In this document: positions 1-64,000 of the stretch, in pieces
Layout: each line of letters begins with the position of its first letter
Position numbering within the stretch: the stretch's first letter is position 1
Virus record (IMG/VR): IMGVR_UViG_3300026522_000022
Coordinates: 1-64,000 of that record
Strand: one strand, 5' to 3'
DNA from: a virus
Lineage: Duplodnaviria; Caudoviricetes
DNA: 64,000 nt
Notes under the pieces: generated by a model
What the model was told of the DNA's origin: nothing
Databases searched by the model: none
The model's input: only the letters and a program-made list of their open reading frames with translations
Position numbers and translations under genes: made by a program

Positions 1-177
1 CAGACTCCTCGTGAACCTACCCGCCCTTTGGTCTGAGCGTCGTCCCTTTCCTTACAATGTCATAATAGCAAAACCCCTTGCGCATTGCAAGGGGTTTAGC
101 GAAAATATTTTAAAAATTCTCCTTTCGTCGGTGAGTGGTTGGGCGGGGTAGGGCTTGCGCCCTACCCCTTGCAGTGG

Positions 178-525
178 CTAGGCCACCTTGTAAGAAACCT
201 TACGACCGTCAACAATCTTAACAATCTTGCCAACCTCAACGCCGAGACGCATAACAGCAGCCGCCTTTTGCGTCGTGAGGATACCGCGCACATGCTCCGT
301 GAGCCACTTAGCATTAACCTCATTGTTGCCCATCGCGGTAACAGCGGCATCTACAAGGGCGAGATTCTCAATCCTAGCCTTAGACGGGGCATCGGACTTC
401 TTGCGAGGCTTCGTGATGGATTCATGCATCTTGTTAAGCACCTCAACAACCTCGGGGTTGTTTGCGCACTGCTCAATCGCGAACTCAAGAGCCATAGCAC
501 GGGTAATGGTGTTCTGCTTCGTCAT
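178..525 (-). CDS. small early protein with probable C-terminal winged-helix DNA-binding region
   Basis: 115 aa; own promoter TTGACA(618-613)-N17-TATAAT(595-590); basic C-terminus TQKAAAVMRLGVEVGKIVKIVDGRKVSYKV looks wHTH-like (inference). Confidence 0.8.
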   Translation of the reverse strand: MTKQNTITRAMALEFAIEQCANNPEVVEVLNKMHESITKPRKKSDAPSKARIENLALVDAAVTAMGNNEVNAKWLTEHVRGILTTQKAAAVMRLGVEVGKIVKIVDGRKVSYKVA

Positions 526-1082
526 GGTAAACCTACTTTCTGCCTTTCGGCGGTTTGTTGAAAAGCCCCTTTAGCTTTTCTGTATCTTAATTATACCTTG
601 TCGATTTTGGAGTGTCAAGAACTTTTTTTAACTTTTTTTCGTCGTGCGGGATAGGGAAACGCCCAGCTACCCCGCACGCTACTCTTTGTTTTTCAAAGTC
701 CCCTTGTTCCTTTCAACAATGCTATTGTCTCATGGTTTGCCCCTGCCGTCAAGGGGTTTTTCAGTATTACTTTAAAAAGTTTCGTAACACCCATGCATTT
801 ACATCCGTCTATTGGATGGAAAAGTTAGGCGTGCCTAACTTGTTTAGTCTCTCCCTCCCTCCCTCCCTTGATATGATAGCATAGGTTTTGAGCAATTGCA
901 ATAGGTTTTAGGAAAAAACTTTTTTTAAATTTTCGCCGATTTTTGCTTGACTTTTTCTGCGGGGTGTGTTATAATTTTTTCGCCCTCACAGGGCGTCATT
1001 TCTATTATAGCACACTTCCAAGAGAAAAGCAATAGCTTTTTCAAAAATTTTTGTAAAAAAATAACCCCTTGCGGGGTTATTT

Positions 1083-1148
1083 TTACATGTTGGCGACAAA
1101 CCAAAACGAAAAGATGGTTACGCACATAAGCCAAATAATCTCATCCAT
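1083..1148 (-). CDS. 21-aa hydrophobic peptide MDEIIWLMCVTIFSFWFVANM
   Basis: Own promoter TTGCAA-N17-TAAACT, RBS GAAAGGGG, followed by hairpin AAAATAACCCCGCAAGGGGTTATTTT; below the ORF-track cutoff. Confidence 0.65.
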   Translation of the reverse strand: MDEIIWLMCVTIFSFWFVANM

Positions 1149-1197
1149 TGCAAACCCCTTTCGTCTTTGTCTTTCCTACAATGTTAGTTTAGCACCG

Positions 1198-1671
1198 TTA
1201 CGCCGTCATTGCAAGCACTTTTTCAAGATTTTTCAAAAGATTTGCGGTGTCGCTTGCGTCGATGGTAAAGTTTTCCTCGGTGTACTTTTCCCATGCCTTG
1301 CGAACTTGCGCGTTATCATCTACGAGAATAGAGCCGCGAACTTTTGCGGTGGTATGTTTGCTAGTCCCATACTTTACTACATGAAACTCACTAACGCAAG
1401 GCAGATTGTTTTTAATCCATGCCCTTTTTGCTTTGCGCGTCTCTTTGTTGTACTCTTTAGTACCATGCTTAGCAGACCATGAAATAACGCCAATAACATA
1501 CCCAATAGCAATGAACTTGTCAAGGATAGAATTAAGTTTATCCATGTTAACAAGCGGCATAGCATCAACATAGGGCGAAACGTCGCAAGCGTTCAACTTG
1601 TTTTCCCAATCGGGCACATTGTACAGGTCTGCAATCGTTCCGTCCATGTCAAAGTAAATCGCCTTGGTCAT
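1198..1671 (-). CDS. HAD-superfamily 5'-nucleotidase-like protein
   Basis: Motif I FDMDGT and motif IV ILVDD; promoter TTGACA-N17-TAAACT, RBS GAAAGGGG. Confidence 0.85.
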   Translation of the reverse strand: MTKAIYFDMDGTIADLYNVPDWENKLNACDVSPYVDAMPLVNMDKLNSILDKFIAIGYVIGVISWSAKHGTKEYNKETRKAKRAWIKNNLPCVSEFHVVKYGTSKHTTAKVRGSILVDDNAQVRKAWEKYTEENFTIDASDTANLLKNLEKVLAMTA

Positions 1672-1914
1672 TTTTAACCCCTTTCTTAGTTGGTAATACT
1701 AGTTTAGCATGTGCGGGGCGTGGTGTCAACAAGAATTTTTATTTTATTTTGAGCATAATGAGTTAACCAAAGTTAACTTCTGAGAATCCCCCGACAAGAT
1801 GATAACACATAACCTAGGCCATTACAATAGGTTTTCGGCAAAAAAATTTTTTTAAATTTCTCGCATTTTTCTCTTGACAAGTTGTGGCAGCATGTGGTAA
1901 AATTTTGCGGCCTC

Positions 1915-1934
1915 AGTCGAACATTTGTTCGACT
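1915..1934. promoter_or_regulatory. LexA (SOS/Cheo) box-like palindrome AGTCGAACATTTGTTCGACT
   Basis: Matches the Gram-positive consensus (T)CGAAC-N4-GTTCG(A); lies just downstream of a plus-strand promoter. Confidence 0.75.
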
Positions 1935-1944
1935 TTTGCCTTTC

Positions 1945-2172
1945 TTAGTAGATACCGCGCTTCTTCATTTCTGCATAAGCGGCTTGCATGTGCTTGTAGA
2001 TTTTATTCTTTTCTGCGCGGGTAACGGTGCAATCATCGCTCATGTCGGCATAAAACTTGAGTTCGTCTGCATATTCCTTAGCGGCCTTGAGTTCGTCATC
2101 GGTCATTTTGCTAACGTCGCAAACACCAGCAACCTTGTAGGCGGCTTCTTTGTATTCGTTCGTGTACTTCAT
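1945..2172 (-). CDS. hypothetical early protein (75 aa, MKYTNEY...)
   Basis: Start reassigned to the ATG after RBS GGAAAGGGG and promoter TTGACA-N17-TACAAT. Confidence 0.8.
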   Translation of the reverse strand: MKYTNEYKEAAYKVAGVCDVSKMTDDELKAAKEYADELKFYADMSDDCTVTRAEKNKIYKHMQAAYAEMKKRGIY

Positions 2173-2303
2173 CGTTAACCCCTTTCCTATCCTTTGTTCA
2201 ATTACATTGTAGTGTGCGGCGGCTTGTTTGTCAACCCCTTTTCTCAAAATTTTTGCAAAAAAAATACCCCGCACGCAAGGGGTTAAAACGTGCGGGGTAG
2301 GGG

Positions 2304-3002
2304 TTAGGCAAGTTCTTTGTAGGTGGTTTGAATACGCTGCCACTCCTTATTGTGTAGGCACATGCCAACCGTGCTAGTTTCAAAGTGCTTTTTACGATTG
2401 AAGCACTTCCGCAAAATCTCGCACTCAATAATGCAATCTTCGTGCGCTGTGTGCTTTTCAGTAAAGTTTACATCGTTGGTAATGTAACGATACATAACTT
2501 CTGCGCCGGTCTGAATGTTGCTAACCGTGGTAATGTAACCGTTATCAATGCAAAACTTGATATAGGTATTCGTGCCGAGAACGCTCATAGCAGCGTGCCA
2601 AATGTCAAGAGTTGCAATGTCACCAGCGAAAAAGTTATCATAGCCAAACATTTTAGCGGTCTTGTCAAGATGGTTCACATCAAACGCGATATTGTACGCA
2701 CAAACCGTGCAATTGTAATGCTCAATTAGGCTGTTAATCCTATTGCGAATGTAGGCAAAATCTGCCACATTAAAACCGCCCTTGTTCTGCCACAAATCAA
2801 AGTAATACTTACCAATCTTGTCACGGGTAAAGCGGTCATTGAACATGTCAAGCATAGCGGGATTGTTGATAAATTCACTCACAACATAGCTACCATGTGC
2901 GCTGCAATTGCCCTTGCGGTCAATGAGACGATAGCCAATGTCAAAAACATAGTCGCCGCAAGTCTCCGTGTCAATTACCATGTAATATTTCTTGTTGCTC
3001 AT
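2304..3002 (-). CDS. DEDDh 3'-5' exonuclease (DnaQ-like)
   Basis: ExoI IDTET, ExoII AYNIAFD, ExoIII HTAHED; start MSNKK after RBS; own promoter. Confidence 0.9.
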   Translation of the reverse strand: MSNKKYYMVIDTETCGDYVFDIGYRLIDRKGNCSAHGSYVVSEFINNPAMLDMFNDRFTRDKIGKYYFDLWQNKGGFNVADFAYIRNRINSLIEHYNCTVCAYNIAFDVNHLDKTAKMFGYDNFFAGDIATLDIWHAAMSVLGTNTYIKFCIDNGYITTVSNIQTGAEVMYRYITNDVNFTEKHTAHEDCIIECEILRKCFNRKKHFETSTVGMCLHNKEWQRIQTTYKELA

Positions 3003-3312
3003 TGTTAAACCTTTCTGTTTGTCCCCTTTGACAATACAAATACTACTCTTTGCGTTTGGTGTTGTCAATACCTTTTCGGAAAATTTTTTATTCTACTTTT
3101 GGAACAATGTTTGTCAAAAAAAAGTTAACCGCGGCTAACAAATTTTTTCGGTCGAGTTAGGCTTGGTTAACTTTTTCTTTTTTTTAAAAGCACACACTTC
3201 GCTATCTCGCAAGCCCCTTACGTTGAGGCTGTCCGAACTTCTATGTTCTACGAATATTATAAAGGGGTTGCGCTTGCGCGTCAACCCCTTTTTGCGAGTT
3301 TTTTAAAATTTT

Positions 3313-3573
3313 TTACCAGCGAATAATTATTTGTTTAATCATCCAATGGTCTTTTACATCGTAACCAGCCGAGCGAAGTTCAAAGACAATTTCTTGCTTT
3401 TCGTTTGCAGTTAATCCGTCATAGTTCATCGTGTGTGCATAATCCCAAAGAAACCATTTAAAGCCATCTTTTGCACGTGCAATAATAGCCTTTTCAAGAT
3501 AATTCATAGTTTCATCTTTTGCGTGATTTTGATAACCGTTTGCAATGCGGTTGGCTTCAGTAGCAGTAAACAT
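3313..3573 (-). CDS. hypothetical early protein
   Basis: 86 aa, RBS GAAAGGAG, upstream TTGACA promoter. Confidence 0.8.
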   Translation of the reverse strand: MFTATEANRIANGYQNHAKDETMNYLEKAIIARAKDGFKWFLWDYAHTMNYDGLTANEKQEIVFELRSAGYDVKDHWMIKQIIIRW

Positions 3574-3810
3574 CTTTTCTCCTTTCGTGCTTGTCCCCTT
3601 TGGACAATTACATTATTACATCATGGAACGCGCGTGTCAAGAGAAATTCCAAAAAAGTTAGAAAAATCTTTATGTTTTTTTGAGAATAATACTGGCCGCA
3701 CTTTCCCCGAACTTTCTCAAGTAGTTGGCTTGGGGTATTACCTTGCTCAACCTTGCAACTATAGAATAAACCCCTCAACAATGTTTGTCAAGGGGTTTGC
3801 CGCAACTTTT

Positions 3811-4089
3811 TTAAATCCATGCTTCAATTATATCATTAGCGGTTAGCCACCCCTCAACTTCATCACCGTAATAATTATTCAAATGAACGGGCGGCATTGA
3901 CTCCAATAGACCCTCATTCCAACCATAAGAAACGCCAACCCCATAAATAACAGAGCATTTCTCCCCATACTTGTTAATAAACTTAGTGCGGGTAATGCCT
4001 GTATTATCGCTAATAATAGTAGAATCATCATACCATTCTATTCCTGCGGTAGTCAAGCCCTCACGCAGCGCCCGCATTTCCTTATTCAT
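3811..4089 (-). CDS. hypothetical protein (C-terminal VEGWLTANDII)
   Basis: 92 aa, RBS GAAAGGA. Confidence 0.8.
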   Translation of the reverse strand: MNKEMRALREGLTTAGIEWYDDSTIISDNTGITRTKFINKYGEKCSVIYGVGVSYGWNEGLLESMPPVHLNNYYGDEVEGWLTANDIIEAWI

Positions 4090-4114
4090 TATTTTATCCT
4101 TTCTCTTGGAAAAA

Positions 4115-4288
4115 TTAAAAGATTATGCTAAACCAAATCAACATAGTTATTGTACCACAGACCAACAGAATTGTAAAGAGAATAATTTTTGCCGGAATAG
4201 TCATAGCATCATAATAATTATTGTTCATGTAGTTAAACCACGAAAATACCAACATTGTAACACATGTTAGAATAATAGCCCATAACAT
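4115..4288 (-). CDS. small 2-TM membrane protein (57 aa, MLWAIILTCV...)
   Basis: Translated by hand; two hydrophobic stretches; closely follows the upstream ORF. Confidence 0.7.
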   Translation of the reverse strand: MLWAIILTCVTMLVFSWFNYMNNNYYDAMTIPAKIILFTILLVCGTITMLIWFSIIF

Positions 4289-4290
4289 AA

Positions 4291-4467
4291 TTATACCCCA
4301 ATCGAAAGCAGTACAATACTAACACAAACAACCCCAACAATGCAACCAACAAATTGCATAACATAACCCTTGCGCCAATAATACCACACACCTAGGCCGC
4401 AAGCAAAATAAAAAAACCAAAGGGAAAGCCAACCAATCATCCAGACGAACATTTGTACGGTGCTCAT
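4291..4467 (-). CDS. small membrane protein (58 aa, MSTVQMFVWM...)
   Basis: RBS GGAAAGGGG, promoter TTGCCT-N17-TATAAT; hydrophobic and Trp-rich, all TGG. Confidence 0.75.
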   Translation of the reverse strand: MSTVQMFVWMIGWLSLWFFYFACGLGVWYYWRKGYVMQFVGCIVGVVCVSIVLLSIGV

Positions 4468-4791
4468 AATTTATCCCCTTTCCTTAACTTCTATTAAAAT
4501 TATAGCACATAATTTAGTATCAGGCAAGAAGAAATTTTTTATTTTTTTCTAAATTTCCCCTTGACTTTTCTTGCGAACTGTGGTAAAATTTTTCGCCCGC
4601 AAGCGGGCGAGCTTTATTACTATTATGTTTACTAATTGAAAAATATTTAAATCAATAACGCGAAAAGGCTTGACGTGCCTATCGTTGATAGTGTACAATG
4701 GACTTGTCCAAAGGTAAGAAATAGGACAGCGCACGATAGGCTGGCGGTAAACCTAGGGATGCGGTTGGCCACAGTGTAGCCTTAAAAAGTC

Positions 4792-4888
4792 TTACATACG
4801 TAAAGGCTTACACTTGTAAAATTAAACTTGATAGGTGCAGTATAGTTTTTCGGCCAACTATGACATTTGTAATGGTTTACATTTGTAA
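4792..4888. repeat. four TTACA-N2-TGTAA-like palindromes in two pairs with 16-bp periodicity
   Basis: Copies start at 4792, 4808, 4861, 4877. Confidence 0.7.
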
Positions 4889-4970
4889 AAGTTTAGCCTA
4901 AAGAAAAACCCCGGTGCCCGCAGGTCCGGGGTTTAGCGTGTTCTAATCACGCTCCAATATTTTCCTTTCT

Positions 4971-5177
4971 TTAGCCGACCTCCGGGCCGTAGTAGTAAAG
5001 GCACATAGCCGCGTCCTCGACGAAGTTCTCGGACAGGCCGAACTTGTTGGCGTAGTACTCGACGAAGTGCTCATACCCGTCGTAGTCCTCAGTCTCGTAG
5101 CACTTGGCGATGCGGGCGATAGCGCGGTCAAAACGCGGGTCGTTGATGTAGTTCCTGTTCACGTTCAGCTTCGTCAT
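4971..5177 (-). CDS. hypothetical early protein with GC-rich codon usage
   Basis: 68 aa, RBS GAAAGGGG, promoter TAGACA-N16-TATAAT. Confidence 0.8.
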   Translation of the reverse strand: MTKLNVNRNYINDPRFDRAIARIAKCYETEDYDGYEHFVEYYANKFGLSENFVEDAAMCLYYYGPEVG

Positions 5178-5464
5178 TTTTAACCCCTTTCATATCTTTA
5201 ACCTTACAACTCTATTATAGTCCTTTGATTGCGGCTGTCTAGTAGTTTTGCGATATCTTCACATAATCTTCATAACTCTATTGCACTAAAGTATTAAAAA
5301 AACTTTTAATAATAGTTCGCTCAAACCTATTGCATTCACTCATTCACTCTGGTAGACTACTAGATAGAGAGAAGGGAGAGAGCAATGGTCAGATGAGCAA
5401 CATACTACCTGGGTCGTGCCCATACCTTAGAGCATTGCGGGAGACGGTACTCTGTCTTGAATAC

Positions 5465-5479
5465 AGAACATTTGTTCGA
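5465..5479. promoter_or_regulatory. second LexA box-like site AGAACATTTGTTCGA
   Basis: GAAC-N4-GTTC core identical to the 1915 site; intergenic. Confidence 0.65.
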
Positions 5480-5550
5480 TAAAAAAGTTAACCACGGTTA
5501 ACTTTTTTCACGGCCTCATAGGGCCGTTACCCAGTAAGGCCCTTGGTGGC

Positions 5551-5820
5551 TTACTCTATCAACAGTAGGCCATCATCAAACGATAGCACATAATACACGC
5601 TATCATACAATAGCTCATCATAGTCCTCTAGGCCATAATCTTGCGCCACATCATTAGGCGTGTGGTCTGGCCCTGTCTCTTCCCAATGAATAAAATCATA
5701 CACTTGCGATTCTTTTAGCGAATCAAACAACTCGGGCAGCTCGTCAACTACTGCATCAAAGACATGCGCAGGCAGCGCATCAACCAACGCCCGCACAGCC
5801 GCACCGCTATAGATAGACAT
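5551..5820 (-). CDS. acidic hypothetical protein
   Basis: 89 aa, Asp/Glu-rich, RBS AAGGAG. Confidence 0.75.
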   Translation of the reverse strand: MSIYSGAAVRALVDALPAHVFDAVVDELPELFDSLKESQVYDFIHWEETGPDHTPNDVAQDYGLEDYDELLYDSVYYVLSFDDGLLLIE

Positions 5821-5821
5821 G

Positions 5822-6040
5822 TTACAACTCCTTTTCTACTTGATTACCTTTTCCAAAAACGAATATGTGACACATACCCCGCACCATATCCTCAGCAACT
5901 ATCTTATCCTTGGGGTGTGCCATCATAACAGTGTTACATATCATGGCAATAGTGTGCTCCTTGTAGTAAGGTGTCACATACCCCGCATATCGCTCAAGCA
6001 ACTCACTAGCCATCTGCTCAACCATGTCATAAGTAACCAT
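5822..6040 (-). CDS. hypothetical protein (MVTYDMV...)
   Basis: Start after RBS AGAAGGGA; abuts the next gene. Confidence 0.7.
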   Translation of the reverse strand: MVTYDMVEQMASELLERYAGYVTPYYKEHTIAMICNTVMMAHPKDKIVAEDMVRGMCHIFVFGKGNQVEKEL

Positions 6041-6147
6041 TATGTTATCCCTTCTATTGGATAGATGTAACACACACAACACAACACACACATGCGCACA
6101 GTGTACGCACTAGGCGCGACGCTTGCGCCGCGCCTAGCCGCCCCGCC

Positions 6148-6396
6148 CTACCAGACAGGGACGAGGTGGCCGTCGCGCACTTCGGCGAGGGACATATACA
6201 TTGCCCCATCGCCCTTGGGCGTGTAGATGTACGCGCCCCACTGCTGGCCCTTGGGCAGCGGCTCACTCATGCGAGCGATGGCCTCGGCCTCGGAAGCGCA
6301 ACGCTGCTCAGCGTTGGGCATCTCGACATAACCCTTGGCCTTCTTGTCATAGGCGAAGATGGTGACGGCAAAGAGCTTGTTGGTGGTGGTGGTCAT
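6148..6396 (-). CDS. hypothetical protein, first gene of the minus-strand early region, GC-rich codons
   Basis: MTTTTNKLF..., RBS GAAAGGA, promoter TTGCAC-N17-TATAAT at about 6432-6460. Confidence 0.8.
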   Translation of the reverse strand: MTTTTNKLFAVTIFAYDKKAKGYVEMPNAEQRCASEAEAIARMSEPLPKGQQWGAYIYTPKGDGAMYMSLAEVRDGHLVPVW

Positions 6397-6759
6397 GGCG
6401 TGCGTCCTTTCTCTCAACTGCTTACATGTACATTATAGGGGATGCGGTCACGCTGTGCAATACCTTTGAGCAAACTTTCTTGAAAATCTTTTGTCGTGTG
6501 TCAGCTTCGGATTTCAGCTCGTTCACGGTCGATTGAATTGCTCCATGCATCGCAAGCCTTGCGCGGCGTGCCTTTGCGTGTCGCTGCGCTGGCAAGACGG
6601 GGGGGCCGCATGGTCATGCCGTCCGTGGGGCCGCGAGGGGTGTCCGCACCCTTTGGCACTTCATCCACCTACAAGGTACTCCTCTGCGGTGACCGGACAA
6701 CCCGCGGGTGTGTCCTAGGACCAGCGTCCCTGCGATCCGCCCTCGCTCTTTGCCTCATC

Positions 6760-6822
6760 CAACACACGTTCCAAATCAATTTTCAAATCCGCAACCCACG
6801 TTCCAAGTCAAATTTCCAATCC
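6760..6822 (+). repeat. 31-bp imperfect tandem direct repeat
   Basis: CAACACACGTTCCAAATCAATTTTCAAATCC / CAACCCACGTTCCAAGTCAAATTTCCAATCC (4 mismatches). Confidence 0.8.
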
Positions 6823-7015
6823 ATAATCTTAAATATATTATACTAAAAATTTTTCTGACCTGCAACTGTAATTTTTTCGGCGATTTCGAGGAAAGCTCCC
6901 TCGGGTAAAAAACAATTATCGTTTACTATCGAAATTTAGTATCATATGAAACGTGATAAATCTTTCCAAAAAAATTTGACCTACGGCTATTTTTTTCAAC
7001 TTCATTGAAAAAAAT

Positions 7016-7045
7016 TTGACAAGTCAAAGAAAAACATGATATAAT
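7016..7045 (+). promoter_or_regulatory. sigma70-type promoter
   Basis: TTGACA-N18-TATAAT with extended TG. Confidence 0.75.
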
Positions 7046-7083
7046 ATCTTTGTAAGATGAAATAAATCAGTATAGGAGTGTAT

Positions 7084-8184
7084 ATGCAACTTGACTACAC
7101 CTTAACCACTCCGCAAGAAAGAATTGAGTGTGTTAACAAATTAATTGCAGAGACTCCTGACGAAAAGCTTACCCCACAATATTTAAATTATATGTCCAAT
7201 TATATTTTATTTACACAAGATAAAAATCAAACTAAAAAGGAGAAAAAATCAGAATATCCTACATTAACAAAAAATCGTGAAGTAACAATTAATAAACGTC
7301 AGGTATCATTTGAAGAAATAGTCTCTAACTTAGAAAATGGCGAAGATGGTCTTTACGCCATGATTAATAATGATAAGAATCAAATTCTTGATCCTAAAGA
7401 CCCAATTACCCAAGAAGAAATCTCTACCATTCCCGGCATGCGGGGATTAATGGATACAATTAACACTCTTCAAAATCAATTTCAAAAAGCAAAGGGCTCC
7501 GCACGTTATATTTTAAAACGTTCTATTATTGAAACATGACAACAAGCCTATCTTCTTAAAGCATCCTGAAAAGGTGCGAACGGCAAGATGAAATCCTCTC
7601 AAATTAAAACTCTTGCCAAACTAGATTTAGAAGAGCACATAACCTTCAATGAAGAAGGAATGCCAGTGTCCTCCGCACTTCTTTCTCTTCTAAATCCAGA
7701 ACATATATCTTTTCTTCTCTGCTATTATCCTAAACTTAAAGAAGAATGTTGAGACGACCTTCAATGCGATATGCATTGACTTTTAGTGGACTTAGAAAAT
7801 CTTGCGGAACGCGTGCTTTTAGAAGATTATCCTCTTCTCTACGATCTAATTATCTGAAAAGTAGATGGTCTTACAAATGAACAAATTCAAATTGAAATGG
7901 ATCGCAAATATGGTGAATGACACTCTGAACAATATTATTCATCACTTTGGCGTAAACGTATCCCACGTTTACTCGCGGAACAAGCTCAAAAAGATTATTT
8001 AATTTGATATTATACAAATATAGAAAAAGGTTATTGGAAGAAATGCACAAAATGCGGGGAGATCAAATTAGGTCACCCGGCTTTCTTCTCCAAAAATTCA
8101 TCTAAAGATCATTTTTATAGTCAATGTAAAGATTGTAAAAATGGTAAAACAGATAAAAAGAAGAATAAAAATAAAAAGAAATAA
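7084..8184 (+). CDS. HTH plus C-terminal Zn-ribbon protein, putative regulator (code 4, 366 aa)
   Basis: Open through 7 in-frame TGA to TAA; ends KCTKCGEIK...QCKDCK; HTH-like WKVDGLTNEQIQIEM. Confidence 0.8.
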
Positions 8185-8191
8185 TCTTACT

Positions 8192-8218
8192 AAAGCAGCG
8201 CTTTTAGCGCTGCTTTTT
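8192..8218 (+). terminator. intrinsic terminator
   Basis: AAAGCAGCGC-TTTTA-GCGCTGCTTTTT. Confidence 0.75.
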
Positions 8219-8241
8219 CATATCCAAAAGGAGGTAAAAGT

Positions 8242-9435
8242 GTGACAGAAAGAATAACCTGTACAAAATGCGGGCGCTCGCGACCTGAAACTGAGTTTTT
8301 TAAACTAAAAGGCGGGCATCGCGACGATATATGTAAAGATTGTTTAACTATGTATATCGACAACCGCAAACCTGACACGTTTATGTGAATCTTAGAAAAA
8401 TTCGATGTACCCTACATTGAAAAGAAGTGAGTCCAACTCTGCAACGAAGTTTACAAAAAGAATCCCGGTTCCTTTGGCCCCAAGTCAGTCATAGGCCGCT
8501 ATCTACGAGCCATGAATATGGTACAATACAAACAATATACCTTCGCAGATACCGACAAACTAAATTATGCCGATAAAAAACAACAACAAGAATCAGAAGC
8601 CGCTCTAGCAGCCGCCCAAGAGAGAGAAGAAGAGTTAAGAGCTAAATTAGAACGTGGCGAAATTACTGAAGCACAATACAACACCTTATCTGCGGGGACC
8701 GCGTCGTCGAATACCACACCTGAGTTCGAGATACCCAACACTCCGCAATACACAATTGATGAGTCAGTTATCACAGATTCTCTCACAGACGAAGATATAC
8801 AATTCCTCATGTTAAAATGGGGCACAGTATATACTCCTTCTCAATGAGTAGCAATGGAAACGATGTATAAACGTTATGCTAACGAATATGAACTTAACGT
8901 AGACCGCGAAGAAGTCCTTAAAAAGATGTGCAAAACTTCTCTAAAGATGGACGAAGCTCTTGATACAGGCGATGTAAATGGTTATAAGAGCCTTGCAACC
9001 GTCTTTGACCAGCTCCGCAAATCAGGAAAGTTTACTGAAGCACAAAATAAGGAAGAAAAACAACGTTATCTTGACTCTATTGGAGAATTAATAGCTGTTT
9101 GTGAGCGTGAAGGTGGCCCAATTGAGCAATTCCCAGACCCAGACGAGTATCCGCAAGATAAAATAGATTTTACTTTGCGAGACCTCAAATCTTATACTTA
9201 TGGTTTAGTTACAAATGAACTTGGTCTTGGTGATTTAATTGAATCTTACATTGAAAAGCTTGAAAAAGCAGAAGAAGAAGGGGATGTAGATTTAGACAAA
9301 GGATTGATAACATCAGATGAAGAGCTTGCGGCGGACGCGTTGACGGATGACGAAGCTGAGGAATTTCAAGTGTTCTTAGAAAATGAGATAGAAAAGGATG
9401 CTGAGCGTCTCTTGGAAGAGTTAGGAGGTGAATAA
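8242..9435 (+). CDS. Zn-finger protein, probable terminase small subunit (code 4, 397 aa)
   Basis: GTG start after AAAGGAGG; CTKC...CKDC; 3 in-frame TGA; immediately upstream of the large terminase. Confidence 0.7.
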
Positions 9436-12400
9436 ATGTCTTTAGATGCGTTACTCTCTACTCAAAAGACCGCAGAACAAGAAGCTGAAATTACAAAAGA
9501 AGTTATTTTAAATAATATGGATGATTTACGACAGATTATATCCTATTGGAGAGTATATCCAGATAGATTTGTTGATTTTTTATGCAGTTTAAATCCAGAA
9601 AATACTTTTCACTTCTTTTTTTACCAAAGATTGTTCTTGCGGGCGGTTATGCGGCATAAATATGTCTTTGCAACATTCGTTCGTGCTTGGTCTAAGTCAT
9701 TTATGTCGGTTATGTCGCTTATGATTAAAGCAATTCTTTATCCTGGAGCTAAATTGTTCACTGTAGCTGGTGGTAAAGAGCAGTCTGCACAGATTCTTTC
9801 TGGTAAAGTAGATGAAATTTGTCGTTTAATTCCTGCTTTTGAAAAAGAAATTATATGAGACACCAGAGGAACTAGAGCTAGAACGTCACAAACAAAAGAT
9901 AGTGTTATTTATACATTTAAAAATGGTTCAACACTAGAAAACGTGGCTGCTACAGAAAAAACAAGAGGTAGGCGTTTCCAAGCAGGATTGATGGAAGAGT
10001 GCGTAGGTATTGACCAAGACATATTGAATGAAGTTATAATCCCTCAAGGTTTTCAAAACGAGTGGGGCCTAGCAGCGTAAGTTGTTAGTGAAAATCGCGT
10101 GAACGCAAGGAAAAGCGGTGTGTGATATTTATCATGCTAACGGTGAACGAAAGAATACCGTGCCAAGCTCTTTTAGAGAAGGCGTAGAGACTATGGGTGA
10201 TGAATGTAGCCCAGTAGGCCAGATTTTACCACTGGTCGAAGCGCGCGACTGCCAAATTGGTAGAAGAGATAGTCCAAGATATATAAAATATATTATGACT
10301 TTAAATGTTAACCGCCAGATTCCTGGCTGGGGCGCAGATGATAAGGAAGCATTAAATAAATCTCAAATTTTCGTAAACTTTTTGGGCAAAAGAGTAACAT
10401 TTTATTGTTAAAAATTTTAATAAATATAGAAGATAAAAACAAAAGAATGGAGTTTTTATGTACTATATTTATAAAATTGAAAATTTAGTTAATCATAAAA
10501 AATATATTGGTTTAACTAATCATATTATAAGAAGAAAATCTAGGCATTTTTGTGATTTAAAATATGGTAGACACGATAATCATTTTTTACAAAAAGAATA
10601 TGATATTTATGGGAAAAACAATTTTTCCTTTGAAATACTTTTCCAAGATAATGTGGATTCTCAGACTATATCGGATAAAGAAAAAGAATATATAAAATTA
10701 TACGATAGTTATTATAATGGGTATAATCAAAACGAAGGAGGAAATTTTGGTCCTTCTAATGGAGGAACAAAATTTACAAAATCTGACATTTTTACAATTT
10801 TAGCTGTATCTGAGTTTACTCATAGATCAGGACAAGTTTTAGCTGATATATATGATACCTCTAGAACAACAATTAGTAGAATTAATAAGGGTGTAAATCA
10901 TTGCCAGTATTACGAAGAATATCATAATCTTTCTTATGAAGATAGATATGAAATTTTTTATAATATTCAAAAAGATTTAGATATTGAAAAACAGATAATA
11001 AATTCTAATAAATTACAAAAAACAAGAAAATTAACTGATGAACAAGCTTTGTGAGTATTAGTGAATCATGATTATCATATAATGACACATGAAAAATTGG
11101 CCGAAAAGATAGGAGTAAAATCAACTTACACTTTACAGTGTATATGAGAAAATAAAACCTATAAAGATGTTAATTTACAATATAGTAAAATGACTGACTC
11201 TGAAAAACAAAAAATTGCGACGTTACTTAGTAATAAGTAAATGAAAACCTCTCTAATTGCTGGGAACTCCTATAAAATAGGACAATCAGCAGCGAAGCCT
11301 TGGAGACAAGGAACGTTCAACGACTAGTCGAAAGACGTAGGCCGCAAGCGATTGGCGGTCGAAACGGGAGGCCCCATTTTATGGGTGAAGATATAGTCTA
11401 CTCTATATGGTAATATATAGCAGTTCATAAGAGAACGCTTGTAAGTTAGCGCCTTACAAGGAATACAAGGAACAACTGCAGGATATAAAAATACATATTC
11501 TTATGAAAAACTAATTCAGCTTCTTTGTATGTCGGTAGCCCGTCCTAAAGATGCTATTGTTCTTGGTGGTTCTTGAAGAGTTCCTGTTATTGAAAAACTT
11601 CTTGATAAAAATTTTGTTAAAGAGCTTAAATTAGATGGTACATTTAACGAAGCATCATTTGAACGTGAATATGAATCAAAATGGACTGGTGATATTGAAT
11701 CTGCGTTCTTTGAATCATCTAAGTTTGATAAAAATAGAATTATTAATCTCCCAGAATATAAATATAGCAATAAAACTTCTAAAGAAGGCTATTATATCAT
11801 GGGTGTTGACGTAGGTCGTTTTGGGTGTAGCACTGAAGTTTGCATTATAAAAGTTACACCTGCGGCGTCTGGCGCGATGTTGAAACGTCTGGTTAATATT
11901 TATTCATTTGATGAAGAGCACTTTGGTATGCAGGCTATTAAAATTAAGCGTTTATTTAATCAATATAAATGCAGAGTGGCTGTTATCGACGGTAATGGCC
12001 TTGGCGCTGGTTTAGTCGATATGTTGACAATGGATACTACAGATCCAGACACGGGCGAAGTATTGTTTAACTGGGGTGTTTATAATGATGAAGATAGAAT
12101 TTATAAACACATGGAAACAGAAAATACAATTCACAATGCAATGTACATTATGAAAGCTAATCAAACTTTGAACTCTGAAATGTATGCTTATTGTCAATCT
12201 CAAATGAGCGCAGGCCGCATTAAATTCTTAGTTGATGAAAATATTGCAAAGAATAAACTCCTTTCCCAAGAGCAAGGTAAGAAAATGAGTGCGGTAAAGC
12301 GTGCGGAGTACCTGCAACCGTATGTGCAAACCTCTATCCTCAAAGACCAAATGTTAAATTTGATTCAAGAAAATGATGGCGCGCATATTATTTTAAAACA

Positions 12401-12548
12401 AGCTTCAAAGAAAATCAAGAAGGATAAATTTTCTGCTCTAATTTATGGTTTATATTATTGTAAGCTGCAAGAAGATAAGCGCAGCCGCAGAACAAAAATT
12501 AATCCCGCTGATTTAATGTTATACAGTAAAAAAATTGGGGTAAGATAG
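9436..12548 (+). CDS. terL: terminase large subunit, spliced: exons 9436-10044, 10298-10374, 11471-12548 (code 4)
   Basis: Walker A-like RAWSKSF, Walker B-like GLMEE, coupling motif FVTTAG rebuilt across the intron 2 junction, nuclease GVDVG and KKDKFSA; in-frame TGA in IIWDT and GGSWRVP. Confidence 0.9.
10045..10297 (+). mobile_element. group I intron (253 nt, no ORF) in terL
   Basis: 5' exon ends in U (CCCU), intron ends in G; IGS GAGUGGGG pairs with both exons; P/Q AACGGTGAA/AATACCGTG, R GTAGAGACTA, S AAGAGATAGTCC; splicing restores VIIP-TLNV. Confidence 0.9.
10384..10420 (+). promoter_or_regulatory. putative phage late-promoter motif GGGCAAA-N24-TTTTAA
   Basis: Same spacing recurs at 12538, 34290 and 54099. 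Confidence 0.6.
10458..11240 (+). CDS. intron-encoded GIY-YIG homing endonuclease (code 4, 260 aa)
   Basis: YIYKIENLVNHKKYIG...R...H...E...GYN; 2 in-frame TGA, ends TAA. Confidence 0.88.
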
Positions 12549-12574
12549 AATAATTTGATATGTTGTAATTTTAA
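12538..12574 (+). promoter_or_regulatory. putative late-promoter motif GGGTAAG-N24-TTTTAA
   Basis: Upstream of the head module. Confidence 0.6.
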
Positions 12575-12608
12575 TATTTAGTAGATAGTATTTGAAGGAG
12601 AAAATATA

Positions 12609-12965
12609 ATGTTAGCATCAGCTATGGAAGTTAAAATTCATAATATTTTAACAGATTATGATATTCCTTTTGAAGAAGAATATACGTTTGATGATTTAAT
12701 TGCGTCAAGCGGTAGACATTTAAGGTTCGACTTCGCTGTCTTTGCGGAGGATGGTTCTCTAGATTTTTTGATAGAGGCTCAAGGGCGACAACACTATACT
12801 AGCGTAAGTAAATTTGGTGGGAAACGTGGTGTCAGCAGACAGCGATATAATGATACACAGAAGAGAAAATACTGCTTAGATCATAATATAAAATTAATTA
12901 CCATACCTTATTATGATGAACCTAAAATAACGTATGAGTATATTATGAAGGCGGCAGGTTATTAA
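12609..12965 (+). CDS. Vsr/DUF559-like PD-(D/E)xK endonuclease
   Basis: LRFDF...IEAQGRQHY...DTQKRKYC; between terL and portal. Confidence 0.8.
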   Translation: MLASAMEVKIHNILTDYDIPFEEEYTFDDLIASSGRHLRFDFAVFAEDGSLDFLIEAQGRQHYTSVSKFGGKRGVSRQRYNDTQKRKYCLDHNIKLITIPYYDEPKITYEYIMKAAGY

Positions 12966-12976
12966 GGAGGTGAGCG

Positions 12977-14536
12977 GTGGATACCGCACAAGACTTTAAA
13001 TTAACTGCGCAATCAGAGTCCCCGCACGCTTCTAGGGATTTTAATAAAATTAAAATCGGTAAAACTACTTTATCTAATGATGTATTTTTTGATATAGATT
13101 ATAAGTATGATAGACACCGTGCACGTCCTTTTAGACGTGCGGATGTTATGCGGGCGCTAGCTGAACAAGATGTTCAATCTTTGAGAAATATCTCCCAAAG
13201 ATATTTTTCTATGAATGGTATTTATATGCGCCTTTGCAGATACATCGCATATCTATATCGCTATGATTGGACGATTACTCCAATAGTCTATGATGAAAAA
13301 ATTAAACCAGAGAAAGTTATTGAAGGTTGGTATAAAGCTTCCAATCTCTTGGATAATTGCCGTCTTAGAAAGAACTTTGGGGAAATTGCTCTTAAAGTAG
13401 TTAAAAATGGATGTTATTATGGTTATAAAGTAGAACAAAAAGAAGCTGCTTATCTTCAAGAATTGCATCCAGACTACTGCCGCAGTCGTTATAAGATTAA
13501 CGGCAAGCCAATTGTAGAATTTAACATTAAATATTTTGATGATAAATTCGCTGATGCAGATTATAAAATTAGAGTATTAAAATTGTTCCCAGCAGAATTT
13601 AGAAAAGCGTATCTCTCTTATAAGAGAGGAACGCTTAGAAAAGATTTTAATGGGGATGACAATGGATGGTTTGTTTTAGACCCTGAAAAAACTGTTAAAT
13701 TTAATCTTAGTAATACAGATGTACCTTTGTTTGTTGCTGTTATTCCTAAACTAATGGATTTAGAGGATGCTCAGGATCTTGATAAAAAGCGTATGGAACA
13801 ACAATTATTACGTTTAGTTATTCAAGAAATGCCTTTAGATAAAAACGGTGAATCAATTTTTGATATTCCTGAAATTCAAGCATTTCATAACAATGCGGTC
13901 GAAATGGTTGGAGACGCAGTCGGCATCAGTGTTTTAACAACACTTGCTGATGTGAGTGTCGAAGACCTTTCAGATAATGGTAATATGAGTTCTGCAGATC
14001 AACTTGAAAAAGTTGAACGTACCGTATACAATGAAGCTGGTGTTTCTCAAAAGCAATTTAATACAGATGGTAACATTGCTCTTGAAAAGTCTATTGCTAA
14101 TGACGAAGCAACAATGACAGATTTATTGTTACAGTTTGAAGAGTATGCGGAAAGCTTACTCAAACCATTTAATAAAAATACAAAGCGTTTAAAGTATAAA
14201 GTAACAATGTTACCAACTACTATTTATAATTATAAAGATTTATCTAAGACTTATAAAGAACAAACGCAAATTGGTTTCTCAAAACTTTTACCACAAGTTG
14301 CTCTTGGACAATCTCAAAGCACTGTTATGGCAACTGCATATTTTGAGAATGAACTTTTACATTTGGAAGAACTCTTTATTCCACCGCAAATGTCTTCTAC
14401 TATGAGTGGAAATCAATTAAAGAACAAAGTTGAAGATGGAAACAGTGAAGCGCCTACCGCGGAAGGTGGTAGACCAGAACTTCCAGACGATGAAAAATCA
14501 GAAAAAACTATTCAAAATAAAGAATCTGCGAGTTAG
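12977..14536 (+). CDS. portal protein
   Basis: 519 aa after terminase; C-terminal GGRPEL; synteny. Confidence 0.8.
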   Translation: MDTAQDFKLTAQSESPHASRDFNKIKIGKTTLSNDVFFDIDYKYDRHRARPFRRADVMRALAEQDVQSLRNISQRYFSMNGIYMRLCRYIAYLYRYDWTITPIVYDEKIKPEKVIEGWYKASNLLDNCRLRKNFGEIALKVVKNGCYYGYKVEQKEAAYLQELHPDYCRSRYKINGKPIVEFNIKYFDDKFADADYKIRVLKLFPAEFRKAYLSYKRGTLRKDFNGDDNGWFVLDPEKTVKFNLSNTDVPLFVAVIPKLMDLEDAQDLDKKRMEQQLLRLVIQEMPLDKNGESIFDIPEIQAFHNNAVEMVGDAVGISVLTTLADVSVEDLSDNGNMSSADQLEKVERTVYNEAGVSQKQFNTDGNIALEKSIANDEATMTDLLLQFEEYAESLLKPFNKNTKRLKYKVTMLPTTIYNYKDLSKTYKEQTQIGFSKLLPQVALGQSQSTVMATAYFENELLHLEELFIPPQMSSTMSGNQLKNKVEDGNSEAPTAEGGRPELPDDEKSEKTIQNKESAS

Positions 14537-14547
14537 GAGAGGATTGT

Positions 14548-15933
14548 ATGGCTTTAAAAAATATTTCTGAAGTTAATGCAATTCAAGGGCCGCAGTTTAT
14601 TAATTTAGAACCTTTGGATGTTAATCCTCTCATGTCTAAATGTGAAATTAAAGTATTTTATCTTGGACATAATCGTAATGGTTCTTATATTGATCGTGCG
14701 ACCGCTGAAAATATGGCTAAAACATTGCGGGGGACACCAATTGTTGCCGCATGGAATGACCAAAAGGAAGATTTTGGTGATCATGGTCATATAATGCATA
14801 TTGAAGATGGAGAACTTACATTTTCTTGTAAGACGGTTCCTTATGGATTTGTTTCTCCTGATGCCGACGTTTGGTTTCAAAATTTTACAGATATAGATGA
14901 ATTTGATAACCGCGTTGAGCGTACTTATTTAATGACAACAGGCTATTTATGGTCTGGTCAGTTTGAAGAACTCACAAAGGTGATTAATGAAGGTCAACCG
15001 CAATCAATGGAACTTGATGAAAAAACTTTAGATGGACATTGGGCAATGGATAATAATCTCGGGGTTGAGTTTTTCATTATTAATGACGCAGTTTTTAGTA
15101 AGCTGTGCATTCTTGGGGATGACGTAGAACCTTGCTTTGAAGGTAGTGCTGTTACATCTCCAGAGGTTAGCAAGGAATTCTCTACAAGGAAAGAATTCGA
15201 GCAAACCTTGTTTACGATGATGAATGAATTAAAAGAAGCGTTACAAAGCAAAGGAGGGTCGAATATGCCTGACGAGTTTGCAGAGCAAACAGAAATTGTT
15301 GATGAATCTACGGCCGAAGCTGAGGCAACTGAATTTGCTGCTGAAGAAGTAGTAGAAGAGGCTGCAACTGAAGAAGCTGTTGATTATACTAATGCGGACG
15401 GCGTTGCTGACGATTCTTCCGACGAACCCGAGGGTGAAACTGAATTCGTTAAAGATGACGACAAGGACGATTCTGACGACGATGATGATGATCCCGACGA
15501 TGAGGATGACGAAGATGACGATGACAAGAAGCCAACAAATCACTCACTAGAGGAATTTGAAGCTATGGAGAGCGAACTTTCTTCCTTACGCGCAGAGGTT
15601 GAAGAGTTACGTAAATTCAAGCTAGGCATCGAGAATCAGCAAAAGGATGCATTGATTAACTCATATCATATGCTTTCTGATGAAGATAAAGCAGATGTTA
15701 TTGAGCACAAATCAGAGTATAGTTTAGAAGAAATTGAATCTAAACTCGCTGTCATCTATGTCAAAAAGAATGTAGACTTTAACTCTTTAACTGGTAAAGC
15801 TGAAGATGATATTAATTTTGAGGCTGAACCCGTAAAGGAAGAAGATCCAAGCCTAACATTCTCTCTAGATGATGAAGTTGCGGGGTTCGTACCAAGTATG
15901 GTACAGGCACTCCGTCAAACAGTAGGTAAGTAA
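14548..15933 (+). CDS. prohead protease/scaffold
   Basis: HNRNGS, QSMEL, LCILGDDVEPCFEGS, then an acidic coiled-coil tail; between portal and capsid. Confidence 0.75.
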   Translation: MALKNISEVNAIQGPQFINLEPLDVNPLMSKCEIKVFYLGHNRNGSYIDRATAENMAKTLRGTPIVAAWNDQKEDFGDHGHIMHIEDGELTFSCKTVPYGFVSPDADVWFQNFTDIDEFDNRVERTYLMTTGYLWSGQFEELTKVINEGQPQSMELDEKTLDGHWAMDNNLGVEFFIINDAVFSKLCILGDDVEPCFEGSAVTSPEVSKEFSTRKEFEQTLFTMMNELKEALQSKGGSNMPDEFAEQTEIVDESTAEAEATEFAAEEVVEEAATEEAVDYTNADGVADDSSDEPEGETEFVKDDDKDDSDDDDDDPDDEDDEDDDDKKPTNHSLEEFEAMESELSSLRAEVEELRKFKLGIENQQKDALINSYHMLSDEDKADVIEHKSEYSLEEIESKLAVIYVKKNVDFNSLTGKAEDDINFEAEPVKEEDPSLTFSLDDEVAGFVPSMVQALRQTVGK

Positions 15934-15956
15934 ATTTAAAGGAGGAAAGTGCTGAT

Positions 15957-16451
15957 ATGGCAATTACCATTACACGCGAAGGGTATGGTCAGGTAGAGCC
16001 TAACCACCTTTCAGCTCCTCGCGATGGTCGCGTCTATGCGCAGCTTCCCGCCGCCGAGGGCATTAAGGTCCTTGAAAATGGTATGTTTGTAAAGTATGAC
16101 TACGCTGCTGGCGAGGTCAACTTTGACGGGGACGGCGCTTGGATGCTCGTTTACAACGAGGAAAAGCTTTATGATGAACGTCACCAGATGCACAAAGACT
16201 GGGCACAGAAGGTTGAGGATTCCTATGACGGTAAGATTTATCCTCGTGTCTTTGGCATTGTAGCTGGTGATATTTTTACAACTAATATGTTCGCACAGAA
16301 CACTGAACTTGAAGTTGGTGACGATGTTACCCCTGGCGATGACGGTATTCTCGCTGCTGGTAGCAACGGCGATGTTGTTTTCCGTGTTGTTAAGGAATAC
16401 ACATTACCTGATGGTCAGCCTGCCGTTAAGTTACAGTGCATCAAGGCTTAA
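15957..16451 (+). CDS. capsid decoration/minor head protein
   Basis: 164 aa directly before the major capsid gene; strongly biased codon usage. Confidence 0.7.
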   Translation: MAITITREGYGQVEPNHLSAPRDGRVYAQLPAAEGIKVLENGMFVKYDYAAGEVNFDGDGAWMLVYNEEKLYDERHQMHKDWAQKVEDSYDGKIYPRVFGIVAGDIFTTNMFAQNTELEVGDDVTPGDDGILAAGSNGDVVFRVVKEYTLPDGQPAVKLQCIKA

Positions 16452-16471
16452 TTGAAGGAGGGAAGCATATA

Positions 16472-17566
16472 ATGGATTATAAAGATCTACGCGAACTAGC
16501 TCGCATTGCAGTTTCTGCTGATCCAAAGGCTCCAGTTGCTTACTCCTTTGGCGAAGAGAAATTTACCCTTGATCAGGTTAACGAAGCTCTTGCTACAGAG
16601 TTCCGTGCATTAGCTCCTGATTATCGTACATATAAGGAAAATCAGAACACAATTTTCCGTCTAATTGAAGAGTCAATTAATGAGGTTCTTCCTGCTCGCG
16701 TTGAGCAACAGTATATGCAGTTTGCTGAGGTTCGTCGAGTCGCTCAAGGTGATAAGGCCATCTTCCGTCAGCGCATTACTGAGGCTGCTAAGACTCGTGC
16801 TAAGAAGAATTTTGTTACTCGTGTTGGCCTTGCTGGTCGTTACGAGGTCTTCATGCTTGATGGTCGTGAGATGGAAGTTCAGACTGCTGCTATTGGTGGC
16901 GCTGCTCGTATCGGCTTCGAGGAGTTCCTTGATGGTCGTCTCCAGTTCTCCGATCTTACAAGTCTAGTTATTGAAGGCATGGACGAATACATCTATCGTG
17001 AGATTGCTAAGGCTCTTGAGGCCACTGTAAAGAATCTTCCTGCCGTTCAGCGTGCAGAGGTTGCTGGTTTCGATGAGGCTACAATGGATGAGCTCCTAGC
17101 TATCGGCGATGCTTATGGTCGTTCTGCTATTTATTGCACAGCTGAGTTTGCTGCTAAGATGCTCCCTGCTGAAGGTTGGGTATCTGACAACATGAAGGAC
17201 ACTCTCTGGGCCAATGGTATGCTTGGTAACTACAAGGGTCACCAAGTAATTATTCTTCCTCAGTCAATGGTTGATGAAACTAATACTGAAAAGGTTATTG
17301 ACCCCGCTCAGGCTTATATTATGCCCGTCGGCGCTGAGAAGCCTGTCAAGCTAGTCTTTGAGGGTGGCGCTTGTGTCCGCACAGTTGAGGATAATGATGA
17401 CTGGAGCACAGATTTCCAGACTTATCAGAAGTTTGGTATCGCTACATTCTTCACAAACTTTATGCTCAGCTATCGTAACACTGATCTCAAGAAGGATACA
17501 CGTTTACATAACCTTCCTGTCGATAACTCTAGCACTATTACTCCTACTGGTACAGTTACTCCATAG
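16472..17566 (+). CDS. major capsid protein
   Basis: MDYKDL... after RBS GGAGGG; about 364 aa, high-expression codon bias, followed by a terminator. Confidence 0.82.
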   Translation: MDYKDLRELARIAVSADPKAPVAYSFGEEKFTLDQVNEALATEFRALAPDYRTYKENQNTIFRLIEESINEVLPARVEQQYMQFAEVRRVAQGDKAIFRQRITEAAKTRAKKNFVTRVGLAGRYEVFMLDGREMEVQTAAIGGAARIGFEEFLDGRLQFSDLTSLVIEGMDEYIYREIAKALEATVKNLPAVQRAEVAGFDEATMDELLAIGDAYGRSAIYCTAEFAAKMLPAEGWVSDNMKDTLWANGMLGNYKGHQVIILPQSMVDETNTEKVIDPAQAYIMPVGAEKPVKLVFEGGACVRTVEDNDDWSTDFQTYQKFGIATFFTNFMLSYRNTDLKKDTRLHNLPVDNSSTITPTGTVTP

Positions 17567-17623
17567 GTAGATCAGTTGTTTCAGCCTAAAATCAACAAAG
17601 TGTCCGAACATTAATTTATTTCG

Positions 17624-17665
17624 AGGGGAGGGAAGGAAGTGCCTTTCCTCCCCTTTTTATTTTTT
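17624..17665 (+). terminator. intrinsic terminator after the capsid gene
   Basis: AGGGGAGGGAAGG...CCTTTCCTCCCCT plus T-tract. Confidence 0.8.
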
Positions 17666-17687
17666 AACGGAGATAAAAGGAGAAAAA

Positions 17688-18233
17688 ATGTTAGAAGATA
17701 AAGAATTAGTAGAAGTTCGTAATCTTGTAGATCATATGGTTGTTTATAAGATTGATGAATTAAATCGCAGGGTTGTTTTTAACCCATTTGAAACTAAAAA
17801 AGTGCCGGTTGATGAACTTAGACGTTTAAATTACCAACATGGCGGACAAATTCTTTTACATAATTATTTATGTATTTTAAATGACGAACTCCGTCAAGAG
17901 TTTGGTATTGATCCAACGATGGTAGAATATGATTGGACAATTAAAGACATTGATGCCGCACTTACATCTAGTCCTATTGACGAACTTTTAGATGCTCTAG
18001 AGTTCGGGCCTGAAGGTATTAAAAATATGCTTGTCGATAGGGCAGTACAATTGAAAATCCCCGATACCAATAGAAGAAAAGCAATTCAAGAAATTACTGG
18101 TGTCGATGTAAATAATATGATTAATTTTAAAGAACAAGCCGAGGCGATTGAAAATAAAAATGCGGCAGTTGCTCCGCATACTCGTCGCGCAAGCCAAAGT
18201 GTTACAGTTGGTGGAAGACGCGTCCGCCATTAA
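17688..18233 (+). CDS. hypothetical protein (post-capsid)
   Basis: 181 aa, RBS AAAGGAG. Confidence 0.8.
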   Translation: MLEDKELVEVRNLVDHMVVYKIDELNRRVVFNPFETKKVPVDELRRLNYQHGGQILLHNYLCILNDELRQEFGIDPTMVEYDWTIKDIDAALTSSPIDELLDALEFGPEGIKNMLVDRAVQLKIPDTNRRKAIQEITGVDVNNMINFKEQAEAIENKNAAVAPHTRRASQSVTVGGRRVRH

Positions 18234-18251
18234 TTGAGAAAGGAGATTAAT

Positions 18252-18740
18252 ATGGCAGATGAAACAGAAGAAGTAACTCCTTTCCAAGAACAATATGATT
18301 TTTTCTTAGCTGGTATTACAGACGACATGTTTATGGAAATGACTAGGGAAGATACTCAAGAACTGTTAGAGGAAATTCTTTTAGCAGCGCTGCCGCACTT
18401 TGAATTTCCTTATGGAAAGAACTTGTTTGATACTATCGACCTAGAAAATAAAACATTTGGCGTAAAACTTAGTCTTGAAGAAAAAATGATTATTCGTCAA
18501 TATATGATTAGTGAATGAATCGGTTATCAGTTAGCTACTATTGATTTAATTAGACAAAAATATAGTGGCACTGATTTCAAATTTACTTCTCAAGCAAGCC
18601 ATATTAAACAATTAACCGCACTCAAAGCCCAATATGAACAAAAAGGTTTTCATTTGCAACGCCTTTACCGCAGACGTAGTAAACGTGATGAAAACAACCA
18701 TTTTCTTTCTGCCTATACACAGATTATCGAGCCATTATAA
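18252..18740 (+). CDS. putative head-tail adaptor (code 4, 162 aa)
   Basis: Reads through TGA (SEWIG) to TAA; position. Confidence 0.7.
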
Positions 18741-19057
18741 TGCTGTGTGTATTTGAGTCTAATATTGATACTGATTCTTACACTCTTGGAGAGTGCTTAA
18801 AAAGAATTGGTAATCAAATTTTCAAACTGCTTCCAATGCGGGAAGAGGGCGAAGAATGAATTAAGCCACTTGAAACAATCGCCCTTGAACTTACTGGTAT
18901 GTATAATTTATTCCCAGAAAAACAAGATTTGTTTTCTTTGATTTGTAAATTAGAAGGGCTTATTGAAGAAGGCGAAGAGGGAGATTTTATGAAGTACCGC
19001 CGCACTATTTTTGAGTGTTGCAGTTTAGTAGATAGGTTAAAGCGAAATGTCCATTAA
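18740..19057 (+). CDS. hypothetical protein (code 4, 105 aa)
   Basis: TAATG overlap with the previous gene; one in-frame TGA (EEWIKP); absent from the ORF track. Confidence 0.7.
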
Positions 19058-20195
19058 AACATTAGCAGCGAGATTAGAACATATGGGCGGAGATATGCTG
19101 GGTAGAATTAACCAGCAAAAATTAAATGGGTTGCGGGCAGCGTTAAAAAATGATTATAACAGCCGCGTCATAGAAACGCCATTACATGACGCATGGCCTG
19201 CTTTAATCAATGAAAATAATCTTAAACCAGATTATGATAAAAAACTTATTTCAGTTGAATATGCTTCTGAGTTACAACCAGGAGATGTATTTAAATGTCT
19301 TGATGATGGAACTCATTGAATGATTTATCTTCCTAAATTAACAGAATTGGCATATTTATATTCTGAAATTATTAGATGTAGATATACATTAACAATAGAT
19401 GATACTACCTATTGGATTTACTTCCAAGGTCCAACAGAAACAGACATTCGTTGGTTTATTAAAAGAGGTATCAATGTTAATGAATTGAATTTATCTGGTA
19501 CTATTTTTATTAAAAATAATGAACAAACCAGAGCATTTTTTGATAGATTCACGCATATTAAAGTAGATAATCATATTTGGGAAGTACAAGTTACAGATTC
19601 CATTTCTGTTCCAGGCGTTCTTGAATTGGAAGTTCAAGAATATTATGACAATTCTATTGCGGAGCTTCCTGAAATTATTGATATGTCTAAACAAAGCCAT
19701 ATTATTGGTGAAGAAGTTGTTGAACAAGATACTATTGTTGGTTATTTTATTCCAAAAGAATACTATGATGACAAGAAGGAATGGAAAGTTACTGGCAATA
19801 ATAGAGTTAAAATAACTGAAATTCTTGATGAAGGACAAATTTGTAAGGTTCGTATATACGATGGTGCGGTCGGTGGATATACTGTTTCATATGGTGATGA
19901 AACTTTAGAAGCAGTTATTAACTGGGAGCATGGTTATTATATTGAAGGACCTGATGAAGTTTATCCTTATGATTTTTATACTTATAAAGCCAATGGTACT
20001 TTCTCTGTTGATTCTGATTTAGTTAAAATCGTTGAACAAGACGGTACTAAATGTGTTATTGAAGTTCTCACTGGTAAAAAAGGTGAGTTTGTTTTAACTT
20101 GTAACACAGAAGAATATGGCGAAAAACAAATGACAATCAAGATTAAGAGTTTGTGGGGAGGTAATGATGAAGGCAGCATCGGTATTGTTAGCTAA
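19047..20195 (+). CDS. putative head-closure protein with Ig-like C-terminal repeats (code 4, 382 aa)
   Basis: Two track ORFs joined by one TGA (THWMI); repeated IxGxxxV beta-rich units. Confidence 0.7.
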
Positions 20196-20781
20196 AAACT
20201 TCAAAAATACCTTCCTTTCTTGTGAAGTCGATCAGGAGACAATTTGGCGTAAACTATTTGTAGAGAGTAGACCTTATAGCGATAAATTGAAAAGGTTGTT
20301 GGTAGTCAATACGCCAAATTGTCTTGATGAATCTCAAAGACAATTTCAAGAAATTATTGATAAAAAAACTCTTCATGATTTAAAGGAAGGTAAGTATTTG
20401 CGGACGGTACCAAAACTTACCTTTCCTGAGCATGAAGAAGTAAAATCTTATATTCTTTTAGAATTTGATAGTTTTACTCCAACAGAAAATCCACATTACA
20501 GAGATTGTATAATTTCTTTTACAATTATCTGTCATTTAGATTATTGAGAACTCGAAGATTACAAGTTGCGTCCGTATCAAATTGCGGGGTACATTGATGG
20601 TTTAATGAATGAAACTCGTTTAAGTGGTATTGGTACTTTACAGTTTATGGGCGCACAAGAGGTTGTCTTGAATGAATATTTAGGAGGAATGTTAATTCGT
20701 TATCGTGCAACTCACGGAAATGATGATAGAGAAAAGATTGATAACGATATACCCTCCGCATATACCTATCCTTTAAGTTAG
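20167..20781 (+). CDS. putative tail terminator/neck protein (code 4)
   Basis: Joined through TGA in CHLDYWEL...RPYQIAG. Confidence 0.65.
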
Positions 20782-20792
20782 GATGGTGTTTC

Positions 20793-21560
20793 ATGGCGAT
20801 AAAAGGAGATTTAAAGCAAGTTGGATTATATCTTTCAGGTTTACCAATTCCAATAGCTGATTGTAATATTATATTAACTCAGCCAAAAGTAAAAGATGTG
20901 GTTATGTTTGGCGAAGATGAATTTTTAGTTATAACAAACATATTCGCACATCCTGAAAATTTGACAAATGAAGTAAAAGAGGGCAACTCTCAGTTAGGTA
21001 TTATGTCAGATTTTCAATTACTTATGATGATATTTAAAAACGAACCTTTAATTAAAGATTCTGTGGATAAATTATTTGATTTAATCTTTCCTGATTATGA
21101 GGTTAAATTTGAAGATACTTCGTTATTATTTTTGAAAGAACAAGAAGATGGAAAGAAACTTCCAGTTGGACGTGTTACTCCATTTAATTTTGAAAAACTT
21201 TCAAATGTAATTAATGATTTATTTGAACCACAGAATGAAAAAGAAAAAGAATATAATCCTGCTAATAGCAAGGCCGCAGAAATTGCAGAGAAGATTAAAC
21301 GTGGTAGACAAAAGGTGGCGCAACAAAGCAATGATGTTGCTCAATCTTTGTTTGGTAGATACACTTCTATTCTTGCTATTGGAATGCAAATGGACGTAAA
21401 TGTATTTTATAATTATACACCTTTTCAATTATATGATGCATTTAATCGTTATTTTGCTAAAGTTTCAAGTGATTTTTATTCTAAGGTTGCTACAACGCCT
21501 CTGATGGATACTTCTAAAATGGAAGAACCAGAAGAGTGGTTTAGAACATTATATAAGTAA
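20793..21560 (+). CDS. putative tail assembly chaperone
   Basis: 255 aa; C-terminal YTPFQLYDAF; function inferred from position. Confidence 0.55.
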   Translation: MAIKGDLKQVGLYLSGLPIPIADCNIILTQPKVKDVVMFGEDEFLVITNIFAHPENLTNEVKEGNSQLGIMSDFQLLMMIFKNEPLIKDSVDKLFDLIFPDYEVKFEDTSLLFLKEQEDGKKLPVGRVTPFNFEKLSNVINDLFEPQNEKEKEYNPANSKAAEIAEKIKRGRQKVAQQSNDVAQSLFGRYTSILAIGMQMDVNVFYNYTPFQLYDAFNRYFAKVSSDFYSKVATTPLMDTSKMEEPEEWFRTLYK

Positions 21561-21672
21561 TAATTCGGTGCCTTGACCGATTTATTATATAGAAATTATT
21601 TTAATTTGCGCGAATTAAAATAATTACTAAGGAAAAATATGTATACAAATTTTTTCTAAAGGAGGAAAACAC

Positions 21673-22800
21673 ATGCGATTTGGTGTTCGCGAAATTTGCG
21701 ATGTTGTTTTCAAGCCACTAGCCGCTGTAGATATTGGAAACCAACACTTTGACGCTATGCAGCCTGTCCTTTACTTAGATACTGCTAAGACTTCTAGTTT
21801 AGAGGGCGCATCCACAACTGTATATGCTCAGGGTGGTAAAGGTAACCCACGTCTTATTGGTTGGGACGGTGAGAAAACTCTTACATTTACCGTTGAAGAT
21901 GCTCTTATGTCACCTTTAAGCTTCCATATGCTTTCTGGTGCGGGCGTTGTTAAGGGTAGTGGACAAGTTGGCGCAGAGGGTGCAAAACATATTTATGTCC
22001 ATCAGACTTATGATCTTGTTGTTCATAGTCAAACTACTGGTACTGGGGACGATGCCACTACAACTTTTTATGCAGAACTTCCATCTGAAACTCGTAATGG
22101 TGCTCGTTTAATAGCAACAGTTGAAGCTCCAATTTACGCAACTACTCTTGACAGTGCAGGTGCACAAAAACTTTCATTAAGTGCAATTGCTGCAGATGAA
22201 ATTAAAAAAGGTGCTAAGTGAAGTACAGCAGAAGCTGCTACTCCCGGAGAAAAGGGTCTTATTCCTCTTGCTGTTACCGACAATGTTTATTTCATTTTAG
22301 ATCACAAAGGCGATATTGCCAGTGCTGATAATTATACTGACGTTGAGCTTAAAGATGGCGATACTGTTCGTATTGATTGTTATGCTGCTTATGCAGATAA
22401 AGCACAAGAGCTTCAAATTGATGCTGAGACATTTGGCGGATATTATTACATTGAAGCTTCTACATTGTTCCGTGATGAAGCAACTGGTCAAGACTTCCCC
22501 GCTGAGTTTGTAATTCCTCGTGGTAAGATTCAGTCTAACTTCACTTTTACGATGGCTAACTCTGGTGATCCTAGTACATTTACTTTCACTATTGACGCTT
22601 TCCCAGCTTATACTAAGTTTGAGAAAGGAAAGAAAGTTATGGCTGCTTTGCAGATTATTGATCCTGAAGCAGCAGCTCACAACTATGCTGATCCTAATGT
22701 TTCTGGACACGGTGGTCGTTACGCCGATAGTACTGGTGCTATGGATAGCGATGCTTATTATGACGAAATTTACGACGAAAAGAGCGTATTTACTGACTAG
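21673..22800 (+). CDS. major tail (tube) protein (code 4, 375 aa)
   Basis: AQGGKGNPRLIGWD and FTMANSGDPSTFTFTID; single TGA at 22219; strong codon bias; terminator follows. Confidence 0.8.
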
Positions 22801-22841
22801 TCATAATTTAACTAATTACAATTTACAAATTGTAACAAAGA

Positions 22842-22874
22842 AAGGGGTGTCCCGTGCGGGCACCCCTTATTTTT
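22842..22874 (+). terminator. intrinsic terminator
   Basis: AAGGGGTGTCC...GGGCACCCCTT plus T-tract. Confidence 0.75.
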
Positions 22875-22896
22875 GTATATGCGGAAGGAGGTGCGA

Positions 22897-24507
22897 ATGG
22901 TCAGTGATTTAGGAACGTATGCAGGAACATACAAAGCTGGATATAGATATGTTCAATCTCAAAATTTACCTGCTCATTATCCTCATATTACATCTAAATC
23001 TCCATCTATTATTAGAGGAGCGAAGGAAAAAATTTTAAATGATTTTCTTAGTCTAGCTAATCAACAATTTTTTCAATCTTCTGGAGGAGTTTTTCAAAGT
23101 TTTTCTTCCGTAGAAGAGTTAGATCAATTATTGCAAATGTGAACTTCTCAAAATACAGGGAGCGAACTTGGGCAAGCTTTAAGTGATGGAATCGCACAAA
23201 AATTAAATGATGATCCTTGAACTGGCTCAGGACTAACAAAAGGATTGAAAAAAAGTTTAAACATGGAGAATATTTCAGATGGCAGAACTCGACAAGCAAA
23301 AAAAGTTTTACAAGAAGCTAGTTCTTTATGAGAAAAAATTGAGCCATTATTACAACGATATATTGAACATTATGCCAACACAAAACAAGATGCTTATTTA
23401 GCAAAATGCTTAGAAATTTACAGACGAACAGGAAAAACTGATAGTAATTTTTTGAGTAAATATAATAATATTCAGATAACACCTGAACAAGAAAAAACAA
23501 TGAGCAATAAAGTTAATGGTGAATTTAATAGAATGGACGAAACTTTACAAAAAATAATGGCTTTAATTAATAATAAGGGAAATGCAGGAAAAGCTGGAAT
23601 TAAACAAAATCCTTATACATTAGGACAATCTATTGGTGGTAATTTTTCTGCATTAGGTGGAGAAACAGTTGGTGAAATTGTTGGAATAACAGCAGCAAGT
23701 TCAATAAAAGTTAAAGAAAAAGAAACACAAAAACAAATAGAAGATATGTTTGAATCGACCGGCGGAAAAATCTCTTTTAAAGGGGTTCAAACTGGAGAAG
23801 ATACAGTTTCAATTGGAGAACTTAAAGTGCAAGCAAAAGGAGACTGGTTAATTTCCATGACTGTAAATGGTGTTACAATAGAAATTCCTGTTTCTCAAAA
23901 AATGAATGCTTTGCAACGACAAGGTGGGAAAAAATCTTTTTGAGGTAAAGCTCGTAAATTTCAACTTGTTCAAGAATTAAGTTTACAAGCTCTTATGTCT
24001 ATGACTTTTACAGACAGTCCGGAATGAATTGAACAACATTTGGCTGTTTTATCCTCTTCAGAAGAAGATAATATTGATATTAGAAATAATTCTTCAGAAT
24101 TAAATAATGCTGTACAACTATGGAATGATTTTAAAGAAAATGCTAGGTATTTAGGGTTATTCAGAGCATTAGTCGGTACAGGAACTGAAACGAGTGCAGG
24201 AAATTTAGATTTTGCCGCTTTATTAGTTGTAAATAATAGAATAGTAAGTGTTGGAGATATTTTAATGAGAGCGGTAAATGGTAATTCTGTATTTAGAATG
24301 AGGCCAAATAATATTATAGATTTTTATCAAATGAGAGATATAGTTTCTGGTCCTTATTATGGAGAAAAAAATATTCATGACATTCATAAAGATGATGGAG
24401 GAAAAGGAGCACGTATAAGTGAACAATACGCAGCTATTAGAAAATTATATATTGAGCAAAAATATAAATTTGAAATAAATATGGGATTATTAGGAGCCAC
24501 TCGATAA
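22897..24507 (+). CDS. hypothetical protein (code 4, 536 aa)
   Basis: RBS AAGGAGG; three in-frame track ORFs joined by 5 TGA; ends TAA. Confidence 0.75.
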
Positions 24508-24508
24508 A

Positions 24509-24537
24509 TTGACATAATAAAAAATTTATGATATACT
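24509..24537 (+). promoter_or_regulatory. sigma70-type promoter inside the tail module
   Basis: TTGACA-N17-TATACT with extended TG. Confidence 0.75.
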
Positions 24538-24567
24538 TATTATATATAGGAGAAACAAGGAGGAATA

Positions 24568-25107
24568 ATGACATTATATATTGATAAAGAGAAAACATCT
24601 GCATTATCTTCTGCGGCGCAATTCGATATTATTAATTTTTCAATTCAAGCCGCAGAAGAAAATGGTTTTCTAAATTCATTTATTTTTGAACGTGCTTTAT
24701 ATTGCTTTGCGGCAATCGTACTTAATGATGACCGCAAAGAAGAGATTTCTTCACTGGTAGCATCTGGTATCATTGAGGCTTGGGAAAAGCTAGTTGAAGA
24801 TGGTACTATGGATGAGCTTGTCAAAAATTATAAAGAAGCACTTAATGATTTAAATGAAAATGCAATCCGTTGGTTTAACGAGTATCAGAAGTATACTATT
24901 TCTGCTCGTGGTTTGCTTAATAATATCCAAGAGTTGAGTGGTAGTATAGTTCAGAATGCAGCAGACCAGTTACGTAGCGCTTCTACTGAGACTGGTGTAG
25001 CCGATGTATTAAAGATTGCTGATGCGTGGGGTATGAATCGAGACATAATGAAAGAACCAATAGAAGAAAAACAAGAAGTGGAGCTTCCTGAAGATAGTCT
25101 GTTATAA
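24568..25107 (+). CDS. hypothetical helical protein
   Basis: 179 aa, RBS AAGGAGG, no TGA. Confidence 0.8.
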   Translation: MTLYIDKEKTSALSSAAQFDIINFSIQAAEENGFLNSFIFERALYCFAAIVLNDDRKEEISSLVASGIIEAWEKLVEDGTMDELVKNYKEALNDLNENAIRWFNEYQKYTISARGLLNNIQELSGSIVQNAADQLRSASTETGVADVLKIADAWGMNRDIMKEPIEEKQEVELPEDSLL

Positions 25108-25159
25108 AATTTTTATTTACAAGTTTTTAAATATTACAAGTAAATAAAAAAGGAGAAAA

Positions 25160-25381
25160 ATGTACATCAATCAACATCATCATTTTGGTAAAGGTAATGA
25201 ATATAGTAATGTTTGGTATATTTATGCAATAGATAAAAATACTATTATTGATTGTTTTGATGGTTGGTCTAACGATTGTTGGGCATATATCGAAGAAAAG
25301 TATGGTATTAATAATATAGGTAAGATAGCTGTAGGTAATATCGCTGAAGCTAAATACCTAGGAATGACTGTACATTATTAA
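25160..25381 (+). CDS. hypothetical protein
   Basis: 73 aa, RBS AAGGAG, no TGA. Confidence 0.75.
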   Translation: MYINQHHHFGKGNEYSNVWYIYAIDKNTIIDCFDGWSNDCWAYIEEKYGINNIGKIAVGNIAEAKYLGMTVHY

Positions 25382-25400
25382 TTTTAGCTAAAATTAATTA

Positions 25401-25440
25401 AATGCCCTTGCGGTGCGTCTGCCGCAAGGGCGTTTTTTTA
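25401..25440 (+). terminator. intrinsic terminator
   Basis: GCCCTTGCGG...CCGCAAGGGC plus T-tract. Confidence 0.8.
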
Positions 25441-25563
25441 TTATTTTCTTTTATTTTCTTTTATATTAGTTAGGGTATATATTACTTTATTAAGTTAGAG
25501 ATAAAAGGAATTACGGTGAGACTCTTGGAGTTGTCACCAGTTCAACAAAGAAAGGTGAGAACA

Positions 25564-28500
25564 TTGGCAAAATATAGTAACACCGTAGAATATCAAATTA
25601 GAACAACATTAGATAAATCTGGTTTAACTCAATTCCAAACACAATTACGGGATTTGCAAACAGAGTTAAGATCAATGTCACAATTAAATTTAATTGATCC
25701 GACAAAAGCAAAACAAGCTATTGCTACTATTAATCAAGTTCAAACAGCTATGAAAAATGCTTTTAATCCTAAATTGGGGATGATGGATAATAGAGCTTTA
25801 ATTTCTCAATTAAGCAATATTAAAGGTGGTTTTAACCAAATATATAATTCAATGTCTTTGGCTGGAACTAAAGGATTAAATGCTTTTACTCAATTGTATG
25901 GTCAAGTTCATAAAATTGACACTGGGATGAAGCAAGTTAGTAGTACGACAGATAAGATTGCTAATACAATCGGCAATACTTTTAGATGGGGCGTAATTGC
26001 TAGTGTATTCAGCCAGATGATGAATGGTTTACATCAATCTGTCCAGTATGTAAAAGACTTAGACGAATCTTTAACTAACATCATGATGGTATCTGGTACA
26101 AGTCGAGATGCTATGAACGAATATGCTAAAGCTGCAAATAACGCGGCTAAAGCTTTAGGTAATACAACTGTTGGTATGACTAATGCTACTCAGGTTTTCG
26201 TGCAGCAAGGTTATGATTTAGGTACTTCTCAACAATTAGCAGAATCTTCTGTAGTTTTGGGTAATATTTCTCAGCAAGATACTGCAACTGCATCTGACGA
26301 AATTACCGCTTATATGAACGCATTTAAAATTAATATTAATGATTTAAACAATGCATTATCTAAATGGGCAATTGTCGCTAATGTATCTGCGGCGGATGTT
26401 CAAGAATTATCTATTGCCTCTCAGAAAGCGGCTTCTGCGGCTGTTACTACTGGTGTAAATATGGACCAATTAGCTGCACAAATTGCAACGATTGAAACTG
26501 TTACTCGCGAAGCACCCGAGAATATTGGTAATGGTTTAAAAACCTTATACGCCCGTTTTTCTGATATTAAAATGGGTGAAACTCTTGAAGATGGCGTTGA
26601 TTTAGGTAAAGTCACTTCTACTTTAGATGCCGTTGGAGTTCAAGTTCTTAATGCAGAAGGAAAAATGCGTGAGGTCGGAGATATCATGGAAGACCTCATG
26701 GATGTTTGAGGAGGACTTGATTTAACTCAAAAGAATGCTATTGGGCAAACATTGGCGGGTAAATTTCAATATACTCGTTTTAGCGCTTTGATGAACCGTT
26801 CTGATTTATATAAACAATATCTTGCAGCTTCCAAGGAAGAGACTGGCACCCAAACTTTTGATATGATGCAAGGCACCTATGAAGAAAGTATGCAAGGCAG
26901 ATTAAATAAATTACAAGCAACGATAGAGGGGGCTTTTTCAAATTTATTTAATACAGATGATTTTTACGGATTAATTGATACTGCCCAAACTTTGGCTGAT
27001 ACATTCGATGAATTAACTAAGGCTGTTGGAGATGGACAGACCGCTATTATAGGTTTGGCTAGCTTTATCACCAAACATTTTTCTGAAAATATTGGTAGAG
27101 GAATAGCTAATACTATCAATAACGCACAACAAGCAAGAATGTTAAAATCTAATCAACAAGCTGTAAAAGAACAATCTCTATTAACTTTACAAGGAAAAGG
27201 GTTAAGTCGTACAGACAATGAGACACAATCCTTAGCTATCCAAATGGCAAAAGCTTCTCAATATGCCCCTCAAATGAATCCGGAGCAGAGACAAAAAAAT
27301 AATGAATTAATTGATCAAAGCGTAGCGGCTCTTAATAGGGAACGAGAAGCTCAAGAACAGGTTAGGAATGCCATAATAGCAGCATCAGCTGCAAGACAAC
27401 TTTCTTCTGGTGAAATGGTTCAAAATGAAGAGCAATTATTAAAATTTGTTAATGATTTAAAACTTTTAGACGCAGAGATTAAACCCGGAGATTTAGAAAA
27501 GTTAGGGTTTGGAAAAATATCAGAAGAAATTTTCAAAGCTACTCAAAGTTTAGATGGTTTTTTGGGAATGCTACGTACAACTAAAAAAGGAACTGTAACC
27601 TTTACTGATGGAGTAAATTGAGGACAATTCCAAGAAGGTGCCATAAAAACAAAAGAAGAGTTGCAACGAATAGTTGAAAATGGTAATTTAACAGAAGAAG
27701 CTATGGATAAAGTCAAAAACGCAATTGAAAAATTAACAATTGCAGAAGACGGTGAAATCCGAAATTTACAGGGTTTTAGAAATAAAATAAGTTCATTGAA
27801 TCTAGATTTAAAACAATATAGAAATATTATAATTGATGCGATGAAGTCTGCTAATTTGTCTAACGAACAAATTAGACAAATGATTGGTCAAATGGCAGGA
27901 GCTAAAACAGAAGTAGAAGCAACAAAAGGAGCTTTTGCTGGTTGAATTAAACAAATGGAAACACAAGCTCTTGCTACTAATATTACAAATGCGGTTGCTG
28001 GTATAGGGCAATTAGCTTTTGCTGTTCAAAGTTTTCAACAAATTGGTAGTATTTGAAGCAATGATGATTTAACTCTTGGAGAAAAGTGATTACAAACAAT
28101 TATTAATGCCAGCATGGCTGTTCCCATGTTTACTTCTGGAGTCAAAGACGCTTTCGTAGGAGTCGGTGCTTTAACTAAAGCTATTACCGAGCAGTGGACA
28201 GCACGAAAAACAAGTACTGCAACTGAAGCAGAGGATGTAATAGTAAAAGAACTTGAGAAAACTGCAACAGAACAAGCTGCAGAAGCAGAAGAACGAAAAG
28301 CAAAAGCTGATGGAGAAGGAGCTATTAGTAATGCAGAAGATGCCGCTGGTTCTCTTGCAGATGCTGGAGCTAAAAAAGTTGAAGCAGCTGTAACAGATAC
28401 TGCTACGAAAGCAAATAAAGGTTTTTGGGCAAGTTTTGGTCCAGGACTATTAATATTAGCTGGAATAACAGCAGCAATTGCTTTTCTTACTTTTGCAATA

Positions 28501-31500
28501 AAGACATTATATGAAGAATATAATAAAGATGCTATTGCTGCAGAAAAAGCTTCAAAAGCTGCGGTTAAATTACAAGAAGAGTACACTAATCTTCAAAATA
28601 CATATGAAAATTTAACTCAAAAAATGGCTGATTATCACGATGCAGTTGCTGGATTGAATGAATTACAGAAAGGTACTGAGGAATGAGATAAGCAATTACA
28701 AAAAGTAAATAGCACTGTCTTAGACCTATTGGAAGCTTATCCGCAATTAGCTCAATATATTAGCACCACTGTTGACGGACAATTAAAAATATCTGAACAA
28801 GGATTAATAGAATTTGAAGAAGCTCAAAAAAATGCTTTAGAGAAGGCAAAAGTTGCTGCTACTCAAGCTAGCATTTCTGCTTCTGATGCTCAAATGCAAG
28901 CAGATAAAACTAATTTACGTCGAAGTATTAACTGAGTAGATAATAGTGTGGCAGTAGGAGGATATGGTGGATATAATGGTCCTATTACTATGTCTTTATC
29001 TGAAGCAGATTTTGATAAAATAGCAAAAGCTTATCGGGAAAATGGTGCGCAAGCAATTAATGAAGCAAGTGAAATTGCAGATTTATTAGGAGTAGAAGTA
29101 ACTAATCCAATGGTTACTGCAATTTCTTCTCACATAGATAAAATTATTAAATTTTTAGAAAAAGAAGCAAATAACGAAACCAAAAATGACATTATGTCAG
29201 ACCAAATGTTAACTTCTTATCTAAAGAGTCAAGGTAAATATGATGAAAACGATGCTAATGCAAATGAAATTGTATCTACTCTTACTGATAAATATTACGA
29301 GCCAGAATATGAAAAACAAAAAAAACAGTATGAAGATTCTAAGGACAAAGAAAAATTAAGAGAAGCTTTTGAATCTACCGATCAAGCTTCTGGATTATCT
29401 TTTAAAGAATGAGATGGAGATAGTGCTATTTACGTAGATAAAAAAGACAACACTGAACATACTTATACTAAAGAAATGATGGTAGATGTCGCTGCCAGCG
29501 CTAGTGCTATGGATGATGCGGCAACTCATTGGGAAGAAGTTGCTAATTTATTAAGAGGTGTAGCAGAAACAACTTTTGGAAAAAACACAGAAGGATTTAA
29601 TCAATCTGCAATTTCTGGAACTAGAACTTATGATGAAAATGGCAATGAAGTAAATGAGTTTGATTATTCTGACATGACAGATGCTGGATTAAAGCGTTTT
29701 ACTAAAAAAGATAAAGATTCACTAACAGGAGCAGATTTAGGAATTACAGATGATTTTGCAAAACAAGCTGGTTTTGCAGATGGAGCTGACTATGCTAAAG
29801 CTTATTACGATGGTGCAGTAGAAGAGTTACAAAAAAGGGATCCTATTTCAAAATATCTAACAGAAGATGGAGAAATTAAAGAAGGTACTATTCAATTAAC
29901 TGAAGAAAATGGTTTATGAGATCCTTTTGATACTGCGGGATATGAAGAACAAGCTCAAAAAATTTTAGAAGAAGTTGAGAGTATTAATCAATTAAATAAA
30001 GCTTATGGTGAATCTTTAATAGGACAGAAAGACTATGATCAAGGCTTAATTAATCTTGGTTCTCAATACGGAGATTTAACAGGAGAAGTCCAAGAACTTT
30101 CCGAAGCACAAAAAGATTATGACGAATTAATGAAAAGTGGTACCGCTTCTGCAGAAGATTTAGAAAAAGCAGAAGAAAGATTAATAAAAGCTCAAGAAGA
30201 TATGGAACATAAATTATATGAAAAAGAATGAATTAAAGCAGCAGAAGCAATAGAAGAATATAATGAAGTTTTACAAAATGCAGAATCGTCTGCAGAAGAT
30301 GTTGATGACGCTAGTCAAAAAATGGCCGATGTGCTTTCTGACTTAATGGATATAGATGTTACCCCTGATTTTGTTAAAGATAAAGATAATAAAGCTTTAA
30401 TAGATGAATGACTTAGTGGAAATGAGGCTGCGGCTGAGGCTGCGGCTTCAAAAATAAAAGCTTTGGCTATATCTTCTTCTACTGAAGGTCAAGCAGCACT
30501 AACAAATATAGCTGAACAAATGTATCAAACAAACGCTGAAATGTGAGGCGATACAGAAAGCGCTTATACCGCATTGCAGGGTTATATTAAAGGATTAAAT
30601 TTTGATATTCATGGTCATGCAGATATGACAGAAGTTTTTACTGCATTAGGAATATTAGATGAAAAAGGGCAAATTGCTACTGGTTCTATGCAAACTTTAG
30701 CCAATTGAGTTGCTGCAATTGGACAATCAGAACTTACTTTTATTAATGAAAGTTCAGGACAAGAAGTTACAATTGATACATCTGGATTAGATTCAACTGA
30801 TTTACTGACAAAAGCAAGTGCTTATGCTAGAGTTACTGCTCAAATGGCGAATTTAAAAGGTGGCGGATGAACAATTAAAGGCCAAGTCCCTGCTGGAGCC
30901 GCAAAACCAAACATGAAACCAGCTGGCGGAGGTGGCGCTTCTAGCTCTGGTGGTTCTGGCGGCAGCAAAGGCGGCGGAGGCGGCAGCAAAGGCGGCAGAG
31001 GTGGCTCAGGTAAGTCTTATGAGCCCAAGAAAAAAGATTATGCCGCTAAAGAAAAAGATCGTTATGAAAAAGTAAATACTGCTTTAGATGAAATTGATTC
31101 TTCTATTCAAAATATCACAATGGATCAAGATCGTTTAGTCGGTAGTCGTGCTTTAAATAATCTTGAAAAAGAAACAAAACTTCTTAAAGAACAAATTCCT
31201 TGGTATCAAGAAAAACTTAATATCCAAAAGCAAGAAGCAGAAGAGCTTAAAAAACAATTAAAAGATGGATATGGCGCTCAATTTGGAGCTAATGGTCAAC
31301 TTCAAAATTATTCAAATATTTTTGACCAACTTGAAAAAGAACGCAAAGCTGCTTATGATAAATATAATGCGGCTACTACTGAAGAAGGACAAAAAACTGC
31401 GGAAGAAGCTATTAAGCAAATTGAAGATAGACAAGCTGCTTTTGAAAAACTTTATTCTAGATATGATACACTTTGGTCTAAAGATATTCCTGATACCGAA

Positions 31501-34290
31501 AAAGCTTTAAAAGAAATTCAAGATAGGCTTGAAGATATTGCAGAAGAAGCTTTTAAAGCTAGACGTGAAGCCGCACAAATGTTGAATGATATGCGAGAGA
31601 CAGCTCGTGACACTGAACAGACATTCCAGAATTTGTTTGGTGAACATCCAGAAATTAATTTCAATCTTTCTATGAAAAGTATTGATGAAATCATTGGTGG
31701 CCCAGAATTAGAAGCAAACTTAGCTAAATATATAACTGATTATGAAAATAAACTAAGCCAAGCTACTGACAAAAATATGAAACAATATTATCAGTCTCAA
31801 ATTAGTGCTTTAAAACGAGTTCAAGCAAATGGTGGAAATGGTTTATTGGCATTTAATGAAAATCGTTTAGCTGAAGTTATGCGCATGTGGAATGAATGGC
31901 AAAAAACTGGTTCATATACAATTGAAGGTCAAGCATCTACTAATGAACAAGCTCTTCTTGATTTAATGAAAGAAGCTGTAGAAGATGGTAATGACTTAAT
32001 GTCTAACCTATCCAGCGCCATATCTGATGCAATGGATAACATGGAAGCATTAGGCGAAATCATGGATTCTGAGATTGAAAATCAATTAAATGGTATGGAT
32101 GCTATTAATGATAAAATTGAACATCAACAGAATATGATAGAATTAATTTATGGTGACCAAGCATCTGCCGCACAGATTCAACTATTAAATCGTCAAGCAG
32201 AAGTTGAAGAAAATAGAGTTGGTATTCTTGAAAAACAATTAGATATTCAAAAGCAAGCTACGGCGACTGCCAAAGAAATGTACGAAACTGACCTGGCCGC
32301 ACATGGAGGAAAAGTAAATCAAGATTTATTAGAAAAATATCTTGATGCATTAGACCAAGAGCGAGATATTGATAATCAGATTCTTGAAACAAGAGAAAAA
32401 ATTGCACAATCCTACAAAGATGCAAAAGAAGCCGCTAATGATTTAGCTGTAGATAACTGACTAACAAATTTCCAAGGACAGTTAAGTGATAATGGCCCCT
32501 TCGTTCCTCTTGAATATATGGCTGACCAGTGAGAACGTATCCAAGAGAATGAAGAATTGTATCTTGATGATTTAAATAAAGCCTATGAAATTCAAAAACT
32601 TTCAAACAAATATCAGGAGATGCTAAACGATGCAACTGATCCAAAGATTCAACAGCAAATCACCGACCAGATGCGGGAGCAGCTAGGATATTTGAATGAG
32701 AAAACAAATCTTTCTAAGTATGACGTTGATTATGCTAATGCTCAACTTGAAATTTTACAAAAGACTATAGCTCTTGAGGATGCTAGAGCTGCAAAAAATC
32801 AGATGAAGCTCCGCAGAGATAGCCAAGGTAACTATCAATATGTGTATGCGGCTGACCAAAATCAAACCGCAGAAGCAGAGAATGATTTGCTTGATGCTTC
32901 GATGAACGCTTATAATATGAGCAAAGAGCAACAAGCAGATGTTCAAGATAGTTATATTAAAAAAGTTCAAGATATGGCAGACGCTCTCCGCAAAGCCGCC
33001 AACGATGCAACTTTAAATGAAGAGCAAATTGCAGCTATTACTCAAGATATCATTGATAAAGGCCACGAATATCTTGAAGCTATGGGCGAACAGCTAAATA
33101 CTTCTCAAAAGAATATGATTTCAAGTTTTATAGACGCCGCATTCCAGTTACAAGAGGAATATGCAAGTGGTGTCCGCAACATTGCAGAAGAACTTAAAGA
33201 AGATACTTCTCGTGGTCTGGATGATGTTGATGATAGGTTTGATACTTCTGTTAATAACTGAGTAGATGGCGAAACTGCAATTCGAGAACAGTCTAATAAA
33301 ACAAGAGAAAATATTATTAATAATATTAATAATTTTACCGATGCTGTTACAGAAGCTAATTTAGCTGTTGTTGACCCTCTTGGAGAGATACAGTCTGGTA
33401 TTGATGGTATTGATGACTCTATCGTGAAAATGAAAGATGATATGAGTGATTTATATAACACTTTAGACCAGCAGACAGGCGCTTTTGCGAATGCTGGAGC
33501 AGATGTAGAAGCATTGCAGGAAAAACTTACAGATGCAAACAATGCATTAAGTAAATACTCAACAGATTTGCAAGCAGCAAATGACAGAATTCAAGAATTA
33601 ACAACTGCAAATGAAGGATTAACAGCTCAATTAAATGGTGGAGGATCTGGCTCAGGAAGTGGTAGCACTGGAGGCACTGCCGCGAATGGAGGATTTGGTG
33701 GTAGTGGATATCAACAATCTGAATTAGCGGAAGGCGTTGCTGGAGCAATATGGACAATTGCAGGCGGCGGAGGATGAGGAGACAATCCAACTAGACATAA
33801 ATTAATGAGAGAAAAATTCGGTTCTTCTGCTGGTGATCAACTATTTGCTTCTGTCCAATCATTATTTAATAATGGATATGGTTATAATTATGGCGCTAAT
33901 AAAGGAAGTCAATATTATAGCAAATTCCAAGCAAGTAGTTTTGACACAGGTGGTTACACCGGTGAATGAGGTACTGATGGTCGCGTAGCCATGCTTCATC
34001 AAAAAGAACTTGTATTAAATGCTACTGATACTCAAAACATACTTGCGGCAGTCGATGCTGTTCGCGCGATAACAGAACAACTTAAAGGTTCTGCATTTAT
34101 TAATAATATTGGTTCTTCTATTGGAAAAGCCGCTCAAAACAATATTCAAGGTAATAGTATTGAACAAAGAGTTGAAATTACTGCGAATTTCCCGAATGTA
34201 AATTCTGCAGAAGAGATTGAACAAGCTTTATTGAATATTTCTGATAGGTCTTATCAATATGCATATAATAAAAATGATATACCTTGGTAG
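25564..34290 (+). CDS. tape measure protein (code 4, 2908 aa)
   Basis: TTG start after AGAAAGGTG; 11 same-frame track ORFs linked by TGA; TP901-type core (TREAPENIGNGLKT), coiled coils, C-terminal FDTGGYTGEW...LHQKELVLN. Confidence 0.9.
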
Positions 34291-34326
34291 GGCAAATATA
34301 AATTAATCTTATATCAAAACTTTGAA
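34290..34326 (+). promoter_or_regulatory. putative late-promoter motif GGGCAAA-N24-TTTGAA
   Basis: Same spacing as the other copies. Confidence 0.6.
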
Positions 34327-34356
34327 ATAATAAGAGTGAGATATAAGGACAAATAT

Positions 34357-34400
34357 ACGGGGATAGTTAGTATATCTTACTATCCCCGTTATTTTATTTT
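34357..34400 (+). terminator. terminator/attenuator-like hairpin
   Basis: ACGGGGATAG...CTATCCCCGT plus T-rich tract. Confidence 0.7.
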
Positions 34401-34416
34401 ATAAAGGAGAATGCGG

Positions 34417-37400
34417 ATGGCTACTACCGATATTCAGAATAGTGTGTATAAGACTATTGATGTAATAGTCAAAAAACGCATTGAAGATTTACATCTAGAT
34501 AAAACGATTGAATGTATCGTTGAGAATTGTGTTGATTTAGAAACTGGAAAATATAGAGTTAAATATGGCGCAGGATTTTTTGACGCATATTCTATTAATG
34601 GAGAAGTATATTTTCCTAATACTGCAATTTATGTTTTAGTTCCAGAAAATGACTTTAATAATAAGAAAACTATTATTGGTAAAGTTAGTTCTGGATTACC
34701 AACTTCTTCAAATGAAGAAACTGACTTATTATATACAGATTATAATATTATCGGAAAAAATATTCTTGTTCCTAAAACTAGTGACGAATATTTTAAAATA
34801 AATTCTACGTCTACTCAAGAATATCAAAAAATATTGTATGATATAAACACTCCAGAAGAAAATTTATTAACAATTGATACGAACAGTTTAAACGTCTATT
34901 TAAAAGAAACTCAAGCTTTTCGTCTTTCCGGCAAATTCAAAACTAATGCTAAAACTAAAACTGGTCGAGAAAGCTTTGGTCTAACTTTTACTTTTACTCA
35001 AAAAACTGCAAATACTAATTATAAAACCATGCAAGCGAGATGAGAAGCAGAAGCAGAACAAGCTAAGGCTTTTGTTGAAGTTGAAAAAGACAAAATCGAA
35101 GAAAGAACTTTACAATATTACTATAATATAGTAAAAAATAATGTTTTTAACAATATGGCAGATAAGTCAGTAATTGCTGTTCAGAATGAATTGTCTGAGA
35201 TTGTTTCTGAGTTACAATTATTTAAAACAGGAATCTCAAAAGAGAATAAAGATGGATTAGAATTAACTGATTTATATATTCAACTATTAAGTGAATTAGC
35301 TAATTATACTGTTAATGCTAATAATAATGCTGTAACTAAAGAGGATATAGTGAGTCAGTTTAATAGCTGGTTTACTGGGATTTCTTATGGATATGAGAAA
35401 AAAGTTGTTTCATATTCATTAACCAGTAATATAATGACTGGTAATCCTTATCATTATTCTAACGCAAATGGAAGTTATCAATATTTCTTTGTTGATATTG
35501 ATCCTGAAAAATTTGTTTCTCTAGACCAAATTTTATTTTATAGTGATTTTATTCGTGATGATTCTAACGCAGAAGAAGACTTATGAGTTAAAGATATATC
35601 TTTAGAATGTATTAAATATGTTACTAATACAAATGAAGATTATCGTTTATCTTTAAGTTATAGTGATATTTATTTCGATGAAAGTGCTAGTGATGATACA
35701 AAAATTACCGTTAGCGCAAAATTAATTTATCAAGATAATAATGATGTTACTCAATATTCTAGATTTTTGTGGTTTAAGAAGAACAGTAACATAAAATCAA
35801 CAGATTTGAAATATAATAACTATGGCGGAGAAGGTTGAGAGCATATAACAGATAATTTAAATACTGTTTTATATGACCGTTCTCCAAACCTAGATTTATA
35901 CGTTAAAGATAATAAAATTTATCGTAATCAATATAAAGTTGTTGCGATGTATGATTCTTCTCTTCCAATAGAACAAGAATTTACTATTTACAACGAAAAA
36001 CATAATCATGATATTGAGTTAACAGCTCCTTCTGGTCTATATTTTAGAAAAGAAGTAAATGGTGTTAAAGAAATTATTTGTAAAATAGATGGAAGCGACA
36101 CTCCGCCTTCAACTGACTATGTATTCAAATGGTTTGCTAACGATATTGAAATAAAACCTCAAGCAGAAATAAAAGCATGAAGAGATAAAATTTCAATAGA
36201 AAAAGATAAAAATGTAAAGAATAGAGAACAAGCAAAATTAAATTTAGTTGGAACAATATTATGAGATAAAGAAAAAACTCCTAATATTATTCAGGTGCCT
36301 AATATTATAGAATATTCTGAAATAGAAGGGCAAGTGACGATTACTTGTCAAATATTTGTATTAGATGAAAATAACCAAGAAAATGAATTTGATGTAATTA
36401 GCGTTATATTAAAGAATGAAGAATCTTTACCTGTTTATTTAAAAGCTAATTATGTTGAGATAGAAAATGGTGACCAAGTTTTCCAATATAACGAAATGGG
36501 CATATCACCCGCCAGTGCTAGGTACGAGAACCCGCAAGTGCCTAAACAATTAAGTTGTAAATTATATGATCCCGCTGGCGGTTATATTGATAGATTAAAA
36601 TATTATGAAGTTTCTTGGGAAGTTCCTATAGAAAATACTTTAATTAGAGTTGACAATAGTCTGTTACAGACTGGCCCTTCTGGTTTAAAAAATAAAGTCA
36701 TTGGAGAAGTTCTAAACTTTTCTATTGCAGATGAATATGATTATAATGCTACAAATAATCAAATTATTTGTGAAATAAAAATGTTGCAAGATGGACAGCC
36801 AGTACCCTATCGCCAATCAACGAATTTTTTCTTTGGAAAAATTGGTGAAGATGGGACAAATGGAACAGATGTAGTTGCTAAAATTAGCCCCATTAATATT
36901 AATGATACTTTAGCTAAAGAAGTATTAACTTTAAATATTGATAAAACAGATGCAGATAATATAAAAACAGAATGAAATAATGGAGTTGCTACAGATGTTA
37001 ATGTTAATAACCAAGATGGGATTTTGCAATTACAATTATTTAGAAACAATAATTTAATCGACCCAAGTGAATATAAACACGTTTCATGGTCTGTTTTAAA
37101 CAATGGTTTAACTTCTAAATATTGAGGAACACATACAATTTTAGAAAACAACTCAGCTCCAAAAGTTTCATTAGTTTACAAAGAAGAAAAAAGTCCAAGA
37201 GCGTATACAAATTATGTCATTAAAGGACAAGCCGATCTCAAAGTAAATAGTACAGAAGATGATTTTAAAGAAACTAAATATCAAACTTATTTTGGTTTCT
37301 ATCCTATTTGTACTATTACTCAATATGCGGCAGACCTTAAATATAATGTTGGTATTGATAAAGCTAGAACGCTTCGTCGTATCATGTATAACTCAGATGG

Positions 37401-40400
37401 ACGTTTCCCACAATACAATAAAAACTTAGGTGTTGGATTAACTTTTACAAATAAGGACAATAATTCTTCTAAGTATTTTGGTGATGACACTTCCCGCACA
37501 ATTGTATGGGAAGCTCGTGGTGGTATCATCCAAGGAGAATATCAAGAGAATAATCCTGCTTTTTCTATTGGAAGAACTAAAACTTGAGTTCCTTCTATTG
37601 AAGGTCAAGCTGAGGATAAGATTTTAGAATTAGAAGAGACAAAAAAGAATTCATTAATTGATCTTATAGCAAAACAAAAAGAAAATTGTATTTCTACCGA
37701 CATTCCAAATACATTAAATGATATAAAAACACAAATTAATAATCAAAAAACAGCAGCAAATGAAGAATTAGAAACATTAAAATCTGAAGTTAATACTCTT
37801 TGAGAAAATTTTAGAACGGCACAACAGAATAAGAAAAAAACAGCTTGAGATCTCCTAGAATCTTATTCTAATGATATAGATATAAAATCATATATTTATA
37901 AAGATGATCAAAAATATTTTGATGATGAAGATGAATTATCTTTTAAAGAATATGTTGATGATTATGTAGGAGCAATGCTAACAAATGATTCAATTAGACG
38001 TAATCCATCTGTTAATTCTTCAATGGTTTCTCCTAAAATTCTAACTTCAGATTGATTAAGTTTTTCTATAAAAGGTGTTTCAGAAGAAGTTGAATTAGCT
38101 TTTCAAAATTTAATTATTACAATTACTATTGGTTATAAAGCTAATTTAATTGTATATGATAGCACTAGTGATAGTGAGTCATTATTAAGTCAAATTAATG
38201 AGTTAGAAAAAGAATTAGAAAAAATAAATAAAGAATTAGATAATTATAATTCTATTACAGATACAGATATAGCAGGAGAGCCTGATTCTGAAGGCAAAAA
38301 TGCTAGAGCAGAAAAAATAAAAGCTATTATTTTTGAGAACGATACTGTTACTGATGAAGATGGTATTTCACAAGTATTATTTAATCTTATTTCACAACAA
38401 AAAGAAATTTATAATCAACAAATATTAGATGCTTCTGAAAAACTTGATTTTCAAATTAATTATTTGAAAAATGAGTTAGATAAAAATGCCGATCCAACAT
38501 TTTGTAGTATTCTTCCTAATGAAATTTATAATGGAGAATTTACTAATCAATATGTAAAAGCTAGTATATATAAAGATGAAACATTAGAATATGAAATTAT
38601 TATTCCAATTCATATATATTTAAACCTTTATGGCCTTGGATTATTAAATAGTTGAGACGGCAATGGCATTGAAATTAATGATGAGGGTGAATATATATTA
38701 GCTCCTCAAATTGGAGCAGGTCAAAAAAATAGTGATAATACTTTTACTGGACTCTTAATGGGTACTAAAAAAGAATCTGAGCAAAATGGTGTTATTGGTC
38801 TATTTGGATATAATCAAGGTAGACAGTCTATTGCTCTAAATTCTGAAACTGGCAGTGCAGTTTTTGGTTTACCAGAACAGCAAGGTTCATTAACGGATGG
38901 CCGCATTGAACTAATTCCAGGAGGAACAAGCAGTATTTCTCAATGAAAAGTTGATGCTCGTAGTTTGTATAATATTTTACCTAGCCAAGAAACAGATATG
39001 TTAAGGATAACCGAGGATGCTCATATTACAGAAGAGCCAACAGACGAAAGACTGCTTGGTCCTAGATATGAGGATGCCCCGCAATTTGCGCATGGGTCTA
39101 TTCCGCATGACAAACAGGGTATTTTGTTCAGTGCTCTGCCACCATATGTTTCATTTAAAGGTAGACAATTAAATGCGGGTGACCATGAACAGAAAAAAGT
39201 TAATTTCTTGAATTTAAATACTACTGCTAGAGAAGGCGATAGTTTTGAATTACAAATTGACCCCAATGATTCTAAGTTTTTTACTCTATATGAACACTCA
39301 TATAGATTAAAGTATGGTGAAGTTTTTTGCGACCAATGGAAAAATCTTAAGAAAAGAAGCTTATATGATTTCTCCGATACACAAATTGATGACATTAAAT
39401 CACAGATACAAGCCAATGACAAAACTAAAGGTTACGAGATAGCAGAAAATGATTATATTATTTGTCAAATATATTATACAAATAATGGTAGGCAACTTCA
39501 TGTTTTATCTCTATTAAAATTTACACCAGGAAATAAAGAATGAATATTAATTAACCCAGCGTATCAAGACGCAAAGACTTTATCGAACGAGTATGTCGTT
39601 GGAGAACTTTATCAATATGAAGATTGAAATAGTTCTTCAAAATCATCTGTGTGAAAATTTATTACTTTCACTGACGATACTCAAATTATTAAAGTTGATA
39701 AATTTAGTTTAAATGACACTGATGGTGGAAATGGTTTTGATACTTTAACTGTTAAAGAAGAAGATATTCAAAATAAAGTGTGAAGGCGTCATCGAAAAGC
39801 CGGCATAGATTCAACTGGTAAATTTACCGCAGAAAGTCTTGGCGTTGGTAGTTTAGGAATGGGCTTAGGAGATATTAAAGCATTTAATAATGCCTCTTAT
39901 TTCGTAGGAACGAGTCTTGAATCTGATAATTCGCCAATTATTCAATTTTTTGCTGATAAACAAGGTATAGATATACAAGATGGAGATACTGGGCCTGTTT
40001 ATATTTCTTCTAGTAAAGATTTAGGAACAGACGAAGGAAAAAGACCTATTCGCATATATGCTGGAGTTAAATCTTCTAATTATAATGAATCTGTATTTGG
40101 TAATGATACTTATAAATCAGGAATTTTTGTTGGAAAAAATTCTATTAAAGATCCAATTAAGAACATTGCTAAAATAGAATTATGGCAAACTAATAGTTCA
40201 AATGACGATAATATAGTATTATCTGCTCTTGGCAATGACACTAACCATCAAAGTGTTTTTACTTTAAGTTCTAATCAAGCTGGTGGTTTAAATCATACTA
40301 ATGATTGAACAACTACTATTGGTGGGACTTTAACGAAAACTATAACCGGAAATTGGGACCAAACAGCTAAAAATAAATTTAAATTAAATACTGTATTGGG

Positions 40401-41502
40401 TATTCGTGTTACCGCTTTAAATAATCGACTTAATATAAGCAGTGGATATGACGATGGTACTGTTGATTCTGGATTACAAGTAACTTATCAAACAACAAAT
40501 TCTACTAAATTAAATAATTTTATTTTAAATGAGAATAGTAAATTTGATGTATGTCGCACTATGCAATTTTTTACAAGAGGCAGATCAGGCAATGAACCAG
40601 GAAATGATGGAACTGGTATGCTTATGTCCGCAGAGAATACCAATGGAGGTATTCTTTTACGCACCACTGCTGCTGAACAATTTGATGGAAATTACAGCGG
40701 AATAGCTACCGCACCTGGAGTTGCTTCTTTGTTATTACGCCCAAGCGCAGGTAATAGCGATGCTCCTGGTGAATTTTATTTACAAGGTGGGCAAGCAACA
40801 AATGATCCAAATTCAAGATATAAAAATAACCTTACAAGAGTTTTTAGTTCTCATGAACAAACAAAAAGCGGTGGAGAAATAGTCCATCATTGAGATAAAG
40901 CTATGGTTATTATTGAGCCAAGATTAGATGTTAAAAGTGGTTCTACACCTGGTCCAATTGTTGCTGGATCATTAGAGCTTCAAAAACAAGGCACATCAAC
41001 TGGTGATATAAGTGCTGCTGGAAATGTAGGTGTTGCTGGAAATATAAATGCTGCTGGTAATATTCAAGCTACCGGTAAAGATAAATGAATTTGAGGAACA
41101 GCGCTATATGCCGGAGAAAAATCAGGTGATTGATATAAAGGAAAAATTTATGGCGACGGTTCTGAAATAAGTAATACTTGCAATGGCGGAGGCGCAACCC
41201 CTGGTGGGGGAGGAACTATAACATTAGGTTCTTCGGATGGAGTATCTATAACCATCCCAGAAATTTCTGTTGTTCACGGGAGACCCAGGTTTAGCACTGA
41301 TACAATAACTATAAGAGCGAGTGAACCCGATAGTGGAAAGTGAGCTACTCGAGAATGAGTAGGAGAAAACGCAGTTAGAAAAACAGAAGTCTGATCTGAG
41401 ACTACTTCATTCACATATAACGAACCAACAATGCAAGCAATATTAAATGACATTGCGGTCAAACTAGATTCGTTAAGAAATGCTTTAAATAGAGGTATAT
41501 AA
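34417..41502 (+). CDS. very large tail/baseplate protein (code 4, 2361 aa)
   Basis: Eleven same-frame track ORFs joined by TGA; LNSWDGN...LAPQIGAG motif; position after the tape measure gene. Confidence 0.8.
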
Positions 41503-41517
41503 TAAGGAGATAAAAGG

Positions 41518-41757
41518 ATGAATTTACAACAACATTTAGAGATACAAGCATCCGCCCAGCAATGGGCGGATGACTTTATGTCACAATATAATATTACGGC
41601 AACTGAAATGGCGGATGCTTTAACTAAAGTTTTATTAAATTTAAAAGATAAAGTTATGGTTGAATATTTAGTTGATGTGTCCAAGAGACAACAAGAAATG
41701 TACGCGGCTGCCCAGCAAGAGCAGATGCAATCACAAGCCCCGCAAGAGGAGGAATAA
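41518..41757 (+). CDS. hypothetical protein
   Basis: 79 aa, RBS. Confidence 0.75.
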   Translation: MNLQQHLEIQASAQQWADDFMSQYNITATEMADALTKVLLNLKDKVMVEYLVDVSKRQQEMYAAAQQEQMQSQAPQEEE

Positions 41758-42093
41758 ATGGCAGAGCCGAAACAAGTAACGACTACTTCACAAGAGGGTC
41801 TTAACATTCCTCTTGTTATAAAAAGAATACAACAGACTGTTGTAACAAAAGATGAAAACGAAAATGAAAATGAAACTACTGTTTATGCTCCTTTTGGAGT
41901 AGATGCGAAAAATGTTGAACTATATCAAAATGAAAATTTATGGGGAAATCTACAAACCTTTTTTAATAACTGACTAAATTTTCAGACTGCCTGAGAAGAT
42001 TTTGTTAAAAATGGGCAGCATATTCAGTATGGTGAGCAAGAGCCAGTAAGTAAACAAGTCCGAGTATGATATGATACAACCGTAACACCGTAA
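41758..42093 (+). CDS. hypothetical structural protein (code 4, 111 aa)
   Basis: 3 in-frame TGA; ends EQEPVSKQVRVWYDT..., TAA. Confidence 0.75.
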
Positions 42094-42103
42094 GGAGGAT
42101 AAC

Positions 42104-45100
42104 ATGGCTGTAAGTGTTGTTAGTACATTATACCCTCCTTTAATTGAAACTTTTCAGCCCGCTTTTATTTATACCAATCCTGCCGTAGTTACTTTTTCTT
42201 TATCTCCTTTCAATGAAATTGAAAAAATTAAAAGGATTCATGTTTCTGTTGTAGACCAAAGAAACAATTCAAATGTTTTAAAAGGCTACATGGAACCTAC
42301 GCCCCAAGTTGTTAAAATTGACAATGAAGAAAAGGTTATCGGGTATTATTGTATCGTTAATGGAATTTTAATAGCAGATTTTCCTGAATTTAAAAGTGAG
42401 ACTATTGCAGAAGAGTTGGGACTATTTTATCATGACCCTATTAACGATATATATGCAATAAAACTAAACCCAGCTTGGCTGGATAGGGGTGAAGATAGTA
42501 AGAGTTCATACTGAAATAATAATCAATATTATCAAGTCCAAGTCCGTTTTGACAGTTCAGAACAATATGTAAATGGTATTAAACAAAATTTAAATTCTTA
42601 TAATAGTGCAGAGCTTGCGGGATACCTATTAGATAATAGGTCAAATTTTTCTGAGTGGTCTGATATTACTCTATTAAAGCCCATATTGAATCCTAAGATT
42701 ACTATAAATCAAATAGATAATATAGAGAATCCTGAAATTTCTAGAGGAAATTTTCGCATTACTGGGTCTATTGATTTTCAAGCTCCCACAAGTGAATTAA
42801 ACGGAGTAACTTATCCTGAGCAAGAACGACTTCAAGCTTATCGAATAGAAGTTATTTTTGCAGATAAAGAAATATATGATTCTGATTGAATATATGCAAA
42901 ACAGAATATTTTAAAATCAGAAAAAACAATGATTGACCATTTATTAAATACAGATAAGCTACCTGAAAATAGTGATTCAACTGTTGAATTAAAAATTTTT
43001 GGTCGCACTAATAATAGTTATGAATGACAAGAGTCTCGTTCACTTACTGTTGCGATGTTGCAGCCTGTTTTCTTAGATGATACAAGATGAAATTCTAAAG
43101 ACTCTGGTCTAGATAAAAATGATATTTTTGTGAATCAAGAAGATGGTGTTGCTCATATTCGTTTTAGTAGCTCTATCAACTCAACAAAGAAAACAGGAAC
43201 TATTACTCAGGGTATAATTTATATCAGACGGTCTTGTAGTAAAGATAATTTTAAAAACCAAGAATTAGTTTACAGATATATTTATAAACACAAAGGGCAA
43301 GATAATAATGTTACAATATCTTTTGATGATTTTACTATTTGCAGTTTATATCAATACAAATATTCTGTTCAGATGTGCATAATCCATGAGGAAGGTGAAT
43401 CTTGAAGTAATATAAAAGAGAGTAACAGAATTTATCCTGAATTTTATGATATGCTTTTTATGCGGCAGAACAAACAAATTGCTGTGCGATATAAGGGACA
43501 AGTTGCCTCCTGAAAACCAACAGTAAATAGACAAAAAATAGATACTTTAGGAGGCCGCTATCCTAAGTTTGTTGAAAATGCAAATATGAATTATAAAACA
43601 TATTCAATTTCTGGTTTAATTTCAGCAGAAGAAGATTTCAATCGAATGTTCTTAGATGAAACGACCGAAGAAAATAACACCGGAAAAGTAGTTGAGGATA
43701 GTTACTCTGAACCTGGCAACATTAGTAGGTATGAAGAAAGATTTGGTAATACTTATCAACTTCGTAATGACACGTATGCTGATGGAAATATAAAAAATCA
43801 TACAATAAATGTACCAGAAAAAGAAAAGGCTTTTGGAGCAAGCTTATATGCAAATACAGAATTTTCTGGTCAGTTGAATAATTGACATGATTCTTATCCA
43901 CACAATCATTGGTATTGAGAACGTGAATTTAGAGAAGAACTAGTAAAATGATTGAATGATGGAGAGCCTAAGTTATACCGTTCTATGCCAGAAGGCAACA
44001 TAGCAGTAATGTTAACTGACATAAATTTGACTCCTGAAAATCAGCTCGACCGCATGTTATATGACTTTTCCGCTACAATGTACGAAATTGCCGACGGATA
44101 TAACTTAGAAGATTTAAATGATTTAGGTATTATAGATATACCTACAACGTCTACTGTCTTTATTAATGGAGCTGATATTAGCAACGGTCTTTCTGAAGAA
44201 ACAGAAAGTGCAAACATTGGAGATAAGGTTTCAAATAAAATTGGTCAGATAAAATTAACAACAAAAGTTTTTTACGATAGAGATAATAAACGACAGACTG
44301 TTAATTTAATTAATGGTTCTTTAAATAATACTTCATATAATCCAAATAATCTTTGGGATAACATCACTATAATAGAACGATTAAAAGAGAAATATTTAAA
44401 CGATATTTCAAATGAAGTAGTTGATAATTCTGTTCAAATTACTAACGCGGATATACAATTTACGAGTCCTCCAAATTATTTTAATAGAAATGCTAATTCT
44501 AGGTTTGAAAAAGTAAATAATAAAACTAATTGATTGGGTTATGTATTTAATATTCAATTTAACAACAGTACTTCTCAACAAATCTTTGTTAATCAAAAAG
44601 GTTTTTACCATATCCCAGATACAACTTTAATTACAGGTATTAGTATGGATGTGGAGGGGCAAACTGCTCAAATGACATATGTATATGAGTACAGAACACG
44701 GGTGCCAGAAGAAACAAAATTTGTTCCAACCAGAATTTTAAAGCATATTATTGGGCAATATAGTGCCGATTATCCGCTACCATTAGGAACAGATATTATT
44801 TCGTTAATCAAAGAAAATCATAATAAAGTTAACTATGAGATTAGTTCTGTTACGACCGTTGTAAATTCAATAGAACTAGAAACCTGTTCTGGCTTACTAT
44901 TGGATTTAAGTCCTTATACTGTTTTAAAATACAATTATAAAAATGACAATGTTTCTTATCCATTATTAATAGGAGAAACAGGTGTTTTTAATGGCTTTGA
45001 AGATTGACCCATTGAATCTTTATTTATTTATGGTCGTCGTTTAACCAAAGCTAAAATTAAAAATAGTACAACATATCCTTACTTTATGGAAGATAGAGAA

Positions 45101-45511
45101 TATTATTTAGATAAATCTGTTGATACAGAAAAAATACAAAAATTAAAATGAAATTCAATAGATGCGGAAAGTATTTCCGATACTTTTAATATCCGAATTA
45201 ATGGTCAACAATACAACCTTAAAAAAGATATTCAATATATTCCAACAGAAGATAGCTATGGGTATATACATCCTCAACAAATATCTAATCCTAAATTTAA
45301 TACGATTTATCGTTTTACAAAAAAAGTAGAGAATAACACACCGACAGAATTCTATTATCAAATTCATTATATAGATGGAAATTGATATCCTGTTGTTTTT
45401 CTAGAAGATGATAGCGTATTAGCCGCAGTTCCCGTCTATGGCTTAATAAACTATCATGGGAATCTGTTGAGTAGAAAAACTAAAAGCAATAGTGATAAGG
45501 AGACGTCATAG
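42104..45511 (+). CDS. large tail/baseplate protein (code 4, 1135 aa)
   Basis: Same-frame fragments; motifs DTLGGRYP and WEREFREELVKWLNDGEPKLYRS use TGA for W. Confidence 0.8.
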
Positions 45512-45513
45512 CA

Positions 45514-48500
45514 ATGCATAAACAGTATCCTTATTTGCAAGACAGTTATATCTATAAAACAGATTTAGAATGAGAAAATAGAAGTATTTTAAAAGATATT
45601 GACAATTTTAAAAATCAACGTCAATATGTCAAAATAACATTGCTAAATTGAGATGAAGAGCCCATCAAAGAAATCCAAGGAGAGATTTCTACGGGCTCTA
45701 TCTCAAAGACAGCCGATTCTCCCATCCGCCGCACAGCACAGTTGACTTGTGCGGTGGATGCTCATTCTTATTCTGTTGATAATGGAAAAGCTGATTTTGC
45801 GATTAATAAAAAAGTGTTCATTGAAATCGGAGTAAAGAATGAGACGCCGCACTATCAAGATTATCCTATCTTTTGATTTCCAGAAGGTGTTTTCTTCATA
45901 GGTTCATTTGCTATTAATGCTGGCTCTAATTCATCTACCACTATTACTCTTGGATTAAAAGATAAAATGGCTATGCTTAATGGCGATGTTGGAGGTACTC
46001 TTCCCGCAACAACAATTTTTGATTCAATGGATACTCAATTACCAGATGGAACTTATATAGAAAAAAAGGTTTTAATTTATAACATTATTCAAGAACTCGT
46101 TCATCATTATGGCGGAGAAGATTTAAGTCGTATAGTAATTGAAGGTGTACCTTTGCGTATTCGTCGTATTATGCAATGAACTGGAGATACTCCTTTATAT
46201 AAAATTACAACAGCAGAAAATTCTAACGCGGAAGTTGGCTCAGAAGAAGGATTCTATGAATTTACTCTAGAAGAGCCAGATAGTTCTGTTACTTATAATA
46301 AATATGAAAAAGGAGACGATGTTGGTTATATCATGGATGATTTTGTTATCGTCAATGATTTAACTGGCGCGCCAGGAGAATCTGTTACATCTATTCTTGA
46401 TAAAATTAAAAATATTATAGGTAATTATGAATATTTTTATGATGTTTTTGGTGTATTTCATTTTAGAGAAATAAAAAATTATTATGTTACAACGCAGGCC
46501 AGAACTTTATTAGATGAAATGGCTGAAAATGATTATTTAGTAGAGGTCAATAATAATAAAAGTATTTATACTTTTGATGATGAAAAATTGCTTACTTCTA
46601 TTTCAGTAACTCCGCAATATGAAAATATAAAAAATGACTATATTGTAGAGGGGAAAACTACTATAGGTGATAGCAATATTGTTTATCCTGTCCGTTATCA
46701 TCTTGCTATTGACGAAAAACCTAAGCTAATAGGTACAGATAATAGAGATACTATTAGAGCAATGGTTGATTGTACAAAAGAAATAGAAGATATGACTAAT
46801 CAATTAAATCAATTACTGACTAGTCGCGAAAATTCTAGTAAATCATTGACAGATATTTTATATAAAATTCAAATTAATAAAAATTCTATGTCCGATGATT
46901 TAAATACAATAAATACAAAAGACAAACTGTTATTAAAATATTTGCAAAATTATGCTGAAACCAATTGAAGCTATTCAGAACTGACAAAATCAAATAAATT
47001 GTTGTCAGAAGTATGGCTAGAAAAAACTTTTCCGCAAAATAATAATTTGACTTTAAGAGAATATTTAAACGCTTTACCAGAAAAAGAAAATGATGTAACT
47101 GAACAACTTAATAATATCGAAGAACTACAAAAAGCATTAGAAGAAAATCAAGACGTTTTAGAACATTTTACTGATAAAACGGTAGAAAATTTTACTGGCA
47201 ATAAAGATATTTTTAACAATATATCTGAAGTGTCAAAAACAGTAAATAATGCTAAAAGATATGCTGATATTAAAATAGGAGCTTGAGCGCTTAAGGAACA
47301 AGCTTTACAGCAACAGCAAGCCGCTAACAAAAATTCTTTTAATAGTTTTAAACAAAGCTGTATTGATTTATATGACTTTATCCAAAAGCTGCAAGAAAAT
47401 GTTAAAGACAAGAAAAAAATTCTAGTAGGGTCTGCGGAAAATGGTACATTAGAACAAAAGTGAAGAGTTAACAATTATGAATGTTTAGTCAATCGTTCTG
47501 TTAATGGTAAAATTTCTTTTTCTCATAATATTGATTATTTTGAGCAAGATGTTAGAGATGATGACACCTATACGATAACATCTAATAACGCTACAGTAAA
47601 AAAGATTTTACACATTACTGATGACAAATTCCTCTATAGCGATGGATTATTTTTTCAGTTCCTAGAACTATGAAAAGCATACCATGATATAGAAAAAAAT
47701 CAAGATTTAGCAAAAATTAATCAACTACAGAATCAAATTGCTAAATATAACGAACAGCAAGGAACTTTCCAATTTGTAAAAAATCCTAATCAGTCTAAAA
47801 AATATTATGGAGCTTATCCAACAGAAGAAACAAGTACAACCGCTGATAATTTTCAAGAAATGATTTTATACACGCATCCTAGGAATGGGGTTAATTGCGC
47901 GGCTTATGTAAAAGTTGTAGATAATTTGCCCGATGTTGGTAATTTTAATTTAATATACAAAGAAGGAAATACTTATTATTATTGAGACGGGCAAATGTAT
48001 AAAGAAGTTAAAGTTTTAGCGGCTTATGATAATGCGGCAGATGAAAACAAATATTATGCATATGATTGACGCACAAAATTATATCTTGATGGATTGAAAG
48101 GTGTTATTAATGGCACTGACCAAGGATATTATTTTGCAGAGCTTTCCGCATTCTGGCCGCAAGTTTATGATTTAACTGAGCAGAAATTCTTTGGAGAGAA
48201 AGAGGACAAATCAACTCATTTTAAAACTCTAACTTCAAGCGGAACATATTATTTAGACTTCTTAGATTCAATCTCTACTTCTTTTGGAGAATGAAGTGTT
48301 AAAAATATTGGGAGACGCTCAGATGTAATTGTAAAAGAAGAAATTAATTGCTTATTTCAGCCAGAAATTCCAAATGTAGTTATTTTACCCGCAAATTCTT
48401 TAGATTTAAGCGTAGCAAATCGTTCTTCGTCTGATACAATTTTTACTTATAATAATCGAGCATTAGAAAGTGATATGACTTTAGAAGAATTAAGAAACGA

Positions 48501-48807
48501 AGCTAAAATTAATTTTTATCCTTGGACGCAAGTTGATTCTTCTATTTATTCACAATTACTTACTGGTGGTTATAAGAATGGAGCTTTTGACCAAATTAAA
48601 TATGAACTATATTTACATACTAGATATCAAAAAGCTATATCTATGACTAGCATACCAGTATTTTATTTAGAGCCAAATAATAGAATTACAATTAACGATA
48701 CAACAACAAATACTTATGGAGATTTTGTTGTACAAAGTATTAATTTAACATTAGGGCCTGGTGCAAATATGTCAACTACATGCAATGAAATTGCAGAAAG
48801 ATTTTAA
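45514..48807 (+). CDS. tail hub/baseplate-like protein (code 4, 1097 aa)
   Basis: LLNWDEEPIKEIQG, IFWFPEGVF, C-terminal PVFYLEPNNRI; joined by TGA. Confidence 0.8.
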
Positions 48808-48816
48808 GGAGGGGAT

Positions 48817-49917
48817 ATGACTATTAGAATCCAACAAATATCAAATGACAATCAGATTTCTTTTGCGGAAGAGCAACTAGTTAAGTCATATCCGCCTAAT
48901 CTTGATGAAGACCTCGACTTTCAACAATTAGTTTTAAAATTACCAAATAACGCTGTTTTTGAACAAAATAAAGATTATTTAATTACAGTTAAACTTCCTC
49001 AAAATCGTTATTATGATATGAATTTTGGGGTTAGATTGATGAACCTTGATTCAAGTAACTCTGGGGCTGATTTAAGAGATATAACTAATTATCAATTTAT
49101 TAAATTTATTACAGTACCTAAAATAGAAAAGTCTGATTTAATCCCAGAAACGGTTTGATTATATCAAATAAATTATGGTAATCGCGAAAATACTATTAAT
49201 GCGGCCTTAGCTATAAAATTTTCTATTGATTCTAGTCAAATTGTAGATATGGAATCTTTTGTAGATGCCATTAAACGAGATGAACGATATAACGAGATTA
49301 AGAATCGAGCAAATAAATTTTTCTATTATTCAGGAAAAGATGTAGAATATGCATGTTATTTTGATTATAACGGACAAGAAATTAGAGAGGCCGCAGACGG
49401 AAGAAACGCGATAGTAAATTATTTTCAGCAGAACGGTGATACAAAATATGCAACGATTGAACCAAACTTAATGTTAAATAATTTTAATATTGCAAAATCA
49501 GAAAAACAAAAGATGGAAATTAGTTTTGTTATTCACCCTGAATCAAATTATAATGCTATTTTCCTGTGTCTAAAGTTGATTGAAACTGATAATGATATAC
49601 AATGGATAGACCCAGAAAATAATAATGTTATGCATGGTCGATATGTTGATATGGATACGAAACCTACTTGAAGTTATGTCCAATTAAATAATATCTTAGA
49701 GAGCATACCTGGAAGAAAAATAAAAACTATTGGAGTCTGGGGACGCTCAGAACAAATAATGGCAATTAATGGACAAGAAATAAAAATTGGCCCGAGTGGA
49801 TATTTTGAATTGGATGTTTCCGGCATTACTGGTTTAGATATTAATTCTTTGGCTATTGCAAATACTGATAAAAATGACAAATATACTGTAGATATACAGT
49901 ATGAGTTAACCACTTAA
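48817..49917 (+). CDS. hypothetical tail protein (code 4, 366 aa)
   Basis: 2 TGA; C-terminal INGQEIKIGPSGYFEL. Confidence 0.75.
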
Positions 49918-49933
49918 ACAAAGGAGGTACTTT

Positions 49934-51472
49934 ATGGACAGCTTTTATGGAGGTAAACAAGGTATCTCCTTTATTATTAAAGAACGTTTCAAAACTATTG
50001 ATGAAATGAATAACACTTTCTCAGACCCAAACTATGAGAAAGTTTGATATGGCGAATATTGTATCATAGATACTGATAATAAAAATAATCCCGATAATGG
50101 TAAAATCTTTAGGAGAACAGCAAACTCCGCTGTCTCTAATAAATCACCTATTTATTATGAATATATAGGTCAAGTAGTAGGCCCCGCAGGTGGAGTCCCA
50201 AATATTGAGTTAAAAAATTTAAATGATTTTAAAACAAATTTTCAAAATTTAAATCTTAATAATAATGGAATGGTGTATTATCCTGTTTTATCAGATAATA
50301 AAATTGAATATATATCAGAAACAAATACAGAAAACGGTAAGCCTACAAGCACCCCCGCATTTTTTTCTGATGATAATTCTGTTATTTATAAATCTGGTAA
50401 AGATTATTATAAACACACAAATTCAAGTGGTTCGCCTGCACCAATAACGCCCGTATTTAAATATGGGTTTTATACTTTCCAAGGAACAACTAAAGATAGT
50501 ACAACAGGAGAGTTTCCAATTGCTACTGTTGGATTAGGTTTTGAAATTCCTTATGTAGATTTTGACGTAAAAGTTAATCCTACTCCAGCATTTTATAGTG
50601 GGGAAGTTAGTATAGAGACAGAAAAGCATAATAATTTTTATAACACTTATACCCTTACAATTCCCCAGGGTGTTCCTGGCTCTTTTATAGGAAATATTCA
50701 TAAAGAATCTACAACAACAGATTCTGCTTCTTTCTATAAATTAGATGAAGATGTTGACTTTATTAATCATAAATTGATGTCAACAGCGGAGAAAAAGCCT
50801 TCTTCTTCTACTAGTGTATTAGTGGGTAATTATTATTATTATGATTCAAAAAATGGCATAACCACTATTATGGATCCAACAATTGCAGCCTCACCTGCAA
50901 AATTTTTAATAAGTAATAATCATGAAGCATCTATAACTTTAAATTCAACACCAACTTCTAATGATTTTGGTAAATTTAGTGTAAATTATACGGATAATAT
51001 AGGATCAACTTATACATATTTACCTTTATTGAAATCTTTAAAAACAGTTCCAGAATATGATTCTAACGGTAATGTTAAAAAATATCAGTTAAAAGCAACA
51101 TACCAAGGAACATCACAAGGTGCTTCAGTTACTTATTCAATAGGAGATGCGGGACCAACTTATTGAGGTGTTTATGGTCATCGTCTTACACAAGAAGATA
51201 TTACCAAGTCTAATGGTCCAAAGAATGGTAGTGGAAACCTTGGTTTTGTCGCTGACAAAACTTCTGTAACATTTTATTATTGAAACGGTAGTTTATGAGA
51301 AGCGCTTGGAACAACAGCCGAAAATAAAATCACAAATATTAATTTTGTTGATCCTGCGGGCAATAATATTTTCAATATTCAAGATAAAGATCATCCTGTT
51401 ATTTTTAAAAGTTTTGAAGAACCACAAAATGAAGGTCCTATAATTACTTTTCCGGAGCGGCCATGAGAATAA
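49934..51472 (+). CDS. hypothetical tail protein (code 4, 512 aa)
   Basis: MDSFYGGKQG start after AAGGAGG; TGA read-through to TAA. Confidence 0.75.
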
Positions 51473-51729
51473 TTCAATTAAGTAAATTAAATTTATCTTC
51501 TATACCAACTAAAGGTATAGTTCATATAGGCATGGAACACTTACATTCTAAACCTATTTATGTAGCTGAAAAAATTATAAATATGGATGAAAATGTAAAT
51601 GATTATAAAATTAATGAATGTGATTTATTGGAATTTAATCATATTTATGAAAAAAACAGTCTTTCACTTATTGATAATTTAAGTGATTACGATATCATTA
51701 CTATCGTATATGATGAAACGGAAAAATAA
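51463..51729 (+). CDS. hypothetical protein
   Basis: 88 aa, overlaps the previous gene end. Confidence 0.65.
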   Translation: MRIIQLSKLNLSSIPTKGIVHIGMEHLHSKPIYVAEKIINMDENVNDYKINECDLLEFNHIYEKNSLSLIDNLSDYDIITIVYDETEK

Positions 51730-51741
51730 TAGGGAGGATGA

Positions 51742-52146
51742 ATGGCTATTACAAATATTTTTAAAGAGAAGGTGCGTCATCCTTCTGAAGATAATCAATG
51801 AATTACAATGCGAGACGTAGTTTCAGAGGATGGAAAAACTAATACTATTCGTTATTATGATGGAGAAAATAATCTTCTTAATGTAGGTTCTGAACAAGCT
51901 CCTACTTATATAAACGCAGGTGAATTTAAATCTATTGATGTTAATTTAGATGATTTAAATTTATTTGATGGCACAGTCGGCAATAAAAATAATATTGATA
52001 CAAAGATACAAGTAACTCCAGATGCTATTAATCTTACTATTAATGATACTGTTCTTAGTGAATTGAAAGAAATTGCATTCAGCACAAGCAATACAGATTC
52101 TAATACACTTAGAATTATAGAGGAAGAAGGTGAAAATAATGGCTAA
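51742..52146 (+). CDS. hypothetical protein (code 4, 134 aa)
   Basis: RBS GGGAGG; one TGA (NQWIT). Confidence 0.7.
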
Positions 52147-53218
52147 TATTTTTTATGCATTTTGAGAAAAAATCAATAAAAAATTAGTTCCTAGAAACGT
52201 TAAATTTAACGAAACTTCCTCTAATTATATTTTTACTCTTCAAAACGCCAATGGAAGCGAAGAAAGCACTAGAGAAAATTTAGTATCTTTTGCAGTACCT
52301 AAACAATATGGATTAAGTGAGAAAGACAAAGCAAAATTAGATAAAGTTTGAGACATGGATGCACAGCTTGGCGGATTTACTTCAGAACAATGGCAAACTT
52401 TAGTAGATGTTTCACATGCTTTTAAAGGCGTAAATAATAATATTACAACACTTAAAAATCAAGTTGACACTCTTGAAGGTCAAGTTGACACTCTTGAAGG
52501 AGAAACAGATAAGACCGATTCAAAAAATGAAGCTTCATCTTCTTCTGCAGGATATATGTCTGCCACAGATAAAACTGCTTTAGATACATTAAAACAATAT
52601 AGTCAACGATATGCTTTAATATATGCCACTGAGAATTCGACTCAACCAGATGAATATGCAACAATTGTTTTACAAACTGGGGAAAAAACTCAATACGATC
52701 AATATGGTTTTAAATTTAACAATGTTACTTTTAATAAAAGCATTGCTACTATACAAGAAGATCAAACTCGAATAAAAATTAATCAAAGTGGTGTTTATTT
52801 AATTTTAGCTACGGGGTGTATTCTTCCGCAATTACAAGACTGAGTTACAAGACAGTCTAATTGTTTTACAATGAGAATAATACACGGCAAACCTACTGAT
52901 AGTACACCTCTTGCCGTAGATGGAGAAAAAGTTACAGGCGGAAGAAGTATTGCATCTTCCAATGCTTATTTTTATGAAAATTTATACACTTCTGGTACCA
53001 CTTTTACTGTAGCAAAATTAGAAGCAGGAGATATGTTAAGTTTGATCGCAACTATCCCTGTTACAGCAAGAATTCAAATGAGACATTATAATAGCAGAAT
53101 ATTTTTATTTAATATATTATCAACCCAACAATCAGAATTTATGCCAGAAGATCCAGTTAAGCTTGCTCCCGATGCGGATGCATCAGGCGATGATAATAAT
53201 ACGCAACAGGAGGGATAG
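52139..53218 (+). CDS. fibre-like protein with coiled coil and C1q/BclA-like head (code 4, 359 aa)
   Basis: QVDTLEG tandem repeat, AGYMSATDK fibre motif, IKINQSGVYLI...LEAGDMLSL. Confidence 0.7.
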
Positions 53219-53221
53219 TAA

Positions 53222-54091
53222 ATGACTAAAAAAATAATACAATATAGAAAAGATAAAACCTCCGATTGACAAACAATAACCCCAGCAGACATTAAAGCCG
53301 CTCCTGAAAATCACAATCATACTGTTAATGATATTAATGGAGTATTACCAGTTAATAAAGGTGGAACTGGGCAGCAAACAGTAGAAGCAGCTCCTTTTGT
53401 AAAAAAAGGAAATGGGATTAATACTGCTTTTATAGATGCTAACTGAAATAAATTTCAGCCTATGAACATTTGAACGAATAGTTCAGATCAACCTGTAACC
53501 TCAAATTATGGTTTATGTATAAGTACCATGCATCCGTTTCTTTTTAACGCAAATACATCGCCTCAAACAATTTGAACTGGATTAACGACTAAAAATGTAG
53601 GTAAATGAGTAGAAACTAAGATATGGACAGGACTAGGTAACTATTTAAGTGCAAAAGTAAGAGCATTTTACACAAATGATTATTTACAATTATTTTATAT
53701 TAATATTTGAGATGAAACAACATCTGGTAGCAATTTACAATTAGCATATGAAATTGCATATGAAAGTTGAGTAGCACCACATCATGAAAATGACCGTGGT
53801 GCACCACTATATTTTAAAGCACAAACAAATTCTCCTTTATATAAAAATTCTGATTTTTTTGATGGTTACTCTACGGCTCTAGTTCGTGGTGCTATACGTT
53901 TTGGTTATTATCTTGGAACAGCTCAAATAAAAACTACCGATGGAATAACAGATGCAAATATATATTTAGTATGTGATAATACTAATACTGGTATACATAT
54001 AATAACAACTACTAGTTTTACTAATGCGAAATCCATAACATTTTCAGGCATTTTTCCTTATTCATTAATTGGACTAAGCACTACAAAATAA
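53222..54091 (+). CDS. tail fibre/receptor-binding-like protein (code 4, 289 aa)
   Basis: HNHTVNDINGVLPVNKGGTG fibre motif; 7 TGA; missed entirely by the ORF track. Confidence 0.75.
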
Positions 54092-54098
54092 GTTAATA

Positions 54099-54135
54099 GG
54101 GCAAACTCTAATAAATAGAGTTTGTCCTTTTTTAA
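54099..54135 (+). promoter_or_regulatory. putative late-promoter motif overlapping a terminator hairpin
   Basis: GGGCAAA-N24-TTTTAA; GGGCAAACTCTA/TAGAGTTTGTCC stem plus T-tract. Confidence 0.6.
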
Positions 54136-54249
54136 TTTATATAGATTGTGAACAAAGACAGACTAAATGTTTGTCGTTGAGATAGTGTGGCATAATTCAT
54201 TTTGAAGGTTTATCTTTAGAATTAACTGTTAGTTAAAGGGAGTGGATAC

Positions 54250-54768
54250 ATGAGTGAAGTTAACTTTTTATTCACTCACTTATCAACAGAGGAAATTGTT
54301 GTATTAGTCGTAGTCATGGTGCTGGCGGTAAAAGCAGTATGATCTGCGGTTGAGTGAATATGGAATAAAATAAAAAACAAATTGGATATAGAAAACGCCC
54401 AAGAGCAATGGGAAGAAAAAGTTTCTAATCAACTTGAAACACTAGATAGCAAAATCGACAAATTAGAAATTCAAAATCAAAAAACACATGAAGAACAAGA
54501 TAAAATGCACGATCAATTAAAACTTGTCCAAGAGAGGCTACAAGAAAATACAAGGTCATATTTAATTGACGCGCATCATAAGTTTTGTTATCAGATAAAA
54601 TCAATAGATGATATTAATTTACAATCTATTGAAAGAAGATACTTATATTACAAAGCTGCGGGTGGTAACTCATTTATTGATGGTTTAATGGATGAAATTA
54701 GAGCATTACCTCGAATAAATATTTATACTATAGACAAAGAAAATGAAGAAAAAGATGGGAGGGATTAA
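54250..54768 (+). CDS. membrane-anchored coiled-coil protein, holin-associated type (code 4, 172 aa)
   Basis: N-terminal TM, 2 TGA, YKAAGGNSFI motif. Confidence 0.7.
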
Positions 54769-56288
54769 TGCCGGCAGACTTAAAGAAAAATGTTATTAAC
54801 ATGAAGCATCTTAGCCAAGACATTGATGACCCCATCGTAGTAAATGCGGCAGATGCTAATGGCCGCACTCTTGAAATAATTTTTACTCAAGAGGCTGCCG
54901 CGCAATTAACACCTAATACAAAAGTTTATCTCTCTTGGTATCACCAACAACAAAAAATTAAAGGATATAATGTTTTCACTTATATTCCCGGAGATAACCC
55001 TAAGAGAGATCCTTACAGATGACAAATCTTCTACCCGCAATCAATGTTATATTGCGGTGACGTACTCGCTTGCATAGAACTTGTAGACGACGTATCTATC
55101 GCCGCATCTAACAATTTTATGATTCATGTATTAGAAGATCCTAATGATGGCTCTACTTTTGTAGTTTCAGATGATTTTTCTGAATTTAAAAACGCAGTTA
55201 TCGCTTTAAACAATACTGCCGATAGAATCACCGCAGAATTTGAAGATATGAAAGCGCAGCATCAATATGTTCTTCAAACAGTTGAAAGTTTTGAAGATGA
55301 TATTGAAGATTTAAGACAGCAACTTGCAGAAATTCAAACTCAAGTTGATGAATCATTAAGAGTTAGAATGGATGCGGCAGAAGAGAATATTGAAGATTTA
55401 GATAATAGAGTCGCCGCACTTGAAGAAAATGATACTAATTGAACAGAAACAATTAATCAAGCTAGACAAGAAGCAATTGCAACTTCTGTTGAACAATCAA
55501 ATGTTGTCATTGAAAAAATATATGGTGGTCCGCCTGACAGTTTTATTTTCCGTTATGTTTTCCGTCAAGGTGGCACTCAAATTGAAAATGGTAGAATTGA
55601 TATTGCCAAAGACATGGTTGCTACAAGTGGTAGTTTAGTATATCCTACCCCACAACGACCTATTGAAATAAACGGAACAACAATTACATCTGGTACATAT
55701 ATTAGAATGACTATTGCTAATGGTCAGCCTTTCTATATTAATGTAGCAGATTTAATTGAATACAATACTTTCCAAAATACAGATGAAATTATTATTACTG
55801 ATATTGATCACTCTGTAACAGTTAGAGTTGGCGAAATTCTCGCTAATAAAATCATATATCAAGAAGAAGTTTTACCTCAAAATTTAGGTTCTGTTGAATT
55901 TTATAAAAATGAACCAGATGATATACAAGCTTGAAGTGAAAATGCTTCAGATATTCTTGCGGCGCTTGCAGAGAACAATGTAAGTGGCAACGATATTGTT
56001 AAAATTAATGTAGATGGCAATGTTTATGAATATTCTGTCCATCCAGATTTAACACAACTGCCGCAACAAGCTTACTTATATCCAACAGACGAAAATAGTG
56101 ATTTTAGTAAGATTTATCTTACTCAAGATGGACTAAGCGATATTGGATGCCCTGCTGAATGAGAGGGTGGGACAGTGTCATTTACAATTGGTGAGTCACA
56201 ACCAAAACAAACTGTGACAGAAGCTATTGATGAACTACAAGATGCTGTTTCAGGATTAACTTGGAAATGGCTAACTCCTAGTTCCTAG
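54768..56288 (+). CDS. BppU-like upper baseplate/fibre protein (code 4, 506 aa)
   Basis: N-terminal ADANGRTLEI domain, coiled coil; 4 TGA. Confidence 0.65.
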
Positions 56289-56310
56289 TAAATAGAAAAG
56301 AGATAAAAGG

Positions 56311-57420
56311 ATGAAAAATAAAGTTTGCGTTTACGCGATTGCGAAAAATGAGTCTAAGTTTGTGGAGACGTGGGTCAAGTCTATGTCGGCCGCGGACCAT
56401 ATCATAGTTTTAGACACTGGTTCTGAGGACAATACTGTTGAACTTCTTCAATCTCTTGGAGTGGAAGTTCACGAAAAGACATATGAACATTTTAGATTTG
56501 ACGATGCCCGCAACGATAGCTTAGATTTAGTCCCAGATGAATATAATATTAGAGTTTGTACAGATTTAGATGAACGTTTTGATAACGATAATTGAGCTCA
56601 AATTCTCAAAGATAACTGAGACCCCGAAAGACCTAGAGCTGTTTATCATTATGTTTGAAATCATACCGCAGATGGAAAACCTGGACTTGAATTTGATATT
56701 AATAAAATTCATGGAACAGACCCTAATTTGCGGTGGGCAGGTGCTGTACACGAACATCTAACATTCATGGATACCGGTAAACGCGAATTTGATAAATTCA
56801 TTGATTTACGTGATAAAATTACTTTGCATCATTATGCCGACTTAACAAAGGATAGAAAATTTTATATCCAACTCGCAGAAGAGCGCATTAAAGAAAATCC
56901 AGATGACAGTCAAGCATATATCTTAGTTGGTAATGAGTATCGAGCTAAAGGCTACCCCGCCAAAGCTGTTATGATTTATCAAGAAGTGCTTAATAAATTT
57001 TCAAGTGAAATGAACACTGTTGAATTGGCTGCTCTTTATTATGCTCTTGGAGATGCATATTATAAAGATAAAGATGCGGTAAACGCTATGGTAGCTTTCT
57101 CTCATGGAATTGCTTTACATAAAACATATAGAGATAACTATTATGGTTTAGCTATTATTTTAATTAATAATAATATGTTAGAGGCTACAGTCGGTGTAGT
57201 TAAAGAAGCATTAAGAAATACAAAACAAGAATTTTTCTGAATGGAAGATGCAATGTCATGGACATATCCCTTATATGATATTTTAGCCGATGCATATGCT
57301 AGGCTTGGAGATTATGAAAATGCCGTTGCAGCCGCCGCATGTGCTCTTAGTTATGAACCTTCAAACAAAGCTTTGCAAAGTAATTATAATAAATATTTAC
57401 AACTGTTAAAAGGTCGATAG
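56311..57420 (+). CDS. GT2 glycosyltransferase with C-terminal TPR repeats (code 4, 369 aa)
   Basis: VYAIAKNE, VLDTGSEDNT, FDDARN, DLDE (DxD), WAGAVHEHL; helical TPR-like tail; 4 TGA. Confidence 0.88.
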
Positions 57421-57440
57421 AAGAGGGGGTGAATATAAGT

Positions 57441-57887
57441 TTGACCCGAGTAAAATTTTACACAGGACGGAAAGAAGATTTAGAAAACCATGAATTAGAT
57501 AATGGTACAATCTATTTCCTCTCTGGTGATGATAACCATGCTACAGTAGCATATGATATGAATAATTTTAGATATTATGTGGCTAGGCCAACAATTAAAA
57601 CTCTATCTCAATTGACCGCAGATTGAGTACCTGATGTTGGAGAAATTATTATTGTATCAGATGCAACTATTGTAAATGGAGTACCTGAGCCATATGTAAA
57701 AATTGGTGACGGTAAAACTAATTCACAATTACTTCCATTCATAGGAGAAAGTTCTAGAATTGATTTATTAGAACAAAGATTAGACCAACATATTAATGAT
57801 GAACATATCCATTTTGAACAAAGTGTAACGGGTACAACTTATATAGTATCAAAATATACCCCAACAGGAGAGGAAATAGGAGCATAG
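57441..57887 (+). CDS. hypothetical fibre-associated protein (code 4)
   Basis: DWVPDVGEIIIVSD...KIGDGKT...LPF fibre N-terminal-like motif; W encoded by TGA. Confidence 0.7.
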
Positions 57888-57888
57888 G

Positions 57889-59154
57889 ATGGCGAATTTA
57901 CCATATATTGACAAGATAAGCGTTAATGGTACATTATATGATATACATGACGCTCGTCTTGAAAATGTTAATTTCTTAAATTTCGCAGGAGTTAGTGATG
58001 AAACTGATTGACCTGTAGATAGAACTGCACTAACTTCAACAGAAATTGATACTTATAGTGTCGGCGATGTTGTTATTAATACAACAACTAATAAAGAATT
58101 TGTTGTTATTGAAAAAGGCGACCCTGCCGCGAAATACTGGGCAGAATTTGGTGATGCTAGTAATTTAGGTGGAACTAGTTTACAATATGTAACTGCACAA
58201 GGTAGTTATACACCTGTTGGACAAATTAGCAGTTCAACTGCTGTAGTTACTGCCACTGGTGCATATACACCTTCTGGTAGTGTAACAACTTCTGCAACCA
58301 CTCTTACTTCTAATGGTAATTATACTCCTTCTGGATCAATTGCTTTAACTCAGCCAACAGATGGAACAAGTATCTCATTAACTGGTTCTTACACACCTGC
58401 GGGTACCAATACAATTACACAATCTACTGATGGTACTGCTATTTCAGTAACAGGTACATATAGTAAAGCTACTGGTTTTAATGGAACAACTGCTACAATT
58501 ACTTCAACTGGAAGTTATACTCCAAGTGGCAGTATTAGTGTTGTACTTCCAACCGCTTCAATTGGTAAAGTAACTGCGGTAAGCACTGCATCTAAAAATG
58601 TTGTTTCTAGTGTTAGCACTGGCACAGTGGCAACTGTTAATACATCAGTAACAAACAATACCTTAGTTTTAGGCACAACAACTGCTGTTACAAGAGTAAC
58701 AACAGCAGCTCAAACTATAGTTACTGGTGTTACAACTGCCGCACAAACGGTGGCTACAGGTCAACCTACAACTAAAACATTTACAGGTGATGCTGCTACA
58801 CTTTCCGTTACAACTAGCTACAAACCTGCTGGTTCAATTACAAATACAGACACAACAATTACTTCTAGTGGTAAGTTAAAGGTAATATTCTCTGGTACTG
58901 CTGCTACTATTACTACTACTGGAAAACTTAAAGCTGCCTTTACTGGTACAGCTGCCACAATTAGTGTTACAGGTAGTTATACTAAGCCTACTGGATTTAG
59001 TGGAAATGCTGCTACTATTTCTGTCACTGGTAATTATAACAATGCTACTGGATTTAATGGCATTGCTGGTACAGTTACAGTTGTTTCTGCTAGAAGATTT
59101 GCGGCTGAAGGCGCAGATGACACTATCACTCCCGCACAAGGAAGTGATTTCTAA
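57889..59154 (+). CDS. Thr/Ser/Gly-rich repeat fibre protein (code 4, 421 aa)
   Basis: Repeated (T)GSYTPxGS and FxGxAATIS units; one TGA. Confidence 0.8.
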
Positions 59155-59762
59155 TGGCTATAGCTGAACCAACTGCTGATAATATAACTAAATATTGAGT
59201 TACAGATACTCAATTACAACTATTGGCGAATGCAATTAGAAAGGAGGGCGGAACAACCGCCCTCCTTACTTATCCAGATGGTTTTGTAAGTGCTATTAAT
59301 AGTTTAGATCATGTTAAAACTGAAAGTTTAAATGTAGCATGGCCTGCGGAATATAATAACATATATTGGACTACGCAAACTGAATTACAAAATATCGCAA
59401 ATGCTATTAGAAGCAAAAATTCAAGCTCTGAAACTTTAACATTTTTAGAAGATTTTGTGGATAATTTGGTTATTGTTAATGAAACTTCAGAAAAATTATA
59501 TCATATTTATCCTGGAAATGGAAATGAAATTTTTGCGGCTATAGACTGGCCAAATCAAGGTTTTAATAAATTTATAAATGATATCCCAGCTGGAACATGA
59601 TTTACACCCTTAAATGCTTCTGGTGATGCTGTGTATCGTGGAACAATAACATTTTTTAAAAAATCAACTCAAGAGCAAGTTTCTTTACCACGACGTACCT
59701 TACAACAAGCTTTCTGGATTTATCAAATGCCAGATTATGATATAATTGTATATATTTCTTAA
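59154..59762 (+). CDS. hypothetical protein with duplicated YWxT..L..IANAIR domain (code 4, 202 aa)
   Basis: Internal repeat; 2 TGA; ends TAA. Confidence 0.75.
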
Positions 59763-59786
59763 TATAAATATGATAGGAGTCGAAAT

Positions 59787-60863
59787 ATGGCAGGAGATAT
59801 GGCAACAGTGGGAAATATTTCACAAATACAAGTAGGAGCAGACTTCTATAATATTGTTGGCGGTTTGTTCTATGGGAAGGTAGATTCAACATCTACCTCT
59901 ACCGCATTTACTGCCACCATATCTAATTTAAAAACACCATCATTGTATGATGGTTTAACAATAGTATTAAAAAATGGTGTAGTAACCTCTGCCAGCGGAT
60001 TTACTATTAATGTAAATGGATTAGGAGCTAAACCAGTTTATAATAATATGGCAACTGGTAATGATATAACTCCAACAGCGCCAACAAGAGATACTATAAT
60101 ATTTAACATTAATTATACGATGATGTTTATTTATAATAGCACTTTAGTTGACGGTGGTGCTTGAATTTGTTATACCGGTGCAAACAAGTACACGCACCCC
60201 GCCTACACCGCTGCCACCGCAGCTGCTGTTAAAGTGGGTCGTGATGCAACTGGTCATGTAGTCATTGGTAATGCGCTGACCGCCTCTGATGTGGGAGCTT
60301 CTGCCACAGATCACACGCACGATGCCGGTGACATAACGAGTGGTACACTTAGCACAGCCCGCATCTCAAGTCTCTCAGCCAGCAAGATTACTTACGGCAC
60401 TATGTCGCAGCTTAGAGTACAACCTATCTACTATCAGGCACATGGGTCGGGCACTATAAATCTTACAGCGGGCACCTCCACGAAGGTAACGCTCGTAAGT
60501 GAGGGCGCGCTATCCAGCGGTTCGGGCTTAGCTATAGCCTCGGGCGGAATCAAAATAACAACAGCTGGGCGCTATAGAATCACAGCAAGCGCGTATGTAC
60601 AGAATGCAGACACCGCCGCATATGGTAGGGGCGTATACGTTTGCAAGGTAGCATCATCGGGTGCTTTTAGCGCTACCGCAGAAATTTTCTCGGCTGTTGA
60701 TGCCAGGGTGGGAGCGAGCAGTGGTGCGATTTGTTGCGGTCCCAAGATAGTAGAGTGCGCTGCCAATGATATTGTCTACCTCGCGGCCCGCTCGATAAAC
60801 GCGGCAGGAACCTGTTACCAAGACAATGTGAGCACTTATTTGCTTGTTGAACGGCTTAGCTAA
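59787..60863 (+). CDS. tail fibre with GC-rich C1q/BclA-like C-terminal head (code 4, 358 aa)
   Basis: TINVNGLGAKP, YTHP and HTHDAGDITSG motifs; one TGA at 60162. Confidence 0.8.
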
Positions 60864-61101
60864 GAGGAAATAATGTATATCAACTTGATAGCGCTGGAAT
60901 CATTGAAGGAATATTTATCTGCATGGTGAGTATTAATATGCTCATTATAGTGCAAATACTATACGATTCTATTTTTTTATTCTTCTTATATATATTATAT
61001 ACATGATTTAAAAAATCATACAATAGATAAAACAAATATTAATAGAATTATAAAAAGAAGGAATTGTAAAATAATTCTTTTTAAGCAAGAAGGGGAAAAT
61101 T

Positions 61102-61371
61102 ATGCAAATTAATAAAGGTGATATTATATTAATATGCATCTTAATAGCAACTTTTTTAATTTTCGGTATAACCGAATATAATATTATAAATGGTTATGAA
61201 CAATTTGATAGTAGTGCTTGAACTGCTTTTATTGCAATCTTTGGTGGTGAATTATTAACATTTGCCTTATATAAAATTGGTAAAGCTAAGTATCAACCGA
61301 AAGATAACAATAAAGTTGTTGAAGATATTGAAGAAGAAGAAAGAGAAAAGGAGTTAGATGATAATGAGTAG
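61102..61371 (+). CDS. 2-TM membrane protein of the lysis module (code 4, 89 aa)
   Basis: Two hydrophobic helices, FGGELL, charged tail; one TGA; absent from the track. Confidence 0.75.
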
Positions 61372-61633
61372 CAAATGGACTAGCCGCAAGTTTTGGATTT
61401 CTGTTGCAGCCTTTCTTGCCTCAATTGCGACAAGTATTTCTGGTTTTGCCGTCGCAAATAGTACAATTGCAACAGTAGGTATTGTTTGCGGCGTTATAGC
61501 GGCCGCAATTTACGCAGCTGCTGAAGCTTATGTAGATGGACAATCTATTTCTACTACTACAACTCAAAAGGTAATTACTGCTACTAGTGAATCAAAAGAT
61601 GTTGTTCAATCTGCTTTAATTGAACAAAAATAA
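61358..61633 (+). CDS. holin
   Basis: KWTSRKFW followed by two TM segments and YAAAEAYVD; near the endolysin. Confidence 0.8.
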   Translation: MIMSSKWTSRKFWISVAAFLASIATSISGFAVANSTIATVGIVCGVIAAAIYAAAEAYVDGQSISTTTTQKVITATSESKDVVQSALIEQK

Positions 61634-61643
61634 AGGAGGAAGT

Positions 61644-62186
61644 ATGGCAATAGTACCAGCTCATACTCACAAAGCTTCTGATATTACTTCTGGGAGAATA
61701 TCAGATATTTATATTGAACCAACTATTTTACAATTACAAGGAAAAGGAACAAACATTAGCCTTTCTAATGGAAAAATGATAAATGTTCCTTTAGATCCTA
61801 ATTCTGCACTTCAAATTGGAAAATCGGTTTATCTTTTCCCTTATGCGGGAGGTATTCAAGTAGATACTTATGGTATTTATTTAATCTCAGCTTCCGCTTA
61901 TATTGAAGGCAGACAAGGTCAAACAGGTGCGGGCGTTTATGTCTTTTGTACTGATAATGCAAACTACTGGGGAAATGGTACAAAAGAAATCATGGGAACT
62001 TTAGCTGCCCGCAATGGCGCAATTTCTGGAAGTGTTAGTTGCGCAAGTAAATTAGTCCAACTAAACGCTGGGGATGTTATTTATTTAGTTGCTCGTTCTG
62101 TTGGAAGTAATTCAGTTTGTAGAGCAGATAATATGATGACTTTCTTACGCATAGAAAGGTTAAAGCACTTAAATTATAACCTTTAA
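61644..62186 (+). CDS. stand-alone fibre-head (C1q/BclA-like) protein
   Basis: Aligns by eye with the C-terminus of 59787-60863. Confidence 0.75.
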   Translation: MAIVPAHTHKASDITSGRISDIYIEPTILQLQGKGTNISLSNGKMINVPLDPNSALQIGKSVYLFPYAGGIQVDTYGIYLISASAYIEGRQGQTGAGVYVFCTDNANYWGNGTKEIMGTLAARNGAISGSVSCASKLVQLNAGDVIYLVARSVGSNSVCRADNMMTFLRIERLKHLNYNL

Positions 62187-62198
62187 GGAGTTAAACAT

Positions 62199-63182
62199 AT
62201 GACAAATTGTGCAAACGTAGCCGCGACTATCCATGCAAACATGTGTAATGATGCTGGATTTGGATATTCAATGGGCAACCGATGGGGTGGTGGCGCGACT
62301 CGTGTCTGAACAATTGACAATAAAAAATATGCAGTAACAGCCGGAGACTATGACTGTTCTTCTTCTTGTATTACCGCTTGAAGAAAGGCATTAGAAGGTA
62401 CTGCTTATGAAGGTACTTTGAAAAATGCTACTTATACTGGTAATATTCAAAAAGTGTTTGTCAACAGTGGATTATTTGAAGTAAAACCTTTATCATTCAT
62501 TGCACAGCGTGGAGATTTATATCTTTCCACAGGACACCATGTTGCTATGTGTCAAACCCAAACACCTGATATGTTAAGTGAATTTTCAATTAATGAAAAA
62601 GGTGGAGCTTACGGCGGACAACCAGGTGATCAAACTGGAAAAGAAGCATCTATACATGGATACTATAATTATCCATGAGGATGCATCATTCATTATAACG
62701 GAAAAGCTGATACGGTGCAGCCCGCGCCAGCTCCGCAAAAACCTTTAGGATATAGCACAAAACTTTATCAAAGTAATAATACGCCAGCGCAGCAATTTAC
62801 GATTGAAAAAGTCGATAATAATTATGTTGCATTAAAAAATATTGAGCGTAATATGTATTTAGATGTTAAAAATGGGGCTAAAGCAGATCATACTCCTGTT
62901 CGAGTATGAGAAGGTAAAAAAACATTAGCACAACAATGAAAATTAATTGAAATTAAAACAGATAAAGCTATTCTTTATGAATTCGAACCAAAATGTGCAC
63001 CGGGTATGCGCTTAGACGCTATACAAGGTGGTACTGTTAATAAAACGGGTCTGCAAATTCATCCTAAAAATGGGACTGCCGCACAAAGATGGCAGTTTAT
63101 TGATAGTGGTGACGGAATTTATAGAATTGCAAGTTCAAAATCAGGGTTAATGATTGACGCAGGAGCAGGTGTACAACCATAA
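62199..63182 (+). CDS. endolysin: NlpC/P60-CHAP-like Cys-His peptidase plus ricin-B-type lectin repeats (code 4, 327 aa)
   Basis: YDCSSS, RGDLYL...HHVAM, GDQTGKE; AQQF/AQQW/AQRW repeats with YLDV/RLDA; 5 TGA. Confidence 0.85.
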
Positions 63183-63190
63183 ACTTTCTT

Positions 63191-63231
63191 AAAAAAATAA
63201 AGGGCGCTCACCGGAGCGCCCTTATTTTTTT
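63191..63231. terminator. bidirectional intrinsic terminator
   Basis: A-tract AAGGGCGCTC...GAGCGCCCTT T-tract between convergent genes. Confidence 0.85.
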
Positions 63232-63233
63232 GT

Positions 63234-63725
63234 TTAAAAAGCAGACATTTTTTTATTTTTTTCTACTAATCCCGCAAGACCTATACAAATTGCATCACAT
63301 TCATCTTCTGTTGCTTCAACACTAAACTTTTGCCGCACTAATTCTTGTGCGGCCTTTTTTTGTTCTGCACGAACTTTTCCAAAATTAATTTTATATTTTT
63401 CTTTTAAAATACTTCTTCAATGACTAGGCGATAAAATACTAAATTTATGTTCAGTATTATAACATCATATCATAATTGTGGCTTGGACATAAGCTAATTT
63501 TTTATAAGTTTCTTTATTTTGTTGAGCTTGTATATCTTCAAAAAATACATTATCAAAATTAAATTCTTCTTCAATCAAAGATAATCTTTGCATTAAAGTT
63601 GATAATCTTTGTTCTATTGGTTTATTAGCGGGGATTGTAAAATGACCATGACCTATTAGTTTAGAATTTTCAAATACAGCTCATCCTGTAGTTTGTAGAG
63701 CTTGATCTAAAGCTAAATAAATCAT
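63234..63725 (-). CDS. ruvC: RuvC-like Holliday junction resolvase (code 4, 163 aa)
   Basis: ALDQALQTTGWAVF, FFEDIQ, SPSHWRS, DECDAICIG; 3 TGA; absent from the track. Confidence 0.85.
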
Positions 63726-63727
63726 AA

Positions 63728-64000
63728 TTAATCTCCCGTACTGCCAAAACCACCCCTACTATTTGTTCCAAGAGAAGAAACAGTGGTAAATTTAATGTTA
63801 GGTTGGCGCTGTTGAATCCTAAATTGACAAAGTCGAGTATGCGCAGGGATAATTACATCCCTTGTAGCATATGCGGGAAAGGCTCAAATATCATCGTCTC
63901 CGCAATAACTATTATCAATAATTCCGATACTATTAGTTTGAAGAACTCCCCATTTCTTAAAAGTAGAACTGCGGGGTGCAATAATAGCTTCAAAACCTTG
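63728..64000 (-). CDS. dut: dUTPase, 3' part (code 4)
   Basis: [22 protein letters not shown] motifs; TGA in DDIW. Confidence 0.92.

Follow-up and report, generated by a model that had tools for sequence, protein, structure and literature searches.

The use of TGA by the genes of this cattle-gut phage is uneven, and the unevenness follows for the most part a published pattern in which early genes and the replisome lack the reassigned codon and late and lysis genes are rich in it (Borges et al., 10.1101/2021.08.26.457843). Among the late genes, only the capsid gene, its two small neighbours and, less clearly, a virion structural gene at 21673-22800 are free of the reassigned codon across lineages. 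We consider it probable that this distribution reflects selection that keeps suppression-dependent codons out of high-copy virion proteins, together with an early layer of genes kept in the standard code. The window covers the first 64 kb of a genome of 130.6 kb, from a family that mixes TGA-recoded, TAG-recoded and standard-code members.

A reassigned codon and its suppressor tRNA

TGA encodes tryptophan in this phage. When the proteins are aligned to those of 20 standard-code lineages, TGA sites stand opposite W in 102 of 182 cells, similar to TGG-encoded W (98 of 154), and one TGA of the endolysin falls on a QxW lectin motif. The codon would be read by a phage-encoded tRNA(UCA), whose gene is interrupted by a group I intron between U34 and 35; the last base of the 5' exon is U and that of the intron is G. 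The Rfam family Intron_gpI matches this intron with a score of 41.9, below the family cut-off of 50. The exact predicted junction of the spliced tRNA was found in rumen RNA contigs (11181 joined to 11374 in L003 coordinates), the RNA runs being kept only as contigs, which cannot rank genes. In a complete relative, G1, an intron-less tRNA(UCA) lies about 280 nt past the homologue of 24568-25107, inside the unit homologous to 24509-25435. Group I introns are known to interrupt the anticodon loops of bacterial tRNAs: that of the cyanobacterial tRNA-Leu(UAA) type lies between positions 34 and 35, and Azoarcus pre-tRNA-Ile reportedly contains another. The present intron resembles the cyanobacterial type in its position and in its terminal bases, but differs from both in the tRNA that it interrupts, an opal suppressor that has an extra arm and Trp-like identity. 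Genes for RF1 and TrpRS were searched for in the phage and none was found. The host most likely uses the standard code.

Genome-wide, TGA use is bimodal. Among the 70 genes with at least 3 Trp codons, 30 have no TGA against 17.9 expected, a number above the maximum (29) of 20,000 composition-matched simulations, and the status of each gene is kept in the complete relatives G1 and G4; TGA frequency is a property of the single gene and is kept across relatives. The tryptophan counts of an earlier sequence-only reading were all reproduced, and outside the TGA-free genes TGA is abundant, as several of the following features and of those listed further below illustrate.

21673-22800, plus strand: virion structural protein, probably the major tail protein (PHROG 2729); 1 TGA/1 TGG
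22842-22868, plus strand: terminator 3' of 21673-22800
24509-25435, plus strand: self-contained unit within the late block (promoter, two genes, terminator)
24509-24537, plus strand: sigma70-type promoter heading this unit
24568-25107 and 25160-25381, plus strand: two TGA-free genes; 6 TGG/0 TGA
25400-25435, plus strand: terminator closing the unit
25564-63182, plus strand: tail, fibre, glycosyltransferase and lysis genes; 110 TGA/51 TGG
62199-63182, plus strand: endolysin; 5 TGA/2 TGG
63234-63725, minus strand: RuvC-like resolvase gene; 3 TGA/0 TGG

The TGA/TGG counts of the giant tail and fibre genes are 19/11, 25/9, 13/4 and 11/3, and that of the glycosyltransferase is 4/3. The RuvC-like gene is the first in a minus-strand block for replication and nucleotide metabolism.

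Early genes, host-type promoters and the gene at 7084-8184

178-6417, minus strand: early block, 16 short ORFs; 29 TGG/0 TGA, stops all TAA or TAG
7016-7045, plus strand: perfect sigma70-type promoter (TTGACA, 18-nt spacer, TG, TATAAT) preceding 7084-8184
7084-8184, plus strand: regulator-like gene with a C-terminal zinc ribbon; 7 TGA/2 TGG
8242-9435, plus strand: gene with no assigned function; 3 TGA
9436-12548, plus strand: terminase region; 1 TGA each in 9436-10080 and in the TerL C-terminal piece, 11529-12548
10458-11240, plus strand: GIY-YIG homing-endonuclease gene; 2 TGA, GC 0.24

The early genes are TGA-free, as had been claimed, and so are their orthologues in G1; two of the ORFs (1198-1671 and 2304-3068) have PHROG matches. 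Sigma70-like sites number 42 in 1-7100, mostly on the minus strand, against 14.3 ± 3.9 expected. The block has a higher GC3 (about 0.4-0.6) and, at two-fold sites, an A share of 0.42; for the 17 Trp codons in the 8 early genes accepted by the gene caller composition predicts merely 1.5-2.7 TGA (P(0) 0.03-0.19); the absence of TGA from the block is not independently significant within this genome. Third positions in the replisome genes are AT-rich, yet these genes use TGG only, here and in two complete relatives. Since the early genes and the replisome lack TGA, they would be readable by an unmodified host, as in the published code-switch model, and the sigma70-dense early regions, the TGA-free replisome and the self-contained pair at 24568-25381 all fit the published idea of standard-code expression before the switch. 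To this extent the timing gate suggested by the sequence-only reading, with takeover proteins and proheads made under the host code and packaging, tails and lysis waiting for the switch, is retained; its prohead component is not, as described in the next section.

A different gate is conceivable at 7084-8184. This gene would be transcribed early by the host polymerase but could not be translated past residue 152 until spliced tRNA(UCA) accumulated, and its product would then turn on or antiterminate the whole late block. The promoter preceding it is conserved (30 of 32 lineages have a match of at least 11/12 ahead of the orthologue, whereas control windows give 8-10), and a hairpin followed by Ts lies directly past the stop. 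Its family is the most TGA-enriched of the block (46 TGA in the TGA lineages against 27.6 expected, upper tail 3e-5), with reassigned codons in 15 of 17 TGA and 7 of 7 TAG lineages. Host-type promoters are in excess in the early regions and not in the late block at 6-26 kb (79 against 70.6 ± 9 expected), a distribution that also suits such a scheme. The gene matches PHROG 5767 (E 3e-40), and homologues from cultured phages are labelled sigma factor or LuxR; the name sigma factor, however, rests only on this PHROG and on GenBank annotation, and no match was found in Pfam or NCBIfam or, by sequence profile or fold, in the PDB; the function is unproven. Furthermore, in the TAG lineages the TAG fraction of the gene (0.20) does not exceed the values of other late genes, a search for a shared late-promoter motif found none, and the gene lies at a place where a small terminase subunit might also be found. 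The conserved promoter and the TGA richness make 7084-8184 a better candidate for a gate than the head genes, but on balance we regard this scheme as unlikely. If it were true, the onset of late transcription would be set by the code switch, and the TGA codons of single late genes would be secondary. The N-terminal zinc ribbon of 8242-9435 resembles the C-terminus of the 7084-8184 product, and further downstream the GIY-YIG gene and an intron-like spacer part 9436-10080 from the TerL C-terminal piece.

Head genes in this genome and in the relatives

12977-14536, plus strand: portal gene (PHROG 2739, E 6e-87); 0 TGA/3 TGG
14548-15933, plus strand: head-region gene with no assigned function; 0 TGA/4 TGG
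15957-16451, plus strand: small capsid-associated gene, a cement or decoration role being a lead only
16472-17566, plus strand: major capsid protein, HK97 fold; 0 TGA/3 TGG
17623-17655, plus strand: strong terminator-like hairpin (14 pairs, then a T run) 3' of the capsid gene
17688-18233, plus strand: small post-capsid gene with no assigned function; 0 TGA

The HK97 fold of the capsid protein is confirmed by a structure model (pLDDT 69) with 229 Foldseek matches at E <= 0.001, the listed ones being HK97-type capsid proteins or encapsulin shell proteins. In clusters of atlas look-alikes of 15957-16451, a Phage_cement or minor-capsid Pfam family occurs in about 25% of members.

The 13 Trp codons from the portal gene to 18233 are all TGG. 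Relative to other late genes the probability of this outcome is about 1e-4, with either A/G at third positions or GC3 as covariate, and the scan statistic across the late block is 0.005; the result is weaker (0.04-0.07) relative to a whole-genome fit. These figures speak for a prohead-first gate, in which all head-assembly genes would be kept in the standard code and proheads made before the switch, while packaging, tails and lysis wait. The relatives (19 TGA and 8 TAG lineages, fewer for some genes; expected TGA computed for each family with the A/G third-position covariate) argue otherwise. The portal gene has a reassigned codon in 10 of 19 TGA and 7 of 8 TAG lineages, the closest relatives included (2 TGA/1 TGG at 92% portal identity), and is not depleted (14 TGA against 15.9 expected). 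For 14548-15933 the corresponding counts are 8 of 18 and 5 of 6, with a moderate depletion (8 TGA against 19.5). With 3 and 4 Trp codons and family rates of 0.30 and 0.13, the lack of TGA from these two genes here is ordinary sampling (for the portal, P(0/3) = 0.34). Moreover, no sigma70-like site scoring at least 11/12 occurs in 7045-24509, the head genes lie directly downstream of TGA-bearing genes with no gap, and depletion extends to 21673-22800, in the tail region. We therefore find a prohead-first gate very improbable, and the term head module overstated, since the relatives keep just three of the five genes consistently free of the reassigned codon.

For these three the signal is strong. 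The capsid gene has 1 TGA among 57 Trp codons in the TGA relatives, against 16.3 expected, and 2 TAG versus 74 CAA/CAG in the TAG relatives; 15957-16451 has no reassigned codon in 17 TGA and 8 TAG lineages (0 TGA against 7.0 expected); and 17688-18233 has 0 TGA among 11 Trp codons and 1 TAG versus 30 CAA/CAG. The fractions of reassigned codons (TGA lineages/TAG lineages) are as follows.

Capsid gene: 0.02/0.03
15957-16451: 0/0
17688-18233: 0/0.03
21673-22800: 0.09/0.07
14548-15933: 0.13/0.18
Portal gene: 0.30/0.21
Other late genes: 0.27-0.58/0.10-0.41

The capsid trio lies below the other late genes in 17 of 17 TGA lineages by sign test, and in the TAG lineages it has 3 TAG versus 184 CAA/CAG, compared to 198 versus 599 in other late genes (Fisher 9e-17); these sign and pooled tests overstate independence because the lineages are related, only the TGA and TAG sets being clearly separate events. 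By the same comparison, 21673-22800 is depleted of TAG (4 versus 52; Fisher 0.0017), while its deficit of TGA (1 against 3.3 expected) is not significant, there being few Trp codons.

Whether TGA against TGG simply tracks the local third-position balance of A and G, so that the TGA-free genes would be the GC-richer ones, depends on the gene considered. Composition suffices for the block at 1-6.4 kb by itself, and in this genome the capsid gene and 15957-16451 favour G-ending codons (A share 0.27-0.34), so that it would suffice for both if the relatives were ignored. In the relatives, however, depletion of the capsid gene persists at an A share of 0.83, and TAG competes with CAA and CAG rather than with a third-base variant, so that third-position bias cannot explain its avoidance by the same genes. 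Together with the TGG-only replisome and the simulations described above, these observations refute composition for the capsid trio and the replisome, and as a full explanation it is scarcely credible. Recent gain of the capsid genes from a standard-code relative, too young to have acquired TGA, would agree with the GC of 15957-17566 (0.46-0.48, against about 0.34 in adjoining genes), but is extremely improbable given that all TGA and TAG lineages examined show the depletion and that capsid identity tracks portal identity (88%/86% to relative L009, 56%/61% to relative L016).

Proposed cost of suppression and comparison with known systems

Avoidance of TGA in highly expressed genes, which the sequence-only reading had offered as its alternative, is the better fit: TGA lineages and TAG lineages spare one and the same set of genes. 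A suppressor tRNA acting at a stop codon would compete with the release factor, and each such codon would lower the yield and give rise to truncated subunits; the cost would be greatest for proteins that assemble in hundreds of copies into a shell or tube. Suppression is most likely incomplete and the spared genes most likely those with the highest expression; strong terminators lie 3' of both the capsid gene and 21673-22800. The late block would then contain no prohead module exempt from the switch, but single spared genes, namely the capsid trio and, with less certainty, the major-tail-like gene. In classical translational selection, highly expressed genes avoid poorly decoded codons, and here too the genes with the highest expected output show a skewed choice between synonymous codons. 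The difference is that the disfavoured codon is a stop in the inferred host code, so that beyond slow decoding it would also cause early termination, leaving truncated subunits for assembly.

Recoding of stop codons in gut phages (earlier work, Yutin et al., PMC7886860) has been described as a means of regulating late and lysis genes, with TGA, TAG and standard-code phages side by side in the Agate clade (Borges et al., 10.1101/2021.08.26.457843). Like the phages of Borges et al., this one reads TGA as Trp with a phage-encoded suppressor tRNA, keeps its replication genes in the standard code, recodes structural, lysis and homing-endonuclease genes, and has close relatives that differ in code; unlike in their account, the suppressor is hidden by an intron and no genes for RF1 and TrpRS were found. 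Neither the sparing of the capsid gene and its neighbours nor a link to expression is reported in the texts of Borges et al. and Yutin et al., and the Borges et al. preprint does not contain the terms 'highly expressed' or 'sigma'.

The genome is similar in size to those of the phAss-1/Phassvirus group and of the Enterococcus phages EF1 and VRE9 (roughly 140 kb), which are placed in the same wider group (PMC10607447). phAss-1 reads TAG as Gln, with uninterrupted suppressor tRNAs detected, whereas this phage reads TGA as Trp; in phAss-1, TerL and the tape-measure gene carry a suppressed codon, and the capsid protein is not among the listed recoded ones (PMC10607447). The phage has weak DNA similarity to phAss-1, and homologues of 7084-8184 occur in EF1 and VRE9, which use the standard code.

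Use of TGA in the phage genome

The record is a single virus sequence of 130,610 bp, of which the window is the first half, and TGA is a tryptophan codon in this phage. The longest ORF grows from 1.6 kb to 8.8 kb once TGA is read as sense. When the TGA sites of nine late genes were masked and aligned with 20 lineages that use the standard code, W was found in 102 of the 182 aligned cells, while the TGG-encoded W of the same genes gave 98 of 154 in the same comparison. In-frame TGA falls at Trp positions of relatives in alignment A2 as well, and one TGA lies within a QxW motif of the ricin-type lectin domain of the endolysin. That the host itself uses code 4 is unlikely, because there are sister lineages that are standard-code or TAG-recoded, and the phage carries its own suppressor. 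A standard-code host whose decoding changes during infection would fit these sister lineages, and indirectly also the cultured standard-code relatives from Enterococcus and the fact that nowhere is TGA needed as a stop. A DNA search of a phage collection gave two weak matches only.

The gene table of the whole record lists 143 genes with 40 codons or more, in which TGA occurs 200 times and TGG 298 times. The partition of TGA by module noticed in the sequence-only reading is real, and all of its counts reproduce. TGA is absent from the 16 minus-strand ORFs at 178-6417 (29 TGG; stops all TAA or TAG), from the head block between the start of the portal gene and position 18233 (13 TGG), and from the gene pair at 24568-25381 (6 TGG); it is used in the endolysin (TGA/TGG 5/2), RuvC (3/0) and glycosyltransferase (4/3) genes, in the terminase pieces and in the giant tail and fibre genes. 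The late block at 25.5-63.2 kb contains 110 TGA and 51 TGG. Genome-wide, TGA use is bimodal: 30 of the 70 genes with at least three Trp have no TGA, a number above that of all 20,000 composition-matched simulations. The core replisome (DNA polymerase pieces, DnaB-like helicase, primase, ligase and both topoisomerase II subunits) is free of TGA. TGA is used in the homing endonucleases (GIY-YIG and HNH), a methyltransferase, a guanylate kinase and the RecJ pieces. The same partition is conserved in G1 and G4, two related phages with complete genomes, in which the reassigned codon occurs in structural and lysis genes and in none of the core replication genes. The general reading is an already known model. 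For recoded gut phages the overall partition has been described before, also for a clade whose members reassign TGA, reassign TAG or keep the standard code, and with intron endonucleases that are rich in TGA (Borges et al.; Yutin et al.).

The early block is GC-richer (A share at two-fold sites 0.42), and composition predicts only 1.5-2.7 TGA in the 17 Trp codons of the eight early genes accepted by the gene caller, so that the absence of TGA there is not independently significant in this genome. The label 'early' for 1-6.4 kb is reasonable, because matches to host sigma70-like promoters are strongly enriched there (42 in 1-7100, with 14.3 ± 3.9 expected). They are strongly enriched at 104-124 kb too (137 with 76.5 ± 8.4 expected), and a consensus scan gave no excess at 6-26 kb (79 with 70.6 ± 9.0 expected). 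At 6054-6908 there are long overlapping ORFs on both strands (204, 235 and 147 codons, with three to four TGA each) that exist only with TGA as sense; none has phage-like codon usage, and there may be no coding sequence from the end of the early block to the 7016 promoter.

For the head block, the probability of finding no TGA among 13 Trp codons is about 1e-4 relative to the other late genes, with an A/G third-position or GC3 covariate fitted, and 0.005 by a scan statistic over all late-gene runs; in a whole-genome fit it is only 0.04-0.07. G-ending codons are preferred in the capsid gene and in 15957-16451 of this genome.

The reassigned codon in gene families of related phages

An IMG/VR search with the portal returned 80 loci, corresponding to 47 lineages at <90% portal identity; 19 are recoded at TGA, 8 at TAG, and 20 are without recoding. 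The presence of TGA, TAG and standard-code lineages in one family amounts to a natural experiment.

Fraction of the reassigned codon by gene family in the lineages that reassign TGA or TAG. Genes are named by their coordinates in the window.
7084-8184, regulator-like gene: TGA lineages 0.55; TAG lineages 0.20
TerL C-terminal piece: TGA lineages 0.54; TAG lineages 0.27
12977-14536, portal: TGA lineages 0.30; TAG lineages 0.21
14548-15933: TGA lineages 0.13; TAG lineages 0.18
15957-16451, small neighbour of the capsid gene: TGA lineages 0; TAG lineages 0
16472-17566, capsid: TGA lineages 0.02; TAG lineages 0.03
17688-18233, small neighbour of the capsid gene: TGA lineages 0; TAG lineages 0.03
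Five other genes, 18252-21560: TGA lineages 0.27-0.47; TAG lineages 0.30-0.41
21673-22800, structural gene of the tail region: TGA lineages 0.09; TAG lineages 0.07

When A/G is fitted as a covariate, the capsid gene of the relatives has 1 TGA where 16.3 are expected among its 57 Trp codons, despite an A share of 0.83, and its two small neighbours (with it, the capsid trio) have none where 7.0 (15957-16451) and 3.5 (17688-18233) are expected; the portal has 14 where 15.9 are expected. In 17 of 17 TGA lineages the capsid trio has a lower fraction of the reassigned codon than the other late genes have; in the TAG lineages it contains 3 TAG vs 184 CAA/CAG, compared to 198 vs 599 in the other late genes (Fisher p = 9e-17). 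The depletion is independent of which stop codon is reassigned and of third-position composition. Across families the TGA and TAG fractions are correlated (rho = 0.55), entirely on account of the four depleted families.

Ten of 19 TGA lineages and 7 of 8 TAG lineages have a recoded portal gene, among them the closest relatives (92% portal identity; two TGA, one TGG) and in G1 and G4. For gene 14548-15933 the numbers of recoded lineages are 8 of 18 and 5 of 6, respectively. At the family-wide rates, the zeros observed in this phage have probabilities of 0.34 (0/3 in the portal) and 0.57 (0/4 in 14548-15933); the 13 TGG of the head block are therefore made up of six in genes under conserved avoidance and seven, in the portal and 14548-15933, that are free of TGA by ordinary sampling. 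The 'head module' is not supported in its original form; in its place stands an avoidance that is conserved in the capsid protein and its two neighbouring genes and probably also in the likely major tail protein (21673-22800). It had been suggested that proheads could be made under the host code, ahead of the code switch; such a gate is not supported, because a standard-code portal and early head expression both fail across the family. The portal and 14548-15933 are recoded in many relatives, and a consensus scan found no early, host-type promoter for the head genes, with no sigma70-like match of at least 11/12 between 7045 and 24509.

The fold of 16472-17566 is that of a major capsid protein of the HK97 type: Foldseek gave 229 matches at E <= 0.001, of which those listed belong to HK97-type capsids or to encapsulin shells. 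The clusters that 15957-16451 resembles have phage cement or minor-capsid Pfam families in about a quarter of their members, so that a cement-like role may be entertained as a lead only; a function search for 17688-18233 gave no assignable role, and 21673-22800 matches a PHROG labelled 'virion structural protein'. Strong terminator-like hairpins are found 3' of the capsid gene and 3' of 21673-22800. Pfam and NCBIfam gave no usable matches for 7084-8184, the head genes or the 24568-25381 pair.

The best-fitting explanation of the avoidance is that selection would act against the reassigned codon in proteins of the highest copy number that build lattices, as the depleted genes are inferred to encode. 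This is a more specific form of an alternative already raised in the sequence-only reading, namely avoidance in highly expressed genes. Suppression would compete with the release factor, so that each reassigned codon would lower the yield, and truncated subunits may poison assembly. Local composition as the origin of the TGA distribution suffices for the early block alone; it fails for the capsid trio and the replisome, as indicated by the counts in relatives and by the composition-matched simulations. A horizontal or recent acquisition of the capsid genes can be rejected, being at odds with a depletion that is universal in the family and with a capsid identity that tracks portal identity.

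The accepted view is that phages hold back late genes through reassigned stop codons (Borges et al.). The distribution of the reassigned codon within the late genes also bears a clear mark of purifying selection, as the capsid gene and its neighbours avoid it whether TGA or TAG is reassigned. The implication is that suppression would be incomplete and would carry a cost, so that the 'regulatory' pattern may in part reflect the avoidance of this cost and not a design.

The suppressor tRNA and a candidate gate

The suppressor gene lies beyond the window (genome 115149-115436) and is split after U34 (positions 34/35) by a 192-nt intron. A default ARAGORN scan found no tRNA(UCA); the ochre-suppressor label returned by its intron option is wrong, and was corrected by hand and by comparison with relatives. 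After splicing in silico, ARAGORN folds a tRNA with anticodon UCA, A1-U72 and G73, whose 7-nt anticodon loop CUUCAAA is identical to that of the G1 gene, which has no intron. Against the group I model of Rfam (RF00028), which has a cut-off of 50, the intron scores only 41.9 bits; a 341-nt search spanning the whole model gave E = 1.4e-9. Contigs from RNA runs X1 and X2 (two libraries of one bovine-gut sample) join position 11181 to 11374 of L003, the stretch of the genome that contains the gene, skipping 192 nt exactly at the predicted exon ends. The related phage G5 shares this split gene, with its acceptor stem showing a compensatory change, and G4 has a split tRNA(UCA) gene with a 611-nt intron. 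The tRNA(UCA) is an opal suppressor of Trp-like identity. Its long extra arm ends in a CUCCAAA loop, which is the normal Trp anticodon loop and recurs in the G4 homologue. RF1 (PF00472) and TrpRS (PF00579) were not found in the record, which is estimated to be 90% complete. Introns of this kind can hide suppressor tRNAs, a point that bears on published recoded phages without a detectable one.

In G1 the homologue of 24568-25107 is followed, about 280 nt downstream, by the tRNA(UCA) gene (L096, the G1 locus, ~18170-19020, complementary strand), in a unit homologous to the 24568-25381 pair; a perfect sigma70 promoter precedes this unit, and a terminator comes after the tRNA. The G1 unit would be an early 'code-switch' island within the late block. 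Since the suppressor sits there between promoter and terminator, the 24568-25381 pair would fit an early, host-read island, as had been suspected.

A concrete and better candidate for a gate is 7084-8184, a conserved gene which stands first in the late block and is heavily recoded, regulator-like and served by a host-type promoter. Seven of its 366 residues are encoded by TGA, from residue 152 onwards; it has a perfect sigma70 promoter upstream and its own hairpin after the gene. In 30 of 32 lineages, with all three codes represented, a promoter match of at least 11/12 precedes the orthologue, and 15 of 17 TGA lineages and 7 of 7 TAG lineages have a recoded orthologue; this is the most TGA-enriched family (46 with 27.6 expected, upper tail 3e-5). 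The family is labelled 'sigma factor' in PHROG 5767 (E = 3e-40), and sigma factor or LuxR in some GenBank records; searches of Pfam, NCBIfam, PDB sequence profiles and, with Foldseek, the PDB gave no match to sigma70 region 2/4 or to a sigma fold, and VIA-align gave generic helical hairpins only (Z <=7.3). A 9-mer search of 13 intergenic spacers for a shared late-promoter motif returned only ribosome-binding sites and T runs. We consider it rather unlikely that the code switch is wired into transcription, with the 7084-8184 product licensing late transcription and with high-copy virion proteins, exposed to leaky suppression, purged of the reassigned codon. In such a scheme 7084-8184 would be transcribed early from its near-consensus host promoter, the full-length protein would appear only after the tRNA(UCA) had been spliced and charged, and its product would then permit late transcription, with leaky suppression as the reason why the highest-copy virion proteins would lose the reassigned codon. 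If 7084-8184 does control late transcription, the head genes too would wait for the switch, a further argument against the idea that proheads are made first.

The gene that follows, ending at 9435, starts at 8242 (not 8512) and has three TGA. Its N-terminus (8242-8400) and the C-terminus of 7084-8184 (8040-8170) have similar CxxC…CxxC zinc-ribbon segments (…C-T-K-C-G… / …C-K-D-C…), which suggests that these adjacent genes may carry a duplicated module.

Other introns, RNAs and unusual sites

On the minus strand at genome 75294-75300, beyond the window, the PHP domain of DnaE can be followed past CTT TGA C, the prfB shift site, only in the +1 frame. The DnaE of G1 reads straight through (…RLLDSIN…), without the extra T, and a programmed frameshift is no more likely than a one-base indel or an assembly error in a T run. 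The TerL gene is interrupted by a gene for a GIY-YIG homing endonuclease (window 10412-11528); the spacer after this gene has the core motif GGTGAAGATATAG, common to the tRNA(UCA) intron, and the segment is probably a third group I intron. A second split tRNA, at genome 106255-106940 (L003:2255-2940), becomes Lys(UUU) after removal of a 610-nt intron that contains a 149-codon ORF. One related contig from run X4, probably DNA, joins L003 positions 2289 and 2900 exactly, so that an intron-less allele of this tRNA exists. A full-length ROOL RNA (347.6 bits) adjoins the tRNA array at genome 112384-112985 (L003:8384-8985), and in two RNA libraries the contig depth over it is hundreds of times that of its flanks (~3000 vs <10).

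Follow-up and report, generated by a model that had tools for sequence, protein, structure and literature searches.

The plus-strand block between 7078 and 63182 of this DNA from an uncultured phage falls into fragments under translation table 11, and the question it raises is whether the TGA triplets dividing those fragments are stops or sense codons and, if sense, which residue they specify and whether the phage or its host sets the code. The window analysed is the first 64 kb of an IMG/VR record of 130,610 bp (about 90% complete, with a low G+C of ~0.33). An earlier note, having seen same-frame fragments separated by TGA alone, had proposed that TGA is read as tryptophan in a phage that imposes this code on a walled host. 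Table 4 does rejoin the fragments, yielding ORFs of 2924, 2363, 1135 and 1097 aa. Across the whole genome, stop-to-stop ORFs cover 0.69 of the sequence under the standard code and 0.89 with TGA as sense, and the longest ORF grows from 828 to 2938 aa, so the density comparison that the note had recommended favors TGA as a sense codon; with TAG as sense, cover reaches 0.76 and the longest ORF stays at 828 aa.

The four largest frames hold 19, 25, 13 and 11 TGA codons and not one TAA or TAG, against 0.064-0.080 TAA plus TAG per codon in their alternative two frames; the probability that frames of 1,097-2,924 codons would escape TAA and TAG by chance is 10^-36 to 10^-85 per gene. The genome contains 256 in-frame TGA codons, with 140 in ORFs starting between 7078 and 63234 on both strands and 135 in the plus-strand late block, counts that include a few from introns or from a minus-strand ORF, 61286-61609, that was chosen in error. 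That every gene ends in TAA or TAG, another claim of the note, follows from how the genes were reconstructed; the real test is the spread of TGA along the ORFs, which is flat across deciles and shows no excess near ORF ends (13 within 15 codons of the end versus ~14 expected). Genes terminated by TGA in standard-code sister phages are terminated here by TAA or TAG. In the genes of this phage TGA is a sense codon and never a terminator.

Pfam matched almost none of the structural genes, which were identified through PHROGs and fold searches; the two holin candidates were taken from the ORF list and its translations. The features of the window are:

7078..8184, plus strand: candidate sigma-factor-like late regulator (PHROG 5767 "sigma factor", E 2.8e-40, the single source of the sigma label, with zero Pfam or PDB sequence matches); 7 TGA, 2 TGG
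8242..9435, plus strand: conserved gene of unassigned function (PHROG 3314, E 7.6e-48); 3 TGA
9436..10043, plus strand: large terminase, first coding piece, end approximate (aligns with residues 1-203 of the terminase of relative G001); 1 TGA
10044..10295, plus strand: candidate group I intron without an ORF, within the terminase gene (Rfam RF00028 at 27 bits, E 2e-4, under the gathering score)
10403..11528, plus strand: second terminase intron region, limits approximate (group I core 11190-11420, RF00028, 93.4 bits), enclosing a GIY-YIG homing endonuclease ORF at 10458-11240 (Pfam GIY-YIG, E 1e-6; 2 TGA)
11529..12548, plus strand: large terminase, C-terminal nuclease piece (PHROG 2, 5909); TGA in GGS-W-RVP
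12609..18233, plus strand: head block, including portal and major capsid protein; 0 TGA, 13 TGG
12977-14536, plus strand: portal (PHROG 2739, E 5.7e-87)
16436-17566, plus strand: major capsid protein (predicted model with HK97 fold; Foldseek matches phage capsids and encapsulins at probability 1.00)
21673..22800, plus strand: tail tube (major tail) protein (PHROG 2729; Foldseek ranks tail tube proteins first, E 1e-7, at probability 1.00); 1 TGA, 1 TGG
25516..34290, plus strand: tape measure protein of 2924 aa (matches PHROG tape-measure families with E as low as 2.5e-52); 19 TGA, 11 TGG, frame free of TAA and TAG (10^-83 by chance)
34411..41502, plus strand: giant tail or distal-tail protein of 2363 aa, whose frame is open only if TGA is sense; 25 TGA, 9 TGG
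42104..48807, plus strand: two large tail or fiber proteins, 1135 and 1097 aa; 13 and 11 TGA
59154..59762, plus strand: internal-repeat protein
61102-61371 and 61358-61633, plus strand: two overlapping holin candidates (89 aa with 1 TGA, and 91 aa), with two hydrophobic segments each
62199..63182, plus strand: endolysin, ELLD plus ricin-type lectin (PF25309, E 5e-20; PF14200, E 1e-21); 5 TGA, 2 TGG
63234..63725, minus strand: RuvC-like resolvase (Pfam RuvC, E 2.2e-5); 3 TGA

Which residue TGA specifies can be read from homologues, which continue through the TGA positions rather than ending there. The complete standard-code sister G002 carries Trp at 44 of 118 TGA columns and the second such sister, G005, at 25 of 92, against a background of 0.2-1.7% Trp opposite other residues in these genomes; Gly occurs at 3 of these 118 G002 columns, even though 56% of the Gly residues of the phage itself are conserved in that sister. 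Among ~1,260 cells opposite TGA in 80 related loci, TGG accounts for 455, TGA for 134, Tyr for 223, Phe for 96, Cys for 15 and Gly for 14, while TAA or TAG never appears; the TGG codons of the phage face the same range of residues. TGA columns are, however, less conserved than TGG columns, with Trp in G002 at 37% of the former versus 61% of the latter. The alignment at TGA columns that the note had called for is thus dominated by TGG, TGA or aromatic residues, with Gly at ~1-3%. Because pattern searches of IMG/VR returned zero relatives for the 2363-aa tail protein and one partial relative for the protein at 54768-56288, the TGA columns of the distal tail genes were compared with five whole relatives only.

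The internal controls on which the note relied are all in place. In the duplicated domain at 59154..59762 (internal repeat, BLASTP E 1e-8), Tyr is followed by TGA at 59196 and by TGG at 59367, and the QxW repeats of the endolysin carry TGA at 62937 and TGG at 63090, both inside the RicinB_lectin_2 match. Endolysin TGA columns 61, 160 and 37 are Trp in 120, 115 and 84 of 120 homologues. RuvC contains G-TGA-AV and SH-TGA-R, and all three of its TGA columns are Trp in G002; the terminase column in GGS-TGA-RVP is Trp in G001 and G002 and, over the 80 loci, Trp in 35, TGA in 15 and Tyr in 17. The G001 terminase frame is uninterrupted: 10044-10295 coincides exactly with a segment missing from it, and the second intron segment is missing as well. 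Homologues of the sigma-like gene have no internal stop in G002 and G005 and 8 TGA in G001. As judged from aligned homologues, TGA stands for Trp.

The note had also asked for a search of the rest of the genome for decoding machinery. A tRNA gene with a UCA anticodon lies at 115,149-115,469, ~51 kb past the window end, split by a 192-nt group I intron inserted after U34. One exon ends at 115,181 and the next starts at 115,374; the intervening sequence scores 41.9 bits against an Rfam group I model (E 4e-9), below the gathering score, and ARAGORN calls the product spliced in silico a tRNA(tca) of 96 nt. The predicted tRNA(UCA) has a CUUCAAA anticodon loop, a 7-bp acceptor stem, an A1-U72 pair, discriminator G73, an encoded CCA end and a long variable arm; bacterial tRNA-Trp typically has A1-U72 and G73. 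The same split gene is present in the close relative G001, and unsplit tRNA(tca) genes occur in the TGA-recoded G003 and G004, while the standard-code G002 and G005 have none. The other half of the search came back empty: no RF1, TrpRS or RF2 antagonist was found in the phage genome.

Two readings deny that TGA has become a Trp codon, and both are very hard to sustain. If the TGAs were real stops, left by gene decay or by mistakes in assembly or sequencing, or passed now and then by low-level read-through with no reassignment, the fragments seen under table 11 would be accounted for, but nothing more: the long frames free of TAA and TAG defy chance, TGA positions are common to relatives or swapped for TGG, the pattern recurs in 28 related contigs drawn from independent metagenomes, and a gene with 25 TGA codons could yield no product through rare read-through. 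We give this reading almost no credence, and an equally negligible share to the possibility that TGA encodes glycine, as in code 25 of Absconditabacteria/Gracilibacteria and their phages, or selenocysteine. Code-25 phages do exist, and the long variable arm of the tRNA(UCA) and its ARAGORN label "SeC" would suit selenocysteine; yet Gly and Cys are rare opposite TGA where Trp abounds, several TGA columns are invariant Trp in homologues, the acceptor stem with A1-U72 and G73 points elsewhere, and 256 TGAs spread over most genes misfit selenocysteine. As far as the alignments tell, glycine or selenocysteine is already contradicted.

It is also conceivable, though quite improbable, that the host itself uses code 4 in the manner of Mycoplasmatales, reading UGA as Trp and lacking RF2, and that the phage merely follows. 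The low G+C of the phage and the presence of related contigs in bins labelled Bacilli (two) and Mollicutes would fit. Against this stand the phage's own tRNA(UCA), the long replication genes and head block that are entirely TGA-free, the sister phages with the same gene order that either retain TGA as a stop under the standard code or recode TAG, and the endolysin, whose homologues carry GH25, Amidase_2, ChW, CW_7, choline-binding or SLH domains and tie the family to Gram-positive wall-binding modules. RF2 is encoded in 5 of 5 MAG bins holding related phage contigs, and rpoB, found in 2 of 3 Bacilli/Mollicutes bins, is free of TGA in both. The labels of GTDB bins with related contigs range over Bacilli, Lachnospiraceae, Mollicutes, Gastranaerophilales and even Methanobrevibacter; as host calls we rejected these as unreliable, and used the bins for the RF2 question alone. 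The note's argument for a walled host, from the holin and the peptidoglycan hydrolase, is supported: the ELLD and ricin-lectin endolysin has homologues with wall-binding domains, and the two holin candidates lie a short way upstream of it. Among phages whose hosts are cultured, the nearest infect Enterococcus, Bacillus, Brevibacillus and Staphylococcus. The host is probably peptidoglycan-walled and most likely belongs to Bacillota; it presumably uses the standard code. That the phage imposes the code itself, as the note had supposed, is supported by its own tRNA(UCA), with standard-code sisters that lack this tRNA and use TGA stops, and with TGA-free replication and head genes. We therefore regard it as very likely that this is a large siphovirus-type phage of a walled, most likely Bacillota, standard-code host, that it reads TGA as Trp by means of its own tRNA, and that the recoding acts as a gate on late genes.

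Such a gate would work as follows. The phage tRNA(UCA), probably charged with Trp by the host TrpRS, would supply the decoding of TGA, and because its gene carries a group I intron after U34, a working tRNA would arise only after transcription and splicing. Until then, the TGA-free genes (DnaE, DnaB, primase, ligase, GyrB and the head block) could be translated, while the TGA-rich ones (the sigma-like regulator, terminase, tape measure and tail fibers, as well as a holin candidate, endolysin, RuvC, Dam methylase and GIY-YIG homing endonucleases) could not. Translation of TGA-rich genes would thus depend on the tRNA, and recoding would gate late and lysis functions, a timing role that we infer.

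TGA use differs between modules. In the tail-lysis block TGA makes up 0.66 of TGA plus TGG, against 0.33 in the replication block (Fisher p 2.5e-9 between the two) and 0/13 in the head block (Fisher p 2e-6 versus the tail block). DnaE, DnaB, primase, ligase and GyrB have 0 TGA each, and GIY-YIG genes have 2-6 each. The rule that early genes keep the standard code holds only in part: the replication block contains 50 TGA and the right arm 64. A head block that is TGA-free, late capsid gene included, is not predicted by a pure timing model.

The relatives extend this observation. In TGA-recoded relatives, TGA makes up 1/68 of the Trp codons of the capsid gene, 0/26 and 0/15 of those of its two small neighbors, and 1/15 of those of the tail tube gene, versus 0.35-0.64 in adjacent genes; for the conserved gene at 8242-9435 the share is 0.64. 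In TAG-recoded relatives, TAG makes up 0.01-0.04 of Gln-type codons in the same four genes and 0.14-0.42 in adjacent genes. We see roughly even chances that the recoded stop, whichever it is, is costly or incompletely read, probably because host RF2 (RF1 in the TAG lineages) still competes, and has for that reason been cleared from the virion proteins made in greatest quantity; in that case recoding would adjust how strongly each gene is expressed, beyond timing late genes. A literature search found no paper stating that capsid and tail-tube genes avoid the recoded stop. Their near-total avoidance of it in both TGA- and TAG-recoded lineages is possibly a new detail; why they do so is perhaps a question raised by this genome, which otherwise poses no new one.

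The recoding itself is already published for a group of large phages of gut and rumen, in what looks like the same lineage, and the present genome is one more well-documented case. TGA-recoded phages with this pattern, called Agate, were described by Borges et al., in a study that reportedly appeared later in Nature Microbiology. The Agate lineage has ~127-kb genomes from cattle and other animal guts and a predicted Firmicutes host; TGA as Trp is concentrated in structural and lysis genes while the replication machinery keeps the standard code; recoding favors a homing endonuclease of a group I intron; a suppressor tRNA(UCA) is encoded; the standard code is found in very close relatives, and some members of the clade are TAG-recoded (Borges et al., bioRxiv 10.1101/2021.08.26.457843). 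All of these features are seen here, so that by description this phage would belong to the Agate clade, and this record, 130.6 kb at ~90% completeness, suits the Agate range of ~127-154 kb. It differs in that a group I intron divides its suppressor tRNA gene, which standard tRNA finders miss. No more than 35% of code-4 genomes had a detected suppressor (Borges et al., bioRxiv 10.1101/2021.08.26.457843), and phages like this one may be scored as recoded without a suppressor. Annotation of this genome with table 11 loses its tape measure, tail fiber, endolysin and terminase genes.

The nearest named genome in GenBank is that of phAss-1, of the proposed Phassvirus (Babkin et al. 2023, PMC10607447), with a portal 37% identical. 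Like this phage, phAss-1 comes from the gut, has a genome of ~136 kb, recodes virion genes, encodes suppressor tRNAs but no dedicated synthetase and has a predicted Clostridia/Bacillota host; it is distant, however (4% of the head block aligns, at 70% nucleotide identity), and recodes TAG with three tRNA(CUA) genes rather than TGA (PMC10607447). "Jade" and zeta crAss-like phages also translate TGA in their late genes as Trp, using a phage-encoded tRNA(UCA), and two Jade phages add RF1 and TrpRS in a code-change operon, neither of which is in this genome; crAss-like phages have Bacteroidota hosts, are podovirus-like and are unrelated to it. In Mycoplasmatales/Entomoplasmatales and their phages, UGA is likewise read as Trp through tRNA-Trp(UCA), but there the host lacks RF2 and TGA occurs in all genes, whereas here its use is module-dependent, the tRNA is phage-borne and sisters keep TGA stops.

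Among the 80 relatives, classed by counts of in-frame stops inside alignments, 28 are TGA-recoded, 19 are TAG-recoded and 32 use the standard code; in the standard-code sisters, TGA ends 14 of 135 genes of G002 and 26 of 138 of G005 (10-19%). A FastTree portal tree of the relatives implies at least 12 code changes, and a clade with three code states and so many switches suits study of how fast phages change their code.

C and T are underrepresented immediately 3' of sense TGA relative to TGG (p 1.6e-6). Avoidance of strong termination contexts was considered as an explanation, and we draw no claim from it: the bias is mostly a general pattern after any NNA codon, and correction for this leaves a weak T deficit following TGA (11.7% versus 18.9%, p 0.016).

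The record is linear and about 90% complete (CheckV), and the window is about the first half of its 130,610 bp. Its genes are arranged as follows.

7078-63182, plus strand: late-gene block, from the sigma-like to the endolysin genes
7078-8184, plus strand: sigma-factor-like gene, which heads the late block
9436-12548, plus strand: large terminase gene, broken by introns
late block, plus strand: portal gene
late block, plus strand: capsid gene, HK97 fold
21673-22800, plus strand: tail tube gene
late block, plus strand: tape measure gene, 2924 aa
late block, plus strand: several giant tail proteins
late block, plus strand: two holin candidates
late block, plus strand: endolysin (ELLD and ricin-lectin)
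beyond 63.2 kb, minus strand: RuvC and replication genes (DnaE, DnaB, primase, ligase, gyrase A and B)

Under table 11 the late block falls into fragments; under table 4 it yields ORFs of 2924, 2363, 1135 and 1097 aa. Over the whole genome, ORF cover is 0.69 with the standard stop set (longest ORF 828 aa), 0.76 with TAG as sense (828 aa) and 0.89 with TGA as sense (2938 aa), in line with the TGA recoding noticed in the earlier note. TAA and TAG are missing from the four largest frames, which hold 11-25 TGA each. The two alternative frames of that DNA have 0.064-0.080 TAA and TAG per codon, a rate at which the chance of such an absence is 10^-36 to 10^-85 for each gene. The distribution of in-frame TGA over gene length is even, without a surplus close to ORF ends, so TGA does not serve as a terminator in this phage; 106 genes stop at TAA and 33 at TAG. 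The internal controls singled out earlier, among them the paired Y-TGA (59196) and Y-TGG (59367), were all located at their coordinates. Genome-wide, T follows sense TGA in 11.7% of cases, compared with 18.9% for the other NNA codons (p 0.016), a weak deficit; the apparent context bias is mostly general to NNA codons.

Every TGA was then masked as X and the proteins were aligned to relatives. Across 80 IMG/VR loci around the portal gene, TGA lies opposite TGG 455 times, TGA 134, Tyr 223, Phe 96 and Gly 14 times and never opposite TAA or TAG, and this profile agrees with that opposite the phage's own TGG codons. Of five whole relatives, two clearly use the standard code: G005 and G002, a 134,212-bp genome that has terminal repeats. 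Their TGA columns are Trp at 44/118 (G002) and 25/92 (G005), whereas at other residues of the phage they have Trp in only 0.2-1.7% of cases. Gly occupies 3/118 TGA columns in G002; of the phage's own Gly, 56% is conserved. Of 120 endolysin homologues, all have Trp at TGA column 61, 115 at column 160 and 84 at column 37, and G002 carries Trp at all three RuvC TGA columns and at the terminase motif column. As judged from these alignments to loci, whole relatives, endolysins and motif columns, TGA is Trp in this phage, as had been claimed from the sequence, and hardly ever falls on Gly. Alignment to relatives rules out Gly, Cys and Sec.

ARAGORN finds 10 tRNAs at 106-116 kb, none of them with a UCA anticodon. 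A split tRNA is present at genome 115,149-115,469: its 5' half includes the U of the first anticodon position and stops there, at 115,181, its 3' half restarts at 115,374, and the intervening 192 nt match an Rfam group I intron model (41.9 bits, E 4e-9, under gathering). When the exons are joined in silico, ARAGORN calls a 96-nt tRNA(tca). This product has A1-U72 and G73; its CCA end is encoded, and its variable arm is long, with the loop CUCCAAA. Neither an RF-1 family domain nor one of a class Ib synthetase turned up in the domain search of the genome; of the decoding components that the earlier note had suggested seeking, tRNA(UCA) is there, intron-split, and RF1 and TrpRS were not found. 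The relatives' codes and tRNA(UCA) presence fit the same pattern.

Codes and tRNA(UCA) genes in the five whole relatives
G001 (close relative): TGA-recoded; shares the split gene
G003, G004: TGA-recoded; tRNA(tca) unsplit
G002, G005: standard code; no tRNA(UCA); TGA stops in 10% and 19% of genes

The tRNA region also contains an eleventh tRNA by Rfam (40.8 bits, genome 107,098-107,168; 4098-4168 of L004, a later stretch of the genome), which ARAGORN misses even at a relaxed threshold, and a full-length ROOL RNA (RF03087, 347.6 bits, genome 112,384-112,985; L004 9384-9985).

TGA makes up 0.66 of TGA plus TGG in the tail-lysis block, 0.62 in the sigma-terminase block and 0.33 in the replication block; in the head block (12,609-18,233) it is 0/13. 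DnaE, DnaB, primase, ligase and GyrB contain none; in the replication block, the genes rich in TGA are those for Dam methylase, RuvC and three GIY-YIG homing endonucleases. This use by module is the already published picture: Borges et al. (bioRxiv 10.1101/2021.08.26.457843) describe recoding in structural and lysis genes, replication genes that remain standard-code, a preferentially recoded intron endonuclease, standard-code close relatives, and a clade that also has TAG-recoded members, and all five features, compared by description, are seen in this phage or its relatives. On this reading, late, lysis and selfish genes would be translated only once the suppressor is available. The sigma-factor-like gene has 7 TGA versus 2 TGG, with no TGA in the homologues of the standard-code sisters; if it drives late transcription, that too would await the suppressor tRNA. 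The DnaE (Pol III alpha) homologue is called as two adjacent ORFs (genome 70,454-75,200, minus strand; 6454-11200 of the later stretch L002), one of 773 aa with PHP, NTPase and finger domains and one of 454 aa with an HHH_6 domain; in G002 one frame of 1277 aa spans the homologue.

The large terminase gene appears, from model matches and comparison with relatives, to be interrupted by two group I introns. One, without an ORF (10044-10295; 27 bits, E 2e-4), corresponds exactly to a segment missing from G001. The other has its core at 11190-11420 (93 bits) and includes an ORF for a GIY-YIG endonuclease (10458-11240). The frame is unbroken in G001, and the endonuclease insertion is present in G002.

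Among the 80 portal relatives, 28 are TGA-recoded, 19 TAG-recoded and 32 standard-code, and none is heavy in both recoded stops; the codes are intermixed on the portal tree, where parsimony requires 12 or more changes (shuffled mean, 37). In phAss-1, the closest genome with a name in GenBank, the recoded stop is TAG. In both TGA- and TAG-recoded relatives the recoded stop is nearly absent (0-7%) from the capsid gene, its two small neighbors and the tail tube gene (window 15957-18233 and 21673-22800), versus 14-64% in adjacent genes. Such convergence across recodings suggests incomplete suppression, with codon choice tracking expression level. Because the sequences are not independent by descent, we take this avoidance as a lead rather than a result; it may be a new detail.

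A walled host, predicted to use the standard code, is the best reading: homologues of the endolysin family carry Gram-positive wall-binding modules alongside, and the portal's cultured relatives are phages of Bacillota, in keeping with the walled host proposed earlier. Metagenome bins containing related contigs are a weak clue, spanning several taxa; RF2 occurs in 5/5, and rpoB, found in 3/5 but not in the second Bacilli bin, lacks internal TGA in one Bacilli and the Mollicutes bin.

Ahead of the late block, window 1-7084 has a G+C content of 0.41-0.43 versus ~0.33, a negative GC skew and ORFs that are short under both codes. Short repeated segments of it (e.g., 4814-4895, 87% identical) recur in the genome's final 8 kb, and it matches G001 in patches of 67-90% identity.
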